Part shown: in pieces, positions 1 through 64,000 of the stretch
Position numbering within the stretch: position 1 is the first letter of the stretch
Layout: the number at the start of each line of letters is the position of its first letter
NCBI GenBank assembly: GCA_947628235.1
Contig: CANQZC010000004.1
Location: forward strand, 12,314-76,313
Length of the DNA: 64,000 nt
Source of the DNA: an uncultured Bacilli bacterium
GTDB taxonomy: Bacteria; Bacillota_I; Bacilli_A; RF39; UBA660
Reading direction: 5' to 3'
Program-made: the position numbers and the translations under genes
Notes under the pieces: generated by a model
Database searches by the model: none
Seen by the model: only the letters and a program-made list of their open reading frames with translations
Told to the model about the DNA's origin: nothing

Positions 1-521
1 AATTAACTTTAAACGAAGAGTATCCTTATATTTATCTTTATGTCGATGGAGAACCAATGATTGAAGGAAAAGAGATAGAAGACTATCTTTGGGTAGCTGA
101 TGATTTCGGTGTTATGGCTTCTAAAGTAGGAAAGATTTCCTTTTCCTTTGAAGAGGCTCCTCAAAGTTTTCAAGTCTATACGATCGATGTTTCTGCTATT
201 CAAGAATTTTGGGAAACAAGGGAGCAGTTTGTTCTTTCTAAAAATACAGGAAATCATATTTCTGGTACGATAACTGCTTCTCAAGATGGTTACTTATTCT
301 TTAGTATTCCTTATGAAGAAGGATGGGAAGCATCTTTAGATGGAAAGAAAGTTCCTTGTCAATCTCTTTTAGATACCTTTTTAGCAATTGAAGTAAAGCA
401 AGGGACGCACACTGTAGAATTAAATTATCATGTTCCGGGAATAAAGGCAGGAATCTTTCTTAGCCTAGGAAGTTTTCTTCTCCTTTTGGGATATGAGAGA
501 TACCGAAAAAGACACTGTTAA
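1..521 (+). CDS. C-terminal portion of a large membrane protein, YfhO-like; the reading frame is open back to the window edge (5-prime partial)
   Basis: The frame of the 57..521 ORF has no stop back to nt 3. The IPYEEGWEASLDGKKV motif and a C-terminal TM resemble the YfhO family C-terminus. The 9..284 minus ORF is antisense to it. Confidence 0.4.
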   Translation, partial: LTLNEEYPYIYLYVDGEPMIEGKEIEDYLWVADDFGVMASKVGKISFSFEEAPQSFQVYTIDVSAIQEFWETREQFVLSKNTGNHISGTITASQDGYLFFSIPYEEGWEASLDGKKVPCQSLLDTFLAIEVKQGTHTVELNYHVPGIKAGIFLSLGSFLLLLGYERYRKRHC

Positions 522-1078
522 TCAGTGTCTTTCTCTGTATATTTAGATTCAAATAAATTTTGTTCTTCGTTTTCTTCCTCTTTGATTTCAATTTTAGGGA
601 GTTCATCAATTCCTCCTAATCCGAAGTAATCTAAAAAGTCATTGGTCACTCCATATTGTTTTGGATGACCAGGAAGATTTGATCTTCCTACTTCTTGAAT
701 TAGATTTTTGATGAGTAATTTTCGAATGACATAACTACTATTTACGCCCCGAATTTCATCTACTTCAATTCTAGTAATTGGCTCATTATACGCGATAATC
801 GCTAGAGTCTCTAAAGCAGATTGCGTTAGATTGGAGTTTTCTTCTTCTAGCATAATTTTTTGGTAGTACTTTTTATGTTCTTGCTTGGTCGTTAATTTAA
901 AGTGTTCTCCTAGCAATTCTAATTGAATTCCTCGATTTTCATCTTGATAGTCTTGGTATAGTTCTTGAATTAGTTTTTTGACTTCTTCGGTAGGAATTTC
1001 TAAAATGGAACTGATTTCTGCTATCGTTAATCCATCAGCACCTTTTACAAAAAGTAATCCTTCGATGACTGCTTTCAT
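518..1078 (-). CDS. scpB: Segregation and condensation protein B
   Basis: The translation has the ScpB-like N-terminus IEGLLFVKGADGLTIAEI and an acidic C-terminus; it is 4 nt overlap-coupled to scpA. Confidence 0.8.
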   Translation of the reverse strand: MKAVIEGLLFVKGADGLTIAEISSILEIPTEEVKKLIQELYQDYQDENRGIQLELLGEHFKLTTKQEHKKYYQKIMLEEENSNLTQSALETLAIIAYNEPITRIEVDEIRGVNSSYVIRKLLIKNLIQEVGRSNLPGHPKQYGVTNDFLDYFGLGGIDELPKIEIKEEENEEQNLFESKYTEKDTD

Positions 1079-1797
1079 TTTTCTCCCCCCGTTTCCCGAA
1101 TAATAATATTATCAAAATTTTTCGTCTGTTCAATACTAATTTCTTGCTTTTTGGACATACTTAAGATAGCAAGGAAAGTAACTACTACATATTCTTTGGT
1201 TACAAAATCAAATAAATCTTCAAAAGAGACTTCCTTTTTCTTTCTTAAAATATCACGAATTTGAACACATCTTGTTCCTACCGAATATTCTTTCGAAGCG
1301 ATTTTCGTGTTTAATGGCTTTTGAAATTCTTTAGAATCTAAGAATTTTTGAAAAGCTGCTAGTAAATCTTCTAAAGAAATCCCATAGTCTATTTTCCCTT
1401 TTTCTTCTTGATATTCTAAAAGGTCGCTTGGTTCTTTTGTATAGACTTCTTTTCGATAGGATTCTAGTTCTTGGAAAGTTGCGGTTGCTTCTTTATAAGC
1501 TTGATACTCAAGGAGACGGTTAATCAACTCTTCTTTAGGATCTTCTTCCTCCTCGTCCTCTTTTTGAGGAAGCAATACTCGTGATTTCATTTCTACTAGT
1601 TCTGCTGCCATCACTAAGTATTCACTAGCGATATCTAGATTCATTTCTTCCATTTTTTCAATGTAATCTAGGTATTGCTTGGTTATTTCTTCAATGGAAA
1701 TGTCGCAAATATTGATATCTGACTGCTTAATTAAATGAAGAAGCAAGTCGAGTGGTCCATCAAAAGATGGTAGGGTAATTGTATATTCCATAAGCAT
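1075..1797 (-). CDS. scpA: Segregation and condensation protein A
   Basis: The LDLLLHLIKQ ... EITKQYLDY N-terminal motif is typical of ScpA. A true start at the third codon (MEYT) is possible. Confidence 0.8.
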   Translation of the reverse strand: MLMEYTITLPSFDGPLDLLLHLIKQSDINICDISIEEITKQYLDYIEKMEEMNLDIASEYLVMAAELVEMKSRVLLPQKEDEEEEDPKEELINRLLEYQAYKEATATFQELESYRKEVYTKEPSDLLEYQEEKGKIDYGISLEDLLAAFQKFLDSKEFQKPLNTKIASKEYSVGTRCVQIRDILRKKKEVSFEDLFDFVTKEYVVVTFLAILSMSKKQEISIEQTKNFDNIIIRETGGEK

Positions 1798-1938
1798 CCA
1801 ACTTTCTCATTCATTATAATATTTTTCAAAATAAAACTCAATACTTTCTATTTTTATACAAAGATTTTCAAAAAGAACTTTTTTTTTCCAAAAATTTAAG
1901 ATATACTATAGTTAGTAAAATAGTAAAGGGGAATAGAT

Positions 1939-3540
1939 ATGGTATTCAGAAAACCGTATGCATTTTTAATCAAACACTTTAAATTACTCCATATTTTGAT
2001 GACGATAGGAATGATTTTCTCTAGTTATCGTACGGAGTTAATGATTAGTTTTTTAAATGAATATATCGGTTCTAACATTTCTGTCATGGGAAAAGAAATC
2101 GTCTCATCCTTGTATAATGTATGGGTATTTCTAGTTCCTGTTTTAATCTTAATTATCTCTATTGTCCTATTAGTCACTATGACAATAAAGAAAAAACCTA
2201 GATTGTATTATATTTTAATGATTATTGTCCATGTTGCATTAATTGCTATCTATATTTATGGATTTGTAGTTTTTGGAAAGATGCAAGAGACTATTGTAGA
2301 GGTAAGAACGATTAAGGCTCTTCGTGATGTCCTCCTCTATGGTATCCTTTTCCAAGGAGCTTTCTCATTAGTTTCATTAATCCGTGGCGTTGGATTTGAT
2401 ATTAAGAAATTTGACTTCGGTCGAGATTTACAAGAATTAGATATCTCAGAATCAGATAGTGAAGAGTTTGAGGTTTCATTTAACTTTGATTTAAACGATA
2501 AGACTAGACAAGGAAAGAAATTCCTACGCCTTTTGAAATATCAATACTTAGAACATAAATTTGTTTTCCGAATCGCGGGAGGGATTGTTTTAGCAGCACT
2601 TCTTTTCTTCGCTTATTCTCATTATAATATCTATAATAAAACGAATCCAGAGGGAACTAGTTTCTATATGAATGGATTTACCTTGGGCGCAGAAAAAAGT
2701 TATTTAGTAAATCAAGACTTCCGGGGAAATATTATCGGTGATGGAAGTATTTACTTAGTTGTTGTAGATATCAATATTAAAAACAGTTCTCCAACTCCAT
2801 CTCCATTCGCAACAGGTGGAGTAGAACTAAATATTGCGGGAGATGTTTATCATCATACCGATAAGTACGATGCGGTTTTAGATGATTTAGGAGTTGTCTA
2901 TAAAGGACAAAATATTGCTCAAGAATTTACACACTACCTTTTTGTTTATGAAATTCCAGTAACGGCTACGAAGAGTAAGATGAAACTAGGCTTTAGTAAT
3001 GCTGATAATGGAAAGACGGCATATGTAAAATTAAAAGTAAATGATTTAACACCACAAGATAAGAAAGTCCAAGAGTATACTTTAGGCCAAGAAGCTAAAT
3101 TGAACGATAGTACTCTAGGAGATAGTACTTTAAAAATTGATAGTTATGAATTGAGAAATCGTTTTAGTTTAAACTATCGGTATTGTTCTACGAGAACTAA
3201 GAAATGTATTGATTCTGTAGAATATTTGATGCCAAACTTATATAACTCTAATTATAATAAGACACTTCTTAGAATTGATGGAACTTTTACTCTAGATGAG
3301 AATATGCATTCAGAGACTATTAAAGATTTTTATGGATTCTTCCAAGCATTTGGAAAGATTGAATATGAATTGAACGGGGAAACAAAGTATCAGAATGTTT
3401 ATTTAGGAGATGTAAGACCATCTAAAGTAAAATCGAATTCTTATTATATTGAAGTGATTCAGGAAATTAAGGCAGCAGACAAAATTGTCTTGATTTTCCA
3501 AGTAAGAAACAATGTTTATCGGTATTATTTAAAAAAATAA
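1939..3540 (+). CDS. Polytopic membrane protein (about 5 N-terminal TM helices) with a large extracytoplasmic domain; function unknown; first gene of the accessory block
   Basis: Long ORF with several hydrophobic N-terminal segments. Nothing identifiable as a prepilin-peptidase motif. Confidence 0.45.
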   Translation: MVFRKPYAFLIKHFKLLHILMTIGMIFSSYRTELMISFLNEYIGSNISVMGKEIVSSLYNVWVFLVPVLILIISIVLLVTMTIKKKPRLYYILMIIVHVALIAIYIYGFVVFGKMQETIVEVRTIKALRDVLLYGILFQGAFSLVSLIRGVGFDIKKFDFGRDLQELDISESDSEEFEVSFNFDLNDKTRQGKKFLRLLKYQYLEHKFVFRIAGGIVLAALLFFAYSHYNIYNKTNPEGTSFYMNGFTLGAEKSYLVNQDFRGNIIGDGSIYLVVVDINIKNSSPTPSPFATGGVELNIAGDVYHHTDKYDAVLDDLGVVYKGQNIAQEFTHYLFVYEIPVTATKSKMKLGFSNADNGKTAYVKLKVNDLTPQDKKVQEYTLGQEAKLNDSTLGDSTLKIDSYELRNRFSLNYRYCSTRTKKCIDSVEYLMPNLYNSNYNKTLLRIDGTFTLDENMHSETIKDFYGFFQAFGKIEYELNGETKYQNVYLGDVRPSKVKSNSYYIEVIQEIKAADKIVLIFQVRNNVYRYYLKK

Positions 3541-3633
3541 AAAGTCGCAGAAATTACGATTATTTTAAAATCGCGGATTTTGACTACCAAATTGAAGAAA
3601 AGTATGTTATAATTTAGAAAGGATAGAGTCGAC

Positions 3634-4326
3634 ATGAAAAGATATCTAATATATATGATACTACTGACAGGAATGCTTGTCATACCAAACCATGTATCTG
3701 CGATTCTCTGTGATTACCGAACAATCGCAGATTATCGGGACTTGGCAAGTAATATTCGAACCTATACCAATTATCAAATGGTAGATGGACAACCAGTTTT
3801 TACAATTACATTTACAAATATTTATGATGATATTTATATTGTTGATGAAACGAATCCAGATAAAACGAAGAAATATACAAGTAAAAACTTTGATGATGAA
3901 ACAACTCTTGTATTAAGTGGATATAAAGATAATCAGAGATTAACCTTTAAGATATACACTAGTACGGATGGATGCTACGGACAGATTTTAGGGACTAGAT
4001 ATGTTACATTACCTAATTATAATGAACTTTCAGTAGATCCTATTTGCGTCGGAGCAGAGGAGTACTCTTTATGTCAAAGATGGGGCGCTAATTCCATTAC
4101 TAACTATGACGACTTTGTAAGTAAGGTAAATAAATATAAAGAAGCAAGAAAACAAAAAATTACTTCTACAGCAGAGAAACAACCATTGACATGGAAAGAA
4201 AAAATTTTAAAGTTTATTGGTAATTATTATGTATATTTAGTTTCAGGAATTGTTATATTGATTTTAATATTAGCCGCATTAAAATCAATATCTGCAAAGA
4301 AACATGAATTCAATTTTAAAGTGTAG
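3634..4326 (+). CDS. Secreted protein with a signal peptide and a C-terminal TM anchor; unknown function
   Basis: The N-terminus MKRYLIYMILLTGMLVIPNHVSA is a signal peptide. A hydrophobic C-terminal helix is followed by basic residues. An RBS lies upstream, preceded by an extended -10 tgtTATAAT. Confidence 0.45.
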   Translation: MKRYLIYMILLTGMLVIPNHVSAILCDYRTIADYRDLASNIRTYTNYQMVDGQPVFTITFTNIYDDIYIVDETNPDKTKKYTSKNFDDETTLVLSGYKDNQRLTFKIYTSTDGCYGQILGTRYVTLPNYNELSVDPICVGAEEYSLCQRWGANSITNYDDFVSKVNKYKEARKQKITSTAEKQPLTWKEKILKFIGNYYVYLVSGIVILILILAALKSISAKKHEFNFKV

Positions 4327-4341
4327 GTGAATAAGAAAAAT

Positions 4342-7300
4342 ATGAAAAAGAAAAAAACAAGAGGGAAAACACTTTTACTATTGTGTTTAATTGCTTGCTT
4401 GATGATTTTTTCAGCAACCCCATTTGTAAGTGGGGAAGGAGAAACTCCTTCTGGTGGAGGAGTTTCTACAGGCGGTGACGATGGCGGAGAAGCAAGCGGT
4501 AAAGGTGAATCATGCAATTCTATGACAGGGAACAGTTATGTAAGATGGGGAATAAGAGTTTCTATTGTTGGAGATGATTCTAAGCCTATTGCAGGAACTC
4601 ATGCAATTAATGTAGTACCTAAAGTTTGGGAAAAAGGAGCTTATGTTGATTGGGCTAACGGAACCTTTTATTCTGTTAGCAATGGAACCAAAACGAAATA
4701 TGAATATTTAAGTTCTCTAAGTTCTGATGTCCTTAATGGAAAAGATGTAACTCCTGTTACGGAAACTACATGGAGTGGAATGGGATTCATTAGTGCAGAA
4801 GCTTTAATTAGTAAAGCGGCATTAGCTTTGAATATTCACAATAGTATTCCAAAGGACTACACCGGTAGTAAGGTTACATCTGATATCAAAGCACTATATA
4901 ACTATATAGCTACTGTAGATGCTTCTAATAATTATGCATGGACAGATGCATTATTCTCTTTACTTGGATGGAATAAAAAAGTTGCGGAATTAACTGAGGA
5001 AGAAATTTCTAGCACTTATGTTATGTTTGAACCAGTTATGGGATTAGAGGTAAAAACGGCTAGTACTGGTTGCGATAGTTATCATGGTGTCGTAGCGACG
5101 ATGACAGAGATGGCAACTATTTTATCTCCGGGAACTTCTACATGGTCTATGGGAAAAGACATGGTAGAAAAATTTGGAGCTCAGATATATGCTCCAGCAA
5201 ACTGTGGATATGATAAATGTGCTCCTAAAGATATTGAAAGTTATAATAATCTAGCAATATCAGCTGCTAAAGGAAGGGGAGCTTGGAGAAAATTAGTGGA
5301 TGCTACTACTACTCAAGCTGTTAGTTATATTTGGCTAGGTGCTGTTATTCAAAAAGAGGAATCTTGCCCTGAAGTTATCAAACAAATCAATGCTATGAAG
5401 ACAGGCGGAAAAATAGATCAGAGCAAATATGATGATTTAGTTGCAAAGGTAAAAAATGGACAGCTTACTCTTGAACTTGCTCAACAACTTAATTTACAAT
5501 CTGCTAGTGGAAAGTTCTTAGTTATGACACAACCACAAGATTATGATTATCTTGATAAAACTTACTATGGTGATACAACGATTAATCCAACAGGACTTGC
5601 AAAATGTGAAAACCACATTCCACAACCACCAACGGCTTGCGATCCTTCTTTAGCACATGCAGATGTTTATGTTGACCCTTGTACAAATGGACAAACATAC
5701 TTTAGAGATGATGGTAATGAAGATAACTGGTTAAAATGTGAAACAGCTTACTATTTTAACGGTACTGCTTATTCATCAGATAATACTGGACATGTTGCTA
5801 CAGATGTAGAAGCATGGCAAAGTGATGGAAGAATTCAAGTTAGTTCTAAGTTTCAAGCTGTTATGGGAAGCCATAGACAGGTTGGAAATAAAGAGTTTTG
5901 TGAAGTTTTCTGCCGAGAAGAATATGAAACATATTTTCCAACTTCGGTTACAGGCATAAGAGCTGGACGGACTTTTGTTTGGGGACAATCTGATGGCACT
6001 TATGGAACAGTAAGAATTATTAAACACTGTTCTAATCAAGATTATAATAAAGATGCTGGTGAAGGATATCGATTTAAAGAATGGGAAAGCAAGTATAAGG
6101 AAAATGAACGACAATTAGTTACAAATTGGCTTGACTATAACTTTAATAAATGGGCTGATGATAATATTAAAGTAACACACGCTTCTGATAGCACACTTCA
6201 TGCAAATGGAGGATGCTGCGCCGTTGAAAAAACTAATCCAATTACAGGTCGCGCATATTGCAAGACCCCTGGAACAAAATGGACAGCCAAAAAGGAACAC
6301 CCATTTACTAGCAAAGGTAATCCTGATAACAATGACTGGATGAAAGCTTATGGTAGCATAGATGCTAAATTTAATGATTATAGTTGTACTTCTGAAGACG
6401 ATGCAAAAAACAAGGTTAAAAGTCCAAATACGCAAACTTACTATAATAACTATACTATAAATGTTGCACAAGAACCTGAAATTATGGCAGAAATATTAGA
6501 GTGCGCACAAAATATAAAATATGTATATAATGCTGTTGTATATTTTGTATTCCAAGAACCTGTTAATGCTCAGTATGGACCAAACTCAAGACAATTCCAA
6601 TATGATGATGAGTTATTAATAGACCCATCTAAAGAGGATGGTTATAACAAAGACAATGTTGATACAAGCACTTGTGAACGTGCTAGAGTATATTCATATG
6701 AATGCTCAGGTTCTGATTTAGATGCTCATTGCGATGCTACTGAAGAGTGGGTACTTGATTGCTCTAAGACCCGTGTCACTTGGGATATTGAAGGAAATTG
6801 GACTTACAAATATAATGCAGAGGATTTCCAATGGTATTCTTTAAAAATTGATAGTACTTTAATCAATAAAAAGGAAAAGCCAAGCATTGATGATGCATAT
6901 TTCTATTTCCTTGGATTTGGATTACCAACAGCATTTAGTTTGACAGATGGTACCTATGATATGAAAGTCGTTGTTGGAACAATTGGAGATACTGGCGTTA
7001 CAGAAGGTGATCAACAATATAATGTTGATAACGGACATTTCTGGCCATTAACTGATTTTACAGATCATAACGTTTACGGCTTTGAATATCAATGTACATA
7101 TGAAGTAATAAACGAAATATTTGGTTATGATTGCCAATATGCGGCAGGTCAATTAACCGGGGTATCTCCAGAATATTGTGACCCAACAGATGACGGAGAT
7201 TCAAATGGATATTTGAAAGGTATTGATATTGTTTATAGATTGATTCAACTTTTAGACGATACGGATAGCATTGATAAAGCCTTCCCTGGTATCGATGGAA

Positions 7301-7719
7301 ATGGTAGAAATCAGGGAATGAACTGGAAATTACCAGAGAGTGACTTACATGACATTTTAAATTCGAATGTGATAAACAATAGCAATGCAATGTATGAATT
7401 AATGTTGGATGTAAATGCAATTCAGTACATTAGGGAAGATAATAAGAAATATTTTGATATGGGATTAGATCCTTATACTTCTTATGATTCAGAAAGCGGC
7501 GGATATAAAATTATTTGTGTCGGAGGTACTGACAAAAATAAATATTGTGCAAGTACGTTCTTGGATGATCTTCAAAATTTAAATGGTAATTTTTTAAATT
7601 ATCCACTTATGGGTACTTGTTTACCTAATGGTTTATCAGCGGAGCCAAGAGCTCGAGAAATATTAGCAAATGGTTGCGGATATTCATATGTATATCCACC
7701 ATTCACATGGACGAGGTGA
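4342..7719 (+). CDS. Very large (about 1125 aa) Cys-rich secreted protein, candidate surface or adhesin-like factor of the locus
   Basis: The ATG at 4342 is preferred over the GTG at 4327 because AGGTGA lies 11 nt upstream. A signal peptide is followed by a Gly-rich segment. There are dozens of Cys residues and no C-terminal anchor. Confidence 0.55.
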   Translation: MKKKKTRGKTLLLLCLIACLMIFSATPFVSGEGETPSGGGVSTGGDDGGEASGKGESCNSMTGNSYVRWGIRVSIVGDDSKPIAGTHAINVVPKVWEKGAYVDWANGTFYSVSNGTKTKYEYLSSLSSDVLNGKDVTPVTETTWSGMGFISAEALISKAALALNIHNSIPKDYTGSKVTSDIKALYNYIATVDASNNYAWTDALFSLLGWNKKVAELTEEEISSTYVMFEPVMGLEVKTASTGCDSYHGVVATMTEMATILSPGTSTWSMGKDMVEKFGAQIYAPANCGYDKCAPKDIESYNNLAISAAKGRGAWRKLVDATTTQAVSYIWLGAVIQKEESCPEVIKQINAMKTGGKIDQSKYDDLVAKVKNGQLTLELAQQLNLQSASGKFLVMTQPQDYDYLDKTYYGDTTINPTGLAKCENHIPQPPTACDPSLAHADVYVDPCTNGQTYFRDDGNEDNWLKCETAYYFNGTAYSSDNTGHVATDVEAWQSDGRIQVSSKFQAVMGSHRQVGNKEFCEVFCREEYETYFPTSVTGIRAGRTFVWGQSDGTYGTVRIIKHCSNQDYNKDAGEGYRFKEWESKYKENERQLVTNWLDYNFNKWADDNIKVTHASDSTLHANGGCCAVEKTNPITGRAYCKTPGTKWTAKKEHPFTSKGNPDNNDWMKAYGSIDAKFNDYSCTSEDDAKNKVKSPNTQTYYNNYTINVAQEPEIMAEILECAQNIKYVYNAVVYFVFQEPVNAQYGPNSRQFQYDDELLIDPSKEDGYNKDNVDTSTCERARVYSYECSGSDLDAHCDATEEWVLDCSKTRVTWDIEGNWTYKYNAEDFQWYSLKIDSTLINKKEKPSIDDAYFYFLGFGLPTAFSLTDGTYDMKVVVGTIGDTGVTEGDQQYNVDNGHFWPLTDFTDHNVYGFEYQCTYEVINEIFGYDCQYAAGQLTGVSPEYCDPTDDGDSNGYLKGIDIVYRLIQLLDDTDSIDKAFPGIDGNGRNQGMNWKLPESDLHDILNSNVINNSNAMYELMLDVNAIQYIREDNKKYFDMGLDPYTSYDSESGGYKIICVGGTDKNKYCASTFLDDLQNLNGNFLNYPLMGTCLPNGLSAEPRAREILANGCGYSYVYPPFTWTR

Positions 7720-7725
7720 TAGGTA

Positions 7726-8160
7726 ATGAGAGAGTCATTTTGGGGTGTTATGATTATAGGAATGGGAATAGTATCTATGTTTCTTGTATACTTTTTCCAA
7801 TCTATCACTAACACGGATGAGCATAATTATGAATTGTTAAAAGAAACAACGGAAGCAGCAATGTATGACGCGATTGATCTTGCTGCTTACCGTTATGATG
7901 AAACAGTTCGAATTGATAGAGAAATTTTTGTAGAAAGTTTCTTTAGAAGATTCGCACAGGATGCAACTTTACAACATCAATATCATGTTTGGATTTATGA
8001 TGTTCATGAGGAACCACCTAAAGTTAGTATTAGAGTAGAGACGATGGGATCTGAAATTTCTACGACGATGAGTGGTGGAGACAGCATTAATTTTAAATTA
8101 ACGGATACAATTAATGCCATTTTGGAAACAAAATGGGGTGTTAATGGATATGGAGGATAG
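7726..8160 (+). CDS. TadE-like pseudopilin/minor pilin candidate
   Basis: The MRESFWG N-terminus followed by a hydrophobic helix is shared with the ORFs at 12445 and 13000 (MRESIG, MREAVG). The small size fits a TadE/TadF-like protein. Confidence 0.35.
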   Translation: MRESFWGVMIIGMGIVSMFLVYFFQSITNTDEHNYELLKETTEAAMYDAIDLAAYRYDETVRIDREIFVESFFRRFAQDATLQHQYHVWIYDVHEEPPKVSIRVETMGSEISTTMSGGDSINFKLTDTINAILETKWGVNGYGG

Positions 8161-8165
8161 AAAAT

Positions 8166-9026
8166 ATGAATAATTTTATGATTTCTGCAAAAAGACTTAT
8201 CACAAACAAAAATACCGTTACCATCATAGGCGTTCTTATCGTTCTTGTTATTCTATACTGGGGATATAAGTCTACTATTGATAATGCGGTAAAACCAGTT
8301 AGTGTTCCATTTGCTAATAAGTTAATTGGACCACAAACTGAGATTACAGCTGATGATATCAGTTGGAAAAATGTTGCTAACGCAGCAAAAGATAATACAG
8401 TATTGATGAGAGAAAGCGACATTGTTGGAAAATACACTGCTGTAAATGCTACGATTCCAGAAGGAAGTATGTTTTATAGTGATGTATTAATCAATAAGGA
8501 AGATCTTCCTGGTTCTTGGTTAACAAGAATTAAAACAGATGTTAATGGAGTACCTGAAATTCCTTATTACATTTCTGTAAATATCGTTACTACATTTGGT
8601 AAATCTATTCAACCAGATGATTATATTGATATTTATATGAAAGCAAAAGATGAATCAGACTTGATTATGTTCGGTAAACTTATCGAAAATATTCAAGTAT
8701 TAGCAGTTAAAGATATGAGTGGTGAAGATGTTTTCAAAGATGTTGATAGCGATGCTACTCCAGCTTACTTATATTTCGGTGTATCTAGTGAGTTACATGA
8801 CTTATTAAGAAAAGCTTTATATTTAAGTAGTATTGGTGTTGAAATCATCGTTGTACCACATGGAGGTATTTCTCCAGTTACTGGAGATGTAGTTGTAAGT
8901 AGTGCTTATCTAAGAGACTATATCGATGCACACAGTGTTGTTATTCCAACAGATGAAGAATATGTTGAAAACTTAGATGGAAGCAATACAAATACAAACA
9001 CTGGAACAAATCCAGCAGGAAATTAA
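8166..9026 (+). CDS. CpaB/RcpC-like Flp pilus assembly protein
   Basis: An N-terminal TM is followed by a SAF-like segment (ITADDISW ... GKYTAVNATIPEGSMF). Placement just upstream of the CpaF ATPase supports the call. Confidence 0.45.
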   Translation: MNNFMISAKRLITNKNTVTIIGVLIVLVILYWGYKSTIDNAVKPVSVPFANKLIGPQTEITADDISWKNVANAAKDNTVLMRESDIVGKYTAVNATIPEGSMFYSDVLINKEDLPGSWLTRIKTDVNGVPEIPYYISVNIVTTFGKSIQPDDYIDIYMKAKDESDLIMFGKLIENIQVLAVKDMSGEDVFKDVDSDATPAYLYFGVSSELHDLLRKALYLSSIGVEIIVVPHGGISPVTGDVVVSSAYLRDYIDAHSVVIPTDEEYVENLDGSNTNTNTGTNPAGN

Positions 9027-9069
9027 TAAAAAGTAAAAAGAAGAATGAATAAAAAGGCTTGGTGAATAT

Positions 9070-10395
9070 ATGGATAATATATTTGATCAGATGGACTTCG
9101 GTTCATTACAACAATATCTTGACAATGACGATGTAACCGATATTTCCTACAGTAATGGAGGACAATTATGGTTAAAGACATTATCTCATGGTATATTTAG
9201 AGTAGAAAATCCTTTAATCGATAACAATTTCATGGAAAAGTTAGCATTCCAATGTTCCAATGTTGTTGGTCATAGTTTCAACGCAGCTCACCCTTTCCTA
9301 GATAGTGAAAGCGCTGAGTTGCGTATGAACTTTATCCATGATTCTATCGCTCGAAATGGGATTGCATGTGTTATTCGTAAAACACCAGCAAAGATTCGTT
9401 TGGAACATGATAAAATTATTGAAGAAAAATATATTACAGAAGATATTCATGATTTATTAATTCGTTGTGTTCACGGTCATTGTAATATGATTGTATCTGG
9501 AGAAACTGGTTCAGGTAAAACTGAGTTTGTAAAATACTTAGCTTCTCACACATACGAAAATGAAAAATTGATAACGATAGAGGATACCCTCGAACTTCAC
9601 TTGGATAGAATTTATCCACACAGAGACATCGTTGCTATGAAAACAAATAATGTTGCTAGTTATACCGATGTACTTGTTTCTTGTATGAGACAGAACCCTA
9701 AATGGATATTACTTTCCGAGGTTCGTAGTGCAGAGGCAGTACTTGCTGCCAGAAACTCTATTTCTTCTGGTCACTATATTCTTTCTACTATCCATGCCGA
9801 TAGGGCAACATCTATCCCTAACCGTATGTATAGTTTGCTAGAAACAAACCAAGAAATTGATCAATTCTTAAGATCTATCTATCGATATATTCAAATTGGT
9901 ATTTATATCCGTGGATATCAAGATAGAGTATCTAAAAGATTTGTTCGTGAGATTGCGGAAGTTTGTGAATTTTATGTTACGGAAGAAAATGAAGCAAAAT
10001 ATAATATTTTATTTCAAAAAACTCCAGCAGGAAAAATTACAAAGCATCCGCCAAGCAAATATTTAGTTGCTTATTTGGAGGCTCAAGGAGTTATCCTTCC
10101 AGAAGGTTTTATGGCAGGAGAAGCTACCGACAATGGAGTTTCTGCCTCTGAGACACTAGAAAAGGAAGATCCTTTCGCAGAACCTGCAAATAGCGAAGAA
10201 GGAGAAGGAGGACAAGAAGTACAACCTACTTCAACAGTTCCTACTGCCCCTGTAAGTCAACCAATGAATCCTATGGCAAGTCAACCTCAACCCACGATGA
10301 CTGTGCCACAACAAGTGAGTCCAATGACTCAACCACAAATGATGGCTCAAATGCCACCACAGGCAAGTCCAACGACTGCTTTTCCAACACAATAA
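9070..10395 (+). CDS. CpaF/TadA-family (VirB11-like) secretion ATPase with a C-terminal P/Q/T/M-rich tail
   Basis: Walker A GETGSGKTE, the ILLSEVRSAEA Asp-box region and the TIHA His-box are present. The last 90 or so aa are low complexity. Confidence 0.8.
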   Translation: MDNIFDQMDFGSLQQYLDNDDVTDISYSNGGQLWLKTLSHGIFRVENPLIDNNFMEKLAFQCSNVVGHSFNAAHPFLDSESAELRMNFIHDSIARNGIACVIRKTPAKIRLEHDKIIEEKYITEDIHDLLIRCVHGHCNMIVSGETGSGKTEFVKYLASHTYENEKLITIEDTLELHLDRIYPHRDIVAMKTNNVASYTDVLVSCMRQNPKWILLSEVRSAEAVLAARNSISSGHYILSTIHADRATSIPNRMYSLLETNQEIDQFLRSIYRYIQIGIYIRGYQDRVSKRFVREIAEVCEFYVTEENEAKYNILFQKTPAGKITKHPPSKYLVAYLEAQGVILPEGFMAGEATDNGVSASETLEKEDPFAEPANSEEGEGGQEVQPTSTVPTAPVSQPMNPMASQPQPTMTVPQQVSPMTQPQMMAQMPPQASPTTAFPTQ

Positions 10396-10413
10396 TAGAA
10401 AAGGAGGAAAAAT

Positions 10414-11319
10414 ATGAGTGTAACAGTAATCTTTTTTATCTGCTCTGTTATTGTTATCTTCATCTTAGTCTATAGAAGTGCGAATGGAGAAAATGTATAC
10501 AAATATGTAAGTGATAGAACAGCTTTTATCTATGATCGATTTGCACCTTATTCTTTTAAGACGATTCGTGACAAGGTAAAAGATTTAGGACAAGAATATA
10601 CGACGCACCAATACATTGTACAAGTTGTCAGTTTTGCTTTAGGTGCAGCAGTAATTTCTTACTTATATTTCTATAACTTAATTATTTCTGTCATTTATGC
10701 TATTATTGCTGTTTGCTTTATTCCTTATTTGACATATTTACGGTGTAAAAGAATTTACAGTGAATTTATTTTCGAGCAAATTCAAATTTACACAACTAAT
10801 ACAATTATGGAATTCGCAACAACACAATCTTTCGTTAAGGCACTAGAAGGTGTTTACGAATCTGGAGTACTTGAAGATCCTGTAAAGACAGATGTTAAAG
10901 TCATGATTGATATGTCTTATGAAAATGGTACAATTGATCAGTCTTTAAGTTTTATGAGTACTAAATATGACTTCTATATGGTAAAGAATATGCATCAATT
11001 GTTCTTACAAATTACGAATGAAGGTGCAAAGGATACTGCTGAGTCTCTAGAAAACATGTCACAGGATATCGATATGCTTGTTGAAAATGTATATCGAGAT
11101 AGACTAGACAGAGCTCAGTTTCATAAGAAGTTCTTACAATTTGGTATTATCTTATACTTTATGTGTATGTTACTTCAGTTCTTATTAGGATCTGAAACTT
11201 ATCTAGAAATGCTTGAGAGATGGTATGTACAATTGCTACTTCACGCGATTTTAATTGTTAATACTTTCTTCTTACTAAAAGGAGAAAAATACTATAATGA
11301 GAATGTAGGTGCGGAATAA
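10414..11319 (+). CDS. TadB-like (GspF-family) membrane protein
   Basis: Topology of an N-terminal TM, a cytoplasmic domain, then paired TMs. It sits directly after the CpaF-like ATPase and its stop overlaps the next start (TAATG). Confidence 0.45.
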   Translation: MSVTVIFFICSVIVIFILVYRSANGENVYKYVSDRTAFIYDRFAPYSFKTIRDKVKDLGQEYTTHQYIVQVVSFALGAAVISYLYFYNLIISVIYAIIAVCFIPYLTYLRCKRIYSEFIFEQIQIYTTNTIMEFATTQSFVKALEGVYESGVLEDPVKTDVKVMIDMSYENGTIDQSLSFMSTKYDFYMVKNMHQLFLQITNEGAKDTAESLENMSQDIDMLVENVYRDRLDRAQFHKKFLQFGIILYFMCMLLQFLLGSETYLEMLERWYVQLLLHAILIVNTFFLLKGEKYYNENVGAE

Positions 11320-12104
11320 TGGAATTTATAATTATTGCAGTTATTATTGTATTTATTTTGAACTATAACCGTGTAGTAGATACCAATCGGTTTGTTACCG
11401 ATACGGAACCATACTTTAGAGCATTGATGGAAGATGATTATGTTTTCTTACTTAATATTCGTTATCCAGGCCGTGATATTAATGTTAATGAATTATATGG
11501 AATTCGTGTAAGAAATGGTATTATTACGATTATTGCTTTAATCTTCTTATTCTTTAATCAATTATCTTTTATTTACATATTAATTGCTTTTATTGCTGGA
11601 TATCTAGTATTTAAAAGCCCATATAATTCTTTAAAATCTTATTACAAAGCAAATTTACACCATATTAACTTGATGCTTCCTTACTATTTAAAGAGTTTGG
11701 AAATCTTGGTACAACACTATACCGTACCAGTAGCATTAAGTAGAAGTATTGATACAGCTCCAGAAGTATTCAAGCCAGGACTACAAAGATTAGTAGCCAG
11801 AATTGATGCCGGAGATTCTAGTATTCAACCTTATATTGATTTTGCTAATGAATATCCAGTTCGTGATTCTATGCGTATGATGCGTTTGTTATATCGTTTA
11901 GGATTAGGATCTCAACAGGATAAGCACGAACAAGTTATGATGTTCTCTAGAACCGTTTCTGCTTTACAAAATAAGGCAAGAGAACAAAAATATAAGGAAC
12001 GCCTAGAAACCATGGAAAATCAAACCATGATTATGTTATTCTCTACTGGTGGTGGAGTTATGGGACTTATGTTACTATCTATGATGGTACTTATGACCTT
12101 TTAA
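11319..12104 (+). CDS. TadC-like (GspF-family) membrane protein
   Basis: Similar GspF-like topology; position in the gene order. Confidence 0.45.
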   Translation: MEFIIIAVIIVFILNYNRVVDTNRFVTDTEPYFRALMEDDYVFLLNIRYPGRDINVNELYGIRVRNGIITIIALIFLFFNQLSFIYILIAFIAGYLVFKSPYNSLKSYYKANLHHINLMLPYYLKSLEILVQHYTVPVALSRSIDTAPEVFKPGLQRLVARIDAGDSSIQPYIDFANEYPVRDSMRMMRLLYRLGLGSQQDKHEQVMMFSRTVSALQNKAREQKYKERLETMENQTMIMLFSTGGGVMGLMLLSMMVLMTF

Positions 12105-12114
12105 TCAAAATTTA

Positions 12115-12144
12115 TTGAAAAATAAAAAAGTAATGTGTTATAAT
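12115..12144 (+). promoter_or_regulatory. Sigma-A type promoter: TTGAAA, 18 nt spacer, TATAAT with an upstream TGT (extended -10)
   Basis: The hexamers can be read directly in the intergenic region upstream of the small pilin gene. Confidence 0.4.
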
Positions 12145-12171
12145 AATGTTAGAATGTAAGGTGGTGAGAGA

Positions 12172-12411
12172 ATGAAAGAAGCTGCAGGTGAAGCAAACTT
12201 AACTGTAGTTGCAATTATCTTAATTGCAGTAATCGTAGCAGTAGCTACCCCATTAATCAATAGTTTGATGAGAAGTTCAGCTAGAAGATCTTGCTGTACT
12301 GATGCCGGAGGTGTTTGGAAAAGCAACAACTGCATAGCAGCATCAAATGACAGAACTGGTCAATTCGACTCTGCTGGATATTCAAGCTGCGTATCAGAAG
12401 CTGGACAATAA
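12172..12411 (+). CDS. Small Flp/class-III-signal-peptide-like pilin candidate with a Cys-rich C-terminus
   Basis: A short charged leader MKEAAG is followed by a 25 aa hydrophobic helix. The protein is 79 aa and lies between TadC-like and TadE-like genes. It is noncanonical because the G/XXXXEY motif is absent. Confidence 0.4.
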   Translation: MKEAAGEANLTVVAIILIAVIVAVATPLINSLMRSSARRSCCTDAGGVWKSNNCIAASNDRTGQFDSAGYSSCVSEAGQ

Positions 12412-12444
12412 TCCGTTCATGTAAATTTATAGGAGGTAATAGCT

Positions 12445-12978
12445 ATGAGGGAAAGCATAGGGACTTCATTTATGTTAAATTTTATAGTTTTATTTATATT
12501 TTTAGTGTTTGCCTTCTTAGCTGGAACTTTTAGCTATTACAAGGCCTATAGAGTTAACAATTATATCGTTAACTCTCTTGAAATCTATGAAGGATATAAT
12601 GAATATTCAAAGGATCAAATGGATGTAGGACTAACTAGTATGGGATATGATATTACAACAAAGATAGATTGTCCAAGTACATGGGAAAACACGAGTCAAA
12701 GTTATTTGGCGCGTGAAAATGGAGAAATTGCTAAATTTAATGTAATAGGGCAAAGAGCTTTAGTGGATTTAAACCATCCAGACGAGGGATATTGCGTTTA
12801 TTTGTATTGGAATGATGATTCCACTCTTGCCGCAGACAATTCCTATGGATTGGAAACAACAGATGTTTACTATACTTATGGTGTCTTAACATACATGAAA
12901 TTTCGTTTTCCTGTCATTGAAAACATTTTGAGAATTCCTATATTTTCTAGAACCAATAGAATGTATTATTTTGGATAA
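12445..12978 (+). CDS. TadE/TadF-like pseudopilin candidate
   Basis: The MRESIG N-terminus plus a hydrophobic helix is paralogous to the ORFs at 7726 and 13000. Confidence 0.35.
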   Translation: MRESIGTSFMLNFIVLFIFLVFAFLAGTFSYYKAYRVNNYIVNSLEIYEGYNEYSKDQMDVGLTSMGYDITTKIDCPSTWENTSQSYLARENGEIAKFNVIGQRALVDLNHPDEGYCVYLYWNDDSTLAADNSYGLETTDVYYTYGVLTYMKFRFPVIENILRIPIFSRTNRMYYFG

Positions 12979-12999
12979 GTTAGAATGGGGTGAGCCTAG

Positions 13000-13473
13000 A
13001 TGCGTGAGGCAGTTGGAAATACTTTTATTGTAAATTTATTATTAGTCTTTTTAGGCGTTATGTCTGCTTTACTAATAGGATCTATTAGTTATTCTAAGGC
13101 GTTCAAAGTAAAAAATAGAATTATTTATATTATTGAAAAATATGGTGACTGGGATGTTACGGCAGGTGGAGAAAATTTGGTTCAAGCGGAAATAGAAGCT
13201 AACTTGAGAGATATTGGGTATCATTTAGCTTTAGCCAATAGAGAGTGTCCACCTAGAGACGGTGCTTTAACAAAATATGGTACCAATAGTACTACCACTA
13301 GTAGAACTACTTATCATTATTGCGTTTATGAGTATAACAATGAGAAAGGCCACTATTTTGGTGTGACATCATATATGCACTTTGATTTGCCTTTAATTGG
13401 AAATTATATTGAATTTCCTGTATATGGGGAGACTAAGTCATTGTATGATGTAGGTCAGCACTACAATAATTAA
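13000..13473 (+). CDS. TadE/TadF-like pseudopilin candidate
   Basis: The MREAVG N-terminus plus a hydrophobic helix. Confidence 0.35.
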   Translation: MREAVGNTFIVNLLLVFLGVMSALLIGSISYSKAFKVKNRIIYIIEKYGDWDVTAGGENLVQAEIEANLRDIGYHLALANRECPPRDGALTKYGTNSTTTSRTTYHYCVYEYNNEKGHYFGVTSYMHFDLPLIGNYIEFPVYGETKSLYDVGQHYNN

Positions 13474-13492
13474 CAAAGAAAGGTGATATTGC

Positions 13493-14467
13493 ATGAATGT
13501 TATCGTTTCTAATAAATATCAATTGATGCTAGAAAATCTAGGAATCGATGTTATTAAAAGTTTAAATGGGGAGTTTGAGGCTGATGAAATTATTAGCACT
13601 TTCCAAAACTTTTTTTATCAAAGAATGATTCTTGATATCACAGCGATTAAGGATTATAAGGATATTAGAAATCTTCAAAAATTATCTATAGCTTTACCTA
13701 TGGAAAAAGTAATTCTTTTACTAGATGATACAGAAGAAAGTACCTCTCCTGCTTATCTATCTAAGTTGATTTCTATGGGAATTTACAATTTTACAAGAAA
13801 TGTTGATGGAATTCAATATTTGTACAACCATCCAAATAGTTATCGTGATGTTGCACAATTCCATCAATTAGACGAAGTAGCTGTTGTTCCACAAATGCCA
13901 AATCAAGTTACACAAAATGTTGTTGTTCAAAATATTGGAACGGGTTATAGTGGAAGAATTATCGGTGTAAAAAATATTACCAAAAGTTCTGGCGCAACTA
14001 CATTAGTATATATGATGTATAATGAATTATCTAAGTACTATAATGTGGCAGCTATTGAAGTTGATAAAACCGATTTTACTTATTTAAAAACGCCAGGTCT
14101 TGTTTCTACTGTTAGTGGAAATGTAAATAGTGAAGTAGGTAAATATCGCGACTGTGATGCTATTATCATCGATGTCAATAACAGTGTTCAAGCAGAAGGA
14201 TTATGTAATGAAATCGTTTATTTGATTGAGCCTTCTGTTATCAAATTAAATCGTTTAACAATGGTAACTCCTCAAGTTTTACGAAATCTAAAGGATAAAA
14301 AGGTTGTATTAAATAAAAGTTTATTAAGTTCAAAAGATGTATTAGATTTTGAATATGAAGCAAGAATTAAAGTATTCTATAATCTTCCGCCTCTTGATGA
14401 ACGTGAAAAGAAAAATAAACCACTCGTTGAATTCTTAAATAAATTAGGTTTTGATCGAGTACAATAA
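13493..14467 (+). CDS. TadZ/CpaE-like protein with a receiver-like N-domain and a degenerate ParA/MinD P-loop
   Basis: The N-terminal 120 or so aa look receiver-like. The sequence GVKNITKSSGATTL occupies the place of the KGGVGKTT P-loop. The position matches that of tadZ. Confidence 0.35.
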   Translation: MNVIVSNKYQLMLENLGIDVIKSLNGEFEADEIISTFQNFFYQRMILDITAIKDYKDIRNLQKLSIALPMEKVILLLDDTEESTSPAYLSKLISMGIYNFTRNVDGIQYLYNHPNSYRDVAQFHQLDEVAVVPQMPNQVTQNVVVQNIGTGYSGRIIGVKNITKSSGATTLVYMMYNELSKYYNVAAIEVDKTDFTYLKTPGLVSTVSGNVNSEVGKYRDCDAIIIDVNNSVQAEGLCNEIVYLIEPSVIKLNRLTMVTPQVLRNLKDKKVVLNKSLLSSKDVLDFEYEARIKVFYNLPPLDEREKKNKPLVEFLNKLGFDRVQ

Positions 14468-14492
14468 CTTTAATATAATCAGAGGTGATATT

Positions 14493-15275
14493 ATGAGAAG
14501 TAAATTAACAAAAACTATTATTTTAATAGTTTTTGTCGTGTTTTTAGGGATAAAAAATGTAAGTGCTCTTACATGTACTTACTCAAGAAATGTTAGTGGT
14601 GAAGAACAAACATATACCATCAATTTAACTACTAAAGCGGTGACTTATACGTATTTTCGTATTCCTATGGCAGAACCTCAGACGACAAATAAGACGATGG
14701 TATTTTCTTTTACTACTTGTCCACCCTCTATTACTGTAACTGGAAACACCATTGCAGACGGCGGTAGTAGTGGAGATTATAAATTAAAAACTCCTACTTC
14801 GTCTTCCTCTTCCTCTTCAAATCTTGAGTATGGCGGAGGTGTTGGTCAGCTAACACACGAATCTAATGTAACTAATTGTGGAAGTATCACAGACATTCCA
14901 AGTGCTATTCCTAAAACAACAAAAATTATTTATATGTTTTTACAAGTTCTTATCCCTGTTATTTTAGTGATTATGGGAATGCTAGATTTAACAAAAGGTG
15001 TTATGTCTCAAAAAGAAGATGAGATAAAAAGAGGACAGCAAACTTTAGTAAAAAGATTGATTGCTGCGGCGATGGTCTTCTTTGTATTTGCACTTGTGAA
15101 AATGCTTGTTAGTTTTGTATCTGATGGTAATACTACTGTCACAGACTGCTTAAATTGCTTTATATCTGGCGAATGCGATGATACTGTTCCTCCTGTTGAA
15201 GGGGAAGAAAGTTCGTCTACTATGGTTCTTGAATGGAATGAAAGTTCAGATGCTCAGATTGCTATGGTAAGTTAG
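14493..15275 (+). CDS. Secreted hairpin-family protein P1 (VirB2/TrbC-like two-helix pilin-like domain) with a larger N-terminal region
   Basis: The ATG at 14493 follows a GAGGTGA RBS. It has a signal peptide and the conserved ...GMLDLTKGVMSQKEDEIKRGQQTLVKRLI... loop between two hydrophobic helices. A CG..I..IP motif and a C-terminal CLNCF complete the pattern. Confidence 0.6.
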   Translation: MRSKLTKTIILIVFVVFLGIKNVSALTCTYSRNVSGEEQTYTINLTTKAVTYTYFRIPMAEPQTTNKTMVFSFTTCPPSITVTGNTIADGGSSGDYKLKTPTSSSSSSSNLEYGGGVGQLTHESNVTNCGSITDIPSAIPKTTKIIYMFLQVLIPVILVIMGMLDLTKGVMSQKEDEIKRGQQTLVKRLIAAAMVFFVFALVKMLVSFVSDGNTTVTDCLNCFISGECDDTVPPVEGEESSSTMVLEWNESSDAQIAMVS

Positions 15276-15285
15276 GAGGACTAAT

Positions 15286-15813
15286 ATGAAAAAATTTTTT
15301 ACGATATTTCTTTTATTAGGAACTCTTTTGATAGTAATTGGAACCAGTCCTGTTCCTGTTTATGCAGATGAAGCTCCAGCATGGCTTAGTGGAGAGAAAG
15401 TTTCTTGTGGCAATATTCAAAATATTCCTAAAAAGGTTCCAGAATTTGTTAGTATGTTTATTTTAATAGCACAAGTAGTAGTACCTGTCTTACTAGTTTT
15501 ATTTGGTATGATAGATTTTGCGAAAGGTGTTATGTCTCAAAAAGAAGATGAAATCAAGAAGGGTCAACAAACTTTTATAAAAAGATTGTTGGTGGGTGCT
15601 ATCGTCTTCTTCGTCGTAGCGCTTGTCAAGATGCTTGTTAGTATTGTAGGAGATACGGATACTAATAAAGAAAATATTATTTCTTGTATCGATTGTTTTG
15701 TTAATGGAGTAGAAAACTGTGGAGGAACATCTTCTGGTGGAGGTGGAGGCGGTAATCCAGACCCAGGAAGAAATCCTACTGTAGATCGTTATCCAACTTA
15801 TGAACAAATTTAA
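15286..15813 (+). CDS. Secreted hairpin-family protein P2 with a Gly-rich C-terminal tail
   Basis: Signal peptide ending VYA; motif GMIDFAKGVMSQKEDEIKKGQQTFIKRLL; SCIDCFVNG. Confidence 0.6.
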   Translation: MKKFFTIFLLLGTLLIVIGTSPVPVYADEAPAWLSGEKVSCGNIQNIPKKVPEFVSMFILIAQVVVPVLLVLFGMIDFAKGVMSQKEDEIKKGQQTFIKRLLVGAIVFFVVALVKMLVSIVGDTDTNKENIISCIDCFVNGVENCGGTSSGGGGGGNPDPGRNPTVDRYPTYEQI

Positions 15814-15867
15814 CTACTTTTCAATTGATAAAAAAAATAGTATAATGACTTTGAAGGAGTGTATGTT

Positions 15868-16266
15868 ATGAAAAAGGAAAATTTAAGAATGCTAAGTTTA
15901 ATGAGCGTACTTTTTGTAGGTCTATTTGTACTGGCATCACCAGTTCATGCTCTTGAATGTGTTGGTGTAACAGTTGATGCTAATATTGTTAGAGTAGTTC
16001 ATTCTGTAATTGTATTAATTCAAATTGTAGCGCCAATCTTACTTGTTATTTTTGGTATGTTAGATTTAGCAAAAGGTGTTATGGCACAAAAAGAAGATGA
16101 AATCAAGAAGGGTCAACAAACTTTTATAAAAAGATTGATTACTGCAGCGATTATTTTCTTCGTTATAGCGCTTGTTAGAATGTTAGTAAGTTTTGTAACC
16201 GGTGATGGTTCTGATAGCGAGATTATGACATGTATTGATGCATTCATCAATGGTGAAAATTCGTAA
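15868..16266 (+). CDS. Secreted hairpin-family protein P3 (minimal pilin-like form)
   Basis: The ATG at 15868 lies 8 nt after GAAGGAG. It has a signal peptide ending VHA. Its motif GMLDLAKGVMAQKEDEIKKGQQTFIKRLI contains a 51-nt tract identical to P2. Confidence 0.6.
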   Translation: MKKENLRMLSLMSVLFVGLFVLASPVHALECVGVTVDANIVRVVHSVIVLIQIVAPILLVIFGMLDLAKGVMAQKEDEIKKGQQTFIKRLITAAIIFFVIALVRMLVSFVTGDGSDSEIMTCIDAFINGENS

Positions 16267-16283
16267 CTAGCAGGAGGTTACTA

Positions 16284-17381
16284 ATGGTAGAAAAATTAAA
16301 ACAACTGGATAAGAAGGTTTATATCATGGGAGGTATTGTGTTAGGAATAATTGTTCTCCTAATCATTCTCTTGGTAGTTATAAAAATTTTATCTGGTCCA
16401 GGCAAAAATTATAGTAAATTAGAAAAAAAATTATCTTCTGCAGCAGAAAGTTATTTAAAAGCTAATCCAGATTCTGTTCCTGCTGATGGGGAAAGTATTG
16501 AATTAGATTCAGCAACTTTAATTTCTGCTGGAAAGTTAAAAGAATTAAAAAAATATGTAGATGATGAGTGCACAGGTCGTGTTTTAGTTAGAAATAACGG
16601 TGGACTAGCCCAGTATTTACCACACTTAGATTGTACAAATTATACCACACAGCATCTTTATGATAAGGTCATTGAAGATAATCTTGTTGTTGATTCTGAA
16701 AATCCATATGAAGGTGGACTATATGAAGTTAACGGAGAATACATTTTCAAAGGGAAAAATGTTAATAACTATGTTTCTTTTGGTACTCTTACATGGAGAA
16801 TCATGAAAATCGATGAAAATGGCAACTTAAGACTTATTAAAACTAGTGCAGAAAAAGCGAAAAAGATATGGGATAATAAGTACAATTCAGATTTAGATAA
16901 AAATTATGGAATCAATGATTATGAAAATAGTTATCTTAGAGAGGTTCTAGACCAAAGTTACAAAGGAGTAACAGAAAAGAATCGTGCTCACATTATTCCA
17001 CATGATGTTTGTGTAGGAAAAAGAGCAAAAAACAATATGACTCTTTCTTATGATATTGATTGTGCAAGTATCTTAGAAAAACAATATATTAGTGTTATTA
17101 ATACTTTAGATTATCCAATGGCCAGTCTAGATGAAAATTGTAAAAAGGTAGGCGATGGTGCTTGTTCTAATTACAATTATCTAAATGGTACAATTAGTAC
17201 TAGTTGGACAAGTATTGGTGTTAGTGATAACTCTTATGAAGTATATGATATCAGTGCTGGTTATGTAAGTACTTTAAGAGCAAGACAAACCGTAAGTTAT
17301 AGTTGGGTTATCTATCTTAGCGGTCAAGAACTATATACAAAGGGTTCTGGAACTGCAGAAGATCCATATGTAATCCAATAG
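16284..17381 (+). CDS. Membrane-anchored extracytoplasmic protein (single N-terminal TM), unknown function; it is inserted within the hairpin-gene array
   Basis: Hydrophobic segment at residues 15-35, then a 330 aa hydrophilic domain containing Cys residues. Confidence 0.4.
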   Translation: MVEKLKQLDKKVYIMGGIVLGIIVLLIILLVVIKILSGPGKNYSKLEKKLSSAAESYLKANPDSVPADGESIELDSATLISAGKLKELKKYVDDECTGRVLVRNNGGLAQYLPHLDCTNYTTQHLYDKVIEDNLVVDSENPYEGGLYEVNGEYIFKGKNVNNYVSFGTLTWRIMKIDENGNLRLIKTSAEKAKKIWDNKYNSDLDKNYGINDYENSYLREVLDQSYKGVTEKNRAHIIPHDVCVGKRAKNNMTLSYDIDCASILEKQYISVINTLDYPMASLDENCKKVGDGACSNYNYLNGTISTSWTSIGVSDNSYEVYDISAGYVSTLRARQTVSYSWVIYLSGQELYTKGSGTAEDPYVIQ

Positions 17382-17387
17382 AGATTT

Positions 17388-17416
17388 ATTGACAAACAAA
17401 AATAGGTATAGTATAA
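17388..17416 (+). promoter_or_regulatory. Consensus sigma-A promoter: TTGACA, 17 nt spacer, TATAAT
   Basis: Perfect hexamers can be read directly. A GAGGAGG RBS lies 6 nt before the P4 ATG. Confidence 0.55.
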
Positions 17417-17441
17417 TTATTATAATTAGAGGAGGAAGAAA

Positions 17442-17831
17442 ATGTTACAAGTTTTAGCAAATATTGATACAAATTTAACTTACACTTGTGGAGACATTGG
17501 AATGAGTTTTAATGGGATGCTTCCATATGTTGTATCTATGATCGTTTTGATTATCAAGATCGTAGTACCAATTTTATTAATTATCTTTGGTATGTTAGAT
17601 TTGGCAAAAGCAGTTATGGCCCAAAAAGAGGATGAGATTAAGAAAGGTCAACAAACTTTCATTAAAAGACTTATTGCTGCTGTTATTGTATTCTTTGTAA
17701 TTACTATTGTTCAAATGATTATTAGTTTCGTATCAAATGATAATGATAGTATTGCAAGTTGCTTTAAATGCTTTGTTAACGGTGATGCTAGTGCATGTAC
17801 ACCAGATTCATCAACACAAGTTGGATTCTAG
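17442..17831 (+). CDS. Hairpin-family protein P4 with no cleavable N-terminal signal peptide; candidate major pilin-like subunit
   Basis: Motif GMLDLAKAVMAQKEDEIKKGQQTFIKRLI; SCFKCFVNG. It has its own consensus promoter upstream and two terminators downstream. Confidence 0.6.
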   Translation: MLQVLANIDTNLTYTCGDIGMSFNGMLPYVVSMIVLIIKIVVPILLIIFGMLDLAKAVMAQKEDEIKKGQQTFIKRLIAAVIVFFVITIVQMIISFVSNDNDSIASCFKCFVNGDASACTPDSSTQVGF

Positions 17832-17834
17832 TAT

Positions 17835-17866
17835 AAAAAAGATGCTCAACATCTTTTTTCTTTTAT
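17835..17866 (+). terminator. Rho-independent terminator (AAAAAGATG, loop CTCAA, CATCTTTTTT)
   Basis: A perfect hairpin followed by a T-run. A second A/T-rich hairpin at 17881..17908 is also followed by a T-run. A TGgTATAAT extended -10 at 17908..17916 follows. Confidence 0.55.
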
Positions 17867-17937
17867 TAAAGAATGATAGAAAAACTATTTATTAAATAGT
17901 TTTTTTTTGGTATAATAACATAGAAGGAGTAGCTTCT

Positions 17938-20073
17938 ATGGAATATATAGTAAAGATTTTAAGAACATTATTTTTCCACATAGATCGTGTTGTTTATGAA
18001 GGAATTGGAAGTGTTTATGATTTGTTGTTAAGAATAGCTAGAACAACTATTCTTAGTGACGATATGATCGGTGATTTTAGTGAGAGAATTTATGCCCTTA
18101 TTGGGATTTTTATGCTATTTAAGATTAGCATATCTCTCATTACATATGTTTTAAACCCGGACGAGTTTGTTGACAAGGAAAAAGGATTCTCTTCTATCAT
18201 AAAAAGAGTCGTTATTTCCCTCTTTTGCTTAGCTCTTGTTCCATACGGCTTTAAAGAACTATTTAGTTTGCAAACCATTTTATTAGAGGACAATACTTTG
18301 GCAGCTATATTTTTCGGCGATATTGATGATAGCGCCTATAAAATTGATACTGCGGGAGATAAAATAAAATTTATTTTGATGTATACATTCTTTCAACCAA
18401 ACTATCAGGGACTCTATGAAAATGAAGGTAATACTAAACTAGCAAGTTGCGCAATTACTTATGAATTTGAAGAAGTCTCTGGCTCTAGTCAGGGTAGAGT
18501 CAAGAAAAATGACGATGGCGCTTTTATGCTAAATCAAGAATGTTTCGGAACTTATAATGCAGATAGTCATGAATATGTACCATCAACTCCAGATACAAGT
18601 GCGCTTAATAGTGATTCTGATTATGGATCATATTGGGATGATAAAGATCTTTACCAAACTTATGCACAGGGTGTTGCTAGACAGAATTTTTACTTAATGT
18701 TTAGACACAATATAGCAATGGCTGAAAGAGGGAAAGATAAAGGTCTATATCTAGTAGATTATATGGCACCACTTAGTACAGCCGTTGGAGTAGCTGTTCT
18801 TTGGGTTTTAATTTTATTCTGTATTGATGTTGCTGTTCGTAGCGTAAAATTATCATTCTATCAGTTAATCGCGCCAATTCCAATCTTATCTTATGTAGAT
18901 CCTAAGAGTAAAGATGGAATGTTTACTAAATGGCTAAAACAAGTTGGAACAACTTTCTTAAGTCTATTTATGAGGTTAATTGCTTTATATTTAGCAATAT
19001 ACTTAATCTCTGAAGTTTCTGAATCAGGAATCAGAGATGTTATAACAGGAGAAAGAGTAACTGACTGGTGGGTACAAATCTTTGTTATCATCGGTGTGTT
19101 AATGTTTGCAAAACAATTACCAAAGATTCTTGAAGATACTTTAGGAATTAAGGGGACTGGTGATTTTACATTAAATCCATTAAAGAAGCTAGAATCTATT
19201 CCAGGTGGAAAAATGTTATCTGCTCCAGTTAAAGCAGTCGGAAATCTAGGAAAAGGTATTGCACGTGGAGCAACCTTAGGTGTTGGAGCAGCAGCTGGTG
19301 TAGGAATTGCAGGATTAGTAACTGGTCAAGGACTTCGTGGCGGCGCTATGGGAAAAGCTTTATTAGGTGCTGCTAGAGGAGAAAAATTTGGTAAAAACTT
19401 TGCAACTTCTTATGGAGCTGGACGAGCTAGAAAGAAAGAATTGGATCAGATGAAAGCAGATGGTGTTAGTGCAAGCCAAGTTAGAGGCGAGAAATTTTAT
19501 AATGCTTTCCATGGTGAAACCAAAGCAGAACATGTACAACATGCAGTAGATACAGCAAAAGCAATTCAAAGTAGATATGAATCTTATGAAAAAACAGCAG
19601 TAGGTGTCGATTCTTATGCAAAATACGCAGATAAACAAGCTAAGGCAGCTGCGGCTAGAGGTGATTTTGAATGGCAAAGAACTTGGGAGGACATTCGTGA
19701 TGACAGAATAAAAGAAATTCATACGAAAAATGGTGAAATTTCTACTTCTAAAAATGTAAGTGATTCATCATTCTTTGTAACGGATGCACATGGAACCGTT
19801 GATTATAGTCGTAGACTTGACAAAACTGGTGTAGAAGAAGGAACAACTCAGGTAAATGCAGCCTTGGCAAACTTAGCACATAGCATGACGCAACTTGCAA
19901 CTCAGTTCAACGAACAATATTCAACAGTGGCTGGATATTCTAAAATTGATGGAACTAAGGATCCAAAGGGTATGAAAAATGAGGCTCTTGGTGCTCAACA
20001 ATCTATTGAAACTAACTCTGCAAATACAACTATAAACGATGTTGCAAAATATACTGGCGGTTCTAAAAAATAA
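17938..20073 (+). CDS. VirB6/ConG/TcpH-like polytopic membrane protein with a Gly/Ala-rich hydrophilic C-terminal region
   Basis: It is 711 aa with 5 or more TM segments spread over the first 400 aa. It lies upstream of VirB3-like and VirB4 genes. Confidence 0.45.
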   Translation: MEYIVKILRTLFFHIDRVVYEGIGSVYDLLLRIARTTILSDDMIGDFSERIYALIGIFMLFKISISLITYVLNPDEFVDKEKGFSSIIKRVVISLFCLALVPYGFKELFSLQTILLEDNTLAAIFFGDIDDSAYKIDTAGDKIKFILMYTFFQPNYQGLYENEGNTKLASCAITYEFEEVSGSSQGRVKKNDDGAFMLNQECFGTYNADSHEYVPSTPDTSALNSDSDYGSYWDDKDLYQTYAQGVARQNFYLMFRHNIAMAERGKDKGLYLVDYMAPLSTAVGVAVLWVLILFCIDVAVRSVKLSFYQLIAPIPILSYVDPKSKDGMFTKWLKQVGTTFLSLFMRLIALYLAIYLISEVSESGIRDVITGERVTDWWVQIFVIIGVLMFAKQLPKILEDTLGIKGTGDFTLNPLKKLESIPGGKMLSAPVKAVGNLGKGIARGATLGVGAAAGVGIAGLVTGQGLRGGAMGKALLGAARGEKFGKNFATSYGAGRARKKELDQMKADGVSASQVRGEKFYNAFHGETKAEHVQHAVDTAKAIQSRYESYEKTAVGVDSYAKYADKQAKAAAARGDFEWQRTWEDIRDDRIKEIHTKNGEISTSKNVSDSSFFVTDAHGTVDYSRRLDKTGVEEGTTQVNAALANLAHSMTQLATQFNEQYSTVAGYSKIDGTKDPKGMKNEALGAQQSIETNSANTTINDVAKYTGGSKK

Positions 20074-20093
20074 TAAAAGGGGTGTGAAAAAAT

Positions 20094-20426
20094 ATGGGAC
20101 AATATTTAATACCGGCTAACTCGAAAAAATCCATGCTAATATTAGGTGTATTTAATCAACTTGACTTATGGATATTTCTAGTTGGATTACTCATTTCGTT
20201 AGTATTACTATTAATACTTCCAGTGGACCAATTGCCGTATGCAATTACGGCAATTGCCCCTGGTGCATTTTGTGCATTCTTGGTAATGCCAATACCAAAC
20301 TATCACAATGTGCGTACTTTTTTTAGAGTAGCATTTGTATTTTATACAACTAGACAACATTTTGTATGGAAAGGATGGTGCTTTAATAGTGGCGAAGACG
20401 GCGAGAAGCAAGTATACAGAAGCTGA
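20094..20426 (+). CDS. VirB3/PrgI-like small two-TM protein
   Basis: It is 110 aa with two hydrophobic helices and sits immediately upstream of VirB4. Confidence 0.4.
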   Translation: MGQYLIPANSKKSMLILGVFNQLDLWIFLVGLLISLVLLLILPVDQLPYAITAIAPGAFCAFLVMPIPNYHNVRTFFRVAFVFYTTRQHFVWKGWCFNSGEDGEKQVYRS

Positions 20427-20934
20427 TGTTCCTGTAAAAAGCATTACGAATGGTACTATTTTACTAGATAATGGTCAAAAGGTTACTGGTGTTAAAATTA
20501 TGCCTAGAAATATCTTTATCTTGGAACCAGCAACGCAGAATGCCATTATTACTAACTTAAAAACAGTATTCAATGTTATCGATTTTGAATTCTGGATTAT
20601 TGTTGCTGATAGACCAGTAGATATTAATGTATATCTTTCTCAATTGCAATTACTATATAACACAACCACTGATCCTGCCCGTAGAAAGATTATTAACGAA
20701 GATATCAATAAAGCAAATATGTTTGCTGCTAATAATGTAGTTGATACAGAATACTTCTTAGTTTTTAAAGAGAAAGATAATGAACTTATCAATAAGAGAA
20801 TTAGAAACTTAATTGGAAACTTTGCAAATGCTGGATTAACGGCATTCCAAACAACCAATGACGATTTAAGAATGATTTTAGACAACTTCTTAAATGGTGG
20901 TATGACAACAGAATTTGGGACGGTGTTATCATGA
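20335..20934 (+). CDS. VirB4 N-terminal-domain-like protein encoded as a separate ORF; start uncertain (the ATG at 20335 overlaps the previous gene; a GTG at 20389 follows AAGGATGG)
   Basis: Its 199 aa plus the next ORF's 595 aa add up to a typical VirB4 length, with Walker A about 440 aa from the combined start. Its stop overlaps the next start in ATGA. Confidence 0.4.
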   Translation: MYFIQLDNILYGKDGALIVAKTARSKYTEADVPVKSITNGTILLDNGQKVTGVKIMPRNIFILEPATQNAIITNLKTVFNVIDFEFWIIVADRPVDINVYLSQLQLLYNTTTDPARRKIINEDINKANMFAANNVVDTEYFLVFKEKDNELINKRIRNLIGNFANAGLTAFQTTNDDLRMILDNFLNGGMTTEFGTVLS

Positions 20935-22718
20935 TGGATGTTAGAAGCCAAATTGCTCCTAAAGGCTTGGAGTTTAAACCTGCTTCTTTTGTAATAAGTG
21001 ATAAATATGCAACCATCTTAACGGTTATTGGATATCCTAAATATATTTATCCTGGATATTTATCATCTTTAACATCTATGTCAGGTATCAAATTAGTTAT
21101 TAAAAATATCCCACTTCCTTTTAGCTCTATTCAAAAAATGTTAAACAAGGAAATTGCGGATTTAAAACAAAGATATCAAGATGAACATGATAGAACGATT
21201 CAAGAGCGTATTAGACAAGACTACGACTCTTTGGAACAATTCGTTTCTGAGTTAGCTGCTAGTCAAGCAAAAATCTATGATTTTCAAATGCATATTATGA
21301 TTACAGCCAATTCTGAAGATGAATTAACGGTAAAAAAATTACAAGTAAGAAATTATTTGGAAGCAATGGAGATGAGAGCAATCCCACTTCGCTTCGAACA
21401 AGAAAAAGTATTAAAATCTATGTTAGCAATCTATCCTAAACAGGATATTGAAGATAGAATTGGAACTCCAATTCCAGCGCCAACGATTGCTGCTATGTAT
21501 CCATTTATTTTTGATAGTATTAAGGACCCAGGACTTTCTACTTTATTAGGGGTAGACTTTTCTGGTGGAGTTATTTTGTTTAATCAATTCTTATATCAAA
21601 TTAAGAAGGAGCACAATCGAAATAACGCTAATATGATTATCCTTGGTACTTCTGGTAGTGGTAAATCTACTGCTGCTAAACTATTACTTAGATCACATCT
21701 TCGTAATAACAATCAAATTGTTGTTATTGACCCTGAAGGGGAACTTGAAGATATGTGTAAACTCTATAGTGGAGACTTTATCAGTTTAGGTAAAGGTGGA
21801 GATTTCGGTATGATTAATCCCCTTGAAGTAGTTATGGATGCTGATGAAGAAGAGATTAAGCAAGGACTAGGATACACAACTTTAACGAGAACTTTACAAT
21901 CTGTAAAAGCATTCTTGAAGTATTATGATCCAACAACAGAAGAAGATGTTACCAATATGTTTAGTGAGATTCTTCAGGAAACTTATCGAAGATTTAACAT
22001 TAACTTTGAGACAGACTTTACAAAGTTGACATCTGAAGATTATCCAACTTTAAAAGATGTTTACGCAACGATTAAAGGAAAAATCTTATCTATGCCAGAA
22101 AGAACACAAGAAAGAGATGTTTTGGAAAGACTAGAGTTAAAGATTCGTCCACTTATCAAGGAATTAAGATATTACTTTGATGGACATACAACAATTCATT
22201 CTAATAGTGATTTCATTGTATTTAACATTAAGGAGTTAATGAATTCTGATACAAATATTAGAAATGCATTATTCTTCAATGTTCTTAAGTTTGCATGGAG
22301 TTTAACTCTAGATGCTTCTCATAATACGGTATTAATGGTTGATGAGGCACATGTATTGTTAAGTAATCAAAATGCCTTAGGTGCGGATTTCTTAGCGCAA
22401 ATTCAAAGACGTGCTAGAAAATATAACACAGGAACCATTATTATTACACAACAACCAACCGATTTCTGTGATCCAGCCGTATTTGTTCAAGGAAAAGCAA
22501 TTTTTGATAACGCTTCTTATTATTTAGCAATGGGATTAAAGAAGCAAGCAGCTGAAGATTTAGCTCGTTTAATTGATTTAAATGAAAGTGAAATTGACAG
22601 TATTAAGAGATATGGTCAAGGAGAAGCATTATTCATATGCGGTTCAAGACGCATGAGAATTAATATTGTTGTAACAGATGAAGAATTAGAGTCTTTCGGT
22701 AAAGGCGGAGGACTATAA
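20931..22718 (+). CDS. VirB4-family type IV secretion ATPase (ATPase domain portion)
   Basis: Walker A ILGTSGSGKSTAAKLL; Walker B region VLMVDEAH; a C-terminal region typical of VirB4, PrgJ, TcpF and TraE. Confidence 0.8.
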   Translation: MMDVRSQIAPKGLEFKPASFVISDKYATILTVIGYPKYIYPGYLSSLTSMSGIKLVIKNIPLPFSSIQKMLNKEIADLKQRYQDEHDRTIQERIRQDYDSLEQFVSELAASQAKIYDFQMHIMITANSEDELTVKKLQVRNYLEAMEMRAIPLRFEQEKVLKSMLAIYPKQDIEDRIGTPIPAPTIAAMYPFIFDSIKDPGLSTLLGVDFSGGVILFNQFLYQIKKEHNRNNANMIILGTSGSGKSTAAKLLLRSHLRNNNQIVVIDPEGELEDMCKLYSGDFISLGKGGDFGMINPLEVVMDADEEEIKQGLGYTTLTRTLQSVKAFLKYYDPTTEEDVTNMFSEILQETYRRFNINFETDFTKLTSEDYPTLKDVYATIKGKILSMPERTQERDVLERLELKIRPLIKELRYYFDGHTTIHSNSDFIVFNIKELMNSDTNIRNALFFNVLKFAWSLTLDASHNTVLMVDEAHVLLSNQNALGADFLAQIQRRARKYNTGTIIITQQPTDFCDPAVFVQGKAIFDNASYYLAMGLKKQAAEDLARLIDLNESEIDSIKRYGQGEALFICGSRRMRINIVVTDEELESFGKGGGL

Positions 22719-22741
22719 AATTTTAGCGAGTAGGTGAATCT

Positions 22742-24763
22742 ATGAATAATAAGCCAAATAACGGTGGCGGTGGAACCCCATCGTTATCACCTTCTGTGAA
22801 GGAAAGAGATTTAGAGAGTCAAGGGAAAAATTTGATGGAGGGAAAAGCTCGTGCTGTTACTCCTCCTCCTATTCCTAAAAGTAATCCAAGTAGTTCCAAT
22901 GCATCTTTACCTAAGCAGGGTGGAATTCCTAGTCAAGAAAGGGTAGGTTCTAAGGAAGGTATTGGCAGTCAAGGAGGACTGCCACCCAGAGAAAGCATTA
23001 ATAGTGGTGCTGGAACTCCAGCTGCACATAATGGACAAGGTGGGGGAGTTGCTGCAGGTGGAAAATCTAATCCACAAGCTCAGGCTTTAAAAAATAGAGT
23101 GGCTTCTGCTGCTCTTCAGGCGGCAGGAGTACCTAAGGCTGTTAGTGATATGGCTGTCAATTCAAAACTTGGTAAAAAAGCTATGACGGCGATGCAAGAC
23201 CCTGCTAAAGCGGCTCTTAATGGTGTAAAAAATGTAGGAAAAAGTGAAGCTGAAAAGGATGCTGCTGAAAAAGAAGAGGAAGAAAAAGAAAAGGAAAAAA
23301 CAACAGGCGGAGTTACTTTGAGGGTACCTCTTTCCGTAAAACTTACTATTTTCTTAGGAATTTTACCTTCTTTTTGCTTTATTATCATTTTTATGATGAT
23401 TATTGTTTCTTATGTAGCCGATGAAAAAGCATTTAATATTTTCATGGGTAAAATTGTAGGAGATAAAGATGCTAGCGATATATATGATTTCAAAGAAGAA
23501 ATGGGTATGGGTGGTACTCTAGACGATATTGGTATGGGTACTGGTGGAATTACTTTTGATGAATTCTTAAATAGATATCAAAATTTAGGAAATATTTATG
23601 AATATTTTGATTGTGAATCTAAAGAAGAATGCTTAGAGAGAGACGAAGTAAAATTTTATATCAAAGTCAATGATATTATGCTTCGTTACTATCATAAATA
23701 TAATGGTATTAATTTAGACTGGGAGTTGTTAATGTCAACCGTATTAAGTCTAGACATTGATGTGAAAGAAATGTTTAAAGAACTATGGCATTCTTATAAC
23801 TATGATGATGTTGAAAATTATGAAATCTTAATGGATTTAGATTGGGATTATGATTATAAAAAAATTCCTGGGTATGATTATTTAAGCCCTAGCGATTATC
23901 GCTATGATTTACAGATACTCGCGAAAAATATGGTTACGAAAACGACTACTCAGACTTGTACAAAATTAGTAAGAAATGAAGATGGTTCTACTTCTACCGT
24001 AGTAACGAAAACAAGAACAGATACAGATATCGAAGATATGTATCTTCAACCAGGACAACCATATTATTTAAAATGCGATGCTGGAGAAACTTATCATATT
24101 TCTAGTAATTACCGGTTAGATATGGATAAATATGATGAATTTTTATCTGAATACTTAGAGAAAAAATTATATTTGCCTGAAACGGCAGATGATAGTTATA
24201 TTCCAGATGAAAATGGTCAAATCACAATTGATCATGTAACAGGAGATAGTTTATCTGCTAAAATGGTTAATTTAGCCCTTGCTCAACAAGGAATAGAGGG
24301 TAGTTATGAACACAACGGTGATAATAATGTCATTTATAATACTTGGTATTATGGAAGAGAAGTTAGTGGATCAGCTTATCCTTGGTGTGCAGCTTTCGTA
24401 TCTTGGGTAGTAGCGCATACCGAACATGATGGTACTCAGTTATTAAGTATTTTAAATCATAAATCTGCATCTGTGCAGAATTGGGCCAGTTATTTTCAAA
24501 ATACTTCTACATTACAGCTTAAAAATTCTTCCTATTTAGGAGGTAATTACACACCAAAACAAGGAGATATGATTTTCTTCTCTTGGAAAGGTGATAATGG
24601 TTGTAGTAATACTGGAATCAGCACCATGGATCATATTGGTATTGTCGTTGAAGTACAAGGAAATAATGTTATTACTATCGAAGGAAATACTGCCAATAAG
24701 GTAGCAACCAGAACTTATGCGTTAGATAGTTGTGAAATTACAGCCTATGGGGTTTGGTACTAA
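22742..24763 (+). CDS. Membrane-anchored peptidoglycan hydrolase with a C-terminal CHAP domain (functional analog of VirB1, TcpG and CwlT)
   Basis: A 190 aa G/P/S/A-rich N-terminal region is followed by one TM. The C-terminus has the CHAP Cys (YPWCAAFVSW) and His (DHIGIVVEV) motifs. Confidence 0.65.
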   Translation: MNNKPNNGGGGTPSLSPSVKERDLESQGKNLMEGKARAVTPPPIPKSNPSSSNASLPKQGGIPSQERVGSKEGIGSQGGLPPRESINSGAGTPAAHNGQGGGVAAGGKSNPQAQALKNRVASAALQAAGVPKAVSDMAVNSKLGKKAMTAMQDPAKAALNGVKNVGKSEAEKDAAEKEEEEKEKEKTTGGVTLRVPLSVKLTIFLGILPSFCFIIIFMMIIVSYVADEKAFNIFMGKIVGDKDASDIYDFKEEMGMGGTLDDIGMGTGGITFDEFLNRYQNLGNIYEYFDCESKEECLERDEVKFYIKVNDIMLRYYHKYNGINLDWELLMSTVLSLDIDVKEMFKELWHSYNYDDVENYEILMDLDWDYDYKKIPGYDYLSPSDYRYDLQILAKNMVTKTTTQTCTKLVRNEDGSTSTVVTKTRTDTDIEDMYLQPGQPYYLKCDAGETYHISSNYRLDMDKYDEFLSEYLEKKLYLPETADDSYIPDENGQITIDHVTGDSLSAKMVNLALAQQGIEGSYEHNGDNNVIYNTWYYGREVSGSAYPWCAAFVSWVVAHTEHDGTQLLSILNHKSASVQNWASYFQNTSTLQLKNSSYLGGNYTPKQGDMIFFSWKGDNGCSNTGISTMDHIGIVVEVQGNNVITIEGNTANKVATRTYALDSCEITAYGVWY

Positions 24764-24766
24764 GAG

Positions 24767-25456
24767 GTGCTTATGAAAAAAATAATTGGACTATTTGTAT
24801 TAACCCTTTTTATTAGTGGGTGTAGTAGTGAATATAATGTAAAAATTACTTCTGATAAGATAGAGGAAAATATCAACATTGTTGTGGATAAAAGTTTAAT
24901 AGGAGAAGATGCGGGAAATCCAAATGACCCTGTCAATCCAACAGAATCAGACGATCAAATTACCCCATTTATCAAAGGAGATCAATATCCATTTTCTAAT
25001 AATACTTCTCAAAAATATGAAAAAGTGGTTACTGAAGATAAAGATAATTATTATATTCAATTAAATTATTCTTTTCTTCCATCTCAATATGGAAACTCAA
25101 CTGCACTTTCTAGTTGCTTTGAAAAACATGAATTTGTAGAAAATGAGAAGTATTATGAAATCAAATTGGGAGGAGCTTTTTACTGTTTATATTCTGATGC
25201 TTTAACCATTAATTTAAATACTCCAAATATTGTTAAAGAAAACAATGCAGAACAAGTGAATGGCGATACCTACACTTGGACAATCAATAATCAAAATGTT
25301 CGAAATACAGATATTTCTATTAAAATTATGAAGACAACCAAATGGCAACAATATCTTATTTATGGAATTATGATTGGTGTTATAGTAATTGTTGTGATTG
25401 GTGCTCTTGTTTTAGCGAATATATTTGCGAATAAAGAATCTCGTAATAAAATCTAG
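24767..25456 (+). CDS. Lipoprotein with a C-terminal TM anchor
   Basis: Lipobox FISGCSS; a C-terminal hydrophobic helix followed by KESRNKI. Confidence 0.5.
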   Translation: MLMKKIIGLFVLTLFISGCSSEYNVKITSDKIEENINIVVDKSLIGEDAGNPNDPVNPTESDDQITPFIKGDQYPFSNNTSQKYEKVVTEDKDNYYIQLNYSFLPSQYGNSTALSSCFEKHEFVENEKYYEIKLGGAFYCLYSDALTINLNTPNIVKENNAEQVNGDTYTWTINNQNVRNTDISIKIMKTTKWQQYLIYGIMIGVIVIVVIGALVLANIFANKESRNKI

Positions 25457-25466
25457 GAGGTGCTAT

Positions 25467-26855
25467 ATGAAAAAGAGAATGAAAAAAATTTTTATAGCCA
25501 ATTTAGTGATATGTCTTTGTCTATTTCATATAGCAAATGTTTTTTCCTATGAATACATAGATTCAAAGAATAAAACACCAGTGGAGCAAAAGAAAAAAGA
25601 AATTTATCAAATGCAGCAGATGTATCAGTTCCTTTTAGGGGAAGACGAGTCTAACTACATTATGAATTATAGTGGAGCATGTAGTACGGTTACTGTCGAA
25701 GGTAGTGGTACATATACACTAGATCAGTATATTGCTGGAGTTGTTAAGGCGGAGGTAGGATCTGAATCTGATAAGCCAGAACTTTTAAAAGCACAGGCAA
25801 TTGCCGCTAGATCTTTTGTTATTGCTAGTATGGGAGAAGATACTTTGACCTGTACCGTTCCTAATGGTCAAAGTTTCCAAGCATTCTCTGAAGTAAGTGA
25901 TGGAAACTCAGCAGATGCTCCTTACATTAAAGCCGCTCAAGAAACTTCTGGAATGGTTATTATGAAAGATGGAAAAGTAGCGCTTACGCAATACTTATCT
26001 TATCCAAATAGTAAATTCTGTTATGAAGTGGATGGAAAGTGGCATATTAATTTTCAAAAATTTGGAAGTGATTCAAGCACTGCTTGGGAATGGGTTGGAC
26101 CTTCTAAAGCAGAAGTATTAGCTGCTAATAACTGGGCTCCTCAGTCAGGAGCACCTTCTACTACTCACCATTTTGGAATGAGTCAAATTGTAGCTGGATG
26201 GATGGCAGCAAATGGCAAAACATATCAAGAAATTCTAGAGACTTTCTATGGGGAAAGTATTGGTATGTTAAGCGACGGTAATTACACTGGAGAATTAGAG
26301 TTTGTAGATTCTGATTTCGGTCAAATTACTTATTGGAACCAAGGAGATTTTGGTAATTATTACTATTCTTCTGATGTATCTACTCCTCAGTATAAAGGTT
26401 CTAGTGGAAAGTGGGCAACAATTGCTAGTCACGGTTGTGGTCCATCTTCTATGGCTATTATTTTATCTAGTTTTACGGGACAACAAATCTCTCCAATTAC
26501 GACGACACAACAAGTGTGTAAATTAGGAGGATGTACAAGTGGCGGTAGTACTTATGGTTCTCTTGCCCAACTTGCTAAACAATATGGATACAAAGCAGAA
26601 TTTGTTGGCAAAGATGGTAATCTTTCTAAGGTAACCAATGCCCTTGCTAGTGGAAATTCTTTAGTAGTAGCGCTTATGGGACCTGGAGTATTTACGAGTG
26701 GTGGTCACTATATTGTTCTTACAGGAACAAGATCTGATGGAATGGTATCTGTTGCTGATCCTGCAAGTAGAAAAAGAACACAACAAAAATGGTTTTCATT
26801 TAATTTAGTTGTTTCACAAGCAAAAGGTAGCGGATTCTTAATTGTTACTAAATAG
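25467..26855 (+). CDS. Secreted bifunctional cell-wall hydrolase: a SpoIID/LytB-like domain plus a C39-like cysteine peptidase domain
   Basis: The ATG at 25467 follows a TAGGAGGTG RBS. The SpoIID-type motif LLKAQAIAARSFVI is present. The C-terminus has GCGPSSMAIIL ... GGHYIVLTG, a Cys and His pair. Confidence 0.55.
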   Translation: MKKRMKKIFIANLVICLCLFHIANVFSYEYIDSKNKTPVEQKKKEIYQMQQMYQFLLGEDESNYIMNYSGACSTVTVEGSGTYTLDQYIAGVVKAEVGSESDKPELLKAQAIAARSFVIASMGEDTLTCTVPNGQSFQAFSEVSDGNSADAPYIKAAQETSGMVIMKDGKVALTQYLSYPNSKFCYEVDGKWHINFQKFGSDSSTAWEWVGPSKAEVLAANNWAPQSGAPSTTHHFGMSQIVAGWMAANGKTYQEILETFYGESIGMLSDGNYTGELEFVDSDFGQITYWNQGDFGNYYYSSDVSTPQYKGSSGKWATIASHGCGPSSMAIILSSFTGQQISPITTTQQVCKLGGCTSGGSTYGSLAQLAKQYGYKAEFVGKDGNLSKVTNALASGNSLVVALMGPGVFTSGGHYIVLTGTRSDGMVSVADPASRKRTQQKWFSFNLVVSQAKGSGFLIVTK

Positions 26856-26864
26856 GAGGAATTT

Positions 26865-27557
26865 ATGAGAAAAAAGTTAATCTTATTACTTTTATTGGTA
26901 ATGTTATGTTGTGGATGTGAGGCAAATTATACTTTAAAAATCAATGATGATTTAACGGTAGTGGAAACTATTAGCGCTACGGAAGGCCCTGAATTCTTTA
27001 GTGAATATCCAAAGTCTTCTGTACAATGGGTAGTTGGTTCTGTTTTTATAGAACCAAACCTAGAGTATATTAATAAAATAGGGTACGATATTAATTACAT
27101 TACTTCCAAAGAAGAGGGAGGAGCTAAACTTATTGGAAAATATAGTAGTTTAGACGAATATAAAGAGAAATCTGAATTTCCTAATCAAATAGATGGGGAA
27201 TGGAATTATACGAAAGATGGAGATCTTATTACCCTTTCTTTAAAAGGAAGATTTTCCGCTGATGAGCAAGATCAAGATGGAAGATATAAAATAGATAATG
27301 GAACTATCAGTATTACGGTTCCCTTTACCGTAACCAATCAAAACGCTGATAGCGTAAATAAAGAAACAAATACCTATACTTGGCATTTTGATAATGAAAA
27401 GGAGAAAGAGTTAACGATTACTTTTGACTCTTCTAGTTTAAAGAAAGATGAATTTCCATATATCGTAATTGCTATTGTAGTTGTTTTAGTTATCATTATT
27501 TTCTATGGAATAATGATAGCAATTGATAAAAATAAGCGTAGAAATAAATTAGATTAA
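26865..27557 (+). CDS. Lipoprotein with a C-terminal TM anchor (architecture paralogous to the ORF at 24767)
   Basis: Lipobox LCCGCEA; a C-terminal hydrophobic helix followed by KNKRRNK. Confidence 0.5.
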   Translation: MRKKLILLLLLVMLCCGCEANYTLKINDDLTVVETISATEGPEFFSEYPKSSVQWVVGSVFIEPNLEYINKIGYDINYITSKEEGGAKLIGKYSSLDEYKEKSEFPNQIDGEWNYTKDGDLITLSLKGRFSADEQDQDGRYKIDNGTISITVPFTVTNQNADSVNKETNTYTWHFDNEKEKELTITFDSSSLKKDEFPYIVIAIVVVLVIIIFYGIMIAIDKNKRRNKLD

Positions 27558-27575
27558 TAGAGAGTAGGTGATACC

Positions 27576-29783
27576 TTGAAATTAAAATTTCGTGCTGAGA
27601 CAAAGGATGTAGTTATCTTTTGCATCTTTTCTGCAGTTCTTTTCTTTCTTATTTGCTTAGCTGTATCGAATGTAGGAATTTTTATTGCGGAAAATGAATT
27701 TGTTGGTTTCAATATCATTCCTGCTTTAACAAGATATTTACCATTTACCTTGATGCTTTTTATTATTTCTATTATAGCTATGTTCTTAAGTGTTCAGTCT
27801 TGGTTTATTGAAAGAGAAGAAGGTATTGGTATTCAAATTGGTGCCAAAAAGGAAAAAAATTATTCTAGATGGGCCAAAGATAAAGAAATTCAAAATGGAC
27901 TAGATGTAGTAGCCGTTGATCCTCTAGCGCCTAAGACTGATGCTGCTGGTATACCATTAATTATGACACCTAAAAAAGTTTGGGTAGATAATGGTGGATA
28001 TCACAACCTAGTTATCGGTTCTACTGGTGCTGGTAAAACACAGACTACTGTACTTCCTATGGTAAATTTACTTGCAAAACATGATGAGTCTATGATTATT
28101 ACAGACCCTAAAGGTGAAATTTATGAATTAACTTCTAACTATTTAAAAAGTTTAGGATACAATATCGTTCTTTTGAACTTCCGTGATCCTCAGCAAGGAA
28201 ATAGTTGGAATCCAATGTATTTACCATATTCTTTATATAAACAGCATAAAATTGATAAATCTATCGAGTTATTGGAAGACTTAGCAGCCAATATCTTAAA
28301 GGACCCTTCTGCGAAGGGACAAGACCCATTCTGGGAAAATACATCAGCAGATTACTTTTCAGGATTGTCTTTTGCGCTTTTTGAAGATGGTGATGAGTCT
28401 CAAATTAACTTAAATAGTATTAACTTAATGACGACAGTAGGAGAAGAGAAACTAGCTAATACTACCTATATTAAAGAGTATTTTAGTTTTAAAGATCCTG
28501 CTAGTACAGCTTATATTAAAGCATCATCAACATTGATGGCACCAAATGAAACAAAAGGATCTATCCTTTCTGTATTTAAACAGAGAGTTCAATTATTCGC
28601 ATCTCGTACCAATTTATCTGAGATGCTTGCCAATAATGACTTTGATATGCGAGATATTGGTCGAAAAAAGACGGCTGTATTTATCGTTATTCAAGATGAA
28701 AAAACAACTTATCATACATTAGTTACGATTTTCTTGAAGCAATGCTATGAAACACTTATTTCTGTAGCGCAAGAAAGTGGAGGAAAACTTCCTCATAGAA
28801 CTAATTTTATTCTAGATGAGTTTGCTAACATGCCACCATTAAAAGATGTTACTACGATGGTTACAGCGGCTCGTTCTAGAAATATTCGTTTTACGTTTAT
28901 TATCCAGAACTTCTCTCAATTATATGAAGTATATGGAAAAGAAAATGGTGAAACAATTAAAGGTAACTGTGGTAACATCGTTTACTTAATTAGTACAGAG
29001 TTAAGTGCTTTGGAAGAGATTAGTAAAATGTGTGGAGAAGTAAAATCAAAAGAAAAAGAAAAGACTTCCTCTACGCCACTGGTTACTGTCAGTGATTTAC
29101 AAAGAATGGAACAATGGCAAACAATTATCCTTCGTATTCGAACGATGCCATTTAAGACTAAATTAACTCCTAACTTTAAGATGGATTGGGGACATAATTT
29201 CCCTAAAGCAGATTATCCACAAAGAGAGGAAATTCCTGTTCAAATCTTTGATTTAAAGGGATTTGTAGAGAAGAAAAGAGAAGAGAAAATTAATAATTTA
29301 TTAGGAAATTCCGGAACTCCTGGAGGAGGAGTTCCAACTCCAATTCCAACTCCTGGAATGCCAACTTCTCAGTTCCCACCTACGCCATTTGGAGCAGGAA
29401 CACCAAGCAACCCTTTCTCTTCTAGACCATTCCCACCAAAGGCTGGCATGACGAATGCTGCGGAAAAGAAACCTGCTGGTGGAGGAATTAATGTAGAAGA
29501 CTTAGTTAAGAGAATAGATGCGAAAATTGCTGAATTAGAAGAAGAAGAAAAGAGAGAAAAAGAGGCACAAGGTGGTGGAATTCCAAATCCAGAGATACCA
29601 AATCCAGAGATACCAAATCCAGAGATACCAAATCCGGAAATTTCAACACCTATGGAAACACAGCCACAAATGCCTGTTTCTTCTCCTGTCACGCCAACTA
29701 GAGAGCCAGAAAAACCTAAAGAGACAACTGCTCCAAAAGTTAGCGATGATGAATTCTTTGATGATTTCTTTGGAGATGATTAA
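27576..29783 (+). CDS. VirD4/TraG/TcpA-like type IV coupling protein with a Pro-rich repetitive C-terminal tail
   Basis: Two N-terminal TMs; Walker A LVIGSTGAGKTQT; Walker B region ILDEFANMP. The start is a TTG, 5 nt after TAGGTGA. Confidence 0.75.
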   Translation: MKLKFRAETKDVVIFCIFSAVLFFLICLAVSNVGIFIAENEFVGFNIIPALTRYLPFTLMLFIISIIAMFLSVQSWFIEREEGIGIQIGAKKEKNYSRWAKDKEIQNGLDVVAVDPLAPKTDAAGIPLIMTPKKVWVDNGGYHNLVIGSTGAGKTQTTVLPMVNLLAKHDESMIITDPKGEIYELTSNYLKSLGYNIVLLNFRDPQQGNSWNPMYLPYSLYKQHKIDKSIELLEDLAANILKDPSAKGQDPFWENTSADYFSGLSFALFEDGDESQINLNSINLMTTVGEEKLANTTYIKEYFSFKDPASTAYIKASSTLMAPNETKGSILSVFKQRVQLFASRTNLSEMLANNDFDMRDIGRKKTAVFIVIQDEKTTYHTLVTIFLKQCYETLISVAQESGGKLPHRTNFILDEFANMPPLKDVTTMVTAARSRNIRFTFIIQNFSQLYEVYGKENGETIKGNCGNIVYLISTELSALEEISKMCGEVKSKEKEKTSSTPLVTVSDLQRMEQWQTIILRIRTMPFKTKLTPNFKMDWGHNFPKADYPQREEIPVQIFDLKGFVEKKREEKINNLLGNSGTPGGGVPTPIPTPGMPTSQFPPTPFGAGTPSNPFSSRPFPPKAGMTNAAEKKPAGGGINVEDLVKRIDAKIAELEEEEKREKEAQGGGIPNPEIPNPEIPNPEIPNPEISTPMETQPQMPVSSPVTPTREPEKPKETTAPKVSDDEFFDDFFGDD
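29583..29642 (+). repeat. Four tandem 15-bp repeats, CCAAATCCAGAGATA, encoding (IPNPE)x4
   Basis: Three copies are identical and one has diverged. They lie in frame inside the VirD4-like tail. Confidence 0.8.
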
Positions 29784-29867
29784 AAGACCTTTCTTATGGA
29801 AGGTTTTTTTCATGAATGAAAGATTTGTGTGATATAATAAAAGTAGTATTAATAAGAGAGGGATGCT

Positions 29868-31007
29868 ATGCAATTTCATATGGATTCTGATAATTTCAAA
29901 AATGCTAAAATGAAAGTAGTAACAGGAAGTGAATCTTCCTCCCTATCAAACAATACTCTTTCTAATGTATCAACGACTGAAGTTTATGAAGAGTATGAGG
30001 AAGAAGAAAAACCTAAAGGATTTTTTTCTGGTTTGGTTTATGAACATTTTGGCGAAGAAATAGAAGAGGCAATTCAAATGATTCAAGAATTAGCGCCTCA
30101 AATTGGATTAAACACGGATCATTTAACAGATCAATTAATTTATGATCACATTATCTTTTTCGGTTCTTTAGCGCTTCAACTAAAAGGATTGGATGTCGAA
30201 AATCCAGACGAAGAGAAATTAGCGATTATTCTTTTTGATTTCCTTGCAAATTCAGGTATTTCTTATGAAGAACTAGAAGCAAATTTTACGAATATTACAG
30301 AAGTCATTCAAGAATATTTATCTCCTTTAGCAGAAAAAACTGGTTTAGAGATGAACTTAGATAGAGATCATATTAAAAATCTTTATGATGCATTTTCTAA
30401 GAAGGAAGAGAAGAGGGGAGAAGCAGTTACAGAAGCTATTTTAGATATTTGTCCTGACTTAGCAGATAGCATTTCTGCCAAACTTAGAGAAAATAATATT
30501 TATGTAACTTCTGACTTAATAAAAAAATCTTTACCACCAATTTTTAAAGATGCTTCCTCTTCTATTACTGAAATTAAAAATATTATAGGATTATTTCAAG
30601 GAAATATTTTAGATATGTTGAAAGCGATAGGAAAACTAACTGACTTTTTAGACCTAGGAATAACAGATGTTGGGGTTACGATAGGTGGAACCTTGATGCT
30701 TTTTGGAGGAGATTTACTAGACGATACTTGGACGAGTATACAAGCATGGGGAAATAAAACCATAAATGATGTTAAAAATTTTGGTGCAGAAGTTTTAGAC
30801 TGGGGCGAGCAAGCTATTCAGGATGTTAAAGAATGGGGAGAACAGGCTATTCAAGATGTCAAAGACTGGGGCGAGCAAGCCATTGAAGATGTTAAGGATT
30901 GGGGAGAGCAGACTATAGAAGATGTCACAGTTTGGGGAGTGGAAGCTTGGGAAGATGTAGAAGACTTTTTTTCTGATGCCGGAGACTTTCTTTGCTTTTG
31001 GAATTAA
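29868..31007 (+). CDS. Acidic protein with a C-terminal 11-aa tandem repeat (WGEQAIQDVKD-like) x5; unknown function
   Basis: The ORF is preceded by TGTGATATAAT. Repeat units at 30821..30985 differ at synonymous positions. Confidence 0.45.
   Translation: MQFHMDSDNFKNAKMKVVTGSESSSLSNNTLSNVSTTEVYEEYEEEEKPKGFFSGLVYEHFGEEIEEAIQMIQELAPQIGLNTDHLTDQLIYDHIIFFGSLALQLKGLDVENPDEEKLAIILFDFLANSGISYEELEANFTNITEVIQEYLSPLAEKTGLEMNLDRDHIKNLYDAFSKKEEKRGEAVTEAILDICPDLADSISAKLRENNIYVTSDLIKKSLPPIFKDASSSITEIKNIIGLFQGNILDMLKAIGKLTDFLDLGITDVGVTIGGTLMLFGGDLLDDTWTSIQAWGNKTINDVKNFGAEVLDWGEQAIQDVKEWGEQAIQDVKDWGEQAIEDVKDWGEQTIEDVTVWGVEAWEDVEDFFSDAGDFLCFWN
30821..30985 (+). repeat. Five tandem 33-bp in-frame repeats
   Basis: TGGGGCGAGCAAGCTATTCAGGATGTTAAAGAA recurs with silent substitutions. 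The last unit is degenerate. Confidence 0.7.
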
Positions 31008-31023
31008 GAGGAGGAAAATATAA

Positions 31024-31299
31024 ATGAAAGAAAAATATTTACCATTAGGAACGATAGTATTGCTTAAAGGCGCAAATAAAAGATTAATGATAACAGGATT
31101 TGAAATTGTGAAGTCAAAAGATAAAAAAAGATATGATTATTGTGGATGTTCTTTTCCTGAAGGTCTGATTGATAGTAAAAGCATGTTTGCCTTTAACCAT
31201 GATCAAATTGAAAAAATTTATTATATGGGATATCAAGATGAAGAACAGAAAAAATTTGAAGAATATATTAAAAATAAAGCAAAAAAAGTACAAGAATAG
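31024..31299 (+). CDS. Small cytoplasmic protein, DUF4176-like
   Basis: A PLGTIVLLKG N-terminal motif was recognised from memory of that family. This call is weak. Confidence 0.3.
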   Translation: MKEKYLPLGTIVLLKGANKRLMITGFEIVKSKDKKRYDYCGCSFPEGLIDSKSMFAFNHDQIEKIYYMGYQDEEQKKFEEYIKNKAKKVQE

Positions 31300-31308
31300 G
31301 AGGATAAT

Positions 31309-32391
31309 ATGGAATATATTATTATTGGACTACTATGTGTCATTCTCATTCTTTTAGTCATTTTACTGGTGAGACCAAATCATGATGATTCAACCTTGGA
31401 ACGAATTAGTAAAATGGAAACAGAAATGATTAAGGAAATTGGAGATTTTAAAACGGATTTTACTAGAGATATTAGAGATGATTTTGAAAAGACTAACGAT
31501 AGAATCGATCATCGTTTACAATTAATTAGTGAAAGAGTAAATGAACGATTAGATGAAAACTTTGAAAAGACCAATAAAACATTTACTTCTGTGTTAGAGA
31601 GACTTTCTAAAATTGATGAAGCACAAAAGAAAATTGATAATTTATCTACAGATATTGTTTCTCTTCAAGGAATATTAACAGATAAGAAAACAAGAGGAAT
31701 TTTTGGAGAAGTAAATCTAGAACATATTATGAGTAATGTATTTGGCGCTAATAATACGAAGATTTTTGAGATGCAACATTCTTTTGAAAATGGAACGATT
31801 GCCGATTGCGTTTTATTTGCGCCAGAACCATTAGGAGTAATCGCTATTGATTCCAAATTCCCATTAGAAAATTACCAAGCAATGGTAAATAAAAAAAATA
31901 GTACTGATGTGAGAGCAAATGCTGAAAAATTGTTTAAATCAGATATGAAGAAGCATATTGATGCCATTAGTAGTAAGTATATTATTCCAGGAGTAACGAG
32001 TGATCAAGCTATTTTATTTTTACCAGCAGAGGCTATCTTTGCAGAAGTAAATGCTTACCACACAGAATTGTTAGAATACGCTTACAAGAAAAGGGTATGG
32101 ATTACTTCTCCTACAACATTAATTAGTACTTTAACAACGATTCAAATCATTATGAAAAATATCGAAAGAGATAAGTATGCACAAGTGATTCATAAAGAAT
32201 TACAATTATTAGATAGTGAGTTTTCCAGATATCGGGAAAGATGGGATAAACTTTATCGTAGTATTGAAACTGTTAGTAAGGATGTTAAAGATATTCATAC
32301 CACAACGGATAAAATTACCAAAAGATTTAATAGTATTAATCAAGTAGAAATGGGGAAAACGATAGATGAAGAAAATACTCTCGATTCTTAA
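31309..32391 (+). CDS. rmuC: DNA recombination protein RmuC
   Basis: An N-terminal TM and coiled-coil-like segments are followed by a conserved C-terminal RmuC-type region (ADCVLFAPEPLGVIAIDSKFPLENYQ). Confidence 0.65.
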   Translation: MEYIIIGLLCVILILLVILLVRPNHDDSTLERISKMETEMIKEIGDFKTDFTRDIRDDFEKTNDRIDHRLQLISERVNERLDENFEKTNKTFTSVLERLSKIDEAQKKIDNLSTDIVSLQGILTDKKTRGIFGEVNLEHIMSNVFGANNTKIFEMQHSFENGTIADCVLFAPEPLGVIAIDSKFPLENYQAMVNKKNSTDVRANAEKLFKSDMKKHIDAISSKYIIPGVTSDQAILFLPAEAIFAEVNAYHTELLEYAYKKRVWITSPTTLISTLTTIQIIMKNIERDKYAQVIHKELQLLDSEFSRYRERWDKLYRSIETVSKDVKDIHTTTDKITKRFNSINQVEMGKTIDEENTLDS

Positions 32392-32974
32392 TTATATAAT
32401 GATTGGAATTGCTTTTTTTGGTAGTTTTTATTATGTAATAACAAGGGATAGAGAGATTGGTTTAATTTTAAAAGATGCTTCTATTCTATTTACGATAACC
32501 GCTCCTTATTGGATAGAAAAATTATTTCATAAAAAGATTTCAATCGTTATCAAGTTTGTTTGTGTATTATTTGTTTTTAGCGCACATTTCTTAGGAACAG
32601 CAGTAGAGCTTTATAACCATATTTCATATTTTGATAAAGTTATTCATACCATTTCTGGAGCATTAACAGCACTATTTGCGATGCTTCTTTTAAATGTTAT
32701 GGGGATGTATCATAAGAAGAATCTTTTCTTTAATATTCTATTTATGCTTTCCTTGACTCTTTTAGTAGCTGGTGGTTGGGAAATGTTTGAGTATGTAGCA
32801 AATATCTTTTTTGGTGGAGATGCCCAAAGAGTAGCTTTAACGGGAGTAAATGATACCATGCAGGATATTATTGTTGCAACTTTAGGTTCTATTGTGATTT
32901 GTATTTGTTATGTTTTAGAGGAGAAGAAAGATAGAGATTGGTTAGTAAAAGGATTTATGAATGGAATAAAATAG
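32366..32974 (+). CDS. Polytopic small membrane protein (YjdF/DUF2238-like?)
   Basis: Four or five TM helices. The family assignment is weak. Confidence 0.3.
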   Translation: MKKILSILNYIMIGIAFFGSFYYVITRDREIGLILKDASILFTITAPYWIEKLFHKKISIVIKFVCVLFVFSAHFLGTAVELYNHISYFDKVIHTISGALTALFAMLLLNVMGMYHKKNLFFNILFMLSLTLLVAGGWEMFEYVANIFFGGDAQRVALTGVNDTMQDIIVATLGSIVICICYVLEEKKDRDWLVKGFMNGIK

Positions 32975-33033
32975 TGGAAATTTAATTCTTATTTTGCTAT
33001 AATAAAGTTGTAATAATACACGAGGAGGAAAGT

Positions 33034-33540
33034 ATGGAAATAATTAAGGAAAATAAGAAGATGATTATTTTTTTAGTAGTAATCCTTATATTGATTATAG
33101 GAATACTAGTGCTTAGTTTATTTGAAAAATCTGATAGTAGTAATTTGATGGTAAATTGTAGTAGAACTGTTCATTCAAAAACATCAGAAATTACACAGAG
33201 TATAGAAATATATGATTATATTTCTTATAAAACGATGATTCTAAAAATTGTTGTAGGAATAGATCAAGATGTAAATCAGAATATGTTAGAAAATTATCTA
33301 GCGATTATTGAATTTCAAACAAAACAAAAAATACAGTCAGCGGCTGGCGGAGAAATTCCTAAAGATGTGGTAGTTAGTTCAAAAATTGAAGGAAACAAGG
33401 CTATTATTTCTATTGAAAACAAACTTACCGAAGAGAATGCGGTAGAGATGTACCAATTATATGATACGAATTTTTATGAGATGACAAAAGAAGAGATGAA
33501 AAATTATTTTATTGAGGATGGTTTAACATGCGAAAGTTAG
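33034..33540 (+). CDS. Membrane-anchored hypothetical protein
   Basis: An N-terminal TM is followed by a hydrophilic domain. A TGcTATAAT extended -10 lies at 32995..33003. Confidence 0.4.
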   Translation: MEIIKENKKMIIFLVVILILIIGILVLSLFEKSDSSNLMVNCSRTVHSKTSEITQSIEIYDYISYKTMILKIVVGIDQDVNQNMLENYLAIIEFQTKQKIQSAAGGEIPKDVVVSSKIEGNKAIISIENKLTEENAVEMYQLYDTNFYEMTKEEMKNYFIEDGLTCES

Positions 33541-34823
33541 TTGAAAAAAGTTTATTTTTCTTATTAGCATTTGTAATATGCTTTGAAACAGTTTTAGCAG
33601 CACCAGTTTCTTGTGAATATCCACAATTAGATATGACTTTAACATATTATGATGGTCAAGATAAGCCATCAATCAGTTATTCTAATTGGGCACAGTCTGA
33701 TTGGTATGTTAATTTATTAGCTGTAAAACTTGGACAGCATAAATATGCCGAAGATGAAGTTCGTATTGATCAAAACTTATACAGACAATTCCAAGGAGAT
33801 ACTTGTCCTGATAAAATGTATGTTTGTGAATATACAGAGTGGAGTGCTCAATTACCAAGCTTACTTAGTTTAGGACAAGATATCGCCGGTGTTTTAGCGC
33901 TTATTCCGGCTCTTTTTGGGGCTGATACACTTGGATTTTCTGATGAAATGCTAGAAGAAGGTTGGTCTCTTTTTACACTAGGAAAATCTGAATTATATGT
34001 TATGAATTATGAATCTTATGAAAACCATGAATATCGTATCTACGAAGGTGGTCTTGTATCAGATGATTTAGATATGGCTTATATGGAAGGATATGAAGGC
34101 TGTAATGGTGATGGCGGAGGACTTTGGTGGCTGCTAGGAGGAGTTTGTGGTATTCTGTGGTCTGCTATCGATGGAGTTATTGGAGAAACAATAATTGGTG
34201 ATGGAATCGATGTTCTATTTTATAAAAATTTTACTTGTAAAAAAGCGAATTATCAAGGGGAAAATTCTACTGTAGATGTTAACTGCTCTTTTTTGACAAC
34301 AAAAACCCATGAGTATCAAACTTATGTGAGTGAGTATAGCAGTTGCGGAGATGATTCTTGTAGAGCAAATGCGGTTAGTAAGTTAAATAGAAAACAATCA
34401 GAACTTGAAGCTTTGTGCAAAAAAGTTCTTCGAAATTACGAATATAATGAAACTCAAACTGAATGTATTAATAATTGCATTTCTTTGCGTAAGACATTAA
34501 ATAAATATAAAGAAGGAACCGATTTGCATATGGATTTTGAAGATACAGATTCAAATAGTTGCCGATTCTCCGATAGAATGGCAGCATGGTTAATGCGAAT
34601 TGTATCTTGGGTAAGATATATTGTACCTGCTATTATTATCATTTTAACGATTTTAGATTTTATTAAGGCAATTGCTGCTGATAGTGAAGATGAGATTAAA
34701 AAGGTCAGTGGTAGATTTGTAAAACGACTAATTGTCGCAGTCATTATTTTCTTACTTCCACTTATTCTAGAATTTTTACTTGGAATATTTGATATATCAA
34801 CCAATAATTATTGCTTAAAATAG
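33528..34823 (+). CDS. Large secreted Cys-rich protein P6: unique ectodomain fused to a C-terminal hairpin-family (pilin-like) domain
   Basis: Signal peptide ending VLA. The C-terminal 80 aa (WLMRIVSWVRYIVPAIIIILTILDFIKAIAADSEDEIKK...RLIVAVIIFLLP...NNYCLK) match the small hairpin proteins. Confidence 0.6.
   Translation: MRKLVEKSLFFLLAFVICFETVLAAPVSCEYPQLDMTLTYYDGQDKPSISYSNWAQSDWYVNLLAVKLGQHKYAEDEVRIDQNLYRQFQGDTCPDKMYVCEYTEWSAQLPSLLSLGQDIAGVLALIPALFGADTLGFSDEMLEEGWSLFTLGKSELYVMNYESYENHEYRIYEGGLVSDDLDMAYMEGYEGCNGDGGGLWWLLGGVCGILWSAIDGVIGETIIGDGIDVLFYKNFTCKKANYQGENSTVDVNCSFLTTKTHEYQTYVSEYSSCGDDSCRANAVSKLNRKQSELEALCKKVLRNYEYNETQTECINNCISLRKTLNKYKEGTDLHMDFEDTDSNSCRFSDRMAAWLMRIVSWVRYIVPAIIIILTILDFIKAIAADSEDEIKKVSGRFVKRLIVAVIIFLLPLILEFLLGIFDISTNNYCLK
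34596..34823 (+). repeat. Near-identical dispersed repeat: the 3-prime ends of P6 and P7 (second copy at 35962..36189)
   Basis: Aligned by eye, the two copies are about 90 percent identical over about 225 bp. Confidence 0.7.
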
Positions 34824-34848
34824 ATAGACATCTCTATCTATTTTTTTT
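34820..34848 (+). terminator. Rho-independent terminator: TAGATAGA, loop CATC, TCTATCTA, T8
   Basis: A perfect 8-bp stem that includes the P6 stop codon, followed by a T-run. Confidence 0.6.
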
Positions 34849-34878
34849 AAATATGATATAATTATGTTAGGTGATGTT

Positions 34879-36189
34879 ATGAAACAAACTCGGATTTATC
34901 TGCTTTTTATTTGCTTTTGCCTCTTTTTTGGGGGGAAAAATGTATTGGCAAAAGAGGTTTCAAAAACTTGTAAGTATACTTATGTAAATGAATTGACAGA
35001 AAATGGTAATACGGATACAGTTGCTGCTAACCGAGGAGGAACTATCACTTTAAGTGTATATACAGATGGTTCCCAAGATGGGCAAGGAAAAAGTAATGGT
35101 ACTTTTTTAGCTGAAAATTTTGGTGGGCATGAAGAAATTTTAAACTGGGGAAAATCAGATAATGATGCTCCTGATATCAAAGGAACTTCTTGCCCAGATT
35201 ATATTGGTGTTATTGTTCAAGGCCTTGGAGATCGTAAGTGGTATGGATTTACCTCTAGTGGTTTATCTAGTTATGGACCTAAAGTTGCTTCTCATGATAA
35301 CAGTAATTCTATGGCAGTTTTAAAAAATGATAGTTTGGAAGATCCAACATATACTTGCTATTATCCTGATGAAAATAATTCTTATTATAGTATTACAGTT
35401 GATACTAATCAAAAGACTTTGACAGCCAAGTCTACTTTAGCAAGTTTAAATATTTTTTACTCAGTAAGTGATCAATTACAAGAGAGTTGGTTCTCTGAGG
35501 AACGAGGAACAGATAAGTGCTTACCTACTGTTGCTTGTTCGACAGATTCATTAACTATTAGTTATTCTTATATTTTTAATGACTCTATGGAAGCAGCTGC
35601 TGCCGGATATAAAAATTGTGAATTACAAAAATGCTCTGGTGATGATTGTGATGAAACGAAAGAGTATTCATGCATTACATATACGAAGTATTTAAATGAT
35701 ATAGATTCTTTATATTCACAAATAAAAAGCGCAACTGGAGATACAGCTAATTTGTATAAACAAGTTCATGATAAAGAAGAAACATTGGCAACCTTATGTC
35801 AAAGTGTCATGGCTAATTATACTTATGCAGAAAACTGTGTAAAAGCTTGTTTACAAATGGAAAAAGATATAAATTCTAGAAAAGAAAAATATGGAATTGA
35901 TGTAATCACGAATCCTACTAATAGTTGCAGCATTTCTGTAAGATTAGCAACATGGTTAATGAGAATTATATCTTGGGTAAGATATATCGTACCTGCTATT
36001 ATTATTATCTTAACAATTCTAGATTTTATTAAAGCTATTGCTGCCGATAGTGAAGATGAAATGAAAAAAGCCAGTGGAAAGTTTGTAAAACGACTAATTG
36101 TTGCAGTCATTATTTTCTTACTTCCACTTATTCTAGAATTCTTACTTGGAATATTTGATATATCAACCAATAATTATTGTTTAAAATAG
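34879..36189 (+). CDS. Large secreted Cys-rich protein P7: a different ectodomain fused to the same C-terminal hairpin domain
   Basis: The ATG at 34879 lies 5 nt after AGGTGA. It has a signal peptide ending VLA. The last 225 or so nt are about 90 percent identical to the 3-prime end of P6. Confidence 0.6.
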   Translation: MKQTRIYLLFICFCLFFGGKNVLAKEVSKTCKYTYVNELTENGNTDTVAANRGGTITLSVYTDGSQDGQGKSNGTFLAENFGGHEEILNWGKSDNDAPDIKGTSCPDYIGVIVQGLGDRKWYGFTSSGLSSYGPKVASHDNSNSMAVLKNDSLEDPTYTCYYPDENNSYYSITVDTNQKTLTAKSTLASLNIFYSVSDQLQESWFSEERGTDKCLPTVACSTDSLTISYSYIFNDSMEAAAAGYKNCELQKCSGDDCDETKEYSCITYTKYLNDIDSLYSQIKSATGDTANLYKQVHDKEETLATLCQSVMANYTYAENCVKACLQMEKDINSRKEKYGIDVITNPTNSCSISVRLATWLMRIISWVRYIVPAIIIILTILDFIKAIAADSEDEMKKASGKFVKRLIVAVIIFLLPLILEFLLGIFDISTNNYCLK

Positions 36190-36214
36190 ATAGGAAACCC
36201 TATCTATTTTTTTC
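36186..36214 (+). terminator. Rho-independent terminator: ATAGATAGG, loop, CCTATCTAT, T-run
   Basis: A perfect 9-bp stem followed by TTTTTTTC. Confidence 0.6.
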
Positions 36215-36246
36215 TGTTTTATAGTATAATAGAATTGGTGAATAGT

Positions 36247-38385
36247 ATGGAAGAGAAGATATTAGAAATTTTAAATCGAGAAAGACGAGCACTCGGTGTT
36301 CATGAAATAGAAACATTGATGAAACTAGGAACAGCAGAAGATTTAAAGGAACTATTAAAGGCCTTAAATACTTTAGAACAAGATACAAAAATATATCGTA
36401 CTAAAAAGGGTAGTTACATGCTATTTGAAGATAGTAATTCTAGAGTTGGAATTCTTTCTGTCACCTCTAAAGGGACTGGCTATGTGATGATGGATAATGG
36501 AGAAGAGATAAAAGTCTATGAGGAGCACTTGAATGGAGCGGTTCATAAAGACAAAGTTATCGTCAATATTATCGATAAAAATAGTGAGCCTATGGAGGGA
36601 GAAGTCGTTCGGATTGTCGAACGTGGTGTAAAGCAGATTGTAGGTACTGTTTTCTATAAACATGGTAAGATATTCGTAAAACCAGATGACCAAAAAATTC
36701 AACGAAGTGTCAGAATTGATGTCAATTATCATAAGAATTTAGTAGACGGACATAAAGTTGTTGTCAAACTTTTATCTCCTACCAAAGAATTAGATTATCG
36801 TGGAGAAATTATAAAAGTGATTGGACACATCAATGACCCTGGAGTAGATATTTTATCAATTATGGCAAAGTATGGTATCAATGATGTCTTTAGCGATGAA
36901 GTAATGGAAGAAGTAAGTCATCTTCCAGATAAAGTAACGGAAGAAGAAATTCAAAAAAGAGTGAAAGATCCAAAACAAGATTTAAGAGATGAAGTTATTT
37001 TTACCATTGATGGAAATGACACGAAGGATATTGATGATGCTATTTCAATCCATAAACTAGAGAATGGAAACTATCTATTAGGAGTTCATATTGCCGATGT
37101 TAGTTACTATGTTAAAGAAGATGGAGAATTAGATAAAGAAGCTGCTTCGCGAGGAACTAGTGTTTATTTAGCAGATCGTGTAACCCCAATGCTACCTCAC
37201 GAATTATCGAATGGAATCTGTTCTTTAAATCCTGGTGTAGATAGATTTGCTATCTCTTGTTTTATGGAGATAGATTCTACAGGAAATGTTGTGAAATATG
37301 ACATTTTTGATAGTGTTATTCGTTCTCGTATTCAAATGACTTATGATAAAGTAAATCAAATCTTAGAAAAGAATGAAATACCAGAAGGATATGAAGATTA
37401 TGTATCTCATCTAAAAATGATGCAGGAATTAGCAACTATCTTAAGAAAACATAAAGAAGAAAAAGGATATATTGATTTTGAGATAGAAGAAGCTAAAATC
37501 ATTGTTAATGAAAAGGGAGAAGCCATTGATGTTCAACTTAGAAATCGTGGGGTTGGAGAAAAATTGATTGAGGACTTCATGATTATTGCCAACGAAACCG
37601 TGGCTAGTCACTTCTATTATATGGATTATCCTTTAATATATCGTGTCCATGGTGAACCTAGCGAAGAGAAGATGACAGAATTCCTTCACCTAGTGAGTGT
37701 GTTAGGATATCAAATTCATGCGAATACAAAGAAAATAACGCCAAAAGTAGTTCAAGAAATCTTAAATGAATTAAAGGATAAAAAAGAATATTATATTTTA
37801 TCTAGTCAAATGTTAAGAAGTATGCAGAAGGCAGTCTATGATACGAAAAATATTGGTCACTTTGGACTAGCTAGTAAAATCTATTGTCATTTTACTTCGC
37901 CAATTCGAAGATATCCAGACTTAACCGTTCATCGTTCTATTCGCAAATGTCTTTTAAACCCTGATGTAGATATGAGTGTTATCAAGTCTTGGGAAGCGAA
38001 ACTTCCTTATTATGCAGAACATTCTTCTGAAACAGAAAGAGCATCTGTGGATTGCGAAAGAGAAGTCGACGATATGAAAATGGCAGAATACATGTTATCT
38101 CATATTGGGGAAGAATTCCATGGTATTATTACGAGTGTTATGAGTTTTGGATTCTTTGTTCAACTTCCTAATATGATTGAAGGACTTGTTAGAATTGAAG
38201 ATTTAAAAGATGATTACTATACTTACGATGAAAGTACTTTCTCTTTATCAGGAAAGAAAAATAAACGAGGATATCGTTTAGGGGATGAAATAGATGTGGT
38301 TGTAAAGACAGCCTCTAAAGAAGCTCATACGATTGACTTTATAACGAAAAAGGATGCTATCAATGAAGAAAAGAAAACTGCGTAA
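36247..38385 (+). CDS. rnr: Ribonuclease R
   Basis: The RNB catalytic region motifs and a C-terminal S1-like domain are present. The ATG at 36247 is preferred. Confidence 0.85.
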   Translation: MEEKILEILNRERRALGVHEIETLMKLGTAEDLKELLKALNTLEQDTKIYRTKKGSYMLFEDSNSRVGILSVTSKGTGYVMMDNGEEIKVYEEHLNGAVHKDKVIVNIIDKNSEPMEGEVVRIVERGVKQIVGTVFYKHGKIFVKPDDQKIQRSVRIDVNYHKNLVDGHKVVVKLLSPTKELDYRGEIIKVIGHINDPGVDILSIMAKYGINDVFSDEVMEEVSHLPDKVTEEEIQKRVKDPKQDLRDEVIFTIDGNDTKDIDDAISIHKLENGNYLLGVHIADVSYYVKEDGELDKEAASRGTSVYLADRVTPMLPHELSNGICSLNPGVDRFAISCFMEIDSTGNVVKYDIFDSVIRSRIQMTYDKVNQILEKNEIPEGYEDYVSHLKMMQELATILRKHKEEKGYIDFEIEEAKIIVNEKGEAIDVQLRNRGVGEKLIEDFMIIANETVASHFYYMDYPLIYRVHGEPSEEKMTEFLHLVSVLGYQIHANTKKITPKVVQEILNELKDKKEYYILSSQMLRSMQKAVYDTKNIGHFGLASKIYCHFTSPIRRYPDLTVHRSIRKCLLNPDVDMSVIKSWEAKLPYYAEHSSETERASVDCEREVDDMKMAEYMLSHIGEEFHGIITSVMSFGFFVQLPNMIEGLVRIEDLKDDYYTYDESTFSLSGKKNKRGYRLGDEIDVVVKTASKEAHTIDFITKKDAINEEKKTA

Positions 38386-39496
38386 AAAAAGAATTTTTAT
38401 AACGGTACTTTTTCTTCTTGGATTAGGAATTCTTTGCTTTTCCTTTTTTCATAATACTTTCTCTTTTCGGGCGAAAGTAGAGGAATATGCTAACAATGAG
38501 GAAGAAGAATTAGTTCCAACTCAAAAAGAGAAAAGAATGTCTTTGGCGATGGTAGGAGATGCTTTAATTCATGAAGTTGTCTATCGAGATGCATATCAGA
38601 ATGGGAAATATGATTTTACGAATATGTTTACCGAAATAAAGCCACTTCTTACTTCTTATGATTTAAAATATTATAATCAAGAAACGATTATTGGTGGAGG
38701 AACGCCTAGTACTTATCCTAGATTCAATACACCAGAAGCCTTCGCCAATAATTTAACAACTATGGGTTTTAATGTCGTTAGTTTAGCGAATAATCATACC
38801 TTAGATAAAGGAGAATCTGGTATTTTACATTCTGTTTCTTATTGGAAGAAAAAAGAAGGAGTAGTTACGGCTGGAAGCTATTCTTCTTGGGAAGATAGGA
38901 ATAGCGCACCGATTTATAGTAAAAATGGAATCTCCTATGCTTTTTTATCTTATACTGTAGCAACGAATGGGTTAAAAGCTCCTTCAGGAAAGGAATATTT
39001 AGTAAATGTCTATTCCAAAGAACAAGCAAAAAAAGATGTAGAAGCAGTGAAAAAGAAGGGTGCGGAAGTCATTATGGTAGCGATGCACTGGGGAGATGAG
39101 TATACACATACTCCTAATGCGAAACAAAAAGAAATTGCTTCCTATTTATCTAGTTTAGGAGTAAATCTAATTATAGGAGCACATCCACATGTGATTCAGC
39201 CAATTTCTTATGTAGGAGATACTTTAGTCATTTATTCTTTAGGAAATTTTATTTCTGGTCATGAAGTTCCAACACTAGATAAGACAATTGGTCTTTTCGT
39301 TGGATTAGATATTGTCGTTGGGGAAGATGGGAAAGTTCGCTTTGAAAATATCGATAAGCAACTTCTTTATACCTATTGTACTTCTTCTAGAAAGAATTTT
39401 AAGGTTTATCCATTTTCAAAATTGACAGATAAAATTTTAAAGAATTATGAAAGTATAGAAAAAGATTATTTAAAAATCTTAGACAAGAAAGTGTAA
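38354..39496 (+). CDS. CapA/PgsA-like (PGA_cap family) membrane-anchored metallophosphatase-like protein
   Basis: MHWGDEYTHTPN ... LGVNLIIGAHPHVIQPI are motifs of the capsule-synthesis CapA family. It has an N-terminal TM. Confidence 0.65.
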   Translation: MLSMKKRKLRKKRIFITVLFLLGLGILCFSFFHNTFSFRAKVEEYANNEEEELVPTQKEKRMSLAMVGDALIHEVVYRDAYQNGKYDFTNMFTEIKPLLTSYDLKYYNQETIIGGGTPSTYPRFNTPEAFANNLTTMGFNVVSLANNHTLDKGESGILHSVSYWKKKEGVVTAGSYSSWEDRNSAPIYSKNGISYAFLSYTVATNGLKAPSGKEYLVNVYSKEQAKKDVEAVKKKGAEVIMVAMHWGDEYTHTPNAKQKEIASYLSSLGVNLIIGAHPHVIQPISYVGDTLVIYSLGNFISGHEVPTLDKTIGLFVGLDIVVGEDGKVRFENIDKQLLYTYCTSSRKNFKVYPFSKLTDKILKNYESIEKDYLKILDKKV

Positions 39497-39508
39497 GGGT
39501 AGAAAAGT

Positions 39509-40855
39509 ATGAAAAGAGTAGTAAGAAAAAAAGAAAAACCGTTAAGTGACGAGGAACTGCTTTTAGAAGATCAACCAAGGTCTAAAGATAAGAAAAAAGA
39601 GAAGACTTTGGAGAAAAAGCAGTCTTCTAAACCAGAGAAAGAGAAGGTATTAGAGAAAGAAAAATCTTCTAAAAAGGAGAAAGAAGAGATTTTCAAGGAG
39701 GAAAAGCCTTCTAAAAAGAAGAAAAAGAAATCTTTCCCTTGGGGATATGCCTTTTGTTGGGTCGTTCTTTTAAGTATTTTGTCATTTGGAGTTTATTTAA
39801 TTCTTTCTAATCCTACGATTTCTAAGGAAGAAAAACCACAGGTAGAAGAGAAAGAAGAACCGAAAGTAGAGGAAGAGTCAAAAGAAAGAAGAATGTCTTT
39901 AGTTATGGTAGGGGATGCCTTAATTCATGGCGCTGTTTATTATGACGCTAAAAAATCGAATGGAACTTATGATTTTACGAAGATGTTTACTTCTATCCAA
40001 AAGATGATTAAGCCTTATGATTTAAAATACTATAATCAAGAAAGTATTATTGGGGGAGGAGTTCCTCAACATTATCCTAGATTAAATTCTCCAGACGAAA
40101 TTGGAAAAAATTTAGTATCGGCAGGATTTAATCTTGTCAGTTTAGCGAACAACCATGCTCTTGATCAAAATGAATCGGGAATTCTTTATTCTAATGCTTT
40201 TTGGAAAAAACAAAAAAATGTCATTACAGCAGGAACCTATTCTTCTTGGGAAGAGAGAAATGCACTACCTGTCTATGAACAAAATGGAATTACCTATGCA
40301 TTTTTATCTTATACGATGAAGACGAATGGACTTACGATGCCAAGTGGAAAAGAATATTTAGTAAATGTCTATTCAAAAGAACAAGTAAAAAAAGATATTG
40401 AAGCAGTGAAAGAAAAAGGGGCTGAAGTCATTATTGTGTGTATGCACTGGGGTGAAGAATATACTCATGTTCCTACCAAACTTCAAAAAGAAGATGCTAC
40501 TTATCTATCTAGTTTGGGAGTTAATCTCATTATAGGAGCGCATCCACATGTTATTCAGCCAATCGCCTATGTAGGAGATACCTTAGTCATTTATTCTTTA
40601 GGAAATTTTATCTCAGCTCAAAAAGTATTAGGACTTGAAAAGATTATTGGTCTTTTAGTTGGACTAGATATTGTGGTTGAGGAAGATGGGAAAGTTCATT
40701 TTGAAAATATGAAAACAGAATTACTTTATACTTATTACGATAACAATAACCGTAACTTTAAAGTTTATCCTTTTAGTGAACTTACGGATAAAATCTTAAA
40801 GAATCATGATACCATTGAAAAAGAGTACTTAGAGATTTTAAGCAGGGAGGTATAA
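39509..40855 (+). CDS. CapA/PgsA-like paralog with a K/E-rich low-complexity N-terminal insertion
   Basis: It carries the same motifs as the ORF at 38354 and the two proteins align throughout. Confidence 0.65.
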   Translation: MKRVVRKKEKPLSDEELLLEDQPRSKDKKKEKTLEKKQSSKPEKEKVLEKEKSSKKEKEEIFKEEKPSKKKKKKSFPWGYAFCWVVLLSILSFGVYLILSNPTISKEEKPQVEEKEEPKVEEESKERRMSLVMVGDALIHGAVYYDAKKSNGTYDFTKMFTSIQKMIKPYDLKYYNQESIIGGGVPQHYPRLNSPDEIGKNLVSAGFNLVSLANNHALDQNESGILYSNAFWKKQKNVITAGTYSSWEERNALPVYEQNGITYAFLSYTMKTNGLTMPSGKEYLVNVYSKEQVKKDIEAVKEKGAEVIIVCMHWGEEYTHVPTKLQKEDATYLSSLGVNLIIGAHPHVIQPIAYVGDTLVIYSLGNFISAQKVLGLEKIIGLLVGLDIVVEEDGKVHFENMKTELLYTYYDNNNRNFKVYPFSELTDKILKNHDTIEKEYLEILSREV

Positions 40856-40856
40856 C

Positions 40857-41300
40857 ATGGAGATTACCAATCGAAGAGCTAAATATGATTATCTGATTGA
40901 AGAAACATACGAGGCTGGTATTGCTTTAAAAGGGACAGAAATTAAATCTATTCGTAATGGAAAAGCACAATTGAAAGATAGTTACGCGATTTTAAAGAAC
41001 GAAGAAGTTTATCTTTTGAATATGCACATTAGTGTTTATAAAGAAGGAAATATTTTTAATCATGAAGAAACGAGAACTAGAAAACTATTGCTTCATAAGA
41101 AAGAGATTTTAAAGATTAGAGATAAAATAGCCTTAGAAGGTTATACTTTAATTCCTATCAAAGTATATTTTGTGAAAAATCGAGCCAAAGTATTGTTAGG
41201 GATCGCTAAAGGTAAGAAAACATACGATAAAAGAGAGTCTATTAAAAAACGGGATATGGAAAGAGATATGAAGCAACATATGAAAAATTCTTATCGTTAG
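40857..41300 (+). CDS. smpB: SsrA-binding protein
   Basis: The N-terminus NRRAKYDYLIEETYEAGIAL is typical of SmpB. The C-terminal tail is basic. Confidence 0.85.
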   Translation: MEITNRRAKYDYLIEETYEAGIALKGTEIKSIRNGKAQLKDSYAILKNEEVYLLNMHISVYKEGNIFNHEETRTRKLLLHKKEILKIRDKIALEGYTLIPIKVYFVKNRAKVLLGIAKGKKTYDKRESIKKRDMERDMKQHMKNSYR

Positions 41301-41389
41301 AAAGATTATGAAAAACAAGAGAAAACTCTTGCATTCAAAATAAAAATATTATATACTTAAGGTGTAAGACTAGCGAAGGGAGTGTGCTT

Positions 41390-41653
41390 ATGCAAATTAC
41401 ATCTGTAAATGTCAAGAAAATTGACAAAGAAGAATCTAGAATGAAAGGGATTGCTTCTGTATTAATCGACGACTGCTTTGCAGTTCGTGATATCAGAATC
41501 ATTGAAGGAAACGATGGACTATTTATCGCTATGCCTAGTCGTAAGAATGCAGAAGGCGAATATCATGATATAGCGCATCCAATTAATTCAGAAACAAGAA
41601 AAATGTTTGAAGATGCAATATTTGAAGCTTACAATAAAGAAGAAGCTGAATAA
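41390..41653 (+). CDS. spoVG: SpoVG
   Basis: MQITSVNVKKI ... GIASVLIDDCFAVRDIRIIEGNDGLFIAMPSRK matches the SpoVG family. RBS GAAGGGAG. A TTGCAT ... TATACT promoter-like pair lies at 41330..41358. Confidence 0.85.
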   Translation: MQITSVNVKKIDKEESRMKGIASVLIDDCFAVRDIRIIEGNDGLFIAMPSRKNAEGEYHDIAHPINSETRKMFEDAIFEAYNKEEAE

Positions 41654-41676
41654 AAAACTCGAAAGAGTTTTTTTTC
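41652..41676 (+). terminator. Rho-independent terminator: AAAAACTC, loop GAAA, GAGTTTTTTTT
   Basis: The hairpin and T-run can be read directly after the spoVG stop. Confidence 0.55.
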
Positions 41677-41720
41677 ATATCTAGAAAACTTGGACATATA
41701 TATAATTAGGAGGAAAAAAT

Positions 41721-42002
41721 ATGGACAAGGAGATGGCATCTTTTAATCATAATATTACCATTACAGAAAGAAAAAATATTGTGGTAAGTGGGGTAAAAAA
41801 GATTGATAATTTTGATGCGGAAGAATTTTTAATTGAGACTTCGATGGGTCATTTATTGATTAAAGGAAATGACTTAGAAATTATTAAATTAGATACCTAT
41901 CAAGGAAATGTATCAATTAAAGGAAAGTTCAATAGTTTAAGTTATACCGAAAATACCAAAAAAGAAAAAGAAGACTCTATTTTTTCTAAGTTGTTTAAGT
42001 GA
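41721..42002 (+). CDS. yabP: Sporulation protein YabP
   Basis: At 93 aa it has the ITITERKNIVVSGVKKIDNFDAEEFLIETSMGHLLIKG pattern typical of YabP. Its stop overlaps yabQ. Confidence 0.65.
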   Translation: MDKEMASFNHNITITERKNIVVSGVKKIDNFDAEEFLIETSMGHLLIKGNDLEIIKLDTYQGNVSIKGKFNSLSYTENTKKEKEDSIFSKLFK

Positions 42003-42274
42003 TTCCACTTTCTATTCAAATAGAACTCATTTTCTTTTCTTTTGGATTCGGTCTTTTCTTTTTTGTCGTATACTTTCTCTGTGAACGATTTCTTTATTGT
42101 GAAAATGTCTATTTTAGAATCTTAAATACGGGAAGTCTCGTTTTAGCGTCCACACTACTTTATTTTTTAGGAATTGAAAAAATTAGTGATGGAATTTTAC
42201 ACCTTTATTCTTTATTTTTAATTTTGTTAGGTTTTGTCTGTGGAGAGATGATTGCAAGAAGACTAAAAAAATGA
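41999..42274 (+). CDS. yabQ: Spore cortex protein YabQ-like small membrane protein
   Basis: At 91 aa it has 3 TM helices and follows yabP. Confidence 0.45.
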   Translation: MIPLSIQIELIFFSFGFGLFFFVVYFLCERFLYCENVYFRILNTGSLVLASTLLYFLGIEKISDGILHLYSLFLILLGFVCGEMIARRLKK

Positions 42275-42297
42275 TACAATGAGTTTAGGGTGAGGAT

Positions 42298-42735
42298 ATG
42301 GCAAAGCGTAGAAAAGAGATGACCTCTCAAGCAAAATGTCGATTAATTGTTTTTGGCTCTCTTAGTATGATTGCCTTTTTTACTTTAGTTTTTACCCTAT
42401 TATCTTATAGTACTACGATCTATCAACTAGAGAAGCAAAAAAAAGAGTTAGAAAAATCTTATGCTGAGTTACAGGAACATGCTGATGAGTTGAAACTAGA
42501 AATCAATAAATTACAAGATCCAGAATATTTAGCGCAGTATGCTAGAGAGAACTATCTTTATTCTAAAGAAGGGGAATTGATTATTAAGATTAATCAGACG
42601 AATGAAGAAGTAGCCAAACAAGAAGATAAGTTAGATAGAAATAAAAATATTATTACGATCTCTTTAGTTGTCATAGCGTTCGTATTCTTATATATTATCT
42701 TTGGAGGACATAGAAAAAAGAAATCAACTAAGTGA
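42298..42735 (+). CDS. Septum formation initiator family (DivIC/FtsB-like)
   Basis: One TM, then a coiled-coil (ELEKSYAELQEHADELKLEINKLQDPEY). It follows yabPQ, as in Bacillus. Confidence 0.5.
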   Translation: MAKRRKEMTSQAKCRLIVFGSLSMIAFFTLVFTLLSYSTTIYQLEKQKKELEKSYAELQEHADELKLEINKLQDPEYLAQYARENYLYSKEGELIIKINQTNEEVAKQEDKLDRNKNIITISLVVIAFVFLYIIFGGHRKKKSTK

Positions 42736-42743
42736 TTTCTTTT

Positions 42744-43295
42744 TTATGCTTTTAATTCTTCTAAGATACTTTTCTTTTCTTTTTGCTCTTCATAGAGTTC
42801 TTTTTTCGTATACTTTTTAAAGAACGCTACAATACGAGAAGGGAACTTTCTCATGAATTTGTTGTAATCCTTTGTAATATCGTTATAATACTTTCGTAAA
42901 GCAACAATTTCTGATTCCGATTCCATCAATAGAATTTGCGTTTTTACATATCCTTCGTTTTTCTTTAAATCTTCGTATTTTTCAACATAAGATTGAAACT
43001 CTGCAATCGCTGGATAGAGTTGTTTATCTAACTCAATATTGGATACACTTTGGGAACGAAGTTGAATAATGGTTGGTAAGATGGTTCCGGTATCTTCAAT
43101 ATTGGTAGTTTCTTTAATAAAATCAACGGATTTATTTAATAAATCAAATCTTTTTCGTAGGACAGAGTCAATGCTTACTTCGGCTTCATTAATACGAATA
43201 AGATATTCTTGAAAATGATTATAATTGAATAAAAAGATTAAAGCGAGAATTCCACTGACTGCTATCACACTTAAAATGATAACTGCTACTGTCAT
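42744..43295 (-). CDS. lemA: LemA family protein
   Basis: An N-terminal TM is followed by a LemA-like helical domain. Confidence 0.5.
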   Translation of the reverse strand: MTVAVIILSVIAVSGILALIFLFNYNHFQEYLIRINEAEVSIDSVLRKRFDLLNKSVDFIKETTNIEDTGTILPTIIQLRSQSVSNIELDKQLYPAIAEFQSYVEKYEDLKKNEGYVKTQILLMESESEIVALRKYYNDITKDYNKFMRKFPSRIVAFFKKYTKKELYEEQKEKKSILEELKA

Positions 43296-43340
43296 ACTAT
43301 CACCATTCTCATTATAGCAAATTTCTTTGTTCTTGACAAC

Positions 43341-43646
43341 TTAGATAGAAGGATAAAAAATTTCGCTCGTATTAATTTCTTCATCAAATTTAATATAGTT
43401 CACATAAATTAATAAGAGTAAATACCAATTTCCAGTAGTGGGATCACTTAAAATAATATGATCTTTTCCAGACTGTTCAATAATACCTTTAAAGACACGG
43501 TCTCGCCATTCTAAGGAGTCCGCAAAAGAAGTATATACTTCCACTTTCTTTCCTTTGTTTAACCGTAAAATGTTTTCTACATATGACTGTTCATTTAAGG
43601 GAGGAGTATTTTGATAGGGAGAAATATTTCCATAATTATTGTTCAT
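43341..43646 (-). CDS. Hypothetical small protein
   Basis: ORF only. Confidence 0.3.
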   Translation of the reverse strand: MNNNYGNISPYQNTPPLNEQSYVENILRLNKGKKVEVYTSFADSLEWRDRVFKGIIEQSGKDHIILSDPTTGNWYLLLLIYVNYIKFDEEINTSEIFYPSI

Positions 43647-43727
43647 AAAATCATCCTTTCTCTTAAAATATATTTTCTAAATGTTAGAAATATGATATAA
43701 TGACCTTAGAATTGTATAGGTGATAAA

Positions 43728-44174
43728 ATGAAAAAGTTCAGTATAGTTTTAGTAATGGTGGCAGTTCTATTACTTTGTCCATCTATGGTACATGCGATTG
43801 ACCCACTTCCTAGTCATACGACATATGTAGCTTGTGGAGATGCGAAGTCTATTCCTCAACCAGTTCCTCAGTTAACTAGTGTGGCATATACTTTAATTAT
43901 TATAGCAGTACCTGTCATTTTAATTGTTTTTAGTATTGTTACTCTGGTAAAGGCGGTTACAGCAGGTTCTCCTGATGAAATTTTAAAAGCGAGAGGTAAA
44001 TTAATTAAGAAGTTTATTGCTGCTGCTATTATTTTCTTTGTAGCAGGAATTACACAGTTTGTAGTTACGAAGGCAGCGGATGATTCCGAAGGAAATAATA
44101 TTGCTTCTTGTATTAGTTGTTTTCTTTATTATGATGGATGTACGGAATCAGAGCCACCAGAGGCTTACCGATAG
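43728..44174 (+). CDS. Orphan secreted hairpin-family protein P5 (divergent pilin-like paralog)
   Basis: Signal peptide ending VHA. ACGDAKSIPQPVP is followed by two hydrophobic helices flanking AGSPDEILKARGKLIKKFI, then SCISCF. The upstream sequence AAATATGATATAAT is shared with P7. Confidence 0.55.
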   Translation: MKKFSIVLVMVAVLLLCPSMVHAIDPLPSHTTYVACGDAKSIPQPVPQLTSVAYTLIIIAVPVILIVFSIVTLVKAVTAGSPDEILKARGKLIKKFIAAAIIFFVAGITQFVVTKAADDSEGNNIASCISCFLYYDGCTESEPPEAYR

Positions 44175-44257
44175 ATTTGACAAAAACAAATTATTTATGA
44201 TACGATTATGGCGTCTTCTTTGGAGGACGCTTTTTTCTATTCTAAAGGAGGTTTCTT

Positions 44258-45133
44258 ATGACAAAAATATTAGTCATTCCCCCACATAAAGAGGATATTT
44301 CTGAGTTACTTTCCAAAGTAGATGGAATTCTCGTTGGAGTGAAAAATTTCTCTAATAATTTTACGGAAATTTCTAAGGAAGAATTAGAAAAGATTACGAA
44401 GGAAGTAAAAAAGGCGAATAAAGAAATTTTTATCTCGTTAAATAAGAATATGCATCATGCTGATTTAGAAGCATTAACAGAACTATTAAAAAAATGTAAT
44501 CAATTAAAAGTAGATGGTGTTTTTTATTATGATGTAGCAGTTTTATCTATCCATCATAAACTATCGTTAGAAATCCCTCTCATTTGGAGTGCGGAACATC
44601 TAACGACGAATGCCTATACGATAGGATATTGGGAAAATTTTGGTATCAGTGGAACTTTTCTATCTAATGAAATTACAATGAAAGAAATTTTAGAGATTCA
44701 TCAAAGTACTAAGACATATACCTTTGTTCAAGTTTTTGGGTACCTACCAATGTATGTTTCTAGACGACTTGCTATTGATAATTATTTAAAGCATTTTCAT
44801 TTAAAACGGGATGCGAAAGAATTTTATCTATGGAAGGAGAATCATACTTATCCCATCTTAGAGAGAGAAAAATCTACAGAAATCTATTCTTCTTTCTTAT
44901 TGAACGCTATTTCAGAATTTTTAGAATATCAAGAAAGTGGAATAGAATATGCGATTATTAGTGGCTTTTTAGTTCCTTATTCATCTTTAGAAGAAGTTAT
45001 TACTTGCTTTCAAGAAGTAACGGAAGAAAATGTCGAAGAGAAGAAACAAAAGATTCAAGAACTGTTCCCTAATACAGGAAATGGATTTTTATATAAAGAA
45101 ACGGTTTATCAGGTGAAGAAAAATGAAAAATAA
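44258..45133 (+). CDS. Peptidase U32 family protein (YrrN-like)
   Basis: Family-level resemblance only. It is adjacent to the second U32 gene and overlaps it. Confidence 0.45.
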   Translation: MTKILVIPPHKEDISELLSKVDGILVGVKNFSNNFTEISKEELEKITKEVKKANKEIFISLNKNMHHADLEALTELLKKCNQLKVDGVFYYDVAVLSIHHKLSLEIPLIWSAEHLTTNAYTIGYWENFGISGTFLSNEITMKEILEIHQSTKTYTFVQVFGYLPMYVSRRLAIDNYLKHFHLKRDAKEFYLWKENHTYPILEREKSTEIYSSFLLNAISEFLEYQESGIEYAIISGFLVPYSSLEEVITCFQEVTEENVEEKKQKIQELFPNTGNGFLYKETVYQVKKNEK

Positions 45134-46337
45134 ACCAGAATTACTTGCTCCAGCAGGAGATTTAGAAAGATTAAAAGTAGCGCTTCTTTATGGAGCAGAT
45201 GCTGTCTATTTTGGTGGACCTTCTTTTGGGTTAAGAGCCAATGCGATTAATTTTACTTTCGATGAAATGAAAGAAGCAGCTCTTTTTGCGCATTCTTTAG
45301 GGAAAAAAGTTTATGTTACAGTAAATATTATTCTTCATAATAAAGAGGCTAAAGAATTAGTTTCTTATCTTCAAAATATTGAAAAAACGGGAATCGATGC
45401 CATTATTGTAAGTGACCCTTATGTCATTTCTATGGCTAAAAAATATACTTCTTTAGAAATTCATTTATCCACACAACAATCTACCATCAATTATGAGGCT
45501 GCTTCCTTCTTTCAAAAAGAGGGAGTGAAAAGGATTGTCTTAGGAAGAGAATGTAGTAAAGAAGAGATAAAAGAGATTATTACTAGAGTTCCTATTGAGA
45601 TAGAGACATTTATTCATGGAGCGATGTGTGCAGGATATAGTGGAAGATGTGTATTATCTAACTTTCTAACAGATCGAGACTCTAATCGTGGTGGATGTAG
45701 TCAGATTTGTAGGTGGGATTTCAAATTACAAGATCAAGATGGAAAAAGGATAGAAGGGGAAAGAGATTTTACTCTTTGTAGTAAAGATTTATCCCTATTA
45801 AAATATATTCCTGAAATGATTGATATGGGCATCAGTTCTTTTAAAATAGAAGGAAGGATGCGTTCCGTTTACTATATCGCGACGGTTGTTTCTGTGTATC
45901 GAAAAGCGATTGATAAGTACTTAGAAGAAAAAGAGAACTATGTCTATGATGAAAGATTAGAGACGGTTCTTAGAAATTGTGCTAACAGGGATTCTGTTCC
46001 CCAATTCTTTGATGGTTCGACAGGAGAAGAATGTAGTTACTATAATGGTAGGGAAGAGGTATCTAATCAAGACTTTTTAGGAATTGTTTTAGCATATGAT
46101 GAAGAAAAAAAAGAAGCTGTTATTGAGCAGCGTAACTATTTTCAGAAAAAGGATAAGATAGAAATTTTTGGGCCTCATCACGAAGATATTTTCTATGAAG
46201 TAGGCGATATTTATGATGAGGATGGAAATTTAATAGATATTGTAAGACATCCACGGCAGATAGTAAGGATTCCTATGAATGAGAAATTGGAACCTTACGA
46301 TATGCTTCGGATTGCAAAATTAAAGGTTGACAAATAA
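45123..46337 (+). CDS. Peptidase U32 family protein (YrrO/PrtC-like)
   Basis: PELLAPAGDLERLKVALLYGADAVYFGG and E-x-F-x-HGA-x-C motifs. Confidence 0.7.
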   Translation: MKNKPELLAPAGDLERLKVALLYGADAVYFGGPSFGLRANAINFTFDEMKEAALFAHSLGKKVYVTVNIILHNKEAKELVSYLQNIEKTGIDAIIVSDPYVISMAKKYTSLEIHLSTQQSTINYEAASFFQKEGVKRIVLGRECSKEEIKEIITRVPIEIETFIHGAMCAGYSGRCVLSNFLTDRDSNRGGCSQICRWDFKLQDQDGKRIEGERDFTLCSKDLSLLKYIPEMIDMGISSFKIEGRMRSVYYIATVVSVYRKAIDKYLEEKENYVYDERLETVLRNCANRDSVPQFFDGSTGEECSYYNGREEVSNQDFLGIVLAYDEEKKEAVIEQRNYFQKKDKIEIFGPHHEDIFYEVGDIYDEDGNLIDIVRHPRQIVRIPMNEKLEPYDMLRIAKLKVDK

Positions 46338-46397
46338 GAAAAAAAGTAGTATTATTTGGTAGACTTAATGTTAAAAGGAAAGTTAAGGGTGAATTTT

Positions 46398-46868
46398 ATG
46401 TCAAGTACAAAAGAGATTTATCTAACAGAAGAAGGGTTAGAAGAAATAAAGAAGGAATTAGATTTCCTCAAACTAGAAAGAAGACCTGAAATTATCCAGG
46501 CTTTGAAAGATGCAAGAGCACTTGGAGACTTAAGTGAAAATGCAGAATACGATGCTGCTCGTAATGATCAAGCACAAGTAGAAGCAAGAATTCAAGAATT
46601 AGAACACATGGTTGAAAAGGCCGTTGTTATTAAAGAAGTTAGTAAAGATGTCGTTGCAATTGGAACAAAAGTAACGATTGAATATGTAGAAGATCAAGAA
46701 CAAGAAGAGTATTCTATTGTGGGAAGTAAGGAAGCAGATCCATTCGCGAATAAGATTTCTAATGAATCACCTATTGCGAAAGCAATTATGGGAATGCGTG
46801 TTGGAAATGTGGTTTCTGTTGATAGCCCAAATGGAAAATACGATGTGAAGATTGTCGCAATTGCTTAA
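46398..46868 (+). CDS. greA: Transcription elongation factor GreA
   Basis: A coiled-coil N-domain is followed by a C-terminal FKBP-like region, GTKVTIEYVEDQEQEEYSIVG. The ATG at 46398 follows AAGGGTGA. Confidence 0.85.
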   Translation: MSSTKEIYLTEEGLEEIKKELDFLKLERRPEIIQALKDARALGDLSENAEYDAARNDQAQVEARIQELEHMVEKAVVIKEVSKDVVAIGTKVTIEYVEDQEQEEYSIVGSKEADPFANKISNESPIAKAIMGMRVGNVVSVDSPNGKYDVKIVAIA

Positions 46869-46925
46869 GTAGAGAGTTTTCTCTACTTTTTTTTCATAAA
46901 AAAATTCTAGGTATCTAGAATTTTA
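46868..46925. terminator. Convergent hairpins between greA and clpP (GTAGAGA...TCTCTAC then T8; AATTCTAG...CTAGAATT with A/T runs on both sides)
   Basis: The inverted repeats can be read directly. Confidence 0.45.
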
Positions 46926-47488
46926 TCAATTAATCCATATTCTAAGGCTTCTTTCGCATCTAGAAAGAAGTCTCTTTCGGTATCTTTTTCAATGACCGAA
47001 AGAGGTTGATTCGTATTTTTTACCAAAATCTCATTCAATCGTTTTCTTGTTTTTAAAATATGTTCGGCTGCAATTTTAATTTCTGTTGCTTGTCCTTGCG
47101 CTCCTCCTAAAGGTTGATGAATCATAACTTCACTATTCGGTAAGGAAAAGCGTTTTCCTTTCGTTCCACTAGAGAGTAGAAAAGCCCCCATCGAAGCAGC
47201 CATTCCAAGACAGATAGTAGAGACATCACTTTGAATAAAATTCATCGTATCATAGATGGCCATTCCAGCCGTCACACTTCCTCCCGGAGAATGAATATAA
47301 ATCGAAATATCTTGATGATTTAGGGAGTCTAAATAAAGCAGTTCACTCACGATAATATTCGCTAAATTCTCATCGATTTCACCCGTTAATAGAATGATTC
47401 TATCTTCTAAGAGACGAGAGTAGAGATCATAGACTCTTTCACTACCATGTTTTTTTTCAATGACATTTGGAATTAACAAGTTCATCAT
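46907..47488 (-). CDS. clpP: ATP-dependent Clp protease proteolytic subunit
   Basis: The Ser-His-Asp context is present: [11 protein letters not shown] and MIHQPLGG. Confidence 0.9.
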
Positions 47489-47590
47489 CTCCTGTTATTA
47501 GCATAGGATGAAATAGAGAAAAATATTCAAAAAATAATGACAAGGATAGCTTTTTTTGGTAAAATGGATATTAGAGAATAGAGGGATTGT

Positions 47591-49255
47591 ATGGGTGAGA
47601 AAACGGTACAAGTAATATATCATCAACTCGAAGTGAAAGAGTTTCCAGTTGGAACCACTCTCAAGCAAGTAAGTAAGAGTTTTGGACACAATTATCCATA
47701 TGATATCTTAGTTGCTAAAGTGGATAATGACATTGTCGAATTAGGAGATTCGATTACCAAAAAATGTAGTGTAGATTTCTTTGATCGAAGCAGTGCCTTA
47801 GGATATAGTGTATATACAGCAAGTGCGATGTTTATGATGATTGTTGCGGTGAAACATCTCTTTGGAGAAGAAAAAGAAGTATATATTGATCATTCTATTG
47901 ATTTTGGTGTTTTCTGCCGTATTGATGGTGTAGAAATTACAGAAGAGGTTGCTCATGATATTGAGGAAGAGATGCATAAGATTTATCGAGATGATTATCT
48001 TTTCAAAAAAGTGAGTGTTTCTAGAATTGATGCGATTCAATACTATAAGAAAAAGAAAAAAATGGATAAAGTGCGAGTATTAAAATATATTTCTAATACC
48101 TATGTCAATCTTTATCGGTTAGATGATGTATATGATTATTTCTATACAAAACTTGCTTATAGTACTAGACAAATTAATGATTTTAAGATTACGAGAATTG
48201 ATAATCGTGGTTTTGTACTATCTTTTCCAAGTACATTAAATCCAGAATGTACCTTAGATTATGTTCATCATGAAAAGGTCTTTGAAGAATTTCAAAGGTA
48301 TAATACTCTTTGCATGAAACTAGGAATTAATACAGCAGCGGATTTGAATGAAGTGGTTTCTTCTGCAAAAGAGGCAGAATTGATTCGTTTAGCAGAGACA
48401 AACTATAATACGCAATTAGTCAATATTGCTTCTATCATAGAAGAAAAACCAGAAATTAAACTCATTTTATTAGCTGGACCTTCTAGTAGCGGAAAGACAA
48501 CGACAGCGCGGAAGTTAGTTACTTGTTTAAAAAGTAGAGGAATCAATATTATTCAACTTTCTACGGATGATTATTTTGTAAATAAAGAGGATACTCCGAA
48601 AGATGAGAAGGGAGAATATGATTTTGAATCTCTCTATACGGTAGATTTAAATTTATTTAATAAACATCTATCTCAATTATTAGATGGAAAAAGAGTAGAA
48701 ATTCCAACTTATAATTTTGTGACAGGAAAACGAGAATATCATGGTAATTTCGTTAAATTAGGTCCGAAAGATATGTTGATTGTAGAAGGAATTCATGCGT
48801 TAAATGATTTACTTACTATGTCTATTGATCGAAAGAATAAATTTAAAATTTACATTAGTCCATTAACACAGATGAATATTGATCATCATAGTCATGTTCA
48901 TACAAGTGATTTAAGAAAGTTAAGACGTATCGTACGAGATAGTAAAACTCGTGGGTACACAGCATCGCAGACACTTAGTATGTGGGCTTCTGTGGAAAAG
49001 GGAGAAAGAAGAAATATCTATCCATTCCAAGATGAAGTGGATGAGGTTATTAATTCTTCTTTAATCTATGAAATAGGAGTTTTAAAGACTTATGTAGAAC
49101 CATTACTTTTCTGTGTGGAGGAAAATGACCCATCTTATCCAGAAGCACTTAGGTTAATTAATTTCTTACGAAATTTCTTACCAATTCCTGGAGATGATGT
49201 TCCAGTAGATTCTGTTTTAAGAGAATTTATCGGTGGAAGTTGCTTTAAAAATTAG
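47591..49255 (+). CDS. Uridine kinase/phosphoribulokinase-family nucleoside kinase with an N-terminal TGS-like domain
   Basis: A P-loop LLAGPSSSGKTTTARKL sits in the C-terminal half. The N-terminal beta-grasp-like region precedes it. Confidence 0.55.
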   Translation: MGEKTVQVIYHQLEVKEFPVGTTLKQVSKSFGHNYPYDILVAKVDNDIVELGDSITKKCSVDFFDRSSALGYSVYTASAMFMMIVAVKHLFGEEKEVYIDHSIDFGVFCRIDGVEITEEVAHDIEEEMHKIYRDDYLFKKVSVSRIDAIQYYKKKKKMDKVRVLKYISNTYVNLYRLDDVYDYFYTKLAYSTRQINDFKITRIDNRGFVLSFPSTLNPECTLDYVHHEKVFEEFQRYNTLCMKLGINTAADLNEVVSSAKEAELIRLAETNYNTQLVNIASIIEEKPEIKLILLAGPSSSGKTTTARKLVTCLKSRGINIIQLSTDDYFVNKEDTPKDEKGEYDFESLYTVDLNLFNKHLSQLLDGKRVEIPTYNFVTGKREYHGNFVKLGPKDMLIVEGIHALNDLLTMSIDRKNKFKIYISPLTQMNIDHHSHVHTSDLRKLRRIVRDSKTRGYTASQTLSMWASVEKGERRNIYPFQDEVDEVINSSLIYEIGVLKTYVEPLLFCVEENDPSYPEALRLINFLRNFLPIPGDDVPVDSVLREFIGGSCFKN

Positions 49256-49269
49256 AAAGAAGGAAAAAA

Positions 49270-50274
49270 ATGATTAGAGTAGCAATTAACGGATTCGGAA
49301 GAATAGGAAGACTAGTATTTAGAATTATGGAGGAAGACCCAACATTTGAAGTTGTCGCTATTAACGATTTAACCGATGCAGAACAATTAGCGTATTTATT
49401 AAAGTATGATACTTCTCATCGTTGTTATCGTCTAGATGATATTTCTCATGATGAAAATTCTATCATTGTAGGAGGAAGACATATTCGTGTCTATGCAGAA
49501 ACTGATCCTGCTAACCTTCCTTGGGGAGAACTTGGAATTGATGAAGTATTTGAATGTACTGGTAAATTTACTGATTTAGAGAAAGCTTCTGCTCATATTC
49601 GTGCTGGAGCTAAAAAAGTAATTATCTCTGCTCCTGCCAAAGGGGATTTAAAGACAATTGTTTACAATGTTAATGAAAATACATTAGATGGTAGCGAGAC
49701 AGTCATTAGTGCTGCTAGTTGTACAACAAACTGTTTAGCGCCTGTTGTCAATGTATTAGAGAAAAACATTGGTATTGTAAAAGGATATATGACAACCGTT
49801 CATGCTTATACAAACGATCAAGCAACTCTTGATATTGCTCATAAAAAGGGAATTAATGCTCGTCGTGGTAGAGCTTGTGCTGCCAACATTGTTCCATCAT
49901 CAACAGGAGCAGCCAGTGCTTTAGGACTTGTTATTCCATCTGTTCAAGGAAAAATGGATGGAGGAGCTCTTCGTGTTCCTACGACAGATGGTTCTGTTGT
50001 TGATTTAACACTAGAACTTACAAGACCTACAACCGCAGAAGAAATTAATCAATTATTCCGTACGAATGCTAGTGAAACATTAGGATTTACGATGGATCCA
50101 ATCGTATCTAGTGACATTATTGGTTCTTATTTAGGAGGATTAGTAGATGGTCAATTAACAAAGGTACTAGATGTAAATGGTAGTCAACTAGTAAAAGTCG
50201 TAGCATGGTATGACAATGAGATGGGATACAGTGCTCAAATGGTTAGAACAGCAAAATATTGGGGCCAAATGTAA
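49270..50274 (+). CDS. gap: Type I glyceraldehyde-3-phosphate dehydrogenase
   Basis: NGFGRIGR Rossmann motif; ASCTTNCLAP active site. Confidence 0.9.
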   Translation: MIRVAINGFGRIGRLVFRIMEEDPTFEVVAINDLTDAEQLAYLLKYDTSHRCYRLDDISHDENSIIVGGRHIRVYAETDPANLPWGELGIDEVFECTGKFTDLEKASAHIRAGAKKVIISAPAKGDLKTIVYNVNENTLDGSETVISAASCTTNCLAPVVNVLEKNIGIVKGYMTTVHAYTNDQATLDIAHKKGINARRGRACAANIVPSSTGAASALGLVIPSVQGKMDGGALRVPTTDGSVVDLTLELTRPTTAEEINQLFRTNASETLGFTMDPIVSSDIIGSYLGGLVDGQLTKVLDVNGSQLVKVVAWYDNEMGYSAQMVRTAKYWGQM

Positions 50275-50281
50275 AGTGACA

Positions 50282-50312
50282 AAATACTTCCTTCGGGAAG
50301 TATTTTATTTAT
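50282..50312 (+). terminator. Rho-independent terminator: AAATACTTCC, loop TTCG, GGAAGTATTT, T-rich tail
   Basis: A perfect 10-bp stem with a tetraloop. Confidence 0.65.
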
Positions 50313-50352
50313 AAAAAACTATGTTATAATAGAAAAGAAAGTAGGTGAGTTC

Positions 50353-51207
50353 GTGCCTATTATACTAATTCTATTATCCGTATTACCAGTTATTCTTTTA
50401 GGGAGATATATTTATAAAAACGATTTTGAAAAAGAGCCAAAAGGATTATTAGTGGGACTTTTTTTGATGGGATTTGGATCGATTGCGCTCACCCTTGTAT
50501 TAACCTTTGCATTAGAGATAGTCTTTCCTTTCTTTTCCCCAGAAAATGAAAATTCGATTAATCTTTTCGAATTAATTCCATATATTTTTATTGGTGTAGC
50601 GTTGATTGAGGAGTTTTCAAAGTGGATATTTTCTTATTTGATTGGATATCATACAAAAGAGTTTAATCATGCCTATGATGCTATTGTATATTCTACTTTT
50701 GTAGCGTTAGGGTTTGCTTGTATTGAAAACATTCTCTATGTTTTTATGGGAGGAATTGGGACAGCCTTCACGAGAGCGATAACCGCAGTTCCAGGACATG
50801 CTTGTTTTGGAGTCATTATGGGATTTTACTTAGGACTTGCTAAAACAGCAGAAAGAAATCAAAATAGAAAGGTAATTCGAACCAATTTAATAAAGAGTCT
50901 TCTTTTCCCTATTTTAGCGCATGGACTTTATGATTACTTTATTTTTGCAACCGCTACTGAAGCCTTCTTTAAGGTTCCATTTATCTTATTTGTTATCTTC
51001 TTATTTTCTGTAGCGCCTAAGTTGATTCGTCAATTAGCGGCGATTCATTATGATATTCAATTAGGAGTTATGACTCCAGAACCAGTTAGTTATATGGCAA
51101 CTCCTATGGGAATGCCTCAATATACTTATCAATTCTGCCCAATTTGTGGAGAGAGAGTAGTTGGCCGTTTCTGTTCACGCTGTGGACATGACCATTTTCA
51201 AGGATAA
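50353..51207 (+). CDS. PrsW-like intramembrane protease with a C-terminal zinc ribbon
   Basis: EEFSKW and HGLYD motifs sit in polytopic membrane helices. The C-terminus has CPICGERVVGRFCSRCGH. A GTG start follows AGGTGA. A TGtTATAAT -10 lies upstream. Confidence 0.55.
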   Translation: MPIILILLSVLPVILLGRYIYKNDFEKEPKGLLVGLFLMGFGSIALTLVLTFALEIVFPFFSPENENSINLFELIPYIFIGVALIEEFSKWIFSYLIGYHTKEFNHAYDAIVYSTFVALGFACIENILYVFMGGIGTAFTRAITAVPGHACFGVIMGFYLGLAKTAERNQNRKVIRTNLIKSLLFPILAHGLYDYFIFATATEAFFKVPFILFVIFLFSVAPKLIRQLAAIHYDIQLGVMTPEPVSYMATPMGMPQYTYQFCPICGERVVGRFCSRCGHDHFQG

Positions 51208-51230
51208 ATTTGTAAAAATCATTGATTTTT

Positions 51231-51259
51231 GTTGACAAATAAAGAATTATTCGATATAA
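51231..51259 (+). promoter_or_regulatory. Consensus sigma-A promoter (TTGACA, 17 nt spacer, TATAAT) of the infC-rpmI-rplT operon
   Basis: The hexamers can be read directly. Confidence 0.55.
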
Positions 51260-51428
51260 TCATTCGTGTAATGAAAAAAAGGAAAGCGATGTATCCACAT
51301 CCACCTGATTGCTAAAGCAATAGGTAAAGGCCTAACATAATAATTTATGCGTGCTTAAAAGTGGATACCCTGTATGCACTTTTTTCATGGTATAGGATAC
51401 CATTTTCAGTTATGAGGAGGTGTTTGTT
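51260..51428 (+). promoter_or_regulatory. infC operon leader with alternative hairpins (candidate L20-responsive attenuator)
   Basis: GTATCCAC at 51289 and GTGGATAC at 51361 can pair at long range. Hairpin AAAAGTG...CACTTTT is followed by T5. Hairpin TGGTAT-agg-ATACCA is followed by T4. All of this lies upstream of the RBS GAGGAGG. Confidence 0.4.
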
Positions 51429-51959
51429 ATCGCAAACAAGGAAAAAGATTTGTTCATTAATGAGCAAATTCACGCGAAAGAAGTAATGGTCATTGGTCCA
51501 AACGGTGAACAATTAGGAATTAAAAATATTAAGGATGCTTTAACTCTTTCTACCTATGCAGGGTTTGATCTTGTTTTAATTAATCCATCTGGTAATCCAC
51601 CAGTATGTAAGATTATGGATTATAATAAGTTTAAATACGAAAGTAAAAAGAAACAGAAAGAAAACTTAAAAAAACAAAGAGAAACCAATTTAGAAATGAA
51701 AGAATATCGTCTCTCTGTAGTTATCGATGTTCATGATTTTCAAACGAGAGTAAATCAAGCTTCTAAATATTTAGAGAAAGGTCACCGTGTGAAGGGGTCT
51801 ATTCGCTTTAAAGGAAGAGAAATGGCTCACACAGAGTTAGGAAAAGAGGTATTACTACGCTTTGCTGAGGCATTAGCGGAAGTATCTGAAATTGAACAAA
51901 AGCCACTTCTAGACGGTCGTAATATGACAATGATACTTATGCCAAAAAAAGAAAAATAG
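51429..51959 (+). CDS. infC: Translation initiation factor IF-3, probable non-canonical AUC start
   Basis: IANKEKDLFINEQIHAKEVMVIGPNGEQLGI aligns with IF-3 N-termini. The in-frame GTG at 51420 overlaps the RBS. ATC lies 8 nt after GAGGAGG. Confidence 0.75.
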   Translation: MANKEKDLFINEQIHAKEVMVIGPNGEQLGIKNIKDALTLSTYAGFDLVLINPSGNPPVCKIMDYNKFKYESKKKQKENLKKQRETNLEMKEYRLSVVIDVHDFQTRVNQASKYLEKGHRVKGSIRFKGREMAHTELGKEVLLRFAEALAEVSEIEQKPLLDGRNMTMILMPKKEK

Positions 51960-51969
51960 GAGGAAAATT

Positions 51970-52164
51970 ATGCCAAAATTAAAAACACATAAAGGAACTA
52001 AAAAGGTATTAAATGTTCGTGATGGTGGATCTGTTAAAATTGGTCACCCAGGAACAAGACACAATACAGGAAAGAAAAACGCTGCTTCTAATCGAAGTGG
52101 AAGACATGCTTCTGCGCTTAGTAAGGCAGATGCTAATAGATTTAAGAATCTAAAGATTAAATAA
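51970..52164 (+). CDS. rpmI: Ribosomal protein L35
   Basis: MPKLKTHKGTKK N-terminus; 64 aa. Confidence 0.9.
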   Translation: MPKLKTHKGTKKVLNVRDGGSVKIGHPGTRHNTGKKNAASNRSGRHASALSKADANRFKNLKIK

Positions 52165-52182
52165 CAGAAGGAGGATGAAAGA

Positions 52183-52707
52183 ATGGCAAGAGTAAAAGGT
52201 GGAACTATCCACGCTGCAAGAAGAAAAAAAGTTTTAAAACAAGCTAAAGGTTACTTTGGAAGTAAACATAAATTATATAGAACTGCTAAAGAACAAGTAA
52301 TGCATTCTTTAAAATATGCTTATAGAGATAGAAGACAAACAAAGAGAAATATGAGAAAGTTATGGATTACTCGTATTAACGCTGCTTGTCGTATGAATGA
52401 GATTAGTTATTCTAAGTTCATTGATGGATTAAATAAAGCAGGAGTAACTATTAATAGAAAGATGTTAAGTGAAATCGCTATTCAAGATAGTGAAGCATTT
52501 ACAAAATTAGTAGTAGTTGCTAAAGATGCCTTAGCTGGAAAAGCAGGAAAACCTGCTAGTAAAGAAGAAAAAGTAGTAGCTGTAAAAGAAGAAGCAGAAG
52601 ATTTATCTAAAAAGACCGTTGCTGAGTTAAAAGAAATGGCAAAAGCAGCTGGTGTAGAAGGATATACTACTATGAAAAAAGCAGATTTATTAGAGGCTTT
52701 AAAATAA
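52183..52707 (+). CDS. rplT: Ribosomal protein L20 with a C-terminal extension of about 55 aa ending in a Rho_N-like helix-hairpin motif
   Basis: The first 120 or so aa are canonical L20. The extension is ...[33 protein letters not shown]. Confidence 0.8.
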
Positions 52708-52730
52708 GAGTGAACTTCATTCTTATTTTT

Positions 52731-52757
52731 TTATCTCGTTTTAGCACTCTCACTTGA
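52731..52757 (+). promoter_or_regulatory. CIRCE-like inverted repeat (HrcA operator): TTAGCACTC, N9, AAGTGCTAA
   Basis: It matches the CIRCE consensus at 17 of 18 positions and overlaps the -35 of the clpB promoter. Confidence 0.6.
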
Positions 52758-52771
52758 CAAGTGCTAAAAAA
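52744..52771 (+). promoter_or_regulatory. Sigma-A promoter: TTGACA, 16 nt spacer, TATAAT
   Basis: The hexamers can be read directly upstream of clpB. Confidence 0.55.
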
Positions 52772-52819
52772 GGAGTATAATGAAGTAGGAATGAGGAATT
52801 CTAGAAAGAGGGGGATAGT

Positions 52820-54937
52820 ATGAATATGCAAGATCCATATCAAGAAAATTTAGAGAATGTATTAGAAAAATACGGACGAGATATTACGAAGTCTGTTCGG
52901 GATGGAAAGGTTGATCCTGTTATTGGAAGGGATGAAGAAGTTCGTAGTATTACCCGTATTTTATCACGAAAGACAAAGAATAATCCGGTTCTAATTGGGG
53001 AACCTGGCGTTGGAAAAACAGCTATTGTAGAGGGTTTAGCGCAACGAATTGTAAAAGGTGATGTACCTCTTAGTCTAAAGGGAAAAACAATCTGGGAACT
53101 CGATTTAGGCGCTCTTATTGCTGGAGCAAAATATCGTGGTGAATTTGAAGACCGGTTAAAAGCCGTTTTAAAAGAAATTCAGAAGACTGATGGAGATACT
53201 ATTTTATTTATTGATGAACTTCATATGATTGTAGGGGCTGGAGCAGAAGGCGCTATGGACGCTGGAAATATGTTAAAACCGATGTTAGCGCGTGGAGAGA
53301 TTCACATGATTGGCGCAACTACTTTAAATGAGTATCGTAAGTATATTGAGAAAGATGGCGCTTTAGAGCGTAGATTTCAAAAAGTAAAAGTATCGGAACC
53401 TACCGTATTAGATACGATTACTATTTTACGTGGATTAAAATCTCGTTTTGAAGTATTCCACAGTGTTAGTATTAAAGATAAGGCATTAGTTGCTGCAGCT
53501 ACTTTATCTGATCGATATATTACTGATCGATTCTTACCAGATAAGGCGATTGATTTAGTAGATGAGGCATGTTCTACCATTAAGGTTCAAATGGATTCTG
53601 TACCTACCGAACTAGATACATTAACTAGAAAAATTATGCAACTAGAAATTGAACTACAAGCTTTAAAGAAAGAAAAAGATGAACTTTCTAAGAAGAGAGT
53701 AGAAGAGATTCATGAGAAGTTAAAGGGTATGAAAGAGGAAGAGAAACGCCTTCGTAGTCAATGGGAAGATGAAAAAAATATTCTTGCTAAAATTAATGCT
53801 AAAAAAGAAGAGATTGAAAAATGTACTTTTGAACTAGAACAAGCAGAGAATAACTATGACCTAGAGGTAGCTGCTAGACTTCGTCACGGTGTTCTTCCTA
53901 CCTTAAATAAAGAATTAGAAGATTTAAGAAGTACCACAAACTCACAAATTTTAAGTGATGAGGTAACGGAAGAAGATATTGCGAAGATTGTTTCTAAATG
54001 GACGAATGTACCTGTTGCCAAATTAGTAGGCGGCGAAAGAGAGAAATTATTAAATCTAGAGGAAAATTTAAAGCGAAGAGTGAAAGGTCAAGACGAAGCA
54101 TTAAAATTGGTTAGTGAGGCCATTATTCGTGCCAGAGCAGGTATTAAAGACCCTAATCGACCAATCGGTTCTTTCCTTTTCTTAGGCCCTACCGGTGTAG
54201 GAAAGACGGAGGTAGCCCGTTCTTTAGCAGAAGAACTTTTTGATGATGAAAGACATATTGTTCGAATTGATATGAGTGAATATATGGAAGCTCACAGTGT
54301 CGCTAGATTGATAGGAGCGCCTCCAGGATATGTCGGATATGATGAAGGTGGACAATTGACAGAGAAAGTAAGAAGAAATCCTTATAGTATTGTCCTATTT
54401 GATGAAATTGAAAAGGCTCATCATGATATTTTTAATATTTTACTACAAATCTTAGATGATGGTAGAATTACGGATTCGCAAGGTAGAACAGTAGACTTTA
54501 AGAATACGATTATTATCATGACTTCTAACTTAGGAAGTGAATATATCTTAAGCGAACAGGAAGATGGCGAAGAATTAGTTTTAAAAGAACTAAAGAAGAC
54601 ATTCCGACCAGAATTCATTAACCGAATTGATGAAGTAGTTATCTTTAAATCCTTAACCAAAGAGGTAGTGGGAGATATCATCGATAAGATTATTGGGGAG
54701 ATAGAAGCTCGGCTATCTGATAAAAAGATTCACTTAATTCTAACGGAGAAAGCCAAAGAGTATATCATGGAGGAATCTTTTGTTCCAGAATATGGCGCTA
54801 GACCAATTCGCCGTTTCATTTCTAGAAATTTAGAGACCCTAATTGCTAGTAATTTAATTATGGATAATATCAAGTTTCAGTCAGAATTAATCATTGATGT
54901 TGATAAAAATGGATTTTTTTTAAGAGAAAATAAGTAA
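52820..54937 (+). CDS. clpB: ClpB-type AAA+ disaggregase lacking the N-terminal domain
   Basis: It has two NBDs (GEPGVGKT and GPTGVGKT) and a long coiled-coil M-domain between them. It begins at the position equivalent to NBD1. A terminator hairpin GAGAAAATA...TATTTTCTC plus T6 spans the stop codon at 54923..54951. Confidence 0.8.
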
Positions 54938-54984
54938 TATTTTCTCTTTTTTGGTATAATGGAAGAAGATAGGGTAGTGAAAGT

Positions 54985-55809
54985 ATGAAGGATAGAAAAA
55001 AATGGGGAATTATTTTTCTTAGTATTATCTTGCTTTTGCTTGTTACTACAGTAGTGACGCATAATCTTTCTTCCATGAGAACAGATTCCGGATGGGATAC
55101 GAGTTATGATGGAGGAGGCAGCAGTAGTAGTTCTGATGGTGATGGTGGAGATCTCTTCTTTTTAATCTATTTGATTTTAGAATATCCTATTATTGGTATT
55201 CCTCTTTGTATTTTCTTAATCTATAGTGTTTTTGCTAGTATGCATCCTAAGAAGATTACAGTAGATCCGAATACTAATATTCAATACATTCAAAACTTAC
55301 ATTTTCCAGAAGAGGAAGAAAAAATCATTCTTCGTGCTTATCAAGTATTCTATGAAACACAGTTAGCTTGGATGAATTTCGATTATCCAAAGTTACAAAA
55401 CTTACTAACGGATGAACTTTACAATATGTATAAAACACAATTAGAGGCATTAGAGTTAAAAGGTCAAAGAAATATTATGAGTGATTTTAGAATCTTATCT
55501 ATTTCTTTGAATGGTAGAAAGGAAGAAGAAGGGGTAGATACTACCGAGATTTCTCTTTCTGTCAGCTTCTATGATTATGTTGTTGATGCTTCTAACAAAG
55601 TAGTAAGAGGAAAAGATAGACAAAGAGTAACGATGTTTTATCGATTAACCTTTGTATCGAAAGATGTCGAATTAGATATTTGTCCAAACTGTGGCGCACC
55701 ACTTACAACACCAAATTATTGTGATTATTGTAAGTCACCACTTCAGGGAGTTTCTAAAGAAATGAGATTATCAAAGAAAGAAGTATTACATCAACGGATG
55801 GGAGGATAG
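54985..55809 (+). CDS. Membrane protein with an acidic G/S/D tract, a Tim44-like domain and a C-terminal zinc ribbon
   Basis: N-terminal TM; DSGWDTSYDGGGSSSSSDGDGGD; a second TM; C-terminal CPNCGAPLT...CDYCKSPL. Confidence 0.45.
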   Translation: MKDRKKWGIIFLSIILLLLVTTVVTHNLSSMRTDSGWDTSYDGGGSSSSSDGDGGDLFFLIYLILEYPIIGIPLCIFLIYSVFASMHPKKITVDPNTNIQYIQNLHFPEEEEKIILRAYQVFYETQLAWMNFDYPKLQNLLTDELYNMYKTQLEALELKGQRNIMSDFRILSISLNGRKEEEGVDTTEISLSVSFYDYVVDASNKVVRGKDRQRVTMFYRLTFVSKDVELDICPNCGAPLTTPNYCDYCKSPLQGVSKEMRLSKKEVLHQRMGG

Positions 55810-55811
55810 TT

Positions 55812-56351
55812 ATGTTTGATGAATTACAAAAATTAGAACCAGAATTTACAGAAAGTATGTTTCAGACAAAAGTAAATAATATTTTTGTTGCTATGATGAA
55901 TGCGATTATGTTTCGCGATATTGAAAGGGTATCTTCTTCTTTAGGAGAAGAGATGAGAGGAGTTATTTCTAACCGGATTAATGAACTTAATCAGAACCAT
56001 GAGATTCAGATGTATGATGAATTAAATGTTAAACATAATGAAGTAGTAAAAGTAACAATTTTAGAAGATAGATATCAAATAGATGTTAAATTAACGTCAA
56101 GATATATGGATTATAAATTGGATAGTGATAGTAAAGCATTGAAGAGTGGAAATAATTCTAGTAGAATTGAGAAAGTAAATTGGCTCACTTTTGAAGAAAA
56201 GAGAAACCATAAGTCTTTAGGAACTTCTGCGAAATGTCCTAGTTGTGGGGCTCCTATCGATTACAATTATACTGGTGTTTGTGAATACTGCGGTTCGCAA
56301 ATGCCTAAGGAAGATTACGATTGGGTGTTAGTATCATGGACACAAGAATGA
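55812..56351 (+). CDS. Soluble protein with a C-terminal zinc ribbon (Tim44-like?)
   Basis: CPSCGAPIDYNYTGVCEYCGS at the C-terminus. Confidence 0.4.
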   Translation: MFDELQKLEPEFTESMFQTKVNNIFVAMMNAIMFRDIERVSSSLGEEMRGVISNRINELNQNHEIQMYDELNVKHNEVVKVTILEDRYQIDVKLTSRYMDYKLDSDSKALKSGNNSSRIEKVNWLTFEEKRNHKSLGTSAKCPSCGAPIDYNYTGVCEYCGSQMPKEDYDWVLVSWTQE

Positions 56352-57211
56352 AAAAACAGATACCTCTTCTTGTTGCAGCCTTTTTCCTTGTCGGATTACT
56401 CTTTAGTTTTGACAATGAGTTTCGTCTTTCCAATCTAGCCGCAGATTCTGGTTGGGATACGGATTATGATTATGACTATGGTAGCGACTACGATTATGGT
56501 AGTGATTATGACTATGATTCAGGAAGTGATTATCACCATAGTTCTAGCAGTGGAGGATCAGATGCGGGTGGATCTGTTACCTTTGGTACGATTGTCATTG
56601 TTATCTTTCTTGTTGTTCTTGTTATCTGCATTCAAAATTCTAAGAAGAAAACAACGACAAGTAGTACTCCATCTAAGCCAGCTGGACCTTCTATCAATAC
56701 ACTTTTACCAACTACTCCAGAACTTCAAGGATATTTGGATAAAGCTTATAATATCTTTGTCAAGACACAAGAAGCTTGGACGAATTTTGATTATGATACC
56801 TTAAGAACTTTATTAACCGATGAACTTTATAATACTTACTATAGTCAATTAGGGGTTCTTTCTTTAAAAGGACAACAAAATATTATGTCAGACTTCGTTA
56901 TGAAAAAGATTGGCGCTGTTAGTAAAGAAACGGAAGGAAGTATTACTACTTTAAAAGTAGAATTAGAAGTAGAGTTCTATGACTATGTTGTAAATCAAAA
57001 TAAAGATGTTGTTCGTGGAAACAATCATCGTAAAGTAGATATGACTTATTTATTAACTTTCGTATGGGAAGAAAAATCTAGTGATACTTGTCCAGGATGT
57101 GGAGCATCTCTTACTGGCGGAGAAACGATTTGTCCATATTGTGGAAGTAATATTCAAGGAGTTGGTACTACTATGAGACTTTCTAAGAAGGAGAATTTAC
57201 GTCAACGATAA
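56321..57211 (+). CDS. Paralog of the ORF at 54985: a DYDYGS-repeat acidic tract, a TM, a Tim44-like domain and a zinc ribbon
   Basis: DSGWDTDYDYDYGSDYDYGSDYDYDSGSDY; C-terminal CPGCGASLTGGETICPYCGS. Confidence 0.45.
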   Translation: MGVSIMDTRMKKQIPLLVAAFFLVGLLFSFDNEFRLSNLAADSGWDTDYDYDYGSDYDYGSDYDYDSGSDYHHSSSSGGSDAGGSVTFGTIVIVIFLVVLVICIQNSKKKTTTSSTPSKPAGPSINTLLPTTPELQGYLDKAYNIFVKTQEAWTNFDYDTLRTLLTDELYNTYYSQLGVLSLKGQQNIMSDFVMKKIGAVSKETEGSITTLKVELEVEFYDYVVNQNKDVVRGNNHRKVDMTYLLTFVWEEKSSDTCPGCGASLTGGETICPYCGSNIQGVGTTMRLSKKENLRQR

Positions 57212-57250
57212 TCCGTTTGTGATATAATAAATTAGTAAGGTAGTGATAAA

Positions 57251-57556
57251 ATGGATGCTTTTGTTATATTATTTTTAGTCATTGTAATTATTTGTTGGTC
57301 TTGTTACCGAAGAAGGTTAGAAAAGGCTGCTTATGGAATCGCTGCTTTGGATTTAGGACTTCGCCTTTTCGCTTTTATTTCCACGCATATTGGAAAGAAT
57401 GAAGTAGCGACTTTCTTAGGAAGATTTCCAGATAGTTTATTATGGGTAGCAGATAAGTATATGGATGGTATTTTATATACTTTAGTTGCTTGGATGTTTG
57501 TTATCTTGATGATTTATTTCTTATTTTTAATCATTAGAGTATTTTTTAAAAAATAA
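57251..57556 (+). CDS. Small membrane protein
   Basis: ORF with 3 hydrophobic segments, preceded by TTTGTGATATAAT. Confidence 0.35.
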   Translation: MDAFVILFLVIVIICWSCYRRRLEKAAYGIAALDLGLRLFAFISTHIGKNEVATFLGRFPDSLLWVADKYMDGILYTLVAWMFVILMIYFLFLIIRVFFKK

Positions 57557-57616
57557 AAATACTCTTTTTTTGTTTTTAAAAACATTTGTTTGTGATATAA
57601 TGAGTTTGGTGATAGT

Positions 57617-58171
57617 ATGTACGAATATATGAAGGGCATCGTAACAGGGATAGAAAGTATGTATATCGTGTTAGAAAATCAAGGCGTAGGATACTTAATC
57701 TATGTTGGAAATCCTTATTCTTATACGGTAGGGAAAGAAGAGACTATCTATCTTTATCAACAAGTAAGAGAGGATGAACTAAGTCTTTATGGCTTTCATA
57801 CGAAGGAAGAAAAACAATTATTTTTAAAATTGATTGGAGTAAAAGGATTAGGCTGTAAAATGGCTCTTCCGATGTTAGCGAGTGGTTCTATCGATGGTAT
57901 TTTAGATGCGATTGAAAGAGAGAATATTCTATACTTAAAGAAATTTCCAAAGATTGGGGATAAAGTAGCTCGTCAAATTATTTTGGATTTAAAAGGAAAA
58001 CTAAGTTCTGATACAGTTTCTAGAGAAGATGCTTCCCTAGAAGAGTTAGTAGAAGTATTAGAAGGATTAGGATATAAAAATGGGGATATTAAGAAAGTAT
58101 TACCTCATATCCATAAGGAACTTTCTATTGAAGAACAGATTAAAGAGGCTTTAAAATTATTATTAAAATAG
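57617..58171 (+). CDS. ruvA: Holliday junction DNA helicase RuvA
   Basis: An N-terminal OB-like region and a helix-hairpin-helix region (KGLGCKMALPML). It is upstream of ruvB. Confidence 0.8.
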   Translation: MYEYMKGIVTGIESMYIVLENQGVGYLIYVGNPYSYTVGKEETIYLYQQVREDELSLYGFHTKEEKQLFLKLIGVKGLGCKMALPMLASGSIDGILDAIERENILYLKKFPKIGDKVARQIILDLKGKLSSDTVSREDASLEELVEVLEGLGYKNGDIKKVLPHIHKELSIEEQIKEALKLLLK

Positions 58172-58183
58172 GAGGGAGGATCT

Positions 58184-59191
58184 ATGGAAGATCGAATTTT
58201 AACTAGTGAAAAATTAGCAGAAGATAAATTAGAGACTAATATTCGTCCTGAAGAATTAGAGGAATATATTGGTCAAAAAGAAGTCAAAGAAAATTTAGAA
58301 ATCTTTATTAAAGCAGCGAAGATGCGGGAAGAACCATTAGATCATGTTCTTTTGTATGGCCCTCCCGGATTAGGAAAGACAACTCTTGCTTATATTATCG
58401 CACATGAATTAGGTAGTAATATTAAGACAACGAGTGGTCCTTCTATTGAAAAAAGTGGAGATTTAGCTGCCGTTCTTTCTAGTCTAGAACCTGGAGATGT
58501 TTTATTTATTGATGAAATACATAGAATTCCTCGGTTTATTGAAGAGATTTTATATTCTGCGATGGAAGATTTTACCTTAGATATTATCGTAGGAAGTGAT
58601 TCTAGTAGTAGAAATATTCGCATTGATTTACCCCCATTTACTTTGGTAGGAGCGACAACGAGAGCGGGAGATTTAACGGGACCTTTACGGGATCGTTTTG
58701 GCATTATCAATAAATTGAATTATTATAGTGTCGATGAGTTAAAACAGATAGCAAAGCGAACAGGACACGTTTTAGGGGTTGAAATTGAAGAAGATGCGGC
58801 TTTAGAACTCGCTAGAAGAAGTAGAGGAACACCTCGTATTGTCAATCGTCTTTTTAAACGAGTACGAGATTATGCTCTAGTGATGGGAAATGGGACGATG
58901 GATCTAGAGATTACGAAACTAGCTTTAGATAAATTAAAAGTAGATGGTTTAGGACTCGATGAGACAGACTATCATCTTTTAAAATCCATTATTGAAAAAT
59001 TTAATGGTGGTCCAGTCGGAATTGAAGCGATTGCTTCTTCCATTGGTGAAGAACAAACGACGATAGAAGATGTCTATGAGCCTTATTTATTGCAGACTGG
59101 TCTTTTAAAGAGAACAGCGCGAGGAAGAATGGTTACCAAAAAGGCTTATGAGCATTTAGGACTCCCTTATTTAGAGAAAGAAACGAAGTGA
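58184..59191 (+). CDS. ruvB: Holliday junction DNA helicase RuvB
   Basis: Walker [15 protein letters not shown]; Walker B LFIDEIHR. Confidence 0.9.
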
Positions 59192-59258
59192 TATAATTCC
59201 TTTGTTTTTTTTTAGGGAATATGGTATAATTTTAGTTGTTAGAAATTGAGGTTTTGTT

Positions 59259-59912
59259 ATGTTTATTGGGAAGTATAATCGTTCTGTTATTGTGACCTAT
59301 TTAGGGGTATTATCTACGATGATTGGAATTTATTTTGTATTGGGTTTTTCCACTCCTAAAATAACGGGTGCGATGATTTGTTTAATGTTATCAGGAATCT
59401 GTGATATGTTTGATGGAAAAATTGCTAGAATGTGTAAAAATAGAACAGAAGAAGATGTAGAGTATGGAATTCAAATCGATTCTTTAACAGATATGATTTC
59501 TTTTATTGCTTTCCCTATCGTTACACTCTATGGTGTAAGTGCCTATTTCGATGTGGCTTTAAATCCGATTGCCACAGTACTTGTAATTGCCTTATTTACC
59601 ATTGCTGGAATTAGTCGACTAGCGTTTTTTAATCTAGCTGCGAATAGTGAAGATGGACCAGTAAAATATTATTCTGGGTTACCTGTTACGACAACCGCCA
59701 TGATATTTCCAGTCATTTATCTTTTACGTTATGTAAAAGCGATATCTAAGACAGTGTTTGTAAGTATTTATTTAGGAGTATTCCTTTTAATTGCATTCTT
59801 GTTTGTATATAATTTTAAAATTAGAAAGCCAAAGAAAAACTGGTGGTATATCAGTTGTACGGTTCTTGCTATTGTCATGACCGTGATTCTTCTTTGGTTA
59901 AAGTTAAGATAA
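59259..59912 (+). CDS. pssA: CDP-alcohol phosphatidyltransferase, probably phosphatidylserine synthase
   Basis: GICDMFDGKIAR motif. It is polytopic and overlaps psd by 1 nt (TAATG). Confidence 0.6.
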   Translation: MFIGKYNRSVIVTYLGVLSTMIGIYFVLGFSTPKITGAMICLMLSGICDMFDGKIARMCKNRTEEDVEYGIQIDSLTDMISFIAFPIVTLYGVSAYFDVALNPIATVLVIALFTIAGISRLAFFNLAANSEDGPVKYYSGLPVTTTAMIFPVIYLLRYVKAISKTVFVSIYLGVFLLIAFLFVYNFKIRKPKKNWWYISCTVLAIVMTVILLWLKLR

Positions 59913-60769
59913 TGATCTATTTCAGAAAAGAGGGAACTTATGTAGAAGAAAAGACAAGTCGAGTTCTCCTTTTTTTCTATCAAACATTTCTCGGTAGAAT
60001 GCTATTAAAAGGATTAAGTGCAAGATTCATCAGTAATCTAGTAGGAAAGTATATGAGTAGTTCTCTTTCCAAACGAAGAATTCCAAAATTTATCGAAAAG
60101 AATCATATTCTCATGGAAGAATATGAAAAAGAAGAGTACTCTTCTTTTAATGATTTCTTTACTCGCAAAATCCAAGTAGAAAAGCGGCCTTGTCCAAAGA
60201 ATAAAAATCTTGTTTTATCTCCTGCAGATAGTCGTTTAACTGTCTATCCTATTGGAGAAGATTCTTGTTTTTGGATAAAAGGAAGTTGCTATACCCTAGA
60301 AGAATTGCTTCGTTCTTCTTTCTTAGCGCGTTCTTTTCAAGGAGGATATTGCTTTGTCTATCGATTATGTGTGGATGACTATCATCGATATGCTTATGTA
60401 GATGAAGGAAAGGTAGTATCTTCTCAAAGAATTGAAGGAAGACTTCATACCGTACAACCTATCGCTTTTAAAAAGTACCGAGTATTCCATGAAAATACTA
60501 GAGAATATATGGTTTTAAAAACAGAAAACTTTAAAACCATCATTCAAATGGAGGTAGGAGCCTTACTGGTTGGAAAAATCTGTAATCATTCAAAGAAGAC
60601 ATTCCATCGTGGAGAGGAGAAAGGATACTTTGCCTTTGGAGGCTCTACCGTCATTGTTCTTTATCCGAAAGATACTGTTATTCCAGATCAGGATATCTTA
60701 GAAAATTCTAAGAAAGAGATAGAGACAAAAGTAAAATTATTAGAAACAGTAGGAAGAAGGAAAATATGA
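59912..60769 (+). CDS. psd: Phosphatidylserine decarboxylase proenzyme
   Basis: The FGGST self-cleavage motif is near the C-terminus. The start is the ATG at 59912, not 59843. Confidence 0.7.
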   Translation: MIYFRKEGTYVEEKTSRVLLFFYQTFLGRMLLKGLSARFISNLVGKYMSSSLSKRRIPKFIEKNHILMEEYEKEEYSSFNDFFTRKIQVEKRPCPKNKNLVLSPADSRLTVYPIGEDSCFWIKGSCYTLEELLRSSFLARSFQGGYCFVYRLCVDDYHRYAYVDEGKVVSSQRIEGRLHTVQPIAFKKYRVFHENTREYMVLKTENFKTIIQMEVGALLVGKICNHSKKTFHRGEEKGYFAFGGSTVIVLYPKDTVIPDQDILENSKKEIETKVKLLETVGRRKI

Positions 60770-61491
60770 TATTTCGAAAGGCAGTTTTAATTATTCATGG
60801 ATTTGCGGGAGGAGTATATGATGAAGAATCTCTTCAGTATTATTTAAACTCGCGGATGGGAATAGATGTTTATAGTTTTACTCTCCCAGGACATGAGAGA
60901 AATCTAAGCCATGATGTTACTTATCAAGATTGGATTGATTCCACGGAAAAACATATTGAATTATTAATTCATAAAGGATATCGAACCATCTATGTTGTAG
61001 GGCATAGTATGGGAGGAGTTCTTGCTACTTATGCAGCTATTAAATATAAGCAAGTAAAGAAATTAGTGCTAGCTGCTCCAGCGTTTCAATATCTAGATGA
61101 ACATCCAGAATTTAAAAATAAACTGGATGCTTTGATGAAACATGGAATGTCTATCCTTAAAACCTATCAAGCGAAAGAGATTTTATCTAGAGTTTTAAAG
61201 GTTTCCGTACCCATGTTTTTAGAATTTACAAAATTGATTAATCTATCACAGGAGAACCCTTCTAAAGTAACGGTTCCTGTATTAATCTTTCAGGGAACGA
61301 AAGATGAAATTGTTCCCAAAACAAGTTCGCAATTTGTATATGATTCGGTAAAAGGTAAAAAATGGTTAATTTTTTTAGAGGGAACAACGCATGATATTTT
61401 TAAAGATCCCCAAGTCAATAAAATTAATCATGAGATTGAGAAATTTTTTGTTTCGCCCTTTTATCATGAAAAATCGATTAGAAAATGGTGA
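60766..61491 (+). CDS. Alpha/beta hydrolase (esterase/lipase-like)
   Basis: GHSMGG nucleophile elbow. Confidence 0.6.
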   Translation: MIFRKAVLIIHGFAGGVYDEESLQYYLNSRMGIDVYSFTLPGHERNLSHDVTYQDWIDSTEKHIELLIHKGYRTIYVVGHSMGGVLATYAAIKYKQVKKLVLAAPAFQYLDEHPEFKNKLDALMKHGMSILKTYQAKEILSRVLKVSVPMFLEFTKLINLSQENPSKVTVPVLIFQGTKDEIVPKTSSQFVYDSVKGKKWLIFLEGTTHDIFKDPQVNKINHEIEKFFVSPFYHEKSIRKW

Positions 61492-61494
61492 TGT

Positions 61495-62520
61495 ATGAAA
61501 ACAGATGATTTTGATTTTGAACTACCAGAGCGTTTAATTGCTCAGACTCCTCTCGAGAAGAGAGATGAATCTAGGCTTTTAGTACTTCATAAGACAACCG
61601 GAGATTTGGAACATAAACACTTTTCAGATATCTTAGAATATTTAAAAGAAGGCGATGTTTTAGTTCTAAATGATACTAAAGTAATGCCGGCTCGTCTTTA
61701 TGGAGTAAAAGAAGAGACGAAAGCTTTGATAGAGATTTTAATGTTGAAAGAACAAGAAAAAGATACATGGGAATGTCTTGTGAAACCAGCGAAACGAATT
61801 CATTTAGGAGAAACCGTAACTTTTTCATCCAAACTAAAGGCAACCTGTGTCGGGGTTGGAGAGGAAGGTATTCGCAAGTTTCGTTTTGAATATGAAGGAA
61901 TCTTCTATGAAATTTTAGAAGAGTTAGGAGAGATGCCTCTTCCTCCTTATATTCATGAAAAGTTAAAAGAAAAAGATCGTTATCAAACCGTGTATGCGAA
62001 AAATATAGGAAGTGCCGCTGCTCCTACCGCAGGACTTCATTTTACAAAAGAATTAATGCATCAGTTAGAAGAAAAAGGAGTTCTCTTAGTGTATATTACT
62101 CTCCATGTTGGCTTAGGAACTTTTCGTCCTGTCAATGTCGAAGATGTTACAAAGCATAAGATGCATAGTGAGTATTATCAGATGTCAAAAGAAGCAGCTG
62201 AGGTATTAAATACAGCCAAAAGGGAAGGACGAAGAATTATCAGTGTCGGAACAACTTCTACGCGTACCTTAGAGACGATTATGAAAAAATATCATACTTT
62301 TCAAGAATGTAGTGGATGGACAGATATCTTTATTTATCCAGGATATCAATTTGAAGCAATTGATGCTTTAATTACAAATTTCCATCTTCCTAAATCTACC
62401 TTGATTATGTTAGTTAGTGCGTTAGCAGGAAAAGAGAATATATTAAATGCATATCGTGAGGCTGTAGAAAAGGAATATCGCTTTTTCTCTTTTGGCGATA
62501 GTATGTTTATTTGCAATTAA
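61495..62520 (+). CDS. queA: S-adenosylmethionine:tRNA ribosyltransferase-isomerase
   Basis: [16 protein letters not shown]-terminus typical of QueA. Confidence 0.85.
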
Positions 62521-63464
62521 TTGACTTATTAAATAAATTATTACAAGAATACTTTTATGAGGATACCGAAGAAGTTGACTTTTCTTTTTTAAAGAATATG
62601 ACATCGATTGTTCGAACTCCTAAATTTCACTTACAAAAGCAAAGTTATCATAGTCATATGAGAATTTCTAGGAGTTTTTCACTAGCCAAGGAATTTTTAA
62701 CTACGGTTGACCCAAGATATGGAGAATACTTAGAACTTCTTATGACGAGTGGGAAAATTCATATTCATCCGAGAGTAGGAAAATATTTGGAATCTCTATC
62801 TTGTATGATTGCTAGTGAAGAGGACAAACAAATTGAATTTTATGCGACAGATACGATTGAAGATGCTTATACTTTTGCGCATGAAAGTATGCATAGTTGG
62901 AATTGTCGGGAAAAGAATCCTACCTATAATTGGGAATTGATGACAGAAGGAATGTCTATCTTAATAGAAAGTTTAGCGGAAGATTATTTTCGGGGAAAAT
63001 CCTTACGGGAGTATCGAAAGAATAAAAGGGATACTTATTATGCCTTACGAATAAAAGCGATTGCTTTAGAATTTGAAATTCGTCTACTCGAATTTTATCA
63101 ACTTTATCGTTATCTTGATGAAGAATTATTAGACCAAATATTTTCTGGCTTTCCTCACACGGTAGAAGATATTCTAACAAGAGATTTAGAACGTATTTGG
63201 GAAGATAAAGAATTACAATGTTACGATTTAGAAAGAAATGTAATAGGAGGCGTATTAGCGTCCTATATGCATCAAAGAATCTTAGAAAAACCATCTCGTA
63301 TTGGAGAATTTGTGGAACTAAATGATTCTTTAAACGAACTTGCTTTTGAAGATACTTTATACTATTTAGGACTAGAAGTATTGGATGTAGGTACTCTAGA
63401 ACTTAGTAAAGAATCTCAAAAACAATTACAAATGAGTTATCAAAAGGAATTACATAGATTATAA
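62511..63464 (+). CDS. HExxH-motif protein (putative zinc metallopeptidase-like); TTG start uncertain
   Basis: FAHESMHSW motif. It overlaps the queA end by 10 nt. Confidence 0.35.
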
Positions 63465-63475
63465 GGAGGTAAAAT

Positions 63476-64000
63476 ATGAGAAATGTAGGAACTGTTGCAA
63501 GGGGAATTCGTACCCCAATTATTAAGGAGAATGATGATTTAGCGAGCATTGTCGTAGAATCATTAATGGAAGCATCTAAATCGGAACCTTTTTCGTTTAG
63601 AGATCGTGATATTGTCGCTATTACAGAGGCAGTAGTAGGAATTTCAGAAGGAAATTATGTCACAGTAGGTCAAATTGCAGAAGATGTAAAAAGAAAATTT
63701 CCAGAAGGGGAAGTTGGACTTGTTTTTCCAATTCTAAGTAGAAATCGTTTTTCTATGATTTTAAAAGGAATTGCTAGAGGAATGAAGAAAATTACAATGT
63801 TACTTAGTTTTCCAGCAGATGAGGTAGGAAATGGTATTCTAGACGAAGATAAACTAGAAGCAAGTCCTTATCATTTAGGAGATACTCTTACGGAAGCAGA
63901 TTATGAAAGAGAATTTGGAGACTTCATTCATCCTTTTACTGGAATTAATATGGTTCATTTTTATCGTGATTTAATTCATGGCGAAAATTGTGAAGTAGAA
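63476..64000 (+). CDS. 3-prime partial CDS, possibly a CofE/FPGS-like ligase family member
   Basis: The N-terminus VARGIRTPIIKENDDLASIV resembles CofE-like proteins. This is weak. Confidence 0.25.
   Translation, partial: MRNVGTVARGIRTPIIKENDDLASIVVESLMEASKSEPFSFRDRDIVAITEAVVGISEGNYVTVGQIAEDVKRKFPEGEVGLVFPILSRNRFSMILKGIARGMKKITMLLSFPADEVGNGILDEDKLEASPYHLGDTLTEADYEREFGDFIHPFTGINMVHFYRDLIHGENCEVE

Follow-up and report, generated by a model that had tools for sequence, protein, structure and literature searches.

Within the 64,000 nucleotides of DNA analysed here (the window), a gene for a very large exported protein, hereafter the giant protein, lies on the forward strand among genes of a pilus type:

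1939–3540, + strand: 533-aa polytopic membrane protein with a large C-terminal domain outside the cell; co-conserved and fast-evolving (median 57% identity)
3634–4326, + strand: 230-aa exported protein with a C-terminal transmembrane anchor and 6 Cys (median 49% identity)
4342–7719, + strand: giant gene, encoding the 1125-aa exported Cys-rich protein; identified from its open reading frame and a family of about 107 representatives, with an alternative GTG start at 4327
7726–8160, + strand: DUF5411 protein, pilin-like, with leader MRESFWG and a hydrophobic helix (Pfam E 5e-46), starting 6 nt past the giant stop codon
8166–9026, + strand: CpaB/RcpC-like protein, a weak match below curated cut-offs
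9070–10395, + strand: secretion ATPase of the TadA/VirB11 (T2SSE) superfamily, by domain match
10414–12104, + strand: two membrane proteins of 301 and 261 aa, resembling TadB/TadC in size only
12115–12144, + strand: best sigma-70-like promoter match of the region, just 5' of the pilin gene
12172–12411, + strand: 79-aa pilin-like protein with leader MKEAAG, a hydrophobic helix and 4 Cys
12445–13473, + strand: two paralogous pilin-like proteins of 177 and 157 aa, with leaders MRESIG and MREAVG
13493–14467, + strand: conserved 324-aa protein with no signal sequence and no family match; last gene of the pilus-type block

A sequence-only reading of this DNA had the giant gene heading a Tad-like module, with TadE-like and CpaB-like genes immediately behind it. 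The gene does not head the module, given that the genes at 1939–3540 and 3634–4326 precede it on the same strand and are co-conserved with it; one weak terminator-like site occurs in between, inside the first of them (2564–2582). The gene for the 230-aa protein always adjoins the giant gene or stands between it and the DUF5411 gene. As for the two following genes, the first encodes the DUF5411 protein, called pilin-like from its leader and hydrophobic helix, the predicted model being too uncertain for a firm fold call, and the CpaB/RcpC match of the second is weak (TIGR03177, E 3e-6, 27 bits against a cut-off of 71; RcpC, E 6e-4).

The ATPase has a T2SSE domain (E 2e-26), and its NCBIfam scores for VirB11 (105 bits) and the TadA family (98 bits) are both far below cut-offs. 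A T2SSF domain was not matched in the 301- and 261-aa proteins at E values up to 10, nor did a PDB profile search give a match, and homology to TadB/TadC was not demonstrated: the fit is one of size and membrane character. Four small neighbours (the DUF5411, 79-, 177- and 157-aa proteins) have in common a leader of the form M[RK]E[SA]..G and, after it, a hydrophobic helix, unlike the giant protein, which has a Sec-type signal. Neither the Flp motif G/xxxxEY, a prepilin peptidase (peptidase A24) nor a relaxase was found in the window. Thus, the giant gene does sit with pilus-type genes as had been claimed, but sequence methods class the surrounding module as Tad only weakly.

The linkage between the giant gene and the pilus genes was followed in 16 independent loci of relatives (19 places, three of which are the same or shared). 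In 11 of the 16, as in the window, the giant gene lies at most about 350 nt upstream of the DUF5411 gene, and in 3 more it is within 2.6 kb, so that 14 have it beside or near the DUF5411, CpaB-like and ATPase genes. One locus is without a giant gene. The number of copies per locus ranges from 0 to 2 and their position within the locus varies, always at the pilus end, by the DUF5411 gene. Even family members that are only about 25% identical (P0023, P0031, P0071 and P0103) keep the order giant, DUF5411, CpaB-like, ATPase, and the 6-nt gap between giant stop and DUF5411 start in the window has as its counterpart in locus L003 a 4-nt overlap of the two reading frames. In most loci the pilus block is directly followed by VirB2-like, VirB6-like, VirB4, wall hydrolase and VirD4 genes. 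Locus L011, with two giant copies and a pilus block, instead has housekeeping genes directly downstream and no type IV secretion system (T4SS) genes there; the giant gene is therefore linked to the pilus genes rather than to VirB4/VirD4. Overall, gene order supports the assignment of the giant gene to the pilus-type module.

The open reading frame runs on the forward strand from either GTG (4327) or ATG (4342) to 7719, and the length of 1125 aa given earlier holds when counted from the ATG; AGGTGA stands 11 nt before this codon. Five codons separate the two possible starts, and the choice between them is uncertain because the GTG directly abuts the stop of the upstream gene and gives an N-terminus (MNKKN...) resembling those of several orthologues. 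The protein can be divided as follows:

4342–4434, + strand: Sec-type signal peptide, aa 1–31 (KKKKTRGK, hydrophobic core, VSG/E), from the sequence pattern, orthologues and model
4435–4512, + strand: Gly/Ser-rich disordered linker, aa 32–57, from composition and pLDDT <50
4513–5541, + strand: hypervariable N-terminal region, aa 58–400, the proposed exposed head; 9–24% identity among full-length relatives, and model
5542–6141, + strand: conserved Cys-rich beta/alpha core, aa 401–600 (C422, C433, C447, C520, C524, C563), from alignment and model
6142–6441, + strand: variable insert between two long helices, aa 601–700, with CC625/626, from alignment and model
6442–7716, + strand: conserved C-terminal region, aa 701–1125, with beta-sandwich domains and the family signature AFPGxxGxGRxxGxNW, the proposed docking part, from alignment and model
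7678–7716, + strand: C-terminal tail Y-x-Y-P-x-[IF]-x-W-x-R, conserved in the close subfamily only

The single hydrophobic stretch of the protein (aa 5–33) has the n/h/c arrangement of a signal peptide and ends in VSG/E, the cleavage site being placed from the sequence pattern alone, without a dedicated predictor; orthologues have AxA-type sites. Neither a second transmembrane segment nor LPxTG was found in the sequence, and a C-terminal LPxTG sorting signal of the MSCRAMM or PrgB type is absent. The signal peptide, the Gly-rich linker (disordered in the predicted model) and the lack of an LPXTG motif or transmembrane anchor thus all agree with the earlier description. Signals of the family show no conserved Gly before the hydrophobic core, and a pilin-like class III segment of the TadG/CpaL type is absent. 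A lipobox-like LIAC at aa 16–19 fits the pattern, but a lipoprotein was rejected, given that C15 and C19 are conserved in 0% of close relatives and in 6–11% of a 76-sequence alignment.

The 30 Cys of the giant protein make up 2.67% of its residues, compared with 1.14% across the other 62 open reading frames of the window (binomial p 2.6e-5). "Very many" cysteines in paired motifs, as first described, is therefore somewhat generous, and the first CxxxC (aa 15/19) falls inside the signal peptide, but C520-x3-C524 and CC625/626 are genuine and conserved. Among 17 full-length relatives 17 Cys are invariant, and in the 76-sequence alignment about 20 reach a conservation of 80% or more. Positions kept across relatives in this way must be structural rather than due to chance. 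The giant protein is a genuine exported, disulfide-rich protein of 1125 residues; conserved extracellular disulfides are unusual in a gut anaerobe.

It belongs to an undescribed family of about 107 cluster representatives, recovered only by an exhaustive HMMER search; when 5.8 billion proteins were searched through a word index, a single-sequence query and a profile query alike returned the giant protein itself only. Full-length relatives are mostly 950–1300 aa long and have one layout (signal peptide, Gly-rich linker, 2–4% Cys), and nearly all those with a record title come from metagenome-assembled genomes (MAGs) of uncultured gut "Bacilli". A metagenome scan added one further locus. Four genomes carry extra copies: L004, L005, L011 and MAG CAXHRJ01, the last with a second copy. 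We reject an origin from phages or plasmids, as neither tblastn against collections of both nor a scan of viral contigs turned up relatives.

Searches of Pfam, NCBIfam and PHROGs with the whole protein, and of Pfam with five pieces (E up to 5) and with 42 diverse relatives, gave nothing usable, and PDB sequence searches with the single sequence and the 76-sequence profile gave nothing. The S-layer and wall-binding families to which the sequence-only reading had drawn attention were looked for by domain search, and no Pfam or NCBIfam match to SLH, CWB2, LysM, SH3, WxL, GW or choline-binding domains was found in the giant protein or the 42 relatives. Nor did an enzyme or toxin family match the protein or its relatives in these databases, in line with the earlier remark that nothing in it resembles an enzyme motif. 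There are no internal repeats in the protein and no paralogue elsewhere in the window; no ring-forming fold was detected. It gave no match to the vWA domain often carried by TadG-type proteins, and the C-terminal beta-propeller of PilY1/PilC is absent by sequence and fold comparison. A thioester-domain adhesin was also rejected: the TQAVSYIW found at aa 324 lacks both conservation and a partner Cys motif. The distant family member P0088 carries AFCLDPG...TQLAIW, and one of the 42 relatives has a TED match (E 0.0024).

The giant gene is the least conserved and fastest-evolving of the locus, with a median identity of 37% to seven orthologous loci compared with 61–91% for the assembly genes. Change is concentrated at one end: among full-length relatives the N-terminal 400 aa are 9–24% identical and the C-terminal 425 aa 40–56%. 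A variable N-terminus, a conserved C-terminus, extra copies and the highest rate of the locus fit the pattern expected of an exposed recognition protein.

From gene context, we suspect that the giant protein is a non-pilin, pilus-associated adhesin that works like PilY1, PilC and MshQ but is not homologous to them, a reading to which we give a probability of about 0.45. In this scenario, uncultured gut Bacilli would build a divergent Tad-like pilus, a type IV filament, with the giant protein as its large non-pilin partner. Sec would export the protein, its signal peptide would be cut off, and it would fold outside the cell into a multidomain body stabilized by disulfides. The conserved C-terminal 425 residues may dock on a conserved part of the pilus machine, most likely the pilin-like DUF5411 protein together with the other pilin-like proteins, and the hypervariable N-terminal 400 residues could form a target-recognizing surface displayed on the pilus, probably at the tip. 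The target may be a host surface or another bacterium, and recognizing it may be of use to the type IV secretion genes alongside. The earlier proposal of a pilus adhesin or tip protein thus gains from the linkage in 14 of 16 loci and from the evolutionary pattern, although the predicted fold matches no known tip adhesin.

The other role proposed earlier, that of a secreted substrate, is kept as a weaker rival. Here the giant protein would be exported by Sec, folded oxidatively and pushed through the wall by the Tad-like pseudopilus in the manner of a type II secretion system (T2SS). It would then act away from the cell as a toxin, an enzyme or a binding factor. Its Sec signal, the lack of an anchor of known kind, conserved disulfides typical of released proteins, fast evolution and tight linkage to a module with a T2SSE-type ATPase are consistent with this. 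However, in a cell with one membrane there is no outer membrane to be crossed, and we know of no T2SS-like route of wall passage in Firmicutes. Moreover, a C-terminal third conserved across the family, combined with a variable N-terminus, is more like a docking module than a free effector, and is the opposite of polymorphic toxins, in which the C-terminus is the variable part. With no enzyme or toxin family matched, we consider release as cargo improbable. Similarly doubtful is a structural part of the machine, such as a wall-spanning collar, conduit or cap passed by the pilus or the type IV secretion channel. In single-membrane bacteria without a secretin such a wall-level component is conceivable, and the size, multidomain build, conserved C-terminal region and conserved linkage to assembly genes would suit it. 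Core machine parts are usually conserved and single-copy, whereas the giant gene is the least conserved of its locus, varies in copy number and place, and encodes a protein in which neither repeats nor a ring-forming fold were detected.

The T4SS genes that directly follow the pilus block in most loci raise another alternative: a free-standing aggregation adhesin of this conjugation-like system, independent of the pilus and functionally analogous to enterococcal PrgB. Large surface adhesins are common in Gram-positive T4SSs. Yet L011 retains two giant genes and the pilus block with no T4SS genes directly downstream, the giant gene is always at the pilus end, and its product has neither LPxTG nor another anchor, and we regard this explanation as very improbable.

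If the giant protein is indeed a pilus-associated adhesin, its family would, as the exposed part, determine the specificity of a pilus system that is core to a group of uncultured gut Bacilli, and would be the first place to seek their attachment target, whether host mucosa or partner bacteria. The widespread DUF5411 family would gain a function as the pilin-like docking partner of an adhesin. A more speculative extension, which we think unlikely, is a hybrid apparatus fixed in the chromosome, made of a divergent Tad-like pilus and a T4SS of the mycoplasma-ICE type with no relaxase nearby, in which the giant protein would be the target-recognition module and which would serve contact-dependent exchange with, or exploitation of, other cells by gut Bacilli of reduced genome. 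The protein would then represent a new class of disulfide-rich adhesin fold, with a hypervariable head that sets partner specificity.

Among known systems, a DUF5411-containing, CpaF/PilC-like operon was predicted by Miller et al. (2022) in Roseburia, Ruminococcus and Eubacterium as an uncharacterized secretion or pilus-related system (PMC9523054). Like the window it has a DUF5411 protein, together with a CpaF-type ATPase to which the ATPase here may correspond (PMC9523054), but an internalin-like protein was reported there rather than a member of the giant family, whose relatives are nearly all from MAGs of uncultured Bacilli. Variable adhesins beside secretion systems also have precedents. 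PilV of the IncI thin pilus is plasmid-borne in enterobacteria and diversified by a shufflon. In R64/TP114, this type IV pilus stands beside a conjugative T4SS, and PilV, a minor pilin, sets recipient specificity in the gut (PMC9045228). Here, in contrast, the variable protein is not a pilin, and the locus is chromosomal, syntenic across species and without a relaxase in the window. The Kil Tad pilus of Myxococcus recognizes different target cells through interchangeable variable tips and works with a second secretion apparatus (PMC12075869). By analogy, the pilus block here adjoins a T4SS and the variable part may be the giant protein, although Kil tips are minor-pilin complexes and the Kil pilus, in a Gram-negative predator, is partnered by a T3SS-like basal body. 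In Tad pili, the large accessory protein TadG/CpaL displays a big tip-exposed domain (PMC13533445, PMC11870444), as the giant protein may do, and carries its own N-terminal pilin-like segment (PMC13533445); the giant protein differs in its Sec-type signal, the absence of a pilin leader and the lack of a vWA match.

A close parallel is with PilY1, PilC and MshQ, the large tip adhesins, themselves not pilins, of type IVa and MSHA pili. These dock on a minor pilin, their last ~10 residues adding a beta-strand to one of the PilK type (PMC13533445). The giant protein has no sequence or fold similarity to them and neither beta-propeller nor vWA; its gene lies before, not after, the pilin-like gene, its host has a single membrane, and its conserved C-terminal tail is confined to the close subfamily. 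Nevertheless, all are proteins of about 1000–1200 aa with a Sec signal instead of a pilin leader, no membrane or wall anchor, a variable N-terminal and a conserved C-terminal part, and a gene beside those of minor pilins or pilin-like proteins. The combination that marks PilY1/PilC, a Sec-exported non-pilin encoded beside pilin-like genes, is thus found in the giant protein as well, which would add a non-homologous solution to the design of a large adhesin on a type IV filament.

The giant Cys-rich exported protein is encoded on the + strand from 4327 (GTG) or 4342 (ATG) to 7719. The GTG follows the stop codon of the preceding gene without a gap and would give a product beginning MNKKN..., similar to the N-termini of several orthologues, so the start is uncertain by five codons; the other results are unaffected. 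Counted from the ATG, which has AGGTGA 11 nt to its 5' side, the protein is 1125 aa long. Its sole hydrophobic stretch (aa 5-33) lies between KKKKTRGK and VSG|E; at the latter position relatives have AxA-type sites, and a Gly-rich segment (aa 32-57) is disordered in the structure model. Neither an LPxTG motif nor a second transmembrane segment was found in the whole protein. The 30 Cys (2.67% versus 1.14% in the window's other ORFs; p 2.6e-5) include two inside the signal peptide, a CxxxC at 520/524 and a CC at 625/626. The sequence-only reading had described this length, signal peptide, Gly-rich linker, abundance of Cys with paired motifs and lack of an anchor, all of which are borne out; it had also placed the gene at the head of a Tad-like module, and here it erred, given that the gene is the third of a co-directional string. 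A lipobox-like LIAC (aa 16-19) is present but not conserved, and we rejected the possibility of a lipoprotein.

The window is chromosomal, with ~33% GC and nearly all genes on the + strand. Its main regions are:

518-1797, minus strand, scpB/scpA, housekeeping genes beside the pilus-type block
1939-14467, pilus-type block
14451-29783, type IV secretion (T4SS) genes of the Gram-positive type, directly after the pilus-type block
further downstream, the housekeeping genes rnr, smpB, gap, a Clp/Hsp100-type AAA+ ATPase gene, clpP, infC, rplT, ruvAB and queA

The pilus-type block starts with genes for a 533-aa membrane protein, a 230-aa exported anchored protein, the giant protein and DUF5411 (Pfam E 5e-46). 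These are followed by a CpaB/RcpC-like gene (a weak match), a T2SSE-superfamily ATPase with about equal scores as VirB11 and TadA, and two membrane proteins of TadB/TadC size (301 and 261 aa), and the block ends with a 79-aa pilin-like protein, a pair of pilin-like paralogues (177 and 157 aa) and a 324-aa protein. Given that no T2SSF signal was found in the 301- and 261-aa proteins, 'Tad-like' is a reasonable label rather than demonstrated membership. A short leader, M[RK]E[SA]..G, followed by a hydrophobic helix is shared by DUF5411, the 79-aa pilin and both paralogues, as a common prepilin peptidase would require. No prepilin peptidase, relaxase or integrase was found within the 64-kb window. 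Within 1700-14600, the best sigma-70-like promoter match (12115-12144; 11/12 with extended TG) lies just 5' of the 79-aa pilin gene, which suggests that this gene is driven by a strong promoter of its own within the operon.

The whole locus is kept in synteny beside scpAB in ten loci from species-representative genomes. All but one are titled 'uncultured Bacilli bacterium', and the loci come from gut MAGs whose isolate names suggest rabbit and mouse; the remaining one carries the title Muribaculaceae and is a contig of 2.4 kb that may be mis-binned. Together with loci fetched via distant family members, DUF5411 and a metagenome scan, 19 places reduce to 16 independent loci (L015 matches L014, L007 and L010 belong to a single MAG, and L009 is a fragment of a contig). 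The giant C-terminus ends at most ~350 nt from the DUF5411 start in the window and 11 independent loci; the window has a gap of 6 nt, and L003 an overlap of 4 nt between the ORFs. In L002, L005 and L020 the two genes are up to 2.6 kb apart, with nothing but the 533/230-aa or 230-aa genes in between, and L019 has a pilus/T4SS locus with no giant copy within 10 kb. Four distant family members (P0023, P0031, P0071 and P0103; ~25% identity overall) retain the order giant, DUF5411, ~285-aa protein, ATPase, 301, 261 and small pilin. In L011, the pilus block is directly followed by dus, an aminoacyl-tRNA synthetase gene and ackA, without T4SS genes, and thus the genomic link of the giant gene is to the pilus block. 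Relatives were absent from the phage, plasmid and viral-contig collections searched.

Pfam, NCBIfam and PHROGs gave no match for the giant protein, five pieces of it or 42 relatives, and PDB sequences gave none by single sequence or profile. Among 5.8 billion proteins, a word-indexed search recovered nothing but the query; when 1.84 billion representatives were searched exhaustively with HMMER, 107 matched at E < 1e-3 (35 at E < 1e-30). The family is real and undescribed. Seemingly full-length members are mostly 950-1300 aa with 2-4% Cys, and begin with a signal peptide and then a Gly/Ser-rich stretch. Sixteen full-length relatives share 32-39% identity with the giant protein, and most others match aa ~810-1115 only. 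Seventeen Cys are invariant in a 17-sequence alignment and ~20 are at least 80% conserved across 76 sequences, which argues that the cysteines are structural, most simply as disulfides. Residues that are near-invariant (76-105 sequences) are confined to aa 882-1077: G882, C918, N924, D962, R966, F981, P982, R989, G992, N994, W995, Y1018, L1022, I1027, I1030, R1031, Y1045, S1071 and L1077. The tail Y-x-Y-P-x-[IF]-x-W-x-R is conserved in the close subfamily, and more distant members terminate straight after the last conserved Cys.

Compared with seven orthologous loci, the giant gene has a median identity of 37%, followed by the 230-aa (49%), 533-aa (57%), 177-aa (61%), CpaB-like (68%) and 157-aa (69%) proteins, DUF5411 (77%), the 79-aa pilin (81%), the ATPase (84%), the 324-aa protein (85%) and the 301- and 261-aa proteins (91% each); ScpB and ScpA have 76% and 78%. 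Among full-length relatives, identity is 9-24% at aa 1-400, 31-45% at aa 401-600, 15-17% at aa 601-700 and 40-56% at aa 701-1125. Tandem duplicates occur in L004, L005 (6724-13441) and L011 (1-5873), the MAG represented by L007 and L010 has a second copy on the other side of scpAB, and the position within the locus varies between relatives. Overall, the head changes fast, the tail is conserved and the number of copies varies.

An AF2 model built on the 76-sequence alignment (mean pLDDT 79, pTM 0.56; aa 340-960 mostly >85) predicts an alpha/beta N-terminal region (aa 60-335; modelled with less certainty), then a helical segment (aa 340-420), a Cys-rich beta region (aa 425-575), two long helices (aa 578-607 and 697-722) around a variable insert, beta-sandwich domains (aa 725-925) and an irregular C-terminal part with disulfides. 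In the distant member P0088, the N-terminal head (aa 109-160) has AFCLDPG...TQLAIW, reminiscent of the Cys and Gln motifs of thioester adhesins, and one of 42 family members has a Pfam TED match (E 0.0024). The motifs seen in P0088 are missing from the giant protein, which was rejected as a thioester adhesin.

The T4SS genes encode four VirB2-like paralogues, VirB6-like, VirB4, CHAP and SpoIID/C39 wall hydrolases, and VirD4, and such genes are directly behind the pilus block in L001, L003, L008, L010 and L014 as well. The locus is chromosomal and syntenic beside scpAB in several species; its best family matches are mycoplasma ICE proteins, and VirB4 is closest to the mycoplasma-ICE family. The VirB4-like ATPase (20335-22718) occupies two ORFs with a 4-nt overlap, which match the mycoplasma-ICE VirB4 model (Mbov_0397 family) at positions 101-276 and 296-893; the explanation is a split gene or else a frameshift. 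The T4SS locus may be a domesticated conjugation-like system. A VirB2-like T4SS_pilin membrane domain is found in at least seven window paralogues (14451-17831, 33528-36189 and 43728-44174), including two ~435-aa Cys-rich proteins and one copy far outside the cluster. Exported proteins of the locus are generally Cys-rich (5.1% in the pilin at 12172-12411, 3.1-3.6% in others at 17442-17831 and 33528-36189; window mean 1.14%), which points to disulfides being formed outside the cell in a gut anaerobe; the window showed no thiol-disulfide oxidoreductase. A 379-aa protein after VirD4 (29868-31007) weakly matches phage tape-measure families only (E 6e-6), probably through coiled-coil or repeat resemblance.

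Elsewhere in the window, rplT (ribosomal protein L20; 52183-52707) has an extra C-terminal Rho_N-like domain (E 5.6e-10), and three consecutive genes encode Tim44-like domain proteins (54985-57211). Small ORFs at 41384-42735, before divIC, by eye resemble spoVG, yabP and yabQ, a sporulation-type neighbourhood in a probably reduced-genome Bacilli lineage. ARAGORN found no tRNA or tmRNA genes in the 64-kb window, despite the presence of smpB (40857-41300), and Rfam gave no match there at gathering thresholds.

From the gene context we suspect, with a probability of about 0.45 for the mechanism as a whole, that the protein is a large non-pilin pilus adhesin. In this scenario, Sec export and signal-peptide cleavage would release the anchorless protein, which would fold outside the cell with many disulfides. 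Its conserved C-terminal region would then dock on a conserved partner, for which the pilin-like DUF5411 protein (adjacent, tightly spaced, 77% conserved) is the obvious candidate, and the variable head would be carried on the filament, probably at the tip. If strand addition by the tail is used, it would not be universal in the family, since the conserved tail is limited to the close subfamily. The neighbouring T4SS genes raise the possibility that the target is another cell and not the host.

A secreted cargo expelled by a pseudopilus would likewise be expected to lack an anchor, yet we consider this reading unlikely: neither a single-membrane envelope nor the pattern of conserved tail and variable head agrees well with it. 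No more probable is a structural component at the level of the wall, which would be consistent with the linkage, but the gene is the least conserved of the locus and its copy number varies. Less probable still is an aggregation adhesin that serves the T4SS independently of the pilus: the adjoining genes are those of a T4SS, but L011 has the pilus block without them, and the giant gene is constantly at the pilus end of the locus.

Operons of the DUF5411 type have been noted once before, in Clostridia, as a secretion-related but uncharacterised system (PMC9523054), and the family studied here is not described in that paper. Membership tests failed for TadG/CpaL, LPxTG adhesins and S-layer or wall-binding proteins, as did the defining domain test for the PilY1/PilC family. 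By function, the closest known kind for our candidate pilus adhesin is nonetheless the large non-pilin adhesins PilY1, PilC and the ~1200-aa MshQ, which work in the proposed way in type IVa and MSHA pili and whose final ~10 residues supply a PilK-type minor pilin with an extra beta-strand; in Tad pili the same problem is solved in cis by TadG/CpaL (PMC13533445). Cooperation between a further secretion machine and pili whose recognition parts vary is known from the Myxococcus Kil system (PMC12075869) and from the IncI thin pilus with PilV (PMC9045228).

What the first reader, a model, noticed from the sequence alone, without database searches (positions are those of the whole stretch)
7726..29783. 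Composite locus combining a Tad/Flp-type pilus module with a VirB4/VirB6/VirD4 type IV secretion core, with no relaxase or integrase
Read directly from the translations. The Tad-like module is TadE-like, CpaB/RcpC-like, a CpaF/TadA ATPase (GETGSGKTE), two GspF-like TadB/TadC proteins, a small pilin, two more TadE/F-like proteins and a TadZ-like protein. The conjugation-type module follows co-directionally: a VirB6-like polytopic protein, a VirB3/PrgI-like protein, VirB4 (GTSGSGKST), a CHAP hydrolase, a second SpoIID/C39 hydrolase, lipoproteins, and a VirD4/TraG coupling protein (GSTGAGKT). By established knowledge, Gram-positive conjugative T4SSs (Tn916, ICEBs1, pCW3, pCF10 types) use VirB4, VirB6, VirD4 and a hydrolase but lack a VirB11/CpaF-type ATPase and pilus genes, while Tad loci lack VirB4, VirB6 and VirD4. 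Finding both in one apparently co-transcribed block is unusual, as is the absence of any MOB relaxase, oriT-like nick site, integrase or tRNA across the block. By inference this is either a pilus-assisted conjugation-like machine whose DNA-processing genes lie elsewhere, or a domesticated T4SS-like apparatus for protein or DNA export or uptake, with the archaeal Ced/Ted importers as a loose analogy.
Basis: partly seen in the sequence, partly recalled or inferred. Interest (0 to 1): 0.9.

Follow-up and report, generated by a model that had tools for sequence, protein, structure and literature searches.

The report
Core chromosomal pilus-plus-T4SS machine
A 34-kb gene block joining a Tad-like pilus module, an array of VirB2-like pilins and a VirB4/VirB6/VirD4 secretion channel is a fixed, highly conserved chromosomal feature of hundreds of uncultured, small-genome gut Bacilli rather than a mobile element, which suggests these bacteria depend on a conjugation-derived machine to interact with other cells.

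Summary
It holds a CpaF/VirB11-type ATPase, a CpaB homologue, DUF5411-type and other pilin-like proteins, and two conserved polytopic proteins. The T4SS part is VirB6-like, VirB3-like, a split VirB4, two wall hydrolases and a CD1115-family VirD4.

No relaxase, integrase, tRNA or flanking repeat occurs anywhere in the 64 kb.

The same gene order at the same chromosomal position recurs in at least 579 species-level genomes of uncultured Bacilli/'Tenericutes' (RF39-like). Its ATPases are more conserved than ScpA/ScpB. It is therefore a vertically inherited core machine, not an ICE.

The claim that Gram-positive T4SSs never carry such an ATPase or pilus genes is wrong. pLS20-family and Paraclostridium plasmids carry a similar composite next to a MOBP relaxase.

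The TadB/TadC and TadZ assignments remain unproven.

The closest functional parallel is the relaxase-less, pilin-array T4SS that is essential in epibiotic Patescibacteria. I found no paper describing this system in RF39-like Bacilli. Verdict: a new variant of a known kind, with high interest.

The parts
1939..3540 (+). Gene C: 533-aa membrane/extracellular protein, first gene of the block
   Evidence: No Pfam/NCBIfam hit. Homologue directly upstream of the module in 62 of 86 loci.
3634..4326 (+). Gene D: 230-aa secreted protein with a C-terminal TM anchor
   Evidence: No family hit. Conserved in 60 loci, always after C.
4327..7719 (+). Gene E: 1130-aa Cys-rich secreted protein, variable; candidate adhesin (inference)
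   Evidence: No family hit. Present in only 18 loci at 24-44% identity; relatives carry 1269-1296-aa counterparts.
7726..8160 (+). Gene F: DUF5411 protein, pseudopilin-like, N-terminus MKESFWG followed by a hydrophobic helix
   Evidence: PF17424, E 5e-46. The family HMM hits an ORF in the Bacillus Tad-like locus at E 5e-6. DUF5411 co-occurs with CpaF and PilC/GspF in Clostridia (PMC9523054).
8166..9026 (+). Gene G: CpaB/RcpC-like protein
   Evidence: RcpC E 6e-4 and TIGR03177 E 3e-6, both sub-threshold. The family HMM hits annotated Bacillus CpaB at E 1.4e-37; tblastn E 6e-21.
9070..10395 (+). Gene H: CpaF/VirB11-family secretion ATPase with a Pro/Gln-rich tail
   Evidence: T2SSE 92.9 bits. 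NCBIfam: VirB11 105 bits, TadA-type 98 bits, TrbB 96 bits, all below cutoffs. Best solved relatives: CpaF 66 bits, FlaI 58, VirB11 51. Median 77% identity across 83 loci.
10414..11319 (+). Gene I: 301-aa polytopic protein in the TadB position; candidate platform protein
   Evidence: No Pfam or PDB hit. AF2 pLDDT 70.6 with no GspF-like fold match. The family HMM hits the Bacillus protein downstream of CpaF at E 1.5e-8, and that protein has a weak T2SSF hit at E 0.007. 70% median identity.
11319..12104 (+). Gene J: 261-aa polytopic protein in the TadC position
   Evidence: No Pfam or PDB hit. hhalign against the Paraclostridium plasmid pLS20-gene-39-like protein: probability 81%, E 1.2e-5, 208 columns. 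66% median identity.
12115..12144 (+). Promoter-like site (TTGAAA-18-TATAAT, TG-extended) ahead of the pilin gene
   Evidence: 11 of 12 match. Promoter-like counts overall are at chance level. An insertion in L068 separates J from K, consistent with an own promoter.
12172..12411 (+). Gene K: 79-aa pilin-like protein with invariant N-terminus MKEAAGEAN, a hydrophobic helix and a Cys-rich tail
   Evidence: Alignment of 23 homologues. No Flp G/XXXXEY motif.
12445..12978 (+). Gene L: minor-pilin-like protein (MRESIG plus a hydrophobic helix)
   Evidence: No family hit. N-terminal motif shared with F, K and M. Present in 69 loci.
13000..13473 (+). Gene M: minor-pilin-like protein (MREAVG plus a hydrophobic helix)
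   Evidence: Same as L.
13493..14467 (+). Gene N: 324-aa cytoplasmic protein, possible TadZ/CpaE-like with a degenerate P-loop (KSSGATTL)
   Evidence: No Pfam, NCBIfam or PDB hit. hhalign to the Bacillus proteins gave only 5-8% probability. AF2 single-sequence pLDDT 40, unusable. 60% median identity.
14451..15275 (+). VirB2-like T4SS_pilin paralogue 1
   Evidence: Shared TM-loop-TM hairpin. PF18895 E 0.42 for this member, in a set where 6 of 7 paralogues match and the best is 7.7e-7. Local family HMM E 5.5e-37.
15286..15813 (+). VirB2-like T4SS_pilin paralogue 2
   Evidence: (repeat family D1).
15859..16266 (+). VirB2-like T4SS_pilin paralogue 3
16284..17381 (+). Gene O: 365-aa N-terminally anchored extracellular protein
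   Evidence: No family hit. Detected in 35 of the genome loci.
17389..17417 (+). Perfect sigma-70 consensus (TTGACA-17-TATAAT) ahead of pilin paralogue 4
   Evidence: 12 of 12 match.
17442..17831 (+). VirB2-like T4SS_pilin paralogue 4, the most conserved (59% median identity)
17938..20073 (+). VirB6-like polytopic channel protein
   Evidence: TrbL_4 E 1.3e-5. MMCAP2_0566 E 1e-9, pLS20_p028 E 9e-8, Mbov_0396 E 2e-6. All are below the cutoffs.
20094..20426 (+). VirB3/PrgI-like small membrane protein
   Evidence: The orthologue in relatives carries a weak PF26592 PrgI_like hit. Same position as DUF5592 in pBS72 and the Paraclostridium plasmid.
20335..20934 (+). VirB4 N-terminal domain encoded as a separate ORF (the true start is probably downstream of 20335)
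   Evidence: NF045975, E 7e-15, model positions 101-276. The 182-aa 'TraC-like' ORF is conserved in relatives. The HMM hits the pBS72 ORF preceding VirB4 at E 5e-4.
20931..22718 (+). VirB4 ATPase domain (Walker A GTSGSGKST)
   Evidence: NF045975, 347 bits, model positions 296-893; CD1110, 171 bits. Pfam AAA_10 and P-loop_TraG. 79% median identity.
22742..24763 (+). Membrane-anchored CHAP peptidoglycan hydrolase
   Evidence: PF05257, E 3.8e-12.
24767..25456 (+). Lipoprotein with a C-terminal TM anchor
   Evidence: No family hit. Conserved position in relatives.
25425..26855 (+). SpoIID plus Peptidase_C39_2 wall-remodelling enzyme
26865..27557 (+). LppM-like lipoprotein with a C-terminal TM anchor
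   Evidence: PF21946, E 1.7e-5, sub-threshold.
27576..29783 (+). VirD4 coupling protein, CD1115 family, with a Pro-rich acidic tail
   Evidence: PF02534, E 4e-57. NF045973, 292 bits against a cutoff of 250. 71-100% identity in 120 listed homologues.
31309..32974 (+). RmuC and DUF2238 genes, conserved neighbours lying between VirD4 and the last pilin genes; membership of the system uncertain
33528..34823 (+). Pilin-fusion protein: Cys-rich extracellular domain plus a C-terminal T4SS_pilin hairpin
   Evidence: PF18895, E 2.8e-5. Local HMM E 3.6e-17. A 435-aa counterpart sits before rnr in relatives.
34864..36189 (+). Second pilin-fusion protein; its 3' 294 nt are 88% identical to the first
36183..36210 (+). 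Strong terminator-like hairpin (12-bp stem plus T-run) closing the block before rnr
43728..44174 (+). Seventh, unlinked T4SS_pilin paralogue

Best explanation
The block 1939-36210 is a chromosomally fixed, vertically inherited, relaxase-less descendant of a Firmicute conjugation apparatus. It has VirD4 of the CD1115 family, VirB4 of the Mycoplasma-ICE type and a VirB6 of the pLS20_p028 type. It carries its own Tad-like filament module and an array of VirB2-like pilins.

In this lineage of small-genome, uncultured Bacilli (RF39-like) it has become a core cell-envelope machine for contact-dependent exchange with other cells. It is not a vehicle for moving a mobile element.

Proposed working (inferred):
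1. The CHAP and SpoIID/C39 enzymes open the wall.
2. The CpaF/VirB11-type ATPase, with the two polytopic proteins I and J, CpaB and protein N, assembles a short filament from the 79-aa pilin and three minor pilin-like proteins. These four share the N-terminal motif M-[KR]-E-[SA]-x-G.
3. Split VirB4, VirB3-like and VirB6-like proteins build the membrane channel and polymerise the VirB2-like pilins. Some of these pilins carry large variable extracellular domains that could serve for target recognition.
4. VirD4 feeds a cytoplasmic substrate (protein or DNA) into the channel.

Shown: the gene content, the homologies listed, the conserved order and position, the strong conservation, and the lack of DNA-processing and integration genes in 64 kb.

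Inferred: physical coupling of the two modules, filament formation, the substrate and its direction, and dependence of the organism on the system.
For: - **Synteny.** Gene order C-D-(E)-F...S is colinear in all 80 genome loci found through the ATPase, and J...S...X-RmuC is colinear in almost all long loci found independently through VirB4. scpB/scpA lie upstream in about 30 loci, and rnr/PGA_cap/smpB lie downstream.
- **Breadth.** At least 579 species-representative genomes carry it, all uncultured Bacilli/Tenericutes/Mollicutes-labelled MAGs, including 1.2-Mb closed genomes. More than 7,400 ATPase and VirD4 homologues were found.
- **Conservation.** Median identity is 77% for the ATPase, 70% for I, 66% for J and 79% for VirB4, against 62-63% for ScpA/ScpB in the same loci.
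- **Not mobile.** No relaxase, integrase or tRNA in the window. No flanking repeats. No viral contig. GC and skew are uniform across the block and its flanks.
- **Split VirB4.** The split is conserved in relatives, so it is real.
- **Ancestry.** VirD4 passes the CD1115 cutoff and VirB4 tiles the Mbov_0397 model. pBS72 and the Paraclostridium plasmid have CpaF/VirB11 beside VirD4, p028 and VirB4. J is homologous to the plasmid's gene-39-like protein. F, G, H and I have homologues in a Bacillus plasmid Tad-like locus.
- **Pilin array.** Seven paralogues in the window and 1-7 per partial locus; a quarter are long fusions.
- **Parallel.** Patescibacteria have a chromosomal, relaxase-less, MPF_FATA-related T4SS with arrays of 2-11 VirB2-like pilins. 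It is essential in Southlakia (PMC12102498; PMC12857230). RF39 has highly reduced genomes with many auxotrophies (PMC6784871).
Against: - No experiment or expression data exist. A relaxase or a novel DNA-processing enzyme could lie elsewhere in the genome, and I could not scan whole genomes.
- Several block proteins have no family hit and could hide such a function: C, D, E, O, 24767, 29868 and 33034.
- The platform-protein and TadZ assignments are weak, and no prepilin peptidase is in the window. A true Tad-type filament is therefore unproven, and the ATPase could act simply as a VirB11.
- Strong conservation of VirD4 is equally compatible with DNA transfer.
- One relative (L169) has VirB4 without VirD4 within 10 kb, and others tolerate insertions inside the block.
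- That the window's organism belongs to GTDB order RF39 is inferred from record titles and genome sizes. It was not tested.
Confidence: 0.5

Rival explanations
1. It is a working conjugation system that moves DNA between cells of this lineage. This could be chromosomal segments or an unlinked element. Either the relaxase is encoded elsewhere, or transfer is relaxase-independent and distributive, as in Mycoplasma chromosomal transfer. The Tad-like filament would stabilise mating pairs.
For: - All recognisable T4SS parts are of conjugative type: VirD4 CD1115 above the cutoff, VirB4 closest to the Mycoplasma ICE family, and a p028-like VirB6.
- The closest plasmid relatives are conjugative or mobilisable with MOBP relaxases.
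- The coupling protein is strongly conserved.
- RmuC, a recombination protein, is a conserved neighbour.
- The organisms are relatives of Mollicutes, in which ICE-driven chromosomal transfer is documented (cited in PMC12205969 and PMC12857230).
Against: - No relaxase, oriT-like nick region, integrase or transposase lies in 64 kb or in the flanks of relatives.
- The block is fixed at one housekeeping position across hundreds of species, which is not expected for an element selected for transfer.
- Pilin arrays with variable ectodomains resemble host-interaction systems more than mating systems.
Confidence: 0.22
2. Two independent machines merely lie side by side: a Tad-like adhesion pilus (1939-14467) and a T4SS (14451-29783). 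They would have no functional coupling.
For: - F, G, H and I have homologues in a Bacillus plasmid Tad-like locus with no VirB4/VirD4 within 18 kb.
- DUF5411-CpaF-PilC operons exist alone in Clostridia.
- Internal promoter-like sites lie before the pilin genes.
- L068 tolerates a 4.4-kb insertion within the block.
Against: - The junction is conserved without exception in loci long enough to show it, from both search directions.
- No + strand intergenic terminator occurs before 36183.
- The same juxtaposition occurs inside single conjugation operons of pLS20-type and Paraclostridium plasmids. Conserved linkage in unrelated replicons argues for joint function.
Confidence: 0.12
3. It is a DNA- or nutrient-uptake machine: a T4SS run as an importer, like H. 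pylori ComB or the archaeal Ced/Ted systems. It would feed a cell that cannot make nucleotides, lipids or amino acids.
For: - No relaxase is present.
- The host is inferred to be genome-reduced and auxotrophic.
- VirB2-like pilins are also the filament of Ced/Ted importers (my own knowledge).
- VirB4 gives a weak CedD hit at E 4e-11.
- The review speculates about uptake for the Patescibacteria system.
Against: - A conserved VirD4 coupling protein points to export of a cytoplasmic substrate. ComB lacks VirD4 (my own knowledge).
- In Southlakia, comEC-dependent competence is separate from T4SS essentiality.
- No ComEC-like channel lies in the block.
Confidence: 0.1
4. It is a decaying integrated plasmid or ICE remnant with no current function.
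For: It lacks mobility genes, VirB4 is split into two ORFs, and several genes have no family hit.
Against: - All ORFs are intact.
- The VirB4 split is conserved in relatives and in pBS72-type plasmids.
- Identity across species exceeds that of ScpA/ScpB.
- Thousands of intact homologues exist.
Confidence: 0.02

Closest known systems
pLS20-family conjugation operon of Bacillus plasmids (genes 36-54), together with the related pBS72 and Paraclostridium bifermentans plasmid NZ_CP079739
   Same: - A VirB11/CpaF-type ATPase is followed by two proteins of roughly 240-270 aa with N- and C-terminal TM segments. Small N-terminally anchored proteins follow, then a 47-aa pilin-like ORF and a 2-TM 75-76-aa protein (PF18895 in the Paraclostridium plasmid).
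- Next come a CD1115-type VirD4, a p028-type VirB6, a VirB3-like protein, a small ORF preceding VirB4, VirB4 itself and a wall hydrolase.
- J is homologous to the gene-39-like protein.
   Different: - The plasmids carry a MOBP relaxase, replication, partition, regulation and exclusion genes. The window has none of these.
- The plasmids lack a CpaB homologue by tblastn, and a local G-family HMM also found none in the plasmid loci.
- They have one VirB2-like gene rather than seven.
- VirD4 lies upstream of VirB6 in the plasmids, not at the end of the cluster.
- I has no detectable similarity to the gene-38-like protein.
- The published description lists these genes as unknown and states there is no VirB2.
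Chromosomal T4SS of Patescibacteria (for example Southlakia epibionticum, Nanosynbacter lyticus)
   Same: - Chromosomal and widely conserved in a genome-reduced monoderm lineage.
- Related to MPF_FATA.
- No relaxase.
- Tandem arrays of divergent VirB2-like/T4SS_pilin genes.
- VirB3-, VirB4-, VirB6- and VirD4-like components (PMC12102498; PMC12857230).
   Different: - Different phylum.
- No VirB11/CpaF-type ATPase or Tad-like genes are reported in the Patescibacteria clusters; type IV pili are encoded separately.
- Essentiality is shown there and is untested here.
- The phylogenetic relation of the two VirB4 clades was not tested.
Mycoplasma integrative conjugative elements (Mbov_0396 / Mbov_0397 / MMCAP2_0566 families)
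   Same: The best NCBIfam matches for VirB4 (347 bits for the C-terminal ORF plus 54 for the N-terminal ORF) and for the VirB6-like protein come from these families. The host lineage is related.
   Different: - MICEs are mobile, multi-copy and strain-variable.
- They have no Tad-like module or pilin array, to my knowledge.
- Scores are below the family cutoffs.
Tad-like locus of Bacillus cereus-group megaplasmids (for example B. wiedmannii ppl277), and DUF5411-CpaF-PilC operons of gut Clostridia
   Same: CpaB, a CpaF/VirB11 ATPase, a TadB-position protein homologous to I, a DUF5411-like protein and small pilins are present.
   Different: These loci stand alone without VirB4/VirB6/VirD4 in the flanks examined. 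The Bacillus locus has a canonical P-loop AAA ATPase. It also has a small polytopic protein in the position expected for a prepilin peptidase, which I did not test.
Archaeal Ced/Ted DNA importers with Ups pili
   Same: A VirB4/HerA-type ATPase, VirB2-like pilins and a separate type IV filament are used together for DNA exchange without a relaxase (my own knowledge). VirB4 gives a weak CedD hit.
   Different: There is no sequence-level orthology beyond the ATPase fold, Ced lacks VirD4, and it is from a different domain of life.

Membership tests
Tad/Flp pilus (type IV filament superfamily) | CpaF/TadA-family hexameric ATPase | tested here: met
   T2SSE 92.9 bits against a cutoff of 24.9. Best solved relatives are CpaF, with coverage including the N-terminal domain. 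NCBIfam scores for VirB11, TadA-type and TrbB are nearly equal and all sub-threshold, so the protein is CpaF/VirB11-family rather than strictly CpaF.
Tad/Flp pilus (type IV filament superfamily) | TadB/TadC platform proteins with a T2SSF (GspF) domain | tested here: inconclusive
Tad/Flp pilus (type IV filament superfamily) | Flp-type prepilin with the G/XXXXEY processing motif | tested here: not met
   The 79-aa pilin has the invariant N-terminus MKEAAGEAN(M/L)TV with no EY. A different shared motif, M-[KR]-E-[SA]-x-G, occurs in F, K, L and M.
Tad/Flp pilus (type IV filament superfamily) | Dedicated prepilin peptidase (TadV, Peptidase_A24) | tested here: not met
   No A24 hit among the ORFs scanned across the 64-kb window. 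The rest of the genome could not be searched.
Tad/Flp pilus (type IV filament superfamily) | CpaB/RcpC protein | tested here: met
   Sub-threshold by Pfam and TIGR03177. The family HMM hits annotated Bacillus CpaB at E 1.4e-37.
Tad/Flp pilus (type IV filament superfamily) | TadZ/CpaE ParA-like localisation ATPase | tested here: inconclusive
   N has no profile or PDB hit. hhalign gives 5-8% probability. The AF2 model is unusable. Only a degenerate SGAT P-loop-like motif is seen by eye.
Gram-positive conjugative T4SS (MPF_FATA / pLS20-like) | VirB4 ATPase | tested here: met
   Two ORFs tile NF045975. Pfam AAA_10, P-loop_TraG and DUF87 also hit.
Gram-positive conjugative T4SS (MPF_FATA / pLS20-like) | VirD4 coupling protein | tested here: met
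   NF045973 conju_CD1115, 292 bits against a cutoff of 250. PF02534, E 4e-57.
Gram-positive conjugative T4SS (MPF_FATA / pLS20-like) | VirB6-like and VirB3-like membrane proteins | tested here: met
   Hits to TrbL_4, p028 and Mbov_0396 at E 1e-5 to 1e-9, below the cutoffs. A weak PrgI_like hit occurs in orthologues. Support is at sub-threshold level only.
Gram-positive conjugative T4SS (MPF_FATA / pLS20-like) | Peptidoglycan hydrolase | tested here: met
   CHAP, and SpoIID plus C39_2.
Gram-positive conjugative T4SS (MPF_FATA / pLS20-like) | VirB8-like (NTF2-fold) component | not tested
   The two lipoproteins (24767, 26865) have no VirB8/TcpC hit by Pfam or NCBIfam. No structure was predicted for them.
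Gram-positive conjugative T4SS (MPF_FATA / pLS20-like) | Relaxase and oriT (needed for conjugation) | tested here: not met
   No MOB, Rep_trans or TcpM-type hit in any scanned ORF of the window, and none in the flanks of relatives. A genome-wide search was not possible.
Integrative conjugative element | Integrase or transposase, flanking direct repeats, tRNA or other att site, variable presence | tested here: not met
   No integrase. No tRNA. No flanking repeats. Same position and order across genomes.
Patescibacteria-type co-opted chromosomal T4SS | Chromosomal, relaxase-less cluster with an array of VirB2-like/T4SS_pilin genes | tested here: met
   Seven paralogues in the window. Six of seven match PF18895 at E<=1, the best at 7.7e-7. 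There are 1-7 per partial locus. Criteria are as given in PMC12102498.
Patescibacteria-type co-opted chromosomal T4SS | VirB4 inside the Patescibacteria VirB4 clade | not tested
Patescibacteria-type co-opted chromosomal T4SS | Required for growth on or with a partner cell | not testable with these tools
   Needs cultivation and genetics.

The most novel reading that the evidence does not exclude
RF39-like Bacilli are among the most prevalent uncultured gut bacteria. On this reading they depend on a core chromosomal T4SS with VirB2-like pili and an integrated Tad-like filament to live in physical association with other cells. That would be a second, independent origin of the Patescibacteria-style 'essential T4SS' lifestyle. 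It would also be the first bona fide Firmicute-lineage T4SS to carry both conjugative-type pilins and a VirB11/CpaF ATPase. Both features are stated to be absent from Gram-positive systems in the current review literature.
Probability: 0.3. Interest if true: 0.85.

Novelty: new variant of a known kind. Interest (0 to 1): 0.7.

Why it matters
RF39-like bacteria are widespread in human and animal guts. They are uncultured and lack fatty-acid, amino-acid and vitamin synthesis (PMC6784871). How they obtain what they need is unknown.

A conjugation-derived machine that is fixed in the chromosome and more conserved than ScpA/ScpB, the only housekeeping genes compared, is a concrete and testable candidate for that dependence. 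Its variable pilin ectodomains add to this. It could also guide co-culture strategies.

The finding also bears on T4SS biology. [quoted passage not shown] This locus and its plasmid relatives (pLS20 family, Paraclostridium) contradict both statements. They suggest that a Tad-like sub-module is an unrecognised part of a whole class of monoderm T4SSs.

Tried and rejected
- **Source look-up.** Exact look-up of the window's ATPase and of the 100%-identical VirD4 hit found no contig on record, so the source genome could not be retrieved.
- **Profile searches against PDB.** I, J and N gave nothing meaningful.
- **I versus J.** hhalign shows they are not detectable paralogues.
- **Representative search.** A search of 1.8 billion representatives with the I profile found only 287 relatives, mostly fragments. 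The few distant full-length ones carry no T2SSF domain.
- **Structure of N.** Single-sequence AF2 failed, pLDDT 40.
- **hhalign of N against two Bacillus candidates.** Insignificant.
- **hhalign of I against the Paraclostridium gene-38-like protein.** Insignificant.
- **Phage or viral origin.** Rejected: no viral contig encodes a relative.
- **ICE or prophage boundaries.** Rejected: no tRNA, no flanking repeats, no compositional shift.
- **Sequencing frameshift in VirB4.** Rejected: the same two-ORF arrangement occurs in relatives.
- **Promoter and terminator scans.** Counts are at chance level overall; only three individual sites are worth noting.
- **Rfam.** No hit.
- **Literature.** Searches linking RF39 with T4SS, pili or competence found nothing relevant.

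Full report
**What is there**

The window is a low-GC (about 33%) chromosome segment with uniform composition and GC skew. It has no tRNA and no Rfam match.

Between the divergently oriented scpA/scpB genes (518-1797) and rnr (36235) lies an uninterrupted run of + strand genes from 1939 to 36189. Everything outside this run is housekeeping: YfhO, ScpAB, RNase R, SmpB, SpoVG, DivIC, GreA, ClpP, GAPDH, IF3, L20, ClpB, RuvAB, QueA and others.

**Profile evidence: the filament side**

- 7726 is DUF5411 (E 5e-46).
- 8166 is a weak RcpC/CpaB match.
- 9070 is a T2SSE ATPase. Its NCBIfam scores for VirB11, TadA-type and TrbB are nearly equal and all sub-threshold. Its best solved relatives are CpaF, then FlaI, then VirB11.
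- The two polytopic proteins (10414, 11319), the 79-aa pilin-like protein, two further N-terminally anchored proteins (12445, 13000) and the 324-aa protein (13493) have no family hit.

**Profile evidence: the T4SS side**

- 17938 matches TrbL_4, pLS20_p028 and Mycoplasma ICE VirB6-type families at sub-threshold level.
- VirB4 is encoded as two ORFs (20335-20934 and 20931-22718). Together they tile the Mbov_0397 model at positions 101-276 and 296-893.
- 22742 is a CHAP hydrolase and 25425 is SpoIID plus Peptidase_C39_2.
- VirD4 (27576) passes the NCBIfam cutoff for the CD1115 family.

- Four paralogous small 2-TM proteins lie at 14451, 15286, 15859 and 17442. The C-termini of two 430-440-aa proteins (33528, 34864) and an unlinked gene at 43728 share the same TM-loop-TM hairpin.
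- Six of these seven match Pfam T4SS_pilin (PF18895), the best at E 7.7e-7. They are VirB2-like pilins.
- The block also includes conserved upstream genes at 1939, 3634 and 4327.
- It ends at a strong terminator-like hairpin at 36183-36210.
- A perfect sigma-70 consensus precedes the most conserved pilin paralogue (17389-17417), and an 11/12 TG-extended site precedes the 79-aa pilin gene. Overall, promoter and terminator counts are at chance level.

**It is not a mobile element**

- The ATPase, VirD4 and protein I each have thousands of homologues; the 120 best listed for each are 71-100% identical.
- A scan of one genome per species found at least 579 genomes encoding the ATPase. Nearly all are labelled uncultured Bacilli, Tenericutes, Mollicutes, Erysipelotrichaceae or Acholeplasmataceae. 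They include closed 1.2-Mb genomes.
- In the 80 loci retrieved, the gene order C-D-(E)-F-G-H-I-J-K-L-M-N-(O)-VirB6-VirB3-VirB4N-VirB4C is strictly colinear. About 30 of them show scpB/scpA immediately upstream.
- Loci retrieved through VirD4 show VirB6 through VirD4, then RmuC, DUF2238, a pilin-fusion gene, rnr, PGA_cap and smpB.
- An independent metagenome scan seeded with VirB4 again gives J...N-(O)-VirB6...VirD4-RmuC in almost all long loci.
- Median identities are ATPase 77%, I 70%, J 66% and VirB4 79%. These exceed ScpA/ScpB at 62-63% in the same loci.
- There are no flanking direct repeats, no viral contigs, and no relaxase, integrase or transposase hit anywhere in the window.
- The VirB4 split is conserved (182 + 595 aa in relatives), so it is not an artefact.
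- Variation exists. Gene E is variable. L068 has a 4.4-kb insertion between J and the pilin gene. L147 and L169 have 5-6 tandem pilin-domain genes, and L169 lacks VirD4 within 10 kb.

**Is the filament module really Tad-like?**

Partly.

- A family HMM for the CpaB-like protein hits an annotated CpaB in a Tad-like locus on a Bacillus wiedmannii megaplasmid at E 1.4e-37.
- The DUF5411 family hits another ORF of that locus.
- The I family hits the protein immediately downstream of that locus's CpaF at E 1.5e-8. That Bacillus protein has a weak T2SSF match at E 0.007.
- DUF5411 was previously noted next to CpaF and PilC/GspF in predicted operons of gut Clostridia (PMC9523054).
- Proteins F, K, L and M share an N-terminal M-[KR]-E-[SA]-x-G motif before a hydrophobic helix. 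This suggests a common pilin-type signal, but it is not the Flp G/XXXXEY motif.
- No prepilin peptidase is in the window.
- N could not be assigned.

The module is therefore best called 'Tad-like, Firmicute type'. The ATPase and CpaB are supported. The platform and TadZ roles are inferred from position and topology.

**Precedent**

It also appears in a 2025 review, which says Gram-positive T4SSs universally lack VirB11, and lack VirB2 except in Patescibacteria (PMC12857230).

- The pLS20 family encodes a VirB11 homologue (gene 37). It is followed by genes 38-45, proteins of 268, 243, 120, 47 and 76 aa with TM segments, listed as unknown (PMC8557374).
- pAW63 also has a VirB11 homologue (PMC9673590).
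- pBS72 shows VirD4, CpaF/VirB11, p028, DUF5592, VirB4, a hydrolase and MobP2.
- A Paraclostridium MOBP plasmid shows CpaF/VirB11, a 270-aa protein, a 240-aa protein, small ORFs, VirD4, p028, DUF5592, a 192-aa ORF and VirB4.
- That plasmid's 75-aa ORF passes the PF18895 cutoff. Its 240-aa protein is homologous to J (hhalign probability 81%, E 1.2e-5).
- A VirB4 N-terminal-like ORF also precedes VirB4 in pBS72.

The composite architecture therefore belongs to a poorly characterised class of monoderm conjugation systems. The window carries a chromosomal version of it without DNA-processing genes, with CpaB added and the pilin genes amplified.

**Closest functional parallel**

Patescibacteria carry a chromosomal, MPF_FATA-related T4SS that usually lacks a relaxase. 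It has arrays of 2-11 divergent VirB2-like pilins and is essential for epibiotic growth of Southlakia (PMC12102498; PMC12857230).

RF39, the GTDB order these MAG labels and genome sizes suggest, is described as highly genome-reduced with many auxotrophies (PMC6784871). That the window belongs to RF39 is my inference. I found no paper linking RF39 to a T4SS, a Tad pilus or competence pili.

**Interpretation**

The best-supported reading (confidence 0.5) is a domesticated, core, contact-dependent translocation machine. In it, the Tad-like filament and the VirB2-like pilins serve envelope crossing and target contact, and VirD4 feeds a cytoplasmic substrate into the channel.

The rivals are:
- genuine DNA conjugation with an unlinked or unconventional relaxase (0.22);
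- two uncoupled neighbouring systems (0.12);
- an importer (0.10);
- a decaying remnant (0.02).

The substrate, its direction and the coupling of the two modules are not shown by any result here.

**Verdict**

The finding is a new variant of a known kind, with interest 0.7.

Noticed in passing
window 43728-44174: A seventh T4SS_pilin (VirB2-like) paralogue lies 7.5 kb outside the block, among housekeeping genes (LemA/GerQ side, before the peptidase U32 genes).
   Followed up: partly
window 34554-34847 and 35920-36213: The 3' 294 nt of the two pilin-fusion genes are 88% identical, while their 5' parts are diverged. This gives a constant membrane hairpin and a variable ectodomain, suggesting duplication or gene conversion.
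   Followed up: partly
window 29868-31299: A 379-aa acidic protein with 33-nt tandem repeats (WGEQAIQDVKD, 30788-30952) and a DUF4176 protein sit between VirD4 and RmuC only in this genome. Close relatives have NfeD and Band_7 genes there.
   Followed up: partly
window 29580-29639 and 10200-10395: VirD4 and the CpaF/VirB11-type ATPase both end in Pro/Gln-rich low-complexity tails. The VirD4 tail has 15-nt tandem repeats (IPNPE) and an acidic DDEFFDDFFGDD terminus.
   Followed up: no
L089 (NZ_CP079739.1) 23941-24168: A 75-aa ORF on a Paraclostridium bifermentans MOBP plasmid scores above the Pfam cutoff for T4SS_pilin. This indicates a VirB2-like pilin on a Gram-positive conjugation-type plasmid, contrary to statements in the pLS20-family paper and a 2025 review.
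   Followed up: partly
L068 12957-17141: In a closed 1.2-Mb genome, a 4.4-kb insertion of unrelated ORFs (including a 399-aa ATPase-like protein) splits the block between gene J and the pilin gene.
   Followed up: no
L169 and L147, upstream of VirB6 (about 170-6900): Five to six tandem pilin-domain genes occur here, most of them 200-480-aa fusions. In L169, VirB4 is followed by unrelated genes, including a ComGC-like type IV pilin (17095-17598), and no VirD4 lies within 10 kb.
   Followed up: partly
window 54985-57211: Three adjacent genes encode Tim44-like domain proteins, two of them with Gly/Ser/Asp/Tyr-rich N-terminal regions and C-terminal double zinc ribbons. Function unknown.
   Followed up: no
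window 41384-43646 and 25425-26855: Sporulation-associated families (SpoVG, YabP, GerQ, a SpoIID domain) are present in what appears to be a reduced genome. Whether the organism sporulates is unclear.
   Followed up: no
L088 (NZ_CP133559.1) 8512-22964: The Bacillus wiedmannii megaplasmid carries a stand-alone Tad-like locus: a receiver-like/degenerate P-loop protein, a DUF5411-like protein, DUF4320, CpaB, an AAA ATPase, CpaF, two polytopic proteins and three 68-aa pilins. Most of it is annotated as hypothetical.
   Followed up: partly

Follow-up and report, generated by a model that had tools for sequence, protein, structure and literature searches.

What is the small Cys-rich protein encoded where flp would be expected in a Tad-like locus of this uncultured Bacilli bacterium, and how could it be matured if no prepilin peptidase is encoded nearby? 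The gene, its relatives and its neighbours were analysed both in the window (the whole stretch of 64,000 nucleotides) and in related loci. The most plausible reading of the protein is that of a non-canonical subunit resembling type IV pilins, within a Tad-like gene set.

The pilin-like gene and its product

The gene and its signals comprise the following features.

12115..12144, + strand: promoter-like site TTGAAA-18 nt-TATAAT with an extended -10 TG
12158..12167, + strand: Shine-Dalgarno sequence AAGGTGGTGA, read from the sequence and conserved across related loci
12172..12411, + strand: 79-aa pilin-like protein (ORF, conservation, predicted model)
12172..12189, + strand: leader, M1-G6
12199..12270, + strand: hydrophobic alpha1-N, about L10-M33
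12292..12408, + strand: Cys-rich head, C41-Q79, putatively stapled by disulfides

The sequence-only reading had described a 79-aa ORF with an MKEAAG leader and a hydrophobic stretch. This ORF is present at 12172..12411 on the + strand, whereas the start that had been placed at 12115 lies outside it and is the first base of the promoter-like site. The latter is the top sigma-70-like match in 7000..15000, with agreement at 11 of 12 positions, and TGnTATAAT recurs at an equal distance 5' of the ATG in nearly all related loci fetched. Homologues number at least 774 at E<=0.01, fall into 304 clusters at 50% identity and come from 246 species-level genomes, all of them uncultured Bacilli or "Tenericutes" MAGs. 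Given this homologue count, the gene's own conserved extended -10 promoter and the strong Shine-Dalgarno sequence, the gene is real and conserved, and it is probably highly expressed. Complete RF39-type genomes carrying the locus include OZ007022.1 and OZ007038.1. A scan of viral contigs found no relatives, and tblastn of the protein against plasmids gave no match.

Conservation is distributed unevenly along the protein. Among 244 diverse members, residues 1-18 (MKEAAGEAN[LMI]TV..) are mostly 94-100% conserved, with 84-100% per position in the MKEAAG leader and 99% at Gly6, and the C-terminus is variable around C42, G46, G47 and C54, each at least 92% conserved. The MKEAAG leader is followed by the hydrophobic segment EANLTVVAIILIAVIVAVATPLINSLM, with Glu at +1 and Thr at +5 after Gly6, and without EY, Phe+1 or Glu+5; the G/XXXXEY motif is thus lacking, as had been pointed out. 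The hydrophobic helix had been given as 25 aa: the hydrophobic stretch is there, but its strict run amounts to about 21-23 residues (L10..M33), and the helix predicted around it is longer. The count of five Cys in the last 45 aa has to be corrected to four (C41, C42, C54 and C73), all in the final 39 residues. An AF2 model (pLDDT 83) predicts coil at 1-7, a helix at 8-44, a hairpin at 47-56 and a second helix at 67-76, which would give the protein the shape of a lollipop, with a long helix and a mini-head. N-glycosylation of the invariant EAN[LMI]T sequon was considered and is implausible, because the sequon sits where the TM helix ends on the cytoplasmic side.

To which class of proteins does this sequence belong? 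Under the SPIII definition, the leader is hydrophilic with Gly or Ala as its last residue, and the 20-25 mostly hydrophobic residues after it make up alpha1-N; Glu5 is 'often, not always' present in type IV pilins (PMC10191384). The protein fits this definition with its MKEAAG leader, its hydrophobic stretch and the helix predicted at 8-44. It lacks the N_methyl/IPR012902 signature (G/FTLxE, Glu5), and it does not belong to Flp_Fap (PF04964), having neither G/XXXXEY nor a match to the model. The Pfam models N_methyl (threshold E<=0.5), Flp_Fap and TadE found no match among 26 family members, and Pfam and NCBIfam searches with the protein and these 26 members returned sub-threshold noise only (DUF7155 at E=0.049, FeoB_associated, LrgB). 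The top PDB sequence match is the alpha1-N of the type IV pilin PilE1 (8pfb_G), a weak one (E=0.044), and a Foldseek search of the model against the PDB gave no pilin match. In contrast to VirB2-like pilins of Gram-positive T4SSs, the protein has a single TM segment where two are needed, and it does not match PF18895. On sequence comparison, it is the founder of a family hitherto unannotated.

Signal peptidase I had been put forward as one possible processing route. A cut after A-V-A at positions 23-25 would release a Sec-secreted Cys-rich peptide, such as a pheromone, a bacteriocin or an adhesin module. The AXA-like A23-V24-A25 after the hydrophobic stretch fits this scenario, as does the ability of the Cys domain to exist as an independent extracytoplasmic module: in P0208 the domain occurs twice behind a lipoprotein signal peptide, which places it outside the cytoplasm. 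Signal peptides are fast-evolving, however. In this family residues 1-18 show the highest conservation of all, contrary to what a dispensable Sec signal peptide would show, whereas AVA is unconserved and positions 23-25 vary. The n-region is moreover net neutral to acidic, the predicted helix runs unbroken from 8 to 44, and the operon context does not suit a secreted peptide. Secretion and processing by signal peptidase I are therefore very unlikely.

A Tad-like module adjoining a T4SS

The genes surrounding the pilin-like gene are listed below.

1939..7719, + strand: upstream module genes for 533-aa, 230-aa and 1130-aa proteins, assigned by synteny
7726..8160, + strand: DUF5411 protein (Pfam DUF5411, E=5e-46) with a pilin-like N-terminus (MRESFWG) and a TM segment
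8166..9026, + strand: CpaB/RcpC-like protein, weak match (TIGR03177 pilus_cpaB, E=3e-6; Pfam RcpC, E=6e-4; both under the curated cut-offs)
9070..10395, + strand: CpaF/TadA-type secretion ATPase with a P/Q-rich C-terminal tail (Pfam T2SSE, E=2e-26)
10414..11319, + strand: polytopic membrane protein at the TadB position (five hydrophobic segments; 66-91% identical across loci)
11319..12104, + strand: polytopic membrane protein at the TadC position, probable platform protein (weak PilC/GspF-like fold signal)
12445..12978, + strand: minor pilin-like protein 1 (MRESIG/TSF and a TM segment), from position and N-terminus
13000..13473, + strand: minor pilin-like protein 2 (MREAVG/NTF and a TM segment), from position and N-terminus
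13493..14467, + strand: conserved 324-aa cytoplasmic protein after the minor-pilin genes, present in 80 of 86 loci
14451..29783, + strand: Gram-positive T4SS (Pfam matches)

The DUF5411 protein, the CpaB-like protein, the CpaF-like ATPase, the two polytopic proteins, the pilin-like protein and the two minor pilin-like paralogues form a syntenic chromosomal module. The succession of ATPase, two membrane proteins, pilin and two minor pilins corresponds to the order in Gram-positive tad loci, such as that of B. breve UCC2003. The flp-like position that had been claimed for the gene calls for a correction here: the order is not the canonical flp-tadV-rcp. Upstream, the 533-aa protein has five TM segments and an extracellular domain, the 230-aa protein is secreted and anchored, and the 1130-aa protein is secreted and variable.

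The ATPase is of the CpaF/TadA type: its best PDB matches are CpaF (2.5e-17), FlaI (9e-15) and VirB11 (1e-12), with scores under the NCBIfam equivalog cut-offs. The pXO1 counterpart of the CpaB-like protein carries the annotation CpaB. The two polytopic proteins have the position and topology of TadB and TadC without a T2SSF or PDB sequence match, and the one at the TadC position shows a weak PilC/GspF fold signal. Pfam searches with 54 members of the TadB-like, TadC-like and 324-aa families detected neither T2SSF nor ParA, profile searches of these families and of the 533-aa family against the PDB yielded nothing useful, and hhalign of the TadB-like against the TadC-like family revealed no paralogy signal past the N-terminal TM segment. 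The 324-aa protein has no Pfam or PDB match and does not qualify as TadZ, which is a ParA/MinD-like ATPase bearing a receiver-like domain.

All four pilin-like proteins of the module begin with M[KR]E[SA]x[GA]. This leader is short and of class-III type, and neither Phe+1, Glu+5 nor EY accompanies it. The DUF5411 protein retains M[KR]ESFW[GA] in 72 loci and minor pilin-like protein 1 retains MRE[SG]IG[ST] in 83, and minor pilin-like protein 2 reads M[KR]E[AS]I[G/A/S/N] in 81 loci, its position -1 not always being Gly. The two minor pilin-like proteins are paralogues with the common motif C.Y.Y...Y..V..YM.F..P. The sequence-only reading had called the proteins at 7726, 12445 and 13000 TadE-like and had noted that they lack the canonical motif. 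The latter is correct, since they have no EY, Phe+1 or Glu+5, and their M[KR]E[SA] N-termini (MRESFWG, MRESIG, MREAVG) are as described. None of the three matches TadE (PF07811), however, so the likeness to TadE is one of analogy only; as far as sequence goes, these proteins are pilin-like by N-terminus and position only.

The T4SS region encodes VirB2-like T4SS_pilin paralogues, TrbL/VirB6, PrgI-like, TraC-like and VirB4 proteins, a CHAP hydrolase, a SpoIID+C39-like protein and a VirD4 coupling protein. PF18895 (T4SS_pilin) matches in the window begin at 33528, 34864 and 43728, with weaker ones at 14451 and 17442. PrgI_like and TraC-like proteins were also found in related loci, and the T4SS adjoins the Tad-like module in most loci, not all. 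The locus yielded no recognisable relaxase or integrase.

Such surroundings leave room for a protein that does not polymerise, namely a bitopic membrane or surface part of a T4SS/Tad-like envelope complex. The Foldseek result, without a structural pilin match, is in line with this possibility, as are the weakly supported platform identity of the neighbouring proteins and the occurrence of the Cys domain on non-pilin scaffolds, behind a lipoprotein signal or with a zinc-ribbon and a TM segment (P0208, P0255, P0257). Against it stand the gene's own strong conserved promoter and the extremely conserved N-terminal helix. The gene also lies between platform-like and minor-pilin-like genes, with whose latter products it has its leader in common, a CpaF-type ATPase is its partner, and Flp-like pilins occupy the equivalent position in related plasmid modules. 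A non-polymerising component is thus improbable, and a filament subunit remains the preferred reading.

Search for a prepilin peptidase

No window ORF with at least three TM segments matched Peptidase_A24, and a scan of the window for membrane GxGD/GD.K motifs returned soluble or extracellular contexts only. The few kb past the window ends encode FolC-like, MiaA, Rce1-like, RimP and NusA proteins and no A24 peptidase. TadV, an A24 peptidase that has no methylase domain, was not found within ±10 kb in about 95 related loci either, nor was any other A24 peptidase. When the Bacillus A24-like family of 181-aa proteins was run with phmmer and hmmsearch against the six-frame window and the RF39-type loci, only noise came back. 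The earlier statement that no prepilin peptidase is recognisable nearby therefore holds for the 64-kb window and for ±10 kb in about 95 loci; the sequence covered was about 84 kb from one genome and ±10 kb around the other loci, and such genomes measure about 1.5 Mb. The sequence-only reading had concluded from this absence that the processing route was unclear. However, prepilin peptidases are often 'loner' or shared genes and MSH loci do not have one (PMC6668835, PMC7979991), and bifidobacterial tadV lies outside the tad locus (PMC7979991), so that the lack of a linked peptidase is common for such pili and not anomalous in itself.

Another route that had been proposed runs through the multi-TM N-terminal domain of the 533-aa protein (1939..3540), which would then be the absent prepilin peptidase. 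In at least 60 loci this protein is conserved as the first of the module, and it combines invariant acidic residues with a loop at 150-156 that resembles G-x-G-F-D-x-K. It nevertheless shows no similarity to A24 or to any other family in Pfam, NCBIfam or the PDB, and it is not matched by the Bacillus A24-like profile. D130 lies on one side of a TM segment and D154/D159/D163 on the other, which puts them on opposite membrane faces, and the spacing is only 24 residues; the two Asp of the probable A24-like plasmid family are about 59 residues apart and on the same face. Its conserved residues are also concentrated in cytoplasmic loops and not in the membrane. A peptidase role for this domain is barely credible. 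The C39-like domain of the protein at 25425..26855 was likewise considered as a leader peptidase and rejected: it is extracytoplasmic and fused to SpoIID, and the protein is therefore probably a T4SS cell-wall hydrolase.

A further alternative is that the protein is the same filament subunit but is matured without an A24 enzyme, either remaining unprocessed, with MKEAAGE as an assembly or recognition motif, or being cut by a new membrane protease. The negative searches in the window, in the about 95 loci and with the Bacillus A24-like profile would be explained in this way, as would a leader that is no less invariant than the mature N-terminus and a position -1 in minor pilin-like protein 2 that is not always Gly or Ala. 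By contrast, an A24-family peptidase serves all type IV filaments characterised so far (PMC10191384), the search span is small relative to the genomes, and Gly6 of the major pilin is conserved as a cleavage site would be. Maturation without A24 is hence unlikely. It could take an extreme form, in which the locus-bearing RF39-type Bacilli have no A24/GxGD peptidase genome-wide (about 1.5 Mb) and the four M[KR]E[SA]x[GA] proteins are unprocessed or newly matured. The chances of this are slim; if true, it would be the first type-IV-filament-like machine to dispense with an A24 peptidase, and its module is inherited together with a T4SS.

Proposed model

The protein is probably, though far from certainly, the main subunit of a Tad-like (type IVc-like) filament that has diverged strongly, and it would be cleaved after Gly6 by an unlinked peptidase. 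The prepilin would be inserted N-in/C-out. An aspartic prepilin peptidase whose gene lies elsewhere, and which may have diverged too far for the A24 model, would remove the six-residue MKEAAG leader at the cytoplasmic face by cutting after Gly6, leaving Glu as the mature N-terminus. The CpaF-like ATPase and the two platform-like membrane proteins would then pull the pilin out of the membrane and polymerise it via its invariant N-terminal helix, with the three pilin-like proteins that carry the M[KR]E[SA]x[GA] leader priming polymerisation. The small head, a beta-hairpin and a short helix, may be held by two disulfides, and the filament would probably provide cell contact for the neighbouring T4SS.

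Observations in favour of the model include the following: the conservation pattern is that of a pilin, with a near-invariant N-terminal helix and a variable C-terminus; one leader type is common to four proteins of one syntenic module; and related Bacillus plasmid modules contain Flp-like pilins together with a probable divergent A24-like peptidase. Against it stand the lack of a pilin match by Foldseek or by the Pfam pilin models, and the presence of the candidate peptidase inside the cluster in the Bacillus modules, where this locus has none. Cleavage by an unlinked A24 enzyme also has to accommodate an invariance of MKEAAG that exceeds what a removable leader strictly needs and a position -1 of minor pilin-like protein 2 that can be Ala, Ser or Asn, residues poorly tolerated there by classical A24 enzymes. 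To our knowledge, Glu at +1 is unusual among prepilin peptidase substrates.

Significance

If the model is right, the locus would represent an unrecognised clade of type IV filaments, whose pilin, platform-like proteins, minor pilin-like proteins and possibly peptidase escape current family models. The module belongs to the core, vertically inherited gene set of a large uncultured gut lineage whose genomes are reduced and to whose lifestyle surface contact organelles are likely central. The adjacency of the T4SS and the kinship with the pXO1/pAW63-type 'VirB11' regions point to the use of a Tad-like filament for cell contact by some monoderm T4SSs; we know of no model of Gram-positive conjugation that includes one. 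The invariant MKEAAGEAN[LMI]T N-terminus offers a precise signature for finding such systems, as well as a defined substrate for studying prepilin-peptidase specificity, with Glu at +1 and no Glu5.

Comparison with known systems

Gram-positive Tad (type IVc) pili, e.g. those of Bifidobacterium, rely on Flp, TadE/F, TadA/B/C, TadZ and an unlinked TadV. The locus resembles them in several respects: a CpaF/TadA-type ATPase is followed by two separate polytopic proteins, directly after which come a very small major pilin and then two paralogous minor pilin-like genes, a CpaB-like protein is encoded, and the peptidase lies outside the locus, as in bifidobacteria (PMC7979991). It differs from Tad in lacking G/XXXXEY, in leaving the Flp_Fap, TadE, T2SSF and A24 models unmatched, in a leader of only six residues with Glu at +1, and in its additional DUF5411 pilin-like protein. 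The predicted disulfide-stapled mini-head of the pilin is a further difference, as Tad pilins are described as having no globular domain (PMC11067988). Finally, the module lies on the chromosome, is passed on vertically and is fused to a T4SS.

ComGC, from the Com pseudopilus of monoderms, is likewise a small pilin with a short mixed-charge leader ending in Gly. The B. subtilis protein contains a disulfide within the molecule, and the gene for its peptidase, comC, is located away from the comG operon. Unlike the protein described here, which has no N_methyl match, ComGC carries the canonical G/FTLxE (N_methyl) and is assembled by ComGA/ComGB; the ATPase of this locus is nearer to CpaF and FlaI than to ComGA.

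In gut Firmicutes (Roseburia, Ruminococcus and Eubacterium), a 'secretion-related operon' with CpaF, PilC/GspF and DUF5411 has been predicted (Miller et al. 2022, PMC9523054). It shares with this locus the combination of a DUF5411 protein, a CpaF-family ATPase and a platform protein, its other genes being unannotated, but it belongs to a Clostridia lineage, and no pilin, peptidase or T4SS linkage is described for it.

The last comparison is with the DUF5411-containing, Tad-like modules on conjugative plasmids of the Bacillus cereus group (pXO1, pE81-53 and the 'VirB11' region of pAW63/pXO2, PMC1196294). These modules are on mobile plasmids with relaxases, contain in place of the 324-aa protein an AAA_31 ATPase, whose gene is inserted after the CpaB-like one and ahead of that for the T2SSE ATPase, have DUF4320 after the pilins instead of minor pilins, and include in the cluster the 181-aa probable A24-like peptidase that is absent from this locus; the leaders of their pilins are long, with Gly as the last residue, and a Cys head is missing. 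The two nevertheless share, in a similar order, DUF5411, a CpaB-like protein, a T2SSE ATPase, two unannotated polytopic proteins, the second of which is homologous between them (31% identity, E about 7e-4), and one or more small pilins, and in both a Gram-positive T4SS adjoins the module, with VirB4, a PrgI/TcpE-type protein and a coupling protein.

The pilin gene and its family

The best explanation of the 79-aa pilin-like protein, hereafter the pilin, is that it is the major pilin of a novel Tad-like filament variant that has diverged strongly. The small non-canonical pilin ORF of the sequence-only reading proved real and was described mostly correctly, with homologues in 246 species-level genomes (genome scan). 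That reading counted five cysteines; there are four, at residues 41, 42, 54, and 73. It also began the feature at 12115, which is not the start of the ORF (12172) but coincides with the first base of a promoter.

Features of the pilin gene
12172..12411, + strand, pilin ORF, 79 aa, MKEAAGEANLTVVAIILIAVIVAVATPLINSLMRSSARRSCCTDAGGVWKSNNCIAASNDRTGQFDSAGYSSCVSEAGQ
12158..12167, + strand, strong Shine-Dalgarno sequence, AAGGTGGTGA
from 12115, + strand, sigma-70-like promoter, TTGAAA, 18 nt, TATAAT, upstream TG; 11 of 12 matches

This promoter is the top sigma-70-like match between 7 and 15 kb of the window. Because an extended -10 (TGnTATAAT) and the same Shine-Dalgarno sequence are kept at equal distance 5' of the pilin homologue in nearly every related locus, the pilin gene has a conserved promoter of its own inside the operon. 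Major pilin genes often have their own promoter within an operon.

A word-indexed search found at least 774 relatives at E<=0.01, and an exhaustive profile search gave 304 clusters at 50% identity. The homologues all come from MAGs labelled uncultured Bacilli, Tenericutes or Mollicutes; carriers include Firmicutes bacterium CAG:822 and Candidatus Coprosoma, both placed in the GTDB order RF39 (PMC8035907). Two complete chromosomes of about 1.5 Mb are among the genome-scan matches, and the viral contigs and plasmids searched held no homologue. Pfam and NCBIfam gave no family match for the pilin and 26 relatives. The pilin gene is real and defines a family without prior annotation.

Over 244 diverse members, conservation is 94-100% at positions 1-18 (M K E A [AST] G E A N [MLI] T V ...), 99% at C42, 98% at G46, 96% at C54, 92% at G47, 76% at C73, and 35% at C41. 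Such a combination, an invariant N-terminal helix and a head that evolves fast, marks filament-forming type IV pilins. This pattern is the opposite of that of a Sec signal peptide, and the invariance of the helix disfavours maturation by signal peptidase I, a route that had been proposed.

In an AF2 model of the pilin (pLDDT 83), residues 1-7 are disordered and followed by a helix (8-44), a beta-hairpin (47-56), and a short helix (67-76); the four cysteines would be positioned to tie the head onto the end of the long helix. The top PDB sequence match of the family profile, a weak one (E=0.044), is the alpha1-N of the Gram-positive type IV pilin PilE1 (8pfb_G), and Foldseek found no match for the model. 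The Cys domain is extracytoplasmic, since one protein (P0208) bears two copies of it behind a lipoprotein signal peptide. The CC.D.GG.W...C...C head also occurs on other scaffolds (P0208, P0255, P0257), including an N-terminal zinc-ribbon plus TM segment(s), and therefore behaves as an independent extracytoplasmic module.

The Tad-like module

The fetched RF39-type loci share the gene order of the module, with scpA/scpB (window ORFs 518..1797) just upstream of the module wherever that flank is annotated.

Gene order of the module, with evidence for each assignment
1, 533-aa protein (1939..3540): no family match
2, 230-aa protein: synteny alone
3, variable giant secreted protein: synteny; found in part of the loci
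4, DUF5411 protein (7726..8160): E=5e-46
5, CpaB-like protein: weak matches
6, T2SSE ATPase: nearest solved structure CpaF (2.5e-17), then FlaI, then VirB11
7 and 8, two polytopic proteins (10414..11319, 11319..12104): TadB and TadC positions
9, the pilin (12172..12411)
10 and 11, two paralogous proteins: leader plus TM
12, conserved 324-aa protein: no family match

Sequence identity between loci is 61-93% for the two polytopic proteins, neither of which matched the families or solved structures searched by sequence. For the TadC-position protein, a moderate model (pLDDT 67) gave the OutF GspF-type domain and SpoIIIAB as Foldseek's highest-probability local matches, and its platform identity is probable. 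About 95 residues at the end of the CpaF-like ATPase (window 10100..10395) form a low-complexity tail rich in Pro and Gln, unusual for its family.

Two loci depart locally from this arrangement. One genome (L021, 9407..14643) carries the pilin in three tandem copies, one of 98 aa, one of 77 aa, and one truncated. Inserted between these and the minor-pilin genes are an 810-aa polytopic protein, similar at its C-terminus to the YfhO fragment found where the window starts, and a nine-TM protein, at a guess a GT-C-type glycosyltransferase. In one MAG (L064, 9372..10375), the pilin gene and its promoter are inverted relative to the remaining operon, with 17-nt inverted repeats at both ends (9475-9491, 10359-10375), and the minor-pilin genes are faced by another copy of the promoter region, which has diverged. 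The arrangement could be either an invertible cassette for the pilin or a rearrangement that has become fixed.

Leader and maturation

The leaders of four pilin-like proteins were compared over 72-89 loci.

N-termini of the pilin-like proteins
Major pilin: MKEAAG/E
Minor pilin-like protein 1 (12445..12978): MRE[SG]IG/[ST]
Minor pilin-like protein 2 (13000..13473): M[KR]E[AS]I[G/A/S/N]/N
DUF5411 protein: M[KR]ESFW[G/A]

By its published definition (PMC10191384), a class III signal peptide has a hydrophilic leader whose last residue is Gly or Ala and, after it, a stretch of 20-25 hydrophobic residues; Glu5 is common, not obligatory. The four leaders fit this definition. None of the specific signatures tried (N_methyl, Flp G/XXXXEY, TadE) fits. 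Glu at +1 is unusual, and so is the Ser or Asn found now and then at -1 in minor protein 2. The pilin leader is best explained as a new SPIII flavour.

The invariant EAN[LMI]T of the predicted mature N-terminus (window 12190..12204, E7-A8-N9-L10-T11) matches the bacterial N-glycosylation sequon D/E-X-N-X-S/T, probably by coincidence, given its location at the cytoplasmic end of the TM helix. The STT3/PglB_core match of the TadB-position protein is at chance level (E=0.014).

That no recognisable prepilin peptidase lies nearby was borne out. A Pfam scan of about 50 window proteins, comprising every ORF with at least three hydrophobic segments and most other locus ORFs, gave no A24 domain, nor did precomputed Pfam tables within ±10 kb in relatives. 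Among 331 ORFs with at least three hydrophobic segments from 92 related loci, 30 lacked a window homologue; these were transporters, glycosyltransferases, DagK, FtsX and similar, or spurious antisense ORFs. The multi-TM N-terminus of the 533-aa protein had been proposed as another processing route. This protein has no similarity in Pfam, NCBIfam or PDB, and its invariant acidic residues (D130 versus D154, D159, and D163) flank one TM segment and therefore lie on opposite membrane faces, 24 residues apart, a layout that is not A24-like. This route is accordingly disfavoured, the second of the three that the sequence-only reading had proposed.

Just after rmuC, a 202-aa, five-TM protein (32366..32974), DUF2238-like below threshold (E=3e-4), carries a membrane FFGGDAQR motif and is the sole other small polytopic GGD protein near the locus; it showed no similarity to an A24-like profile.

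Since prepilin peptidases are modelled as 'loner' components and MSH loci occur without one (PMC6668835), and in bifidobacteria tadV is not part of the tad locus (PMC7979991), unlinked or shared peptidases are ordinary and a missing one is no anomaly here. Most likely, the pilin is matured by a predicted unlinked A24-type enzyme, possibly invisible to current models.

The adjoining T4SS

A Gram-positive T4SS usually lies downstream of the module, with several VirB2-like T4SS_pilin paralogues, TrbL/VirB6, PrgI-like and TraC-like proteins, VirB4, a CHAP hydrolase, and a VirD4 coupling protein. It is missing from some loci, among them L006, L045, and L083; L006 belongs to a strain with a 100% identical pilin, yet lacks the whole VirB6-to-coupling-protein block. 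No relaxase or integrase was recognised in the T4SS region (window 14451..31300). The T4SS does not look like a mobile element, because housekeeping genes flank it in the window (on the upstream side scpA/scpB; on the downstream side rmuC, an RNase R-like ORF, and a smpB-like ORF) and synteny extends across the fetched genomes.

Seven paralogues (window 14451..17831, 33528..36189, 43728..44174) share a two-TM module of the VirB2-like T4SS_pilin type, in which a ..QKEDEIKKGQQTFIKRL.. loop is conserved; some have large N-terminal extensions rich in Cys (431 and 441 aa), and three of the seven are encoded outside the T4SS cluster, as far as 14 kb past the coupling protein. Near its C-terminus, the VirD4-like coupling protein contains Pro-rich IPNPE repeats (window 29400..29700), unusual for the family.

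Relationship to Bacillus plasmid modules

The TadC-like protein has weak matches among the proteins that Bacillus cereus-group plasmids encode. Like the RF39-type module, those of pE81-53 and pXO1 comprise DUF5411, CpaB, CpaF/VirB11, and two unannotated polytopic proteins; they also hold AAA_31 and small Flp-like pilins, with a T4SS alongside. The pE81-53/pXO1 module evidently corresponds to what was described in pAW63/pXO2 as the 'VirB11' region (PMC1196294). Adjoining the small Flp-like pilins is a 181-182-aa 'hypothetical protein' with four to five TM segments (L097 2349..2897; L102 8968..9513, pXO1; alignment A9), found in 338 Bacillus plasmids. Throughout its family, the Asp of TDLKYRKTKN is invariant, as is an S-x-G-D-T-K-M motif about 59 residues further on, and four of six members match Peptidase_A24, only at E>=0.16. 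From these motifs, it is probably a very divergent prepilin peptidase (TadV), recognised by neither PGAP nor Pfam. A profile of this family found nothing in the window or the RF39-type loci; the plasmid modules thus keep a candidate peptidase in the cluster, whereas the RF39-type lineage does not.

Of greater interest is the system as a whole: a core Tad-like-plus-T4SS locus, inherited vertically in a large uncultured gut lineage. It is related to the conjugation regions of Bacillus plasmids, and current family models are blind to most of its parts.
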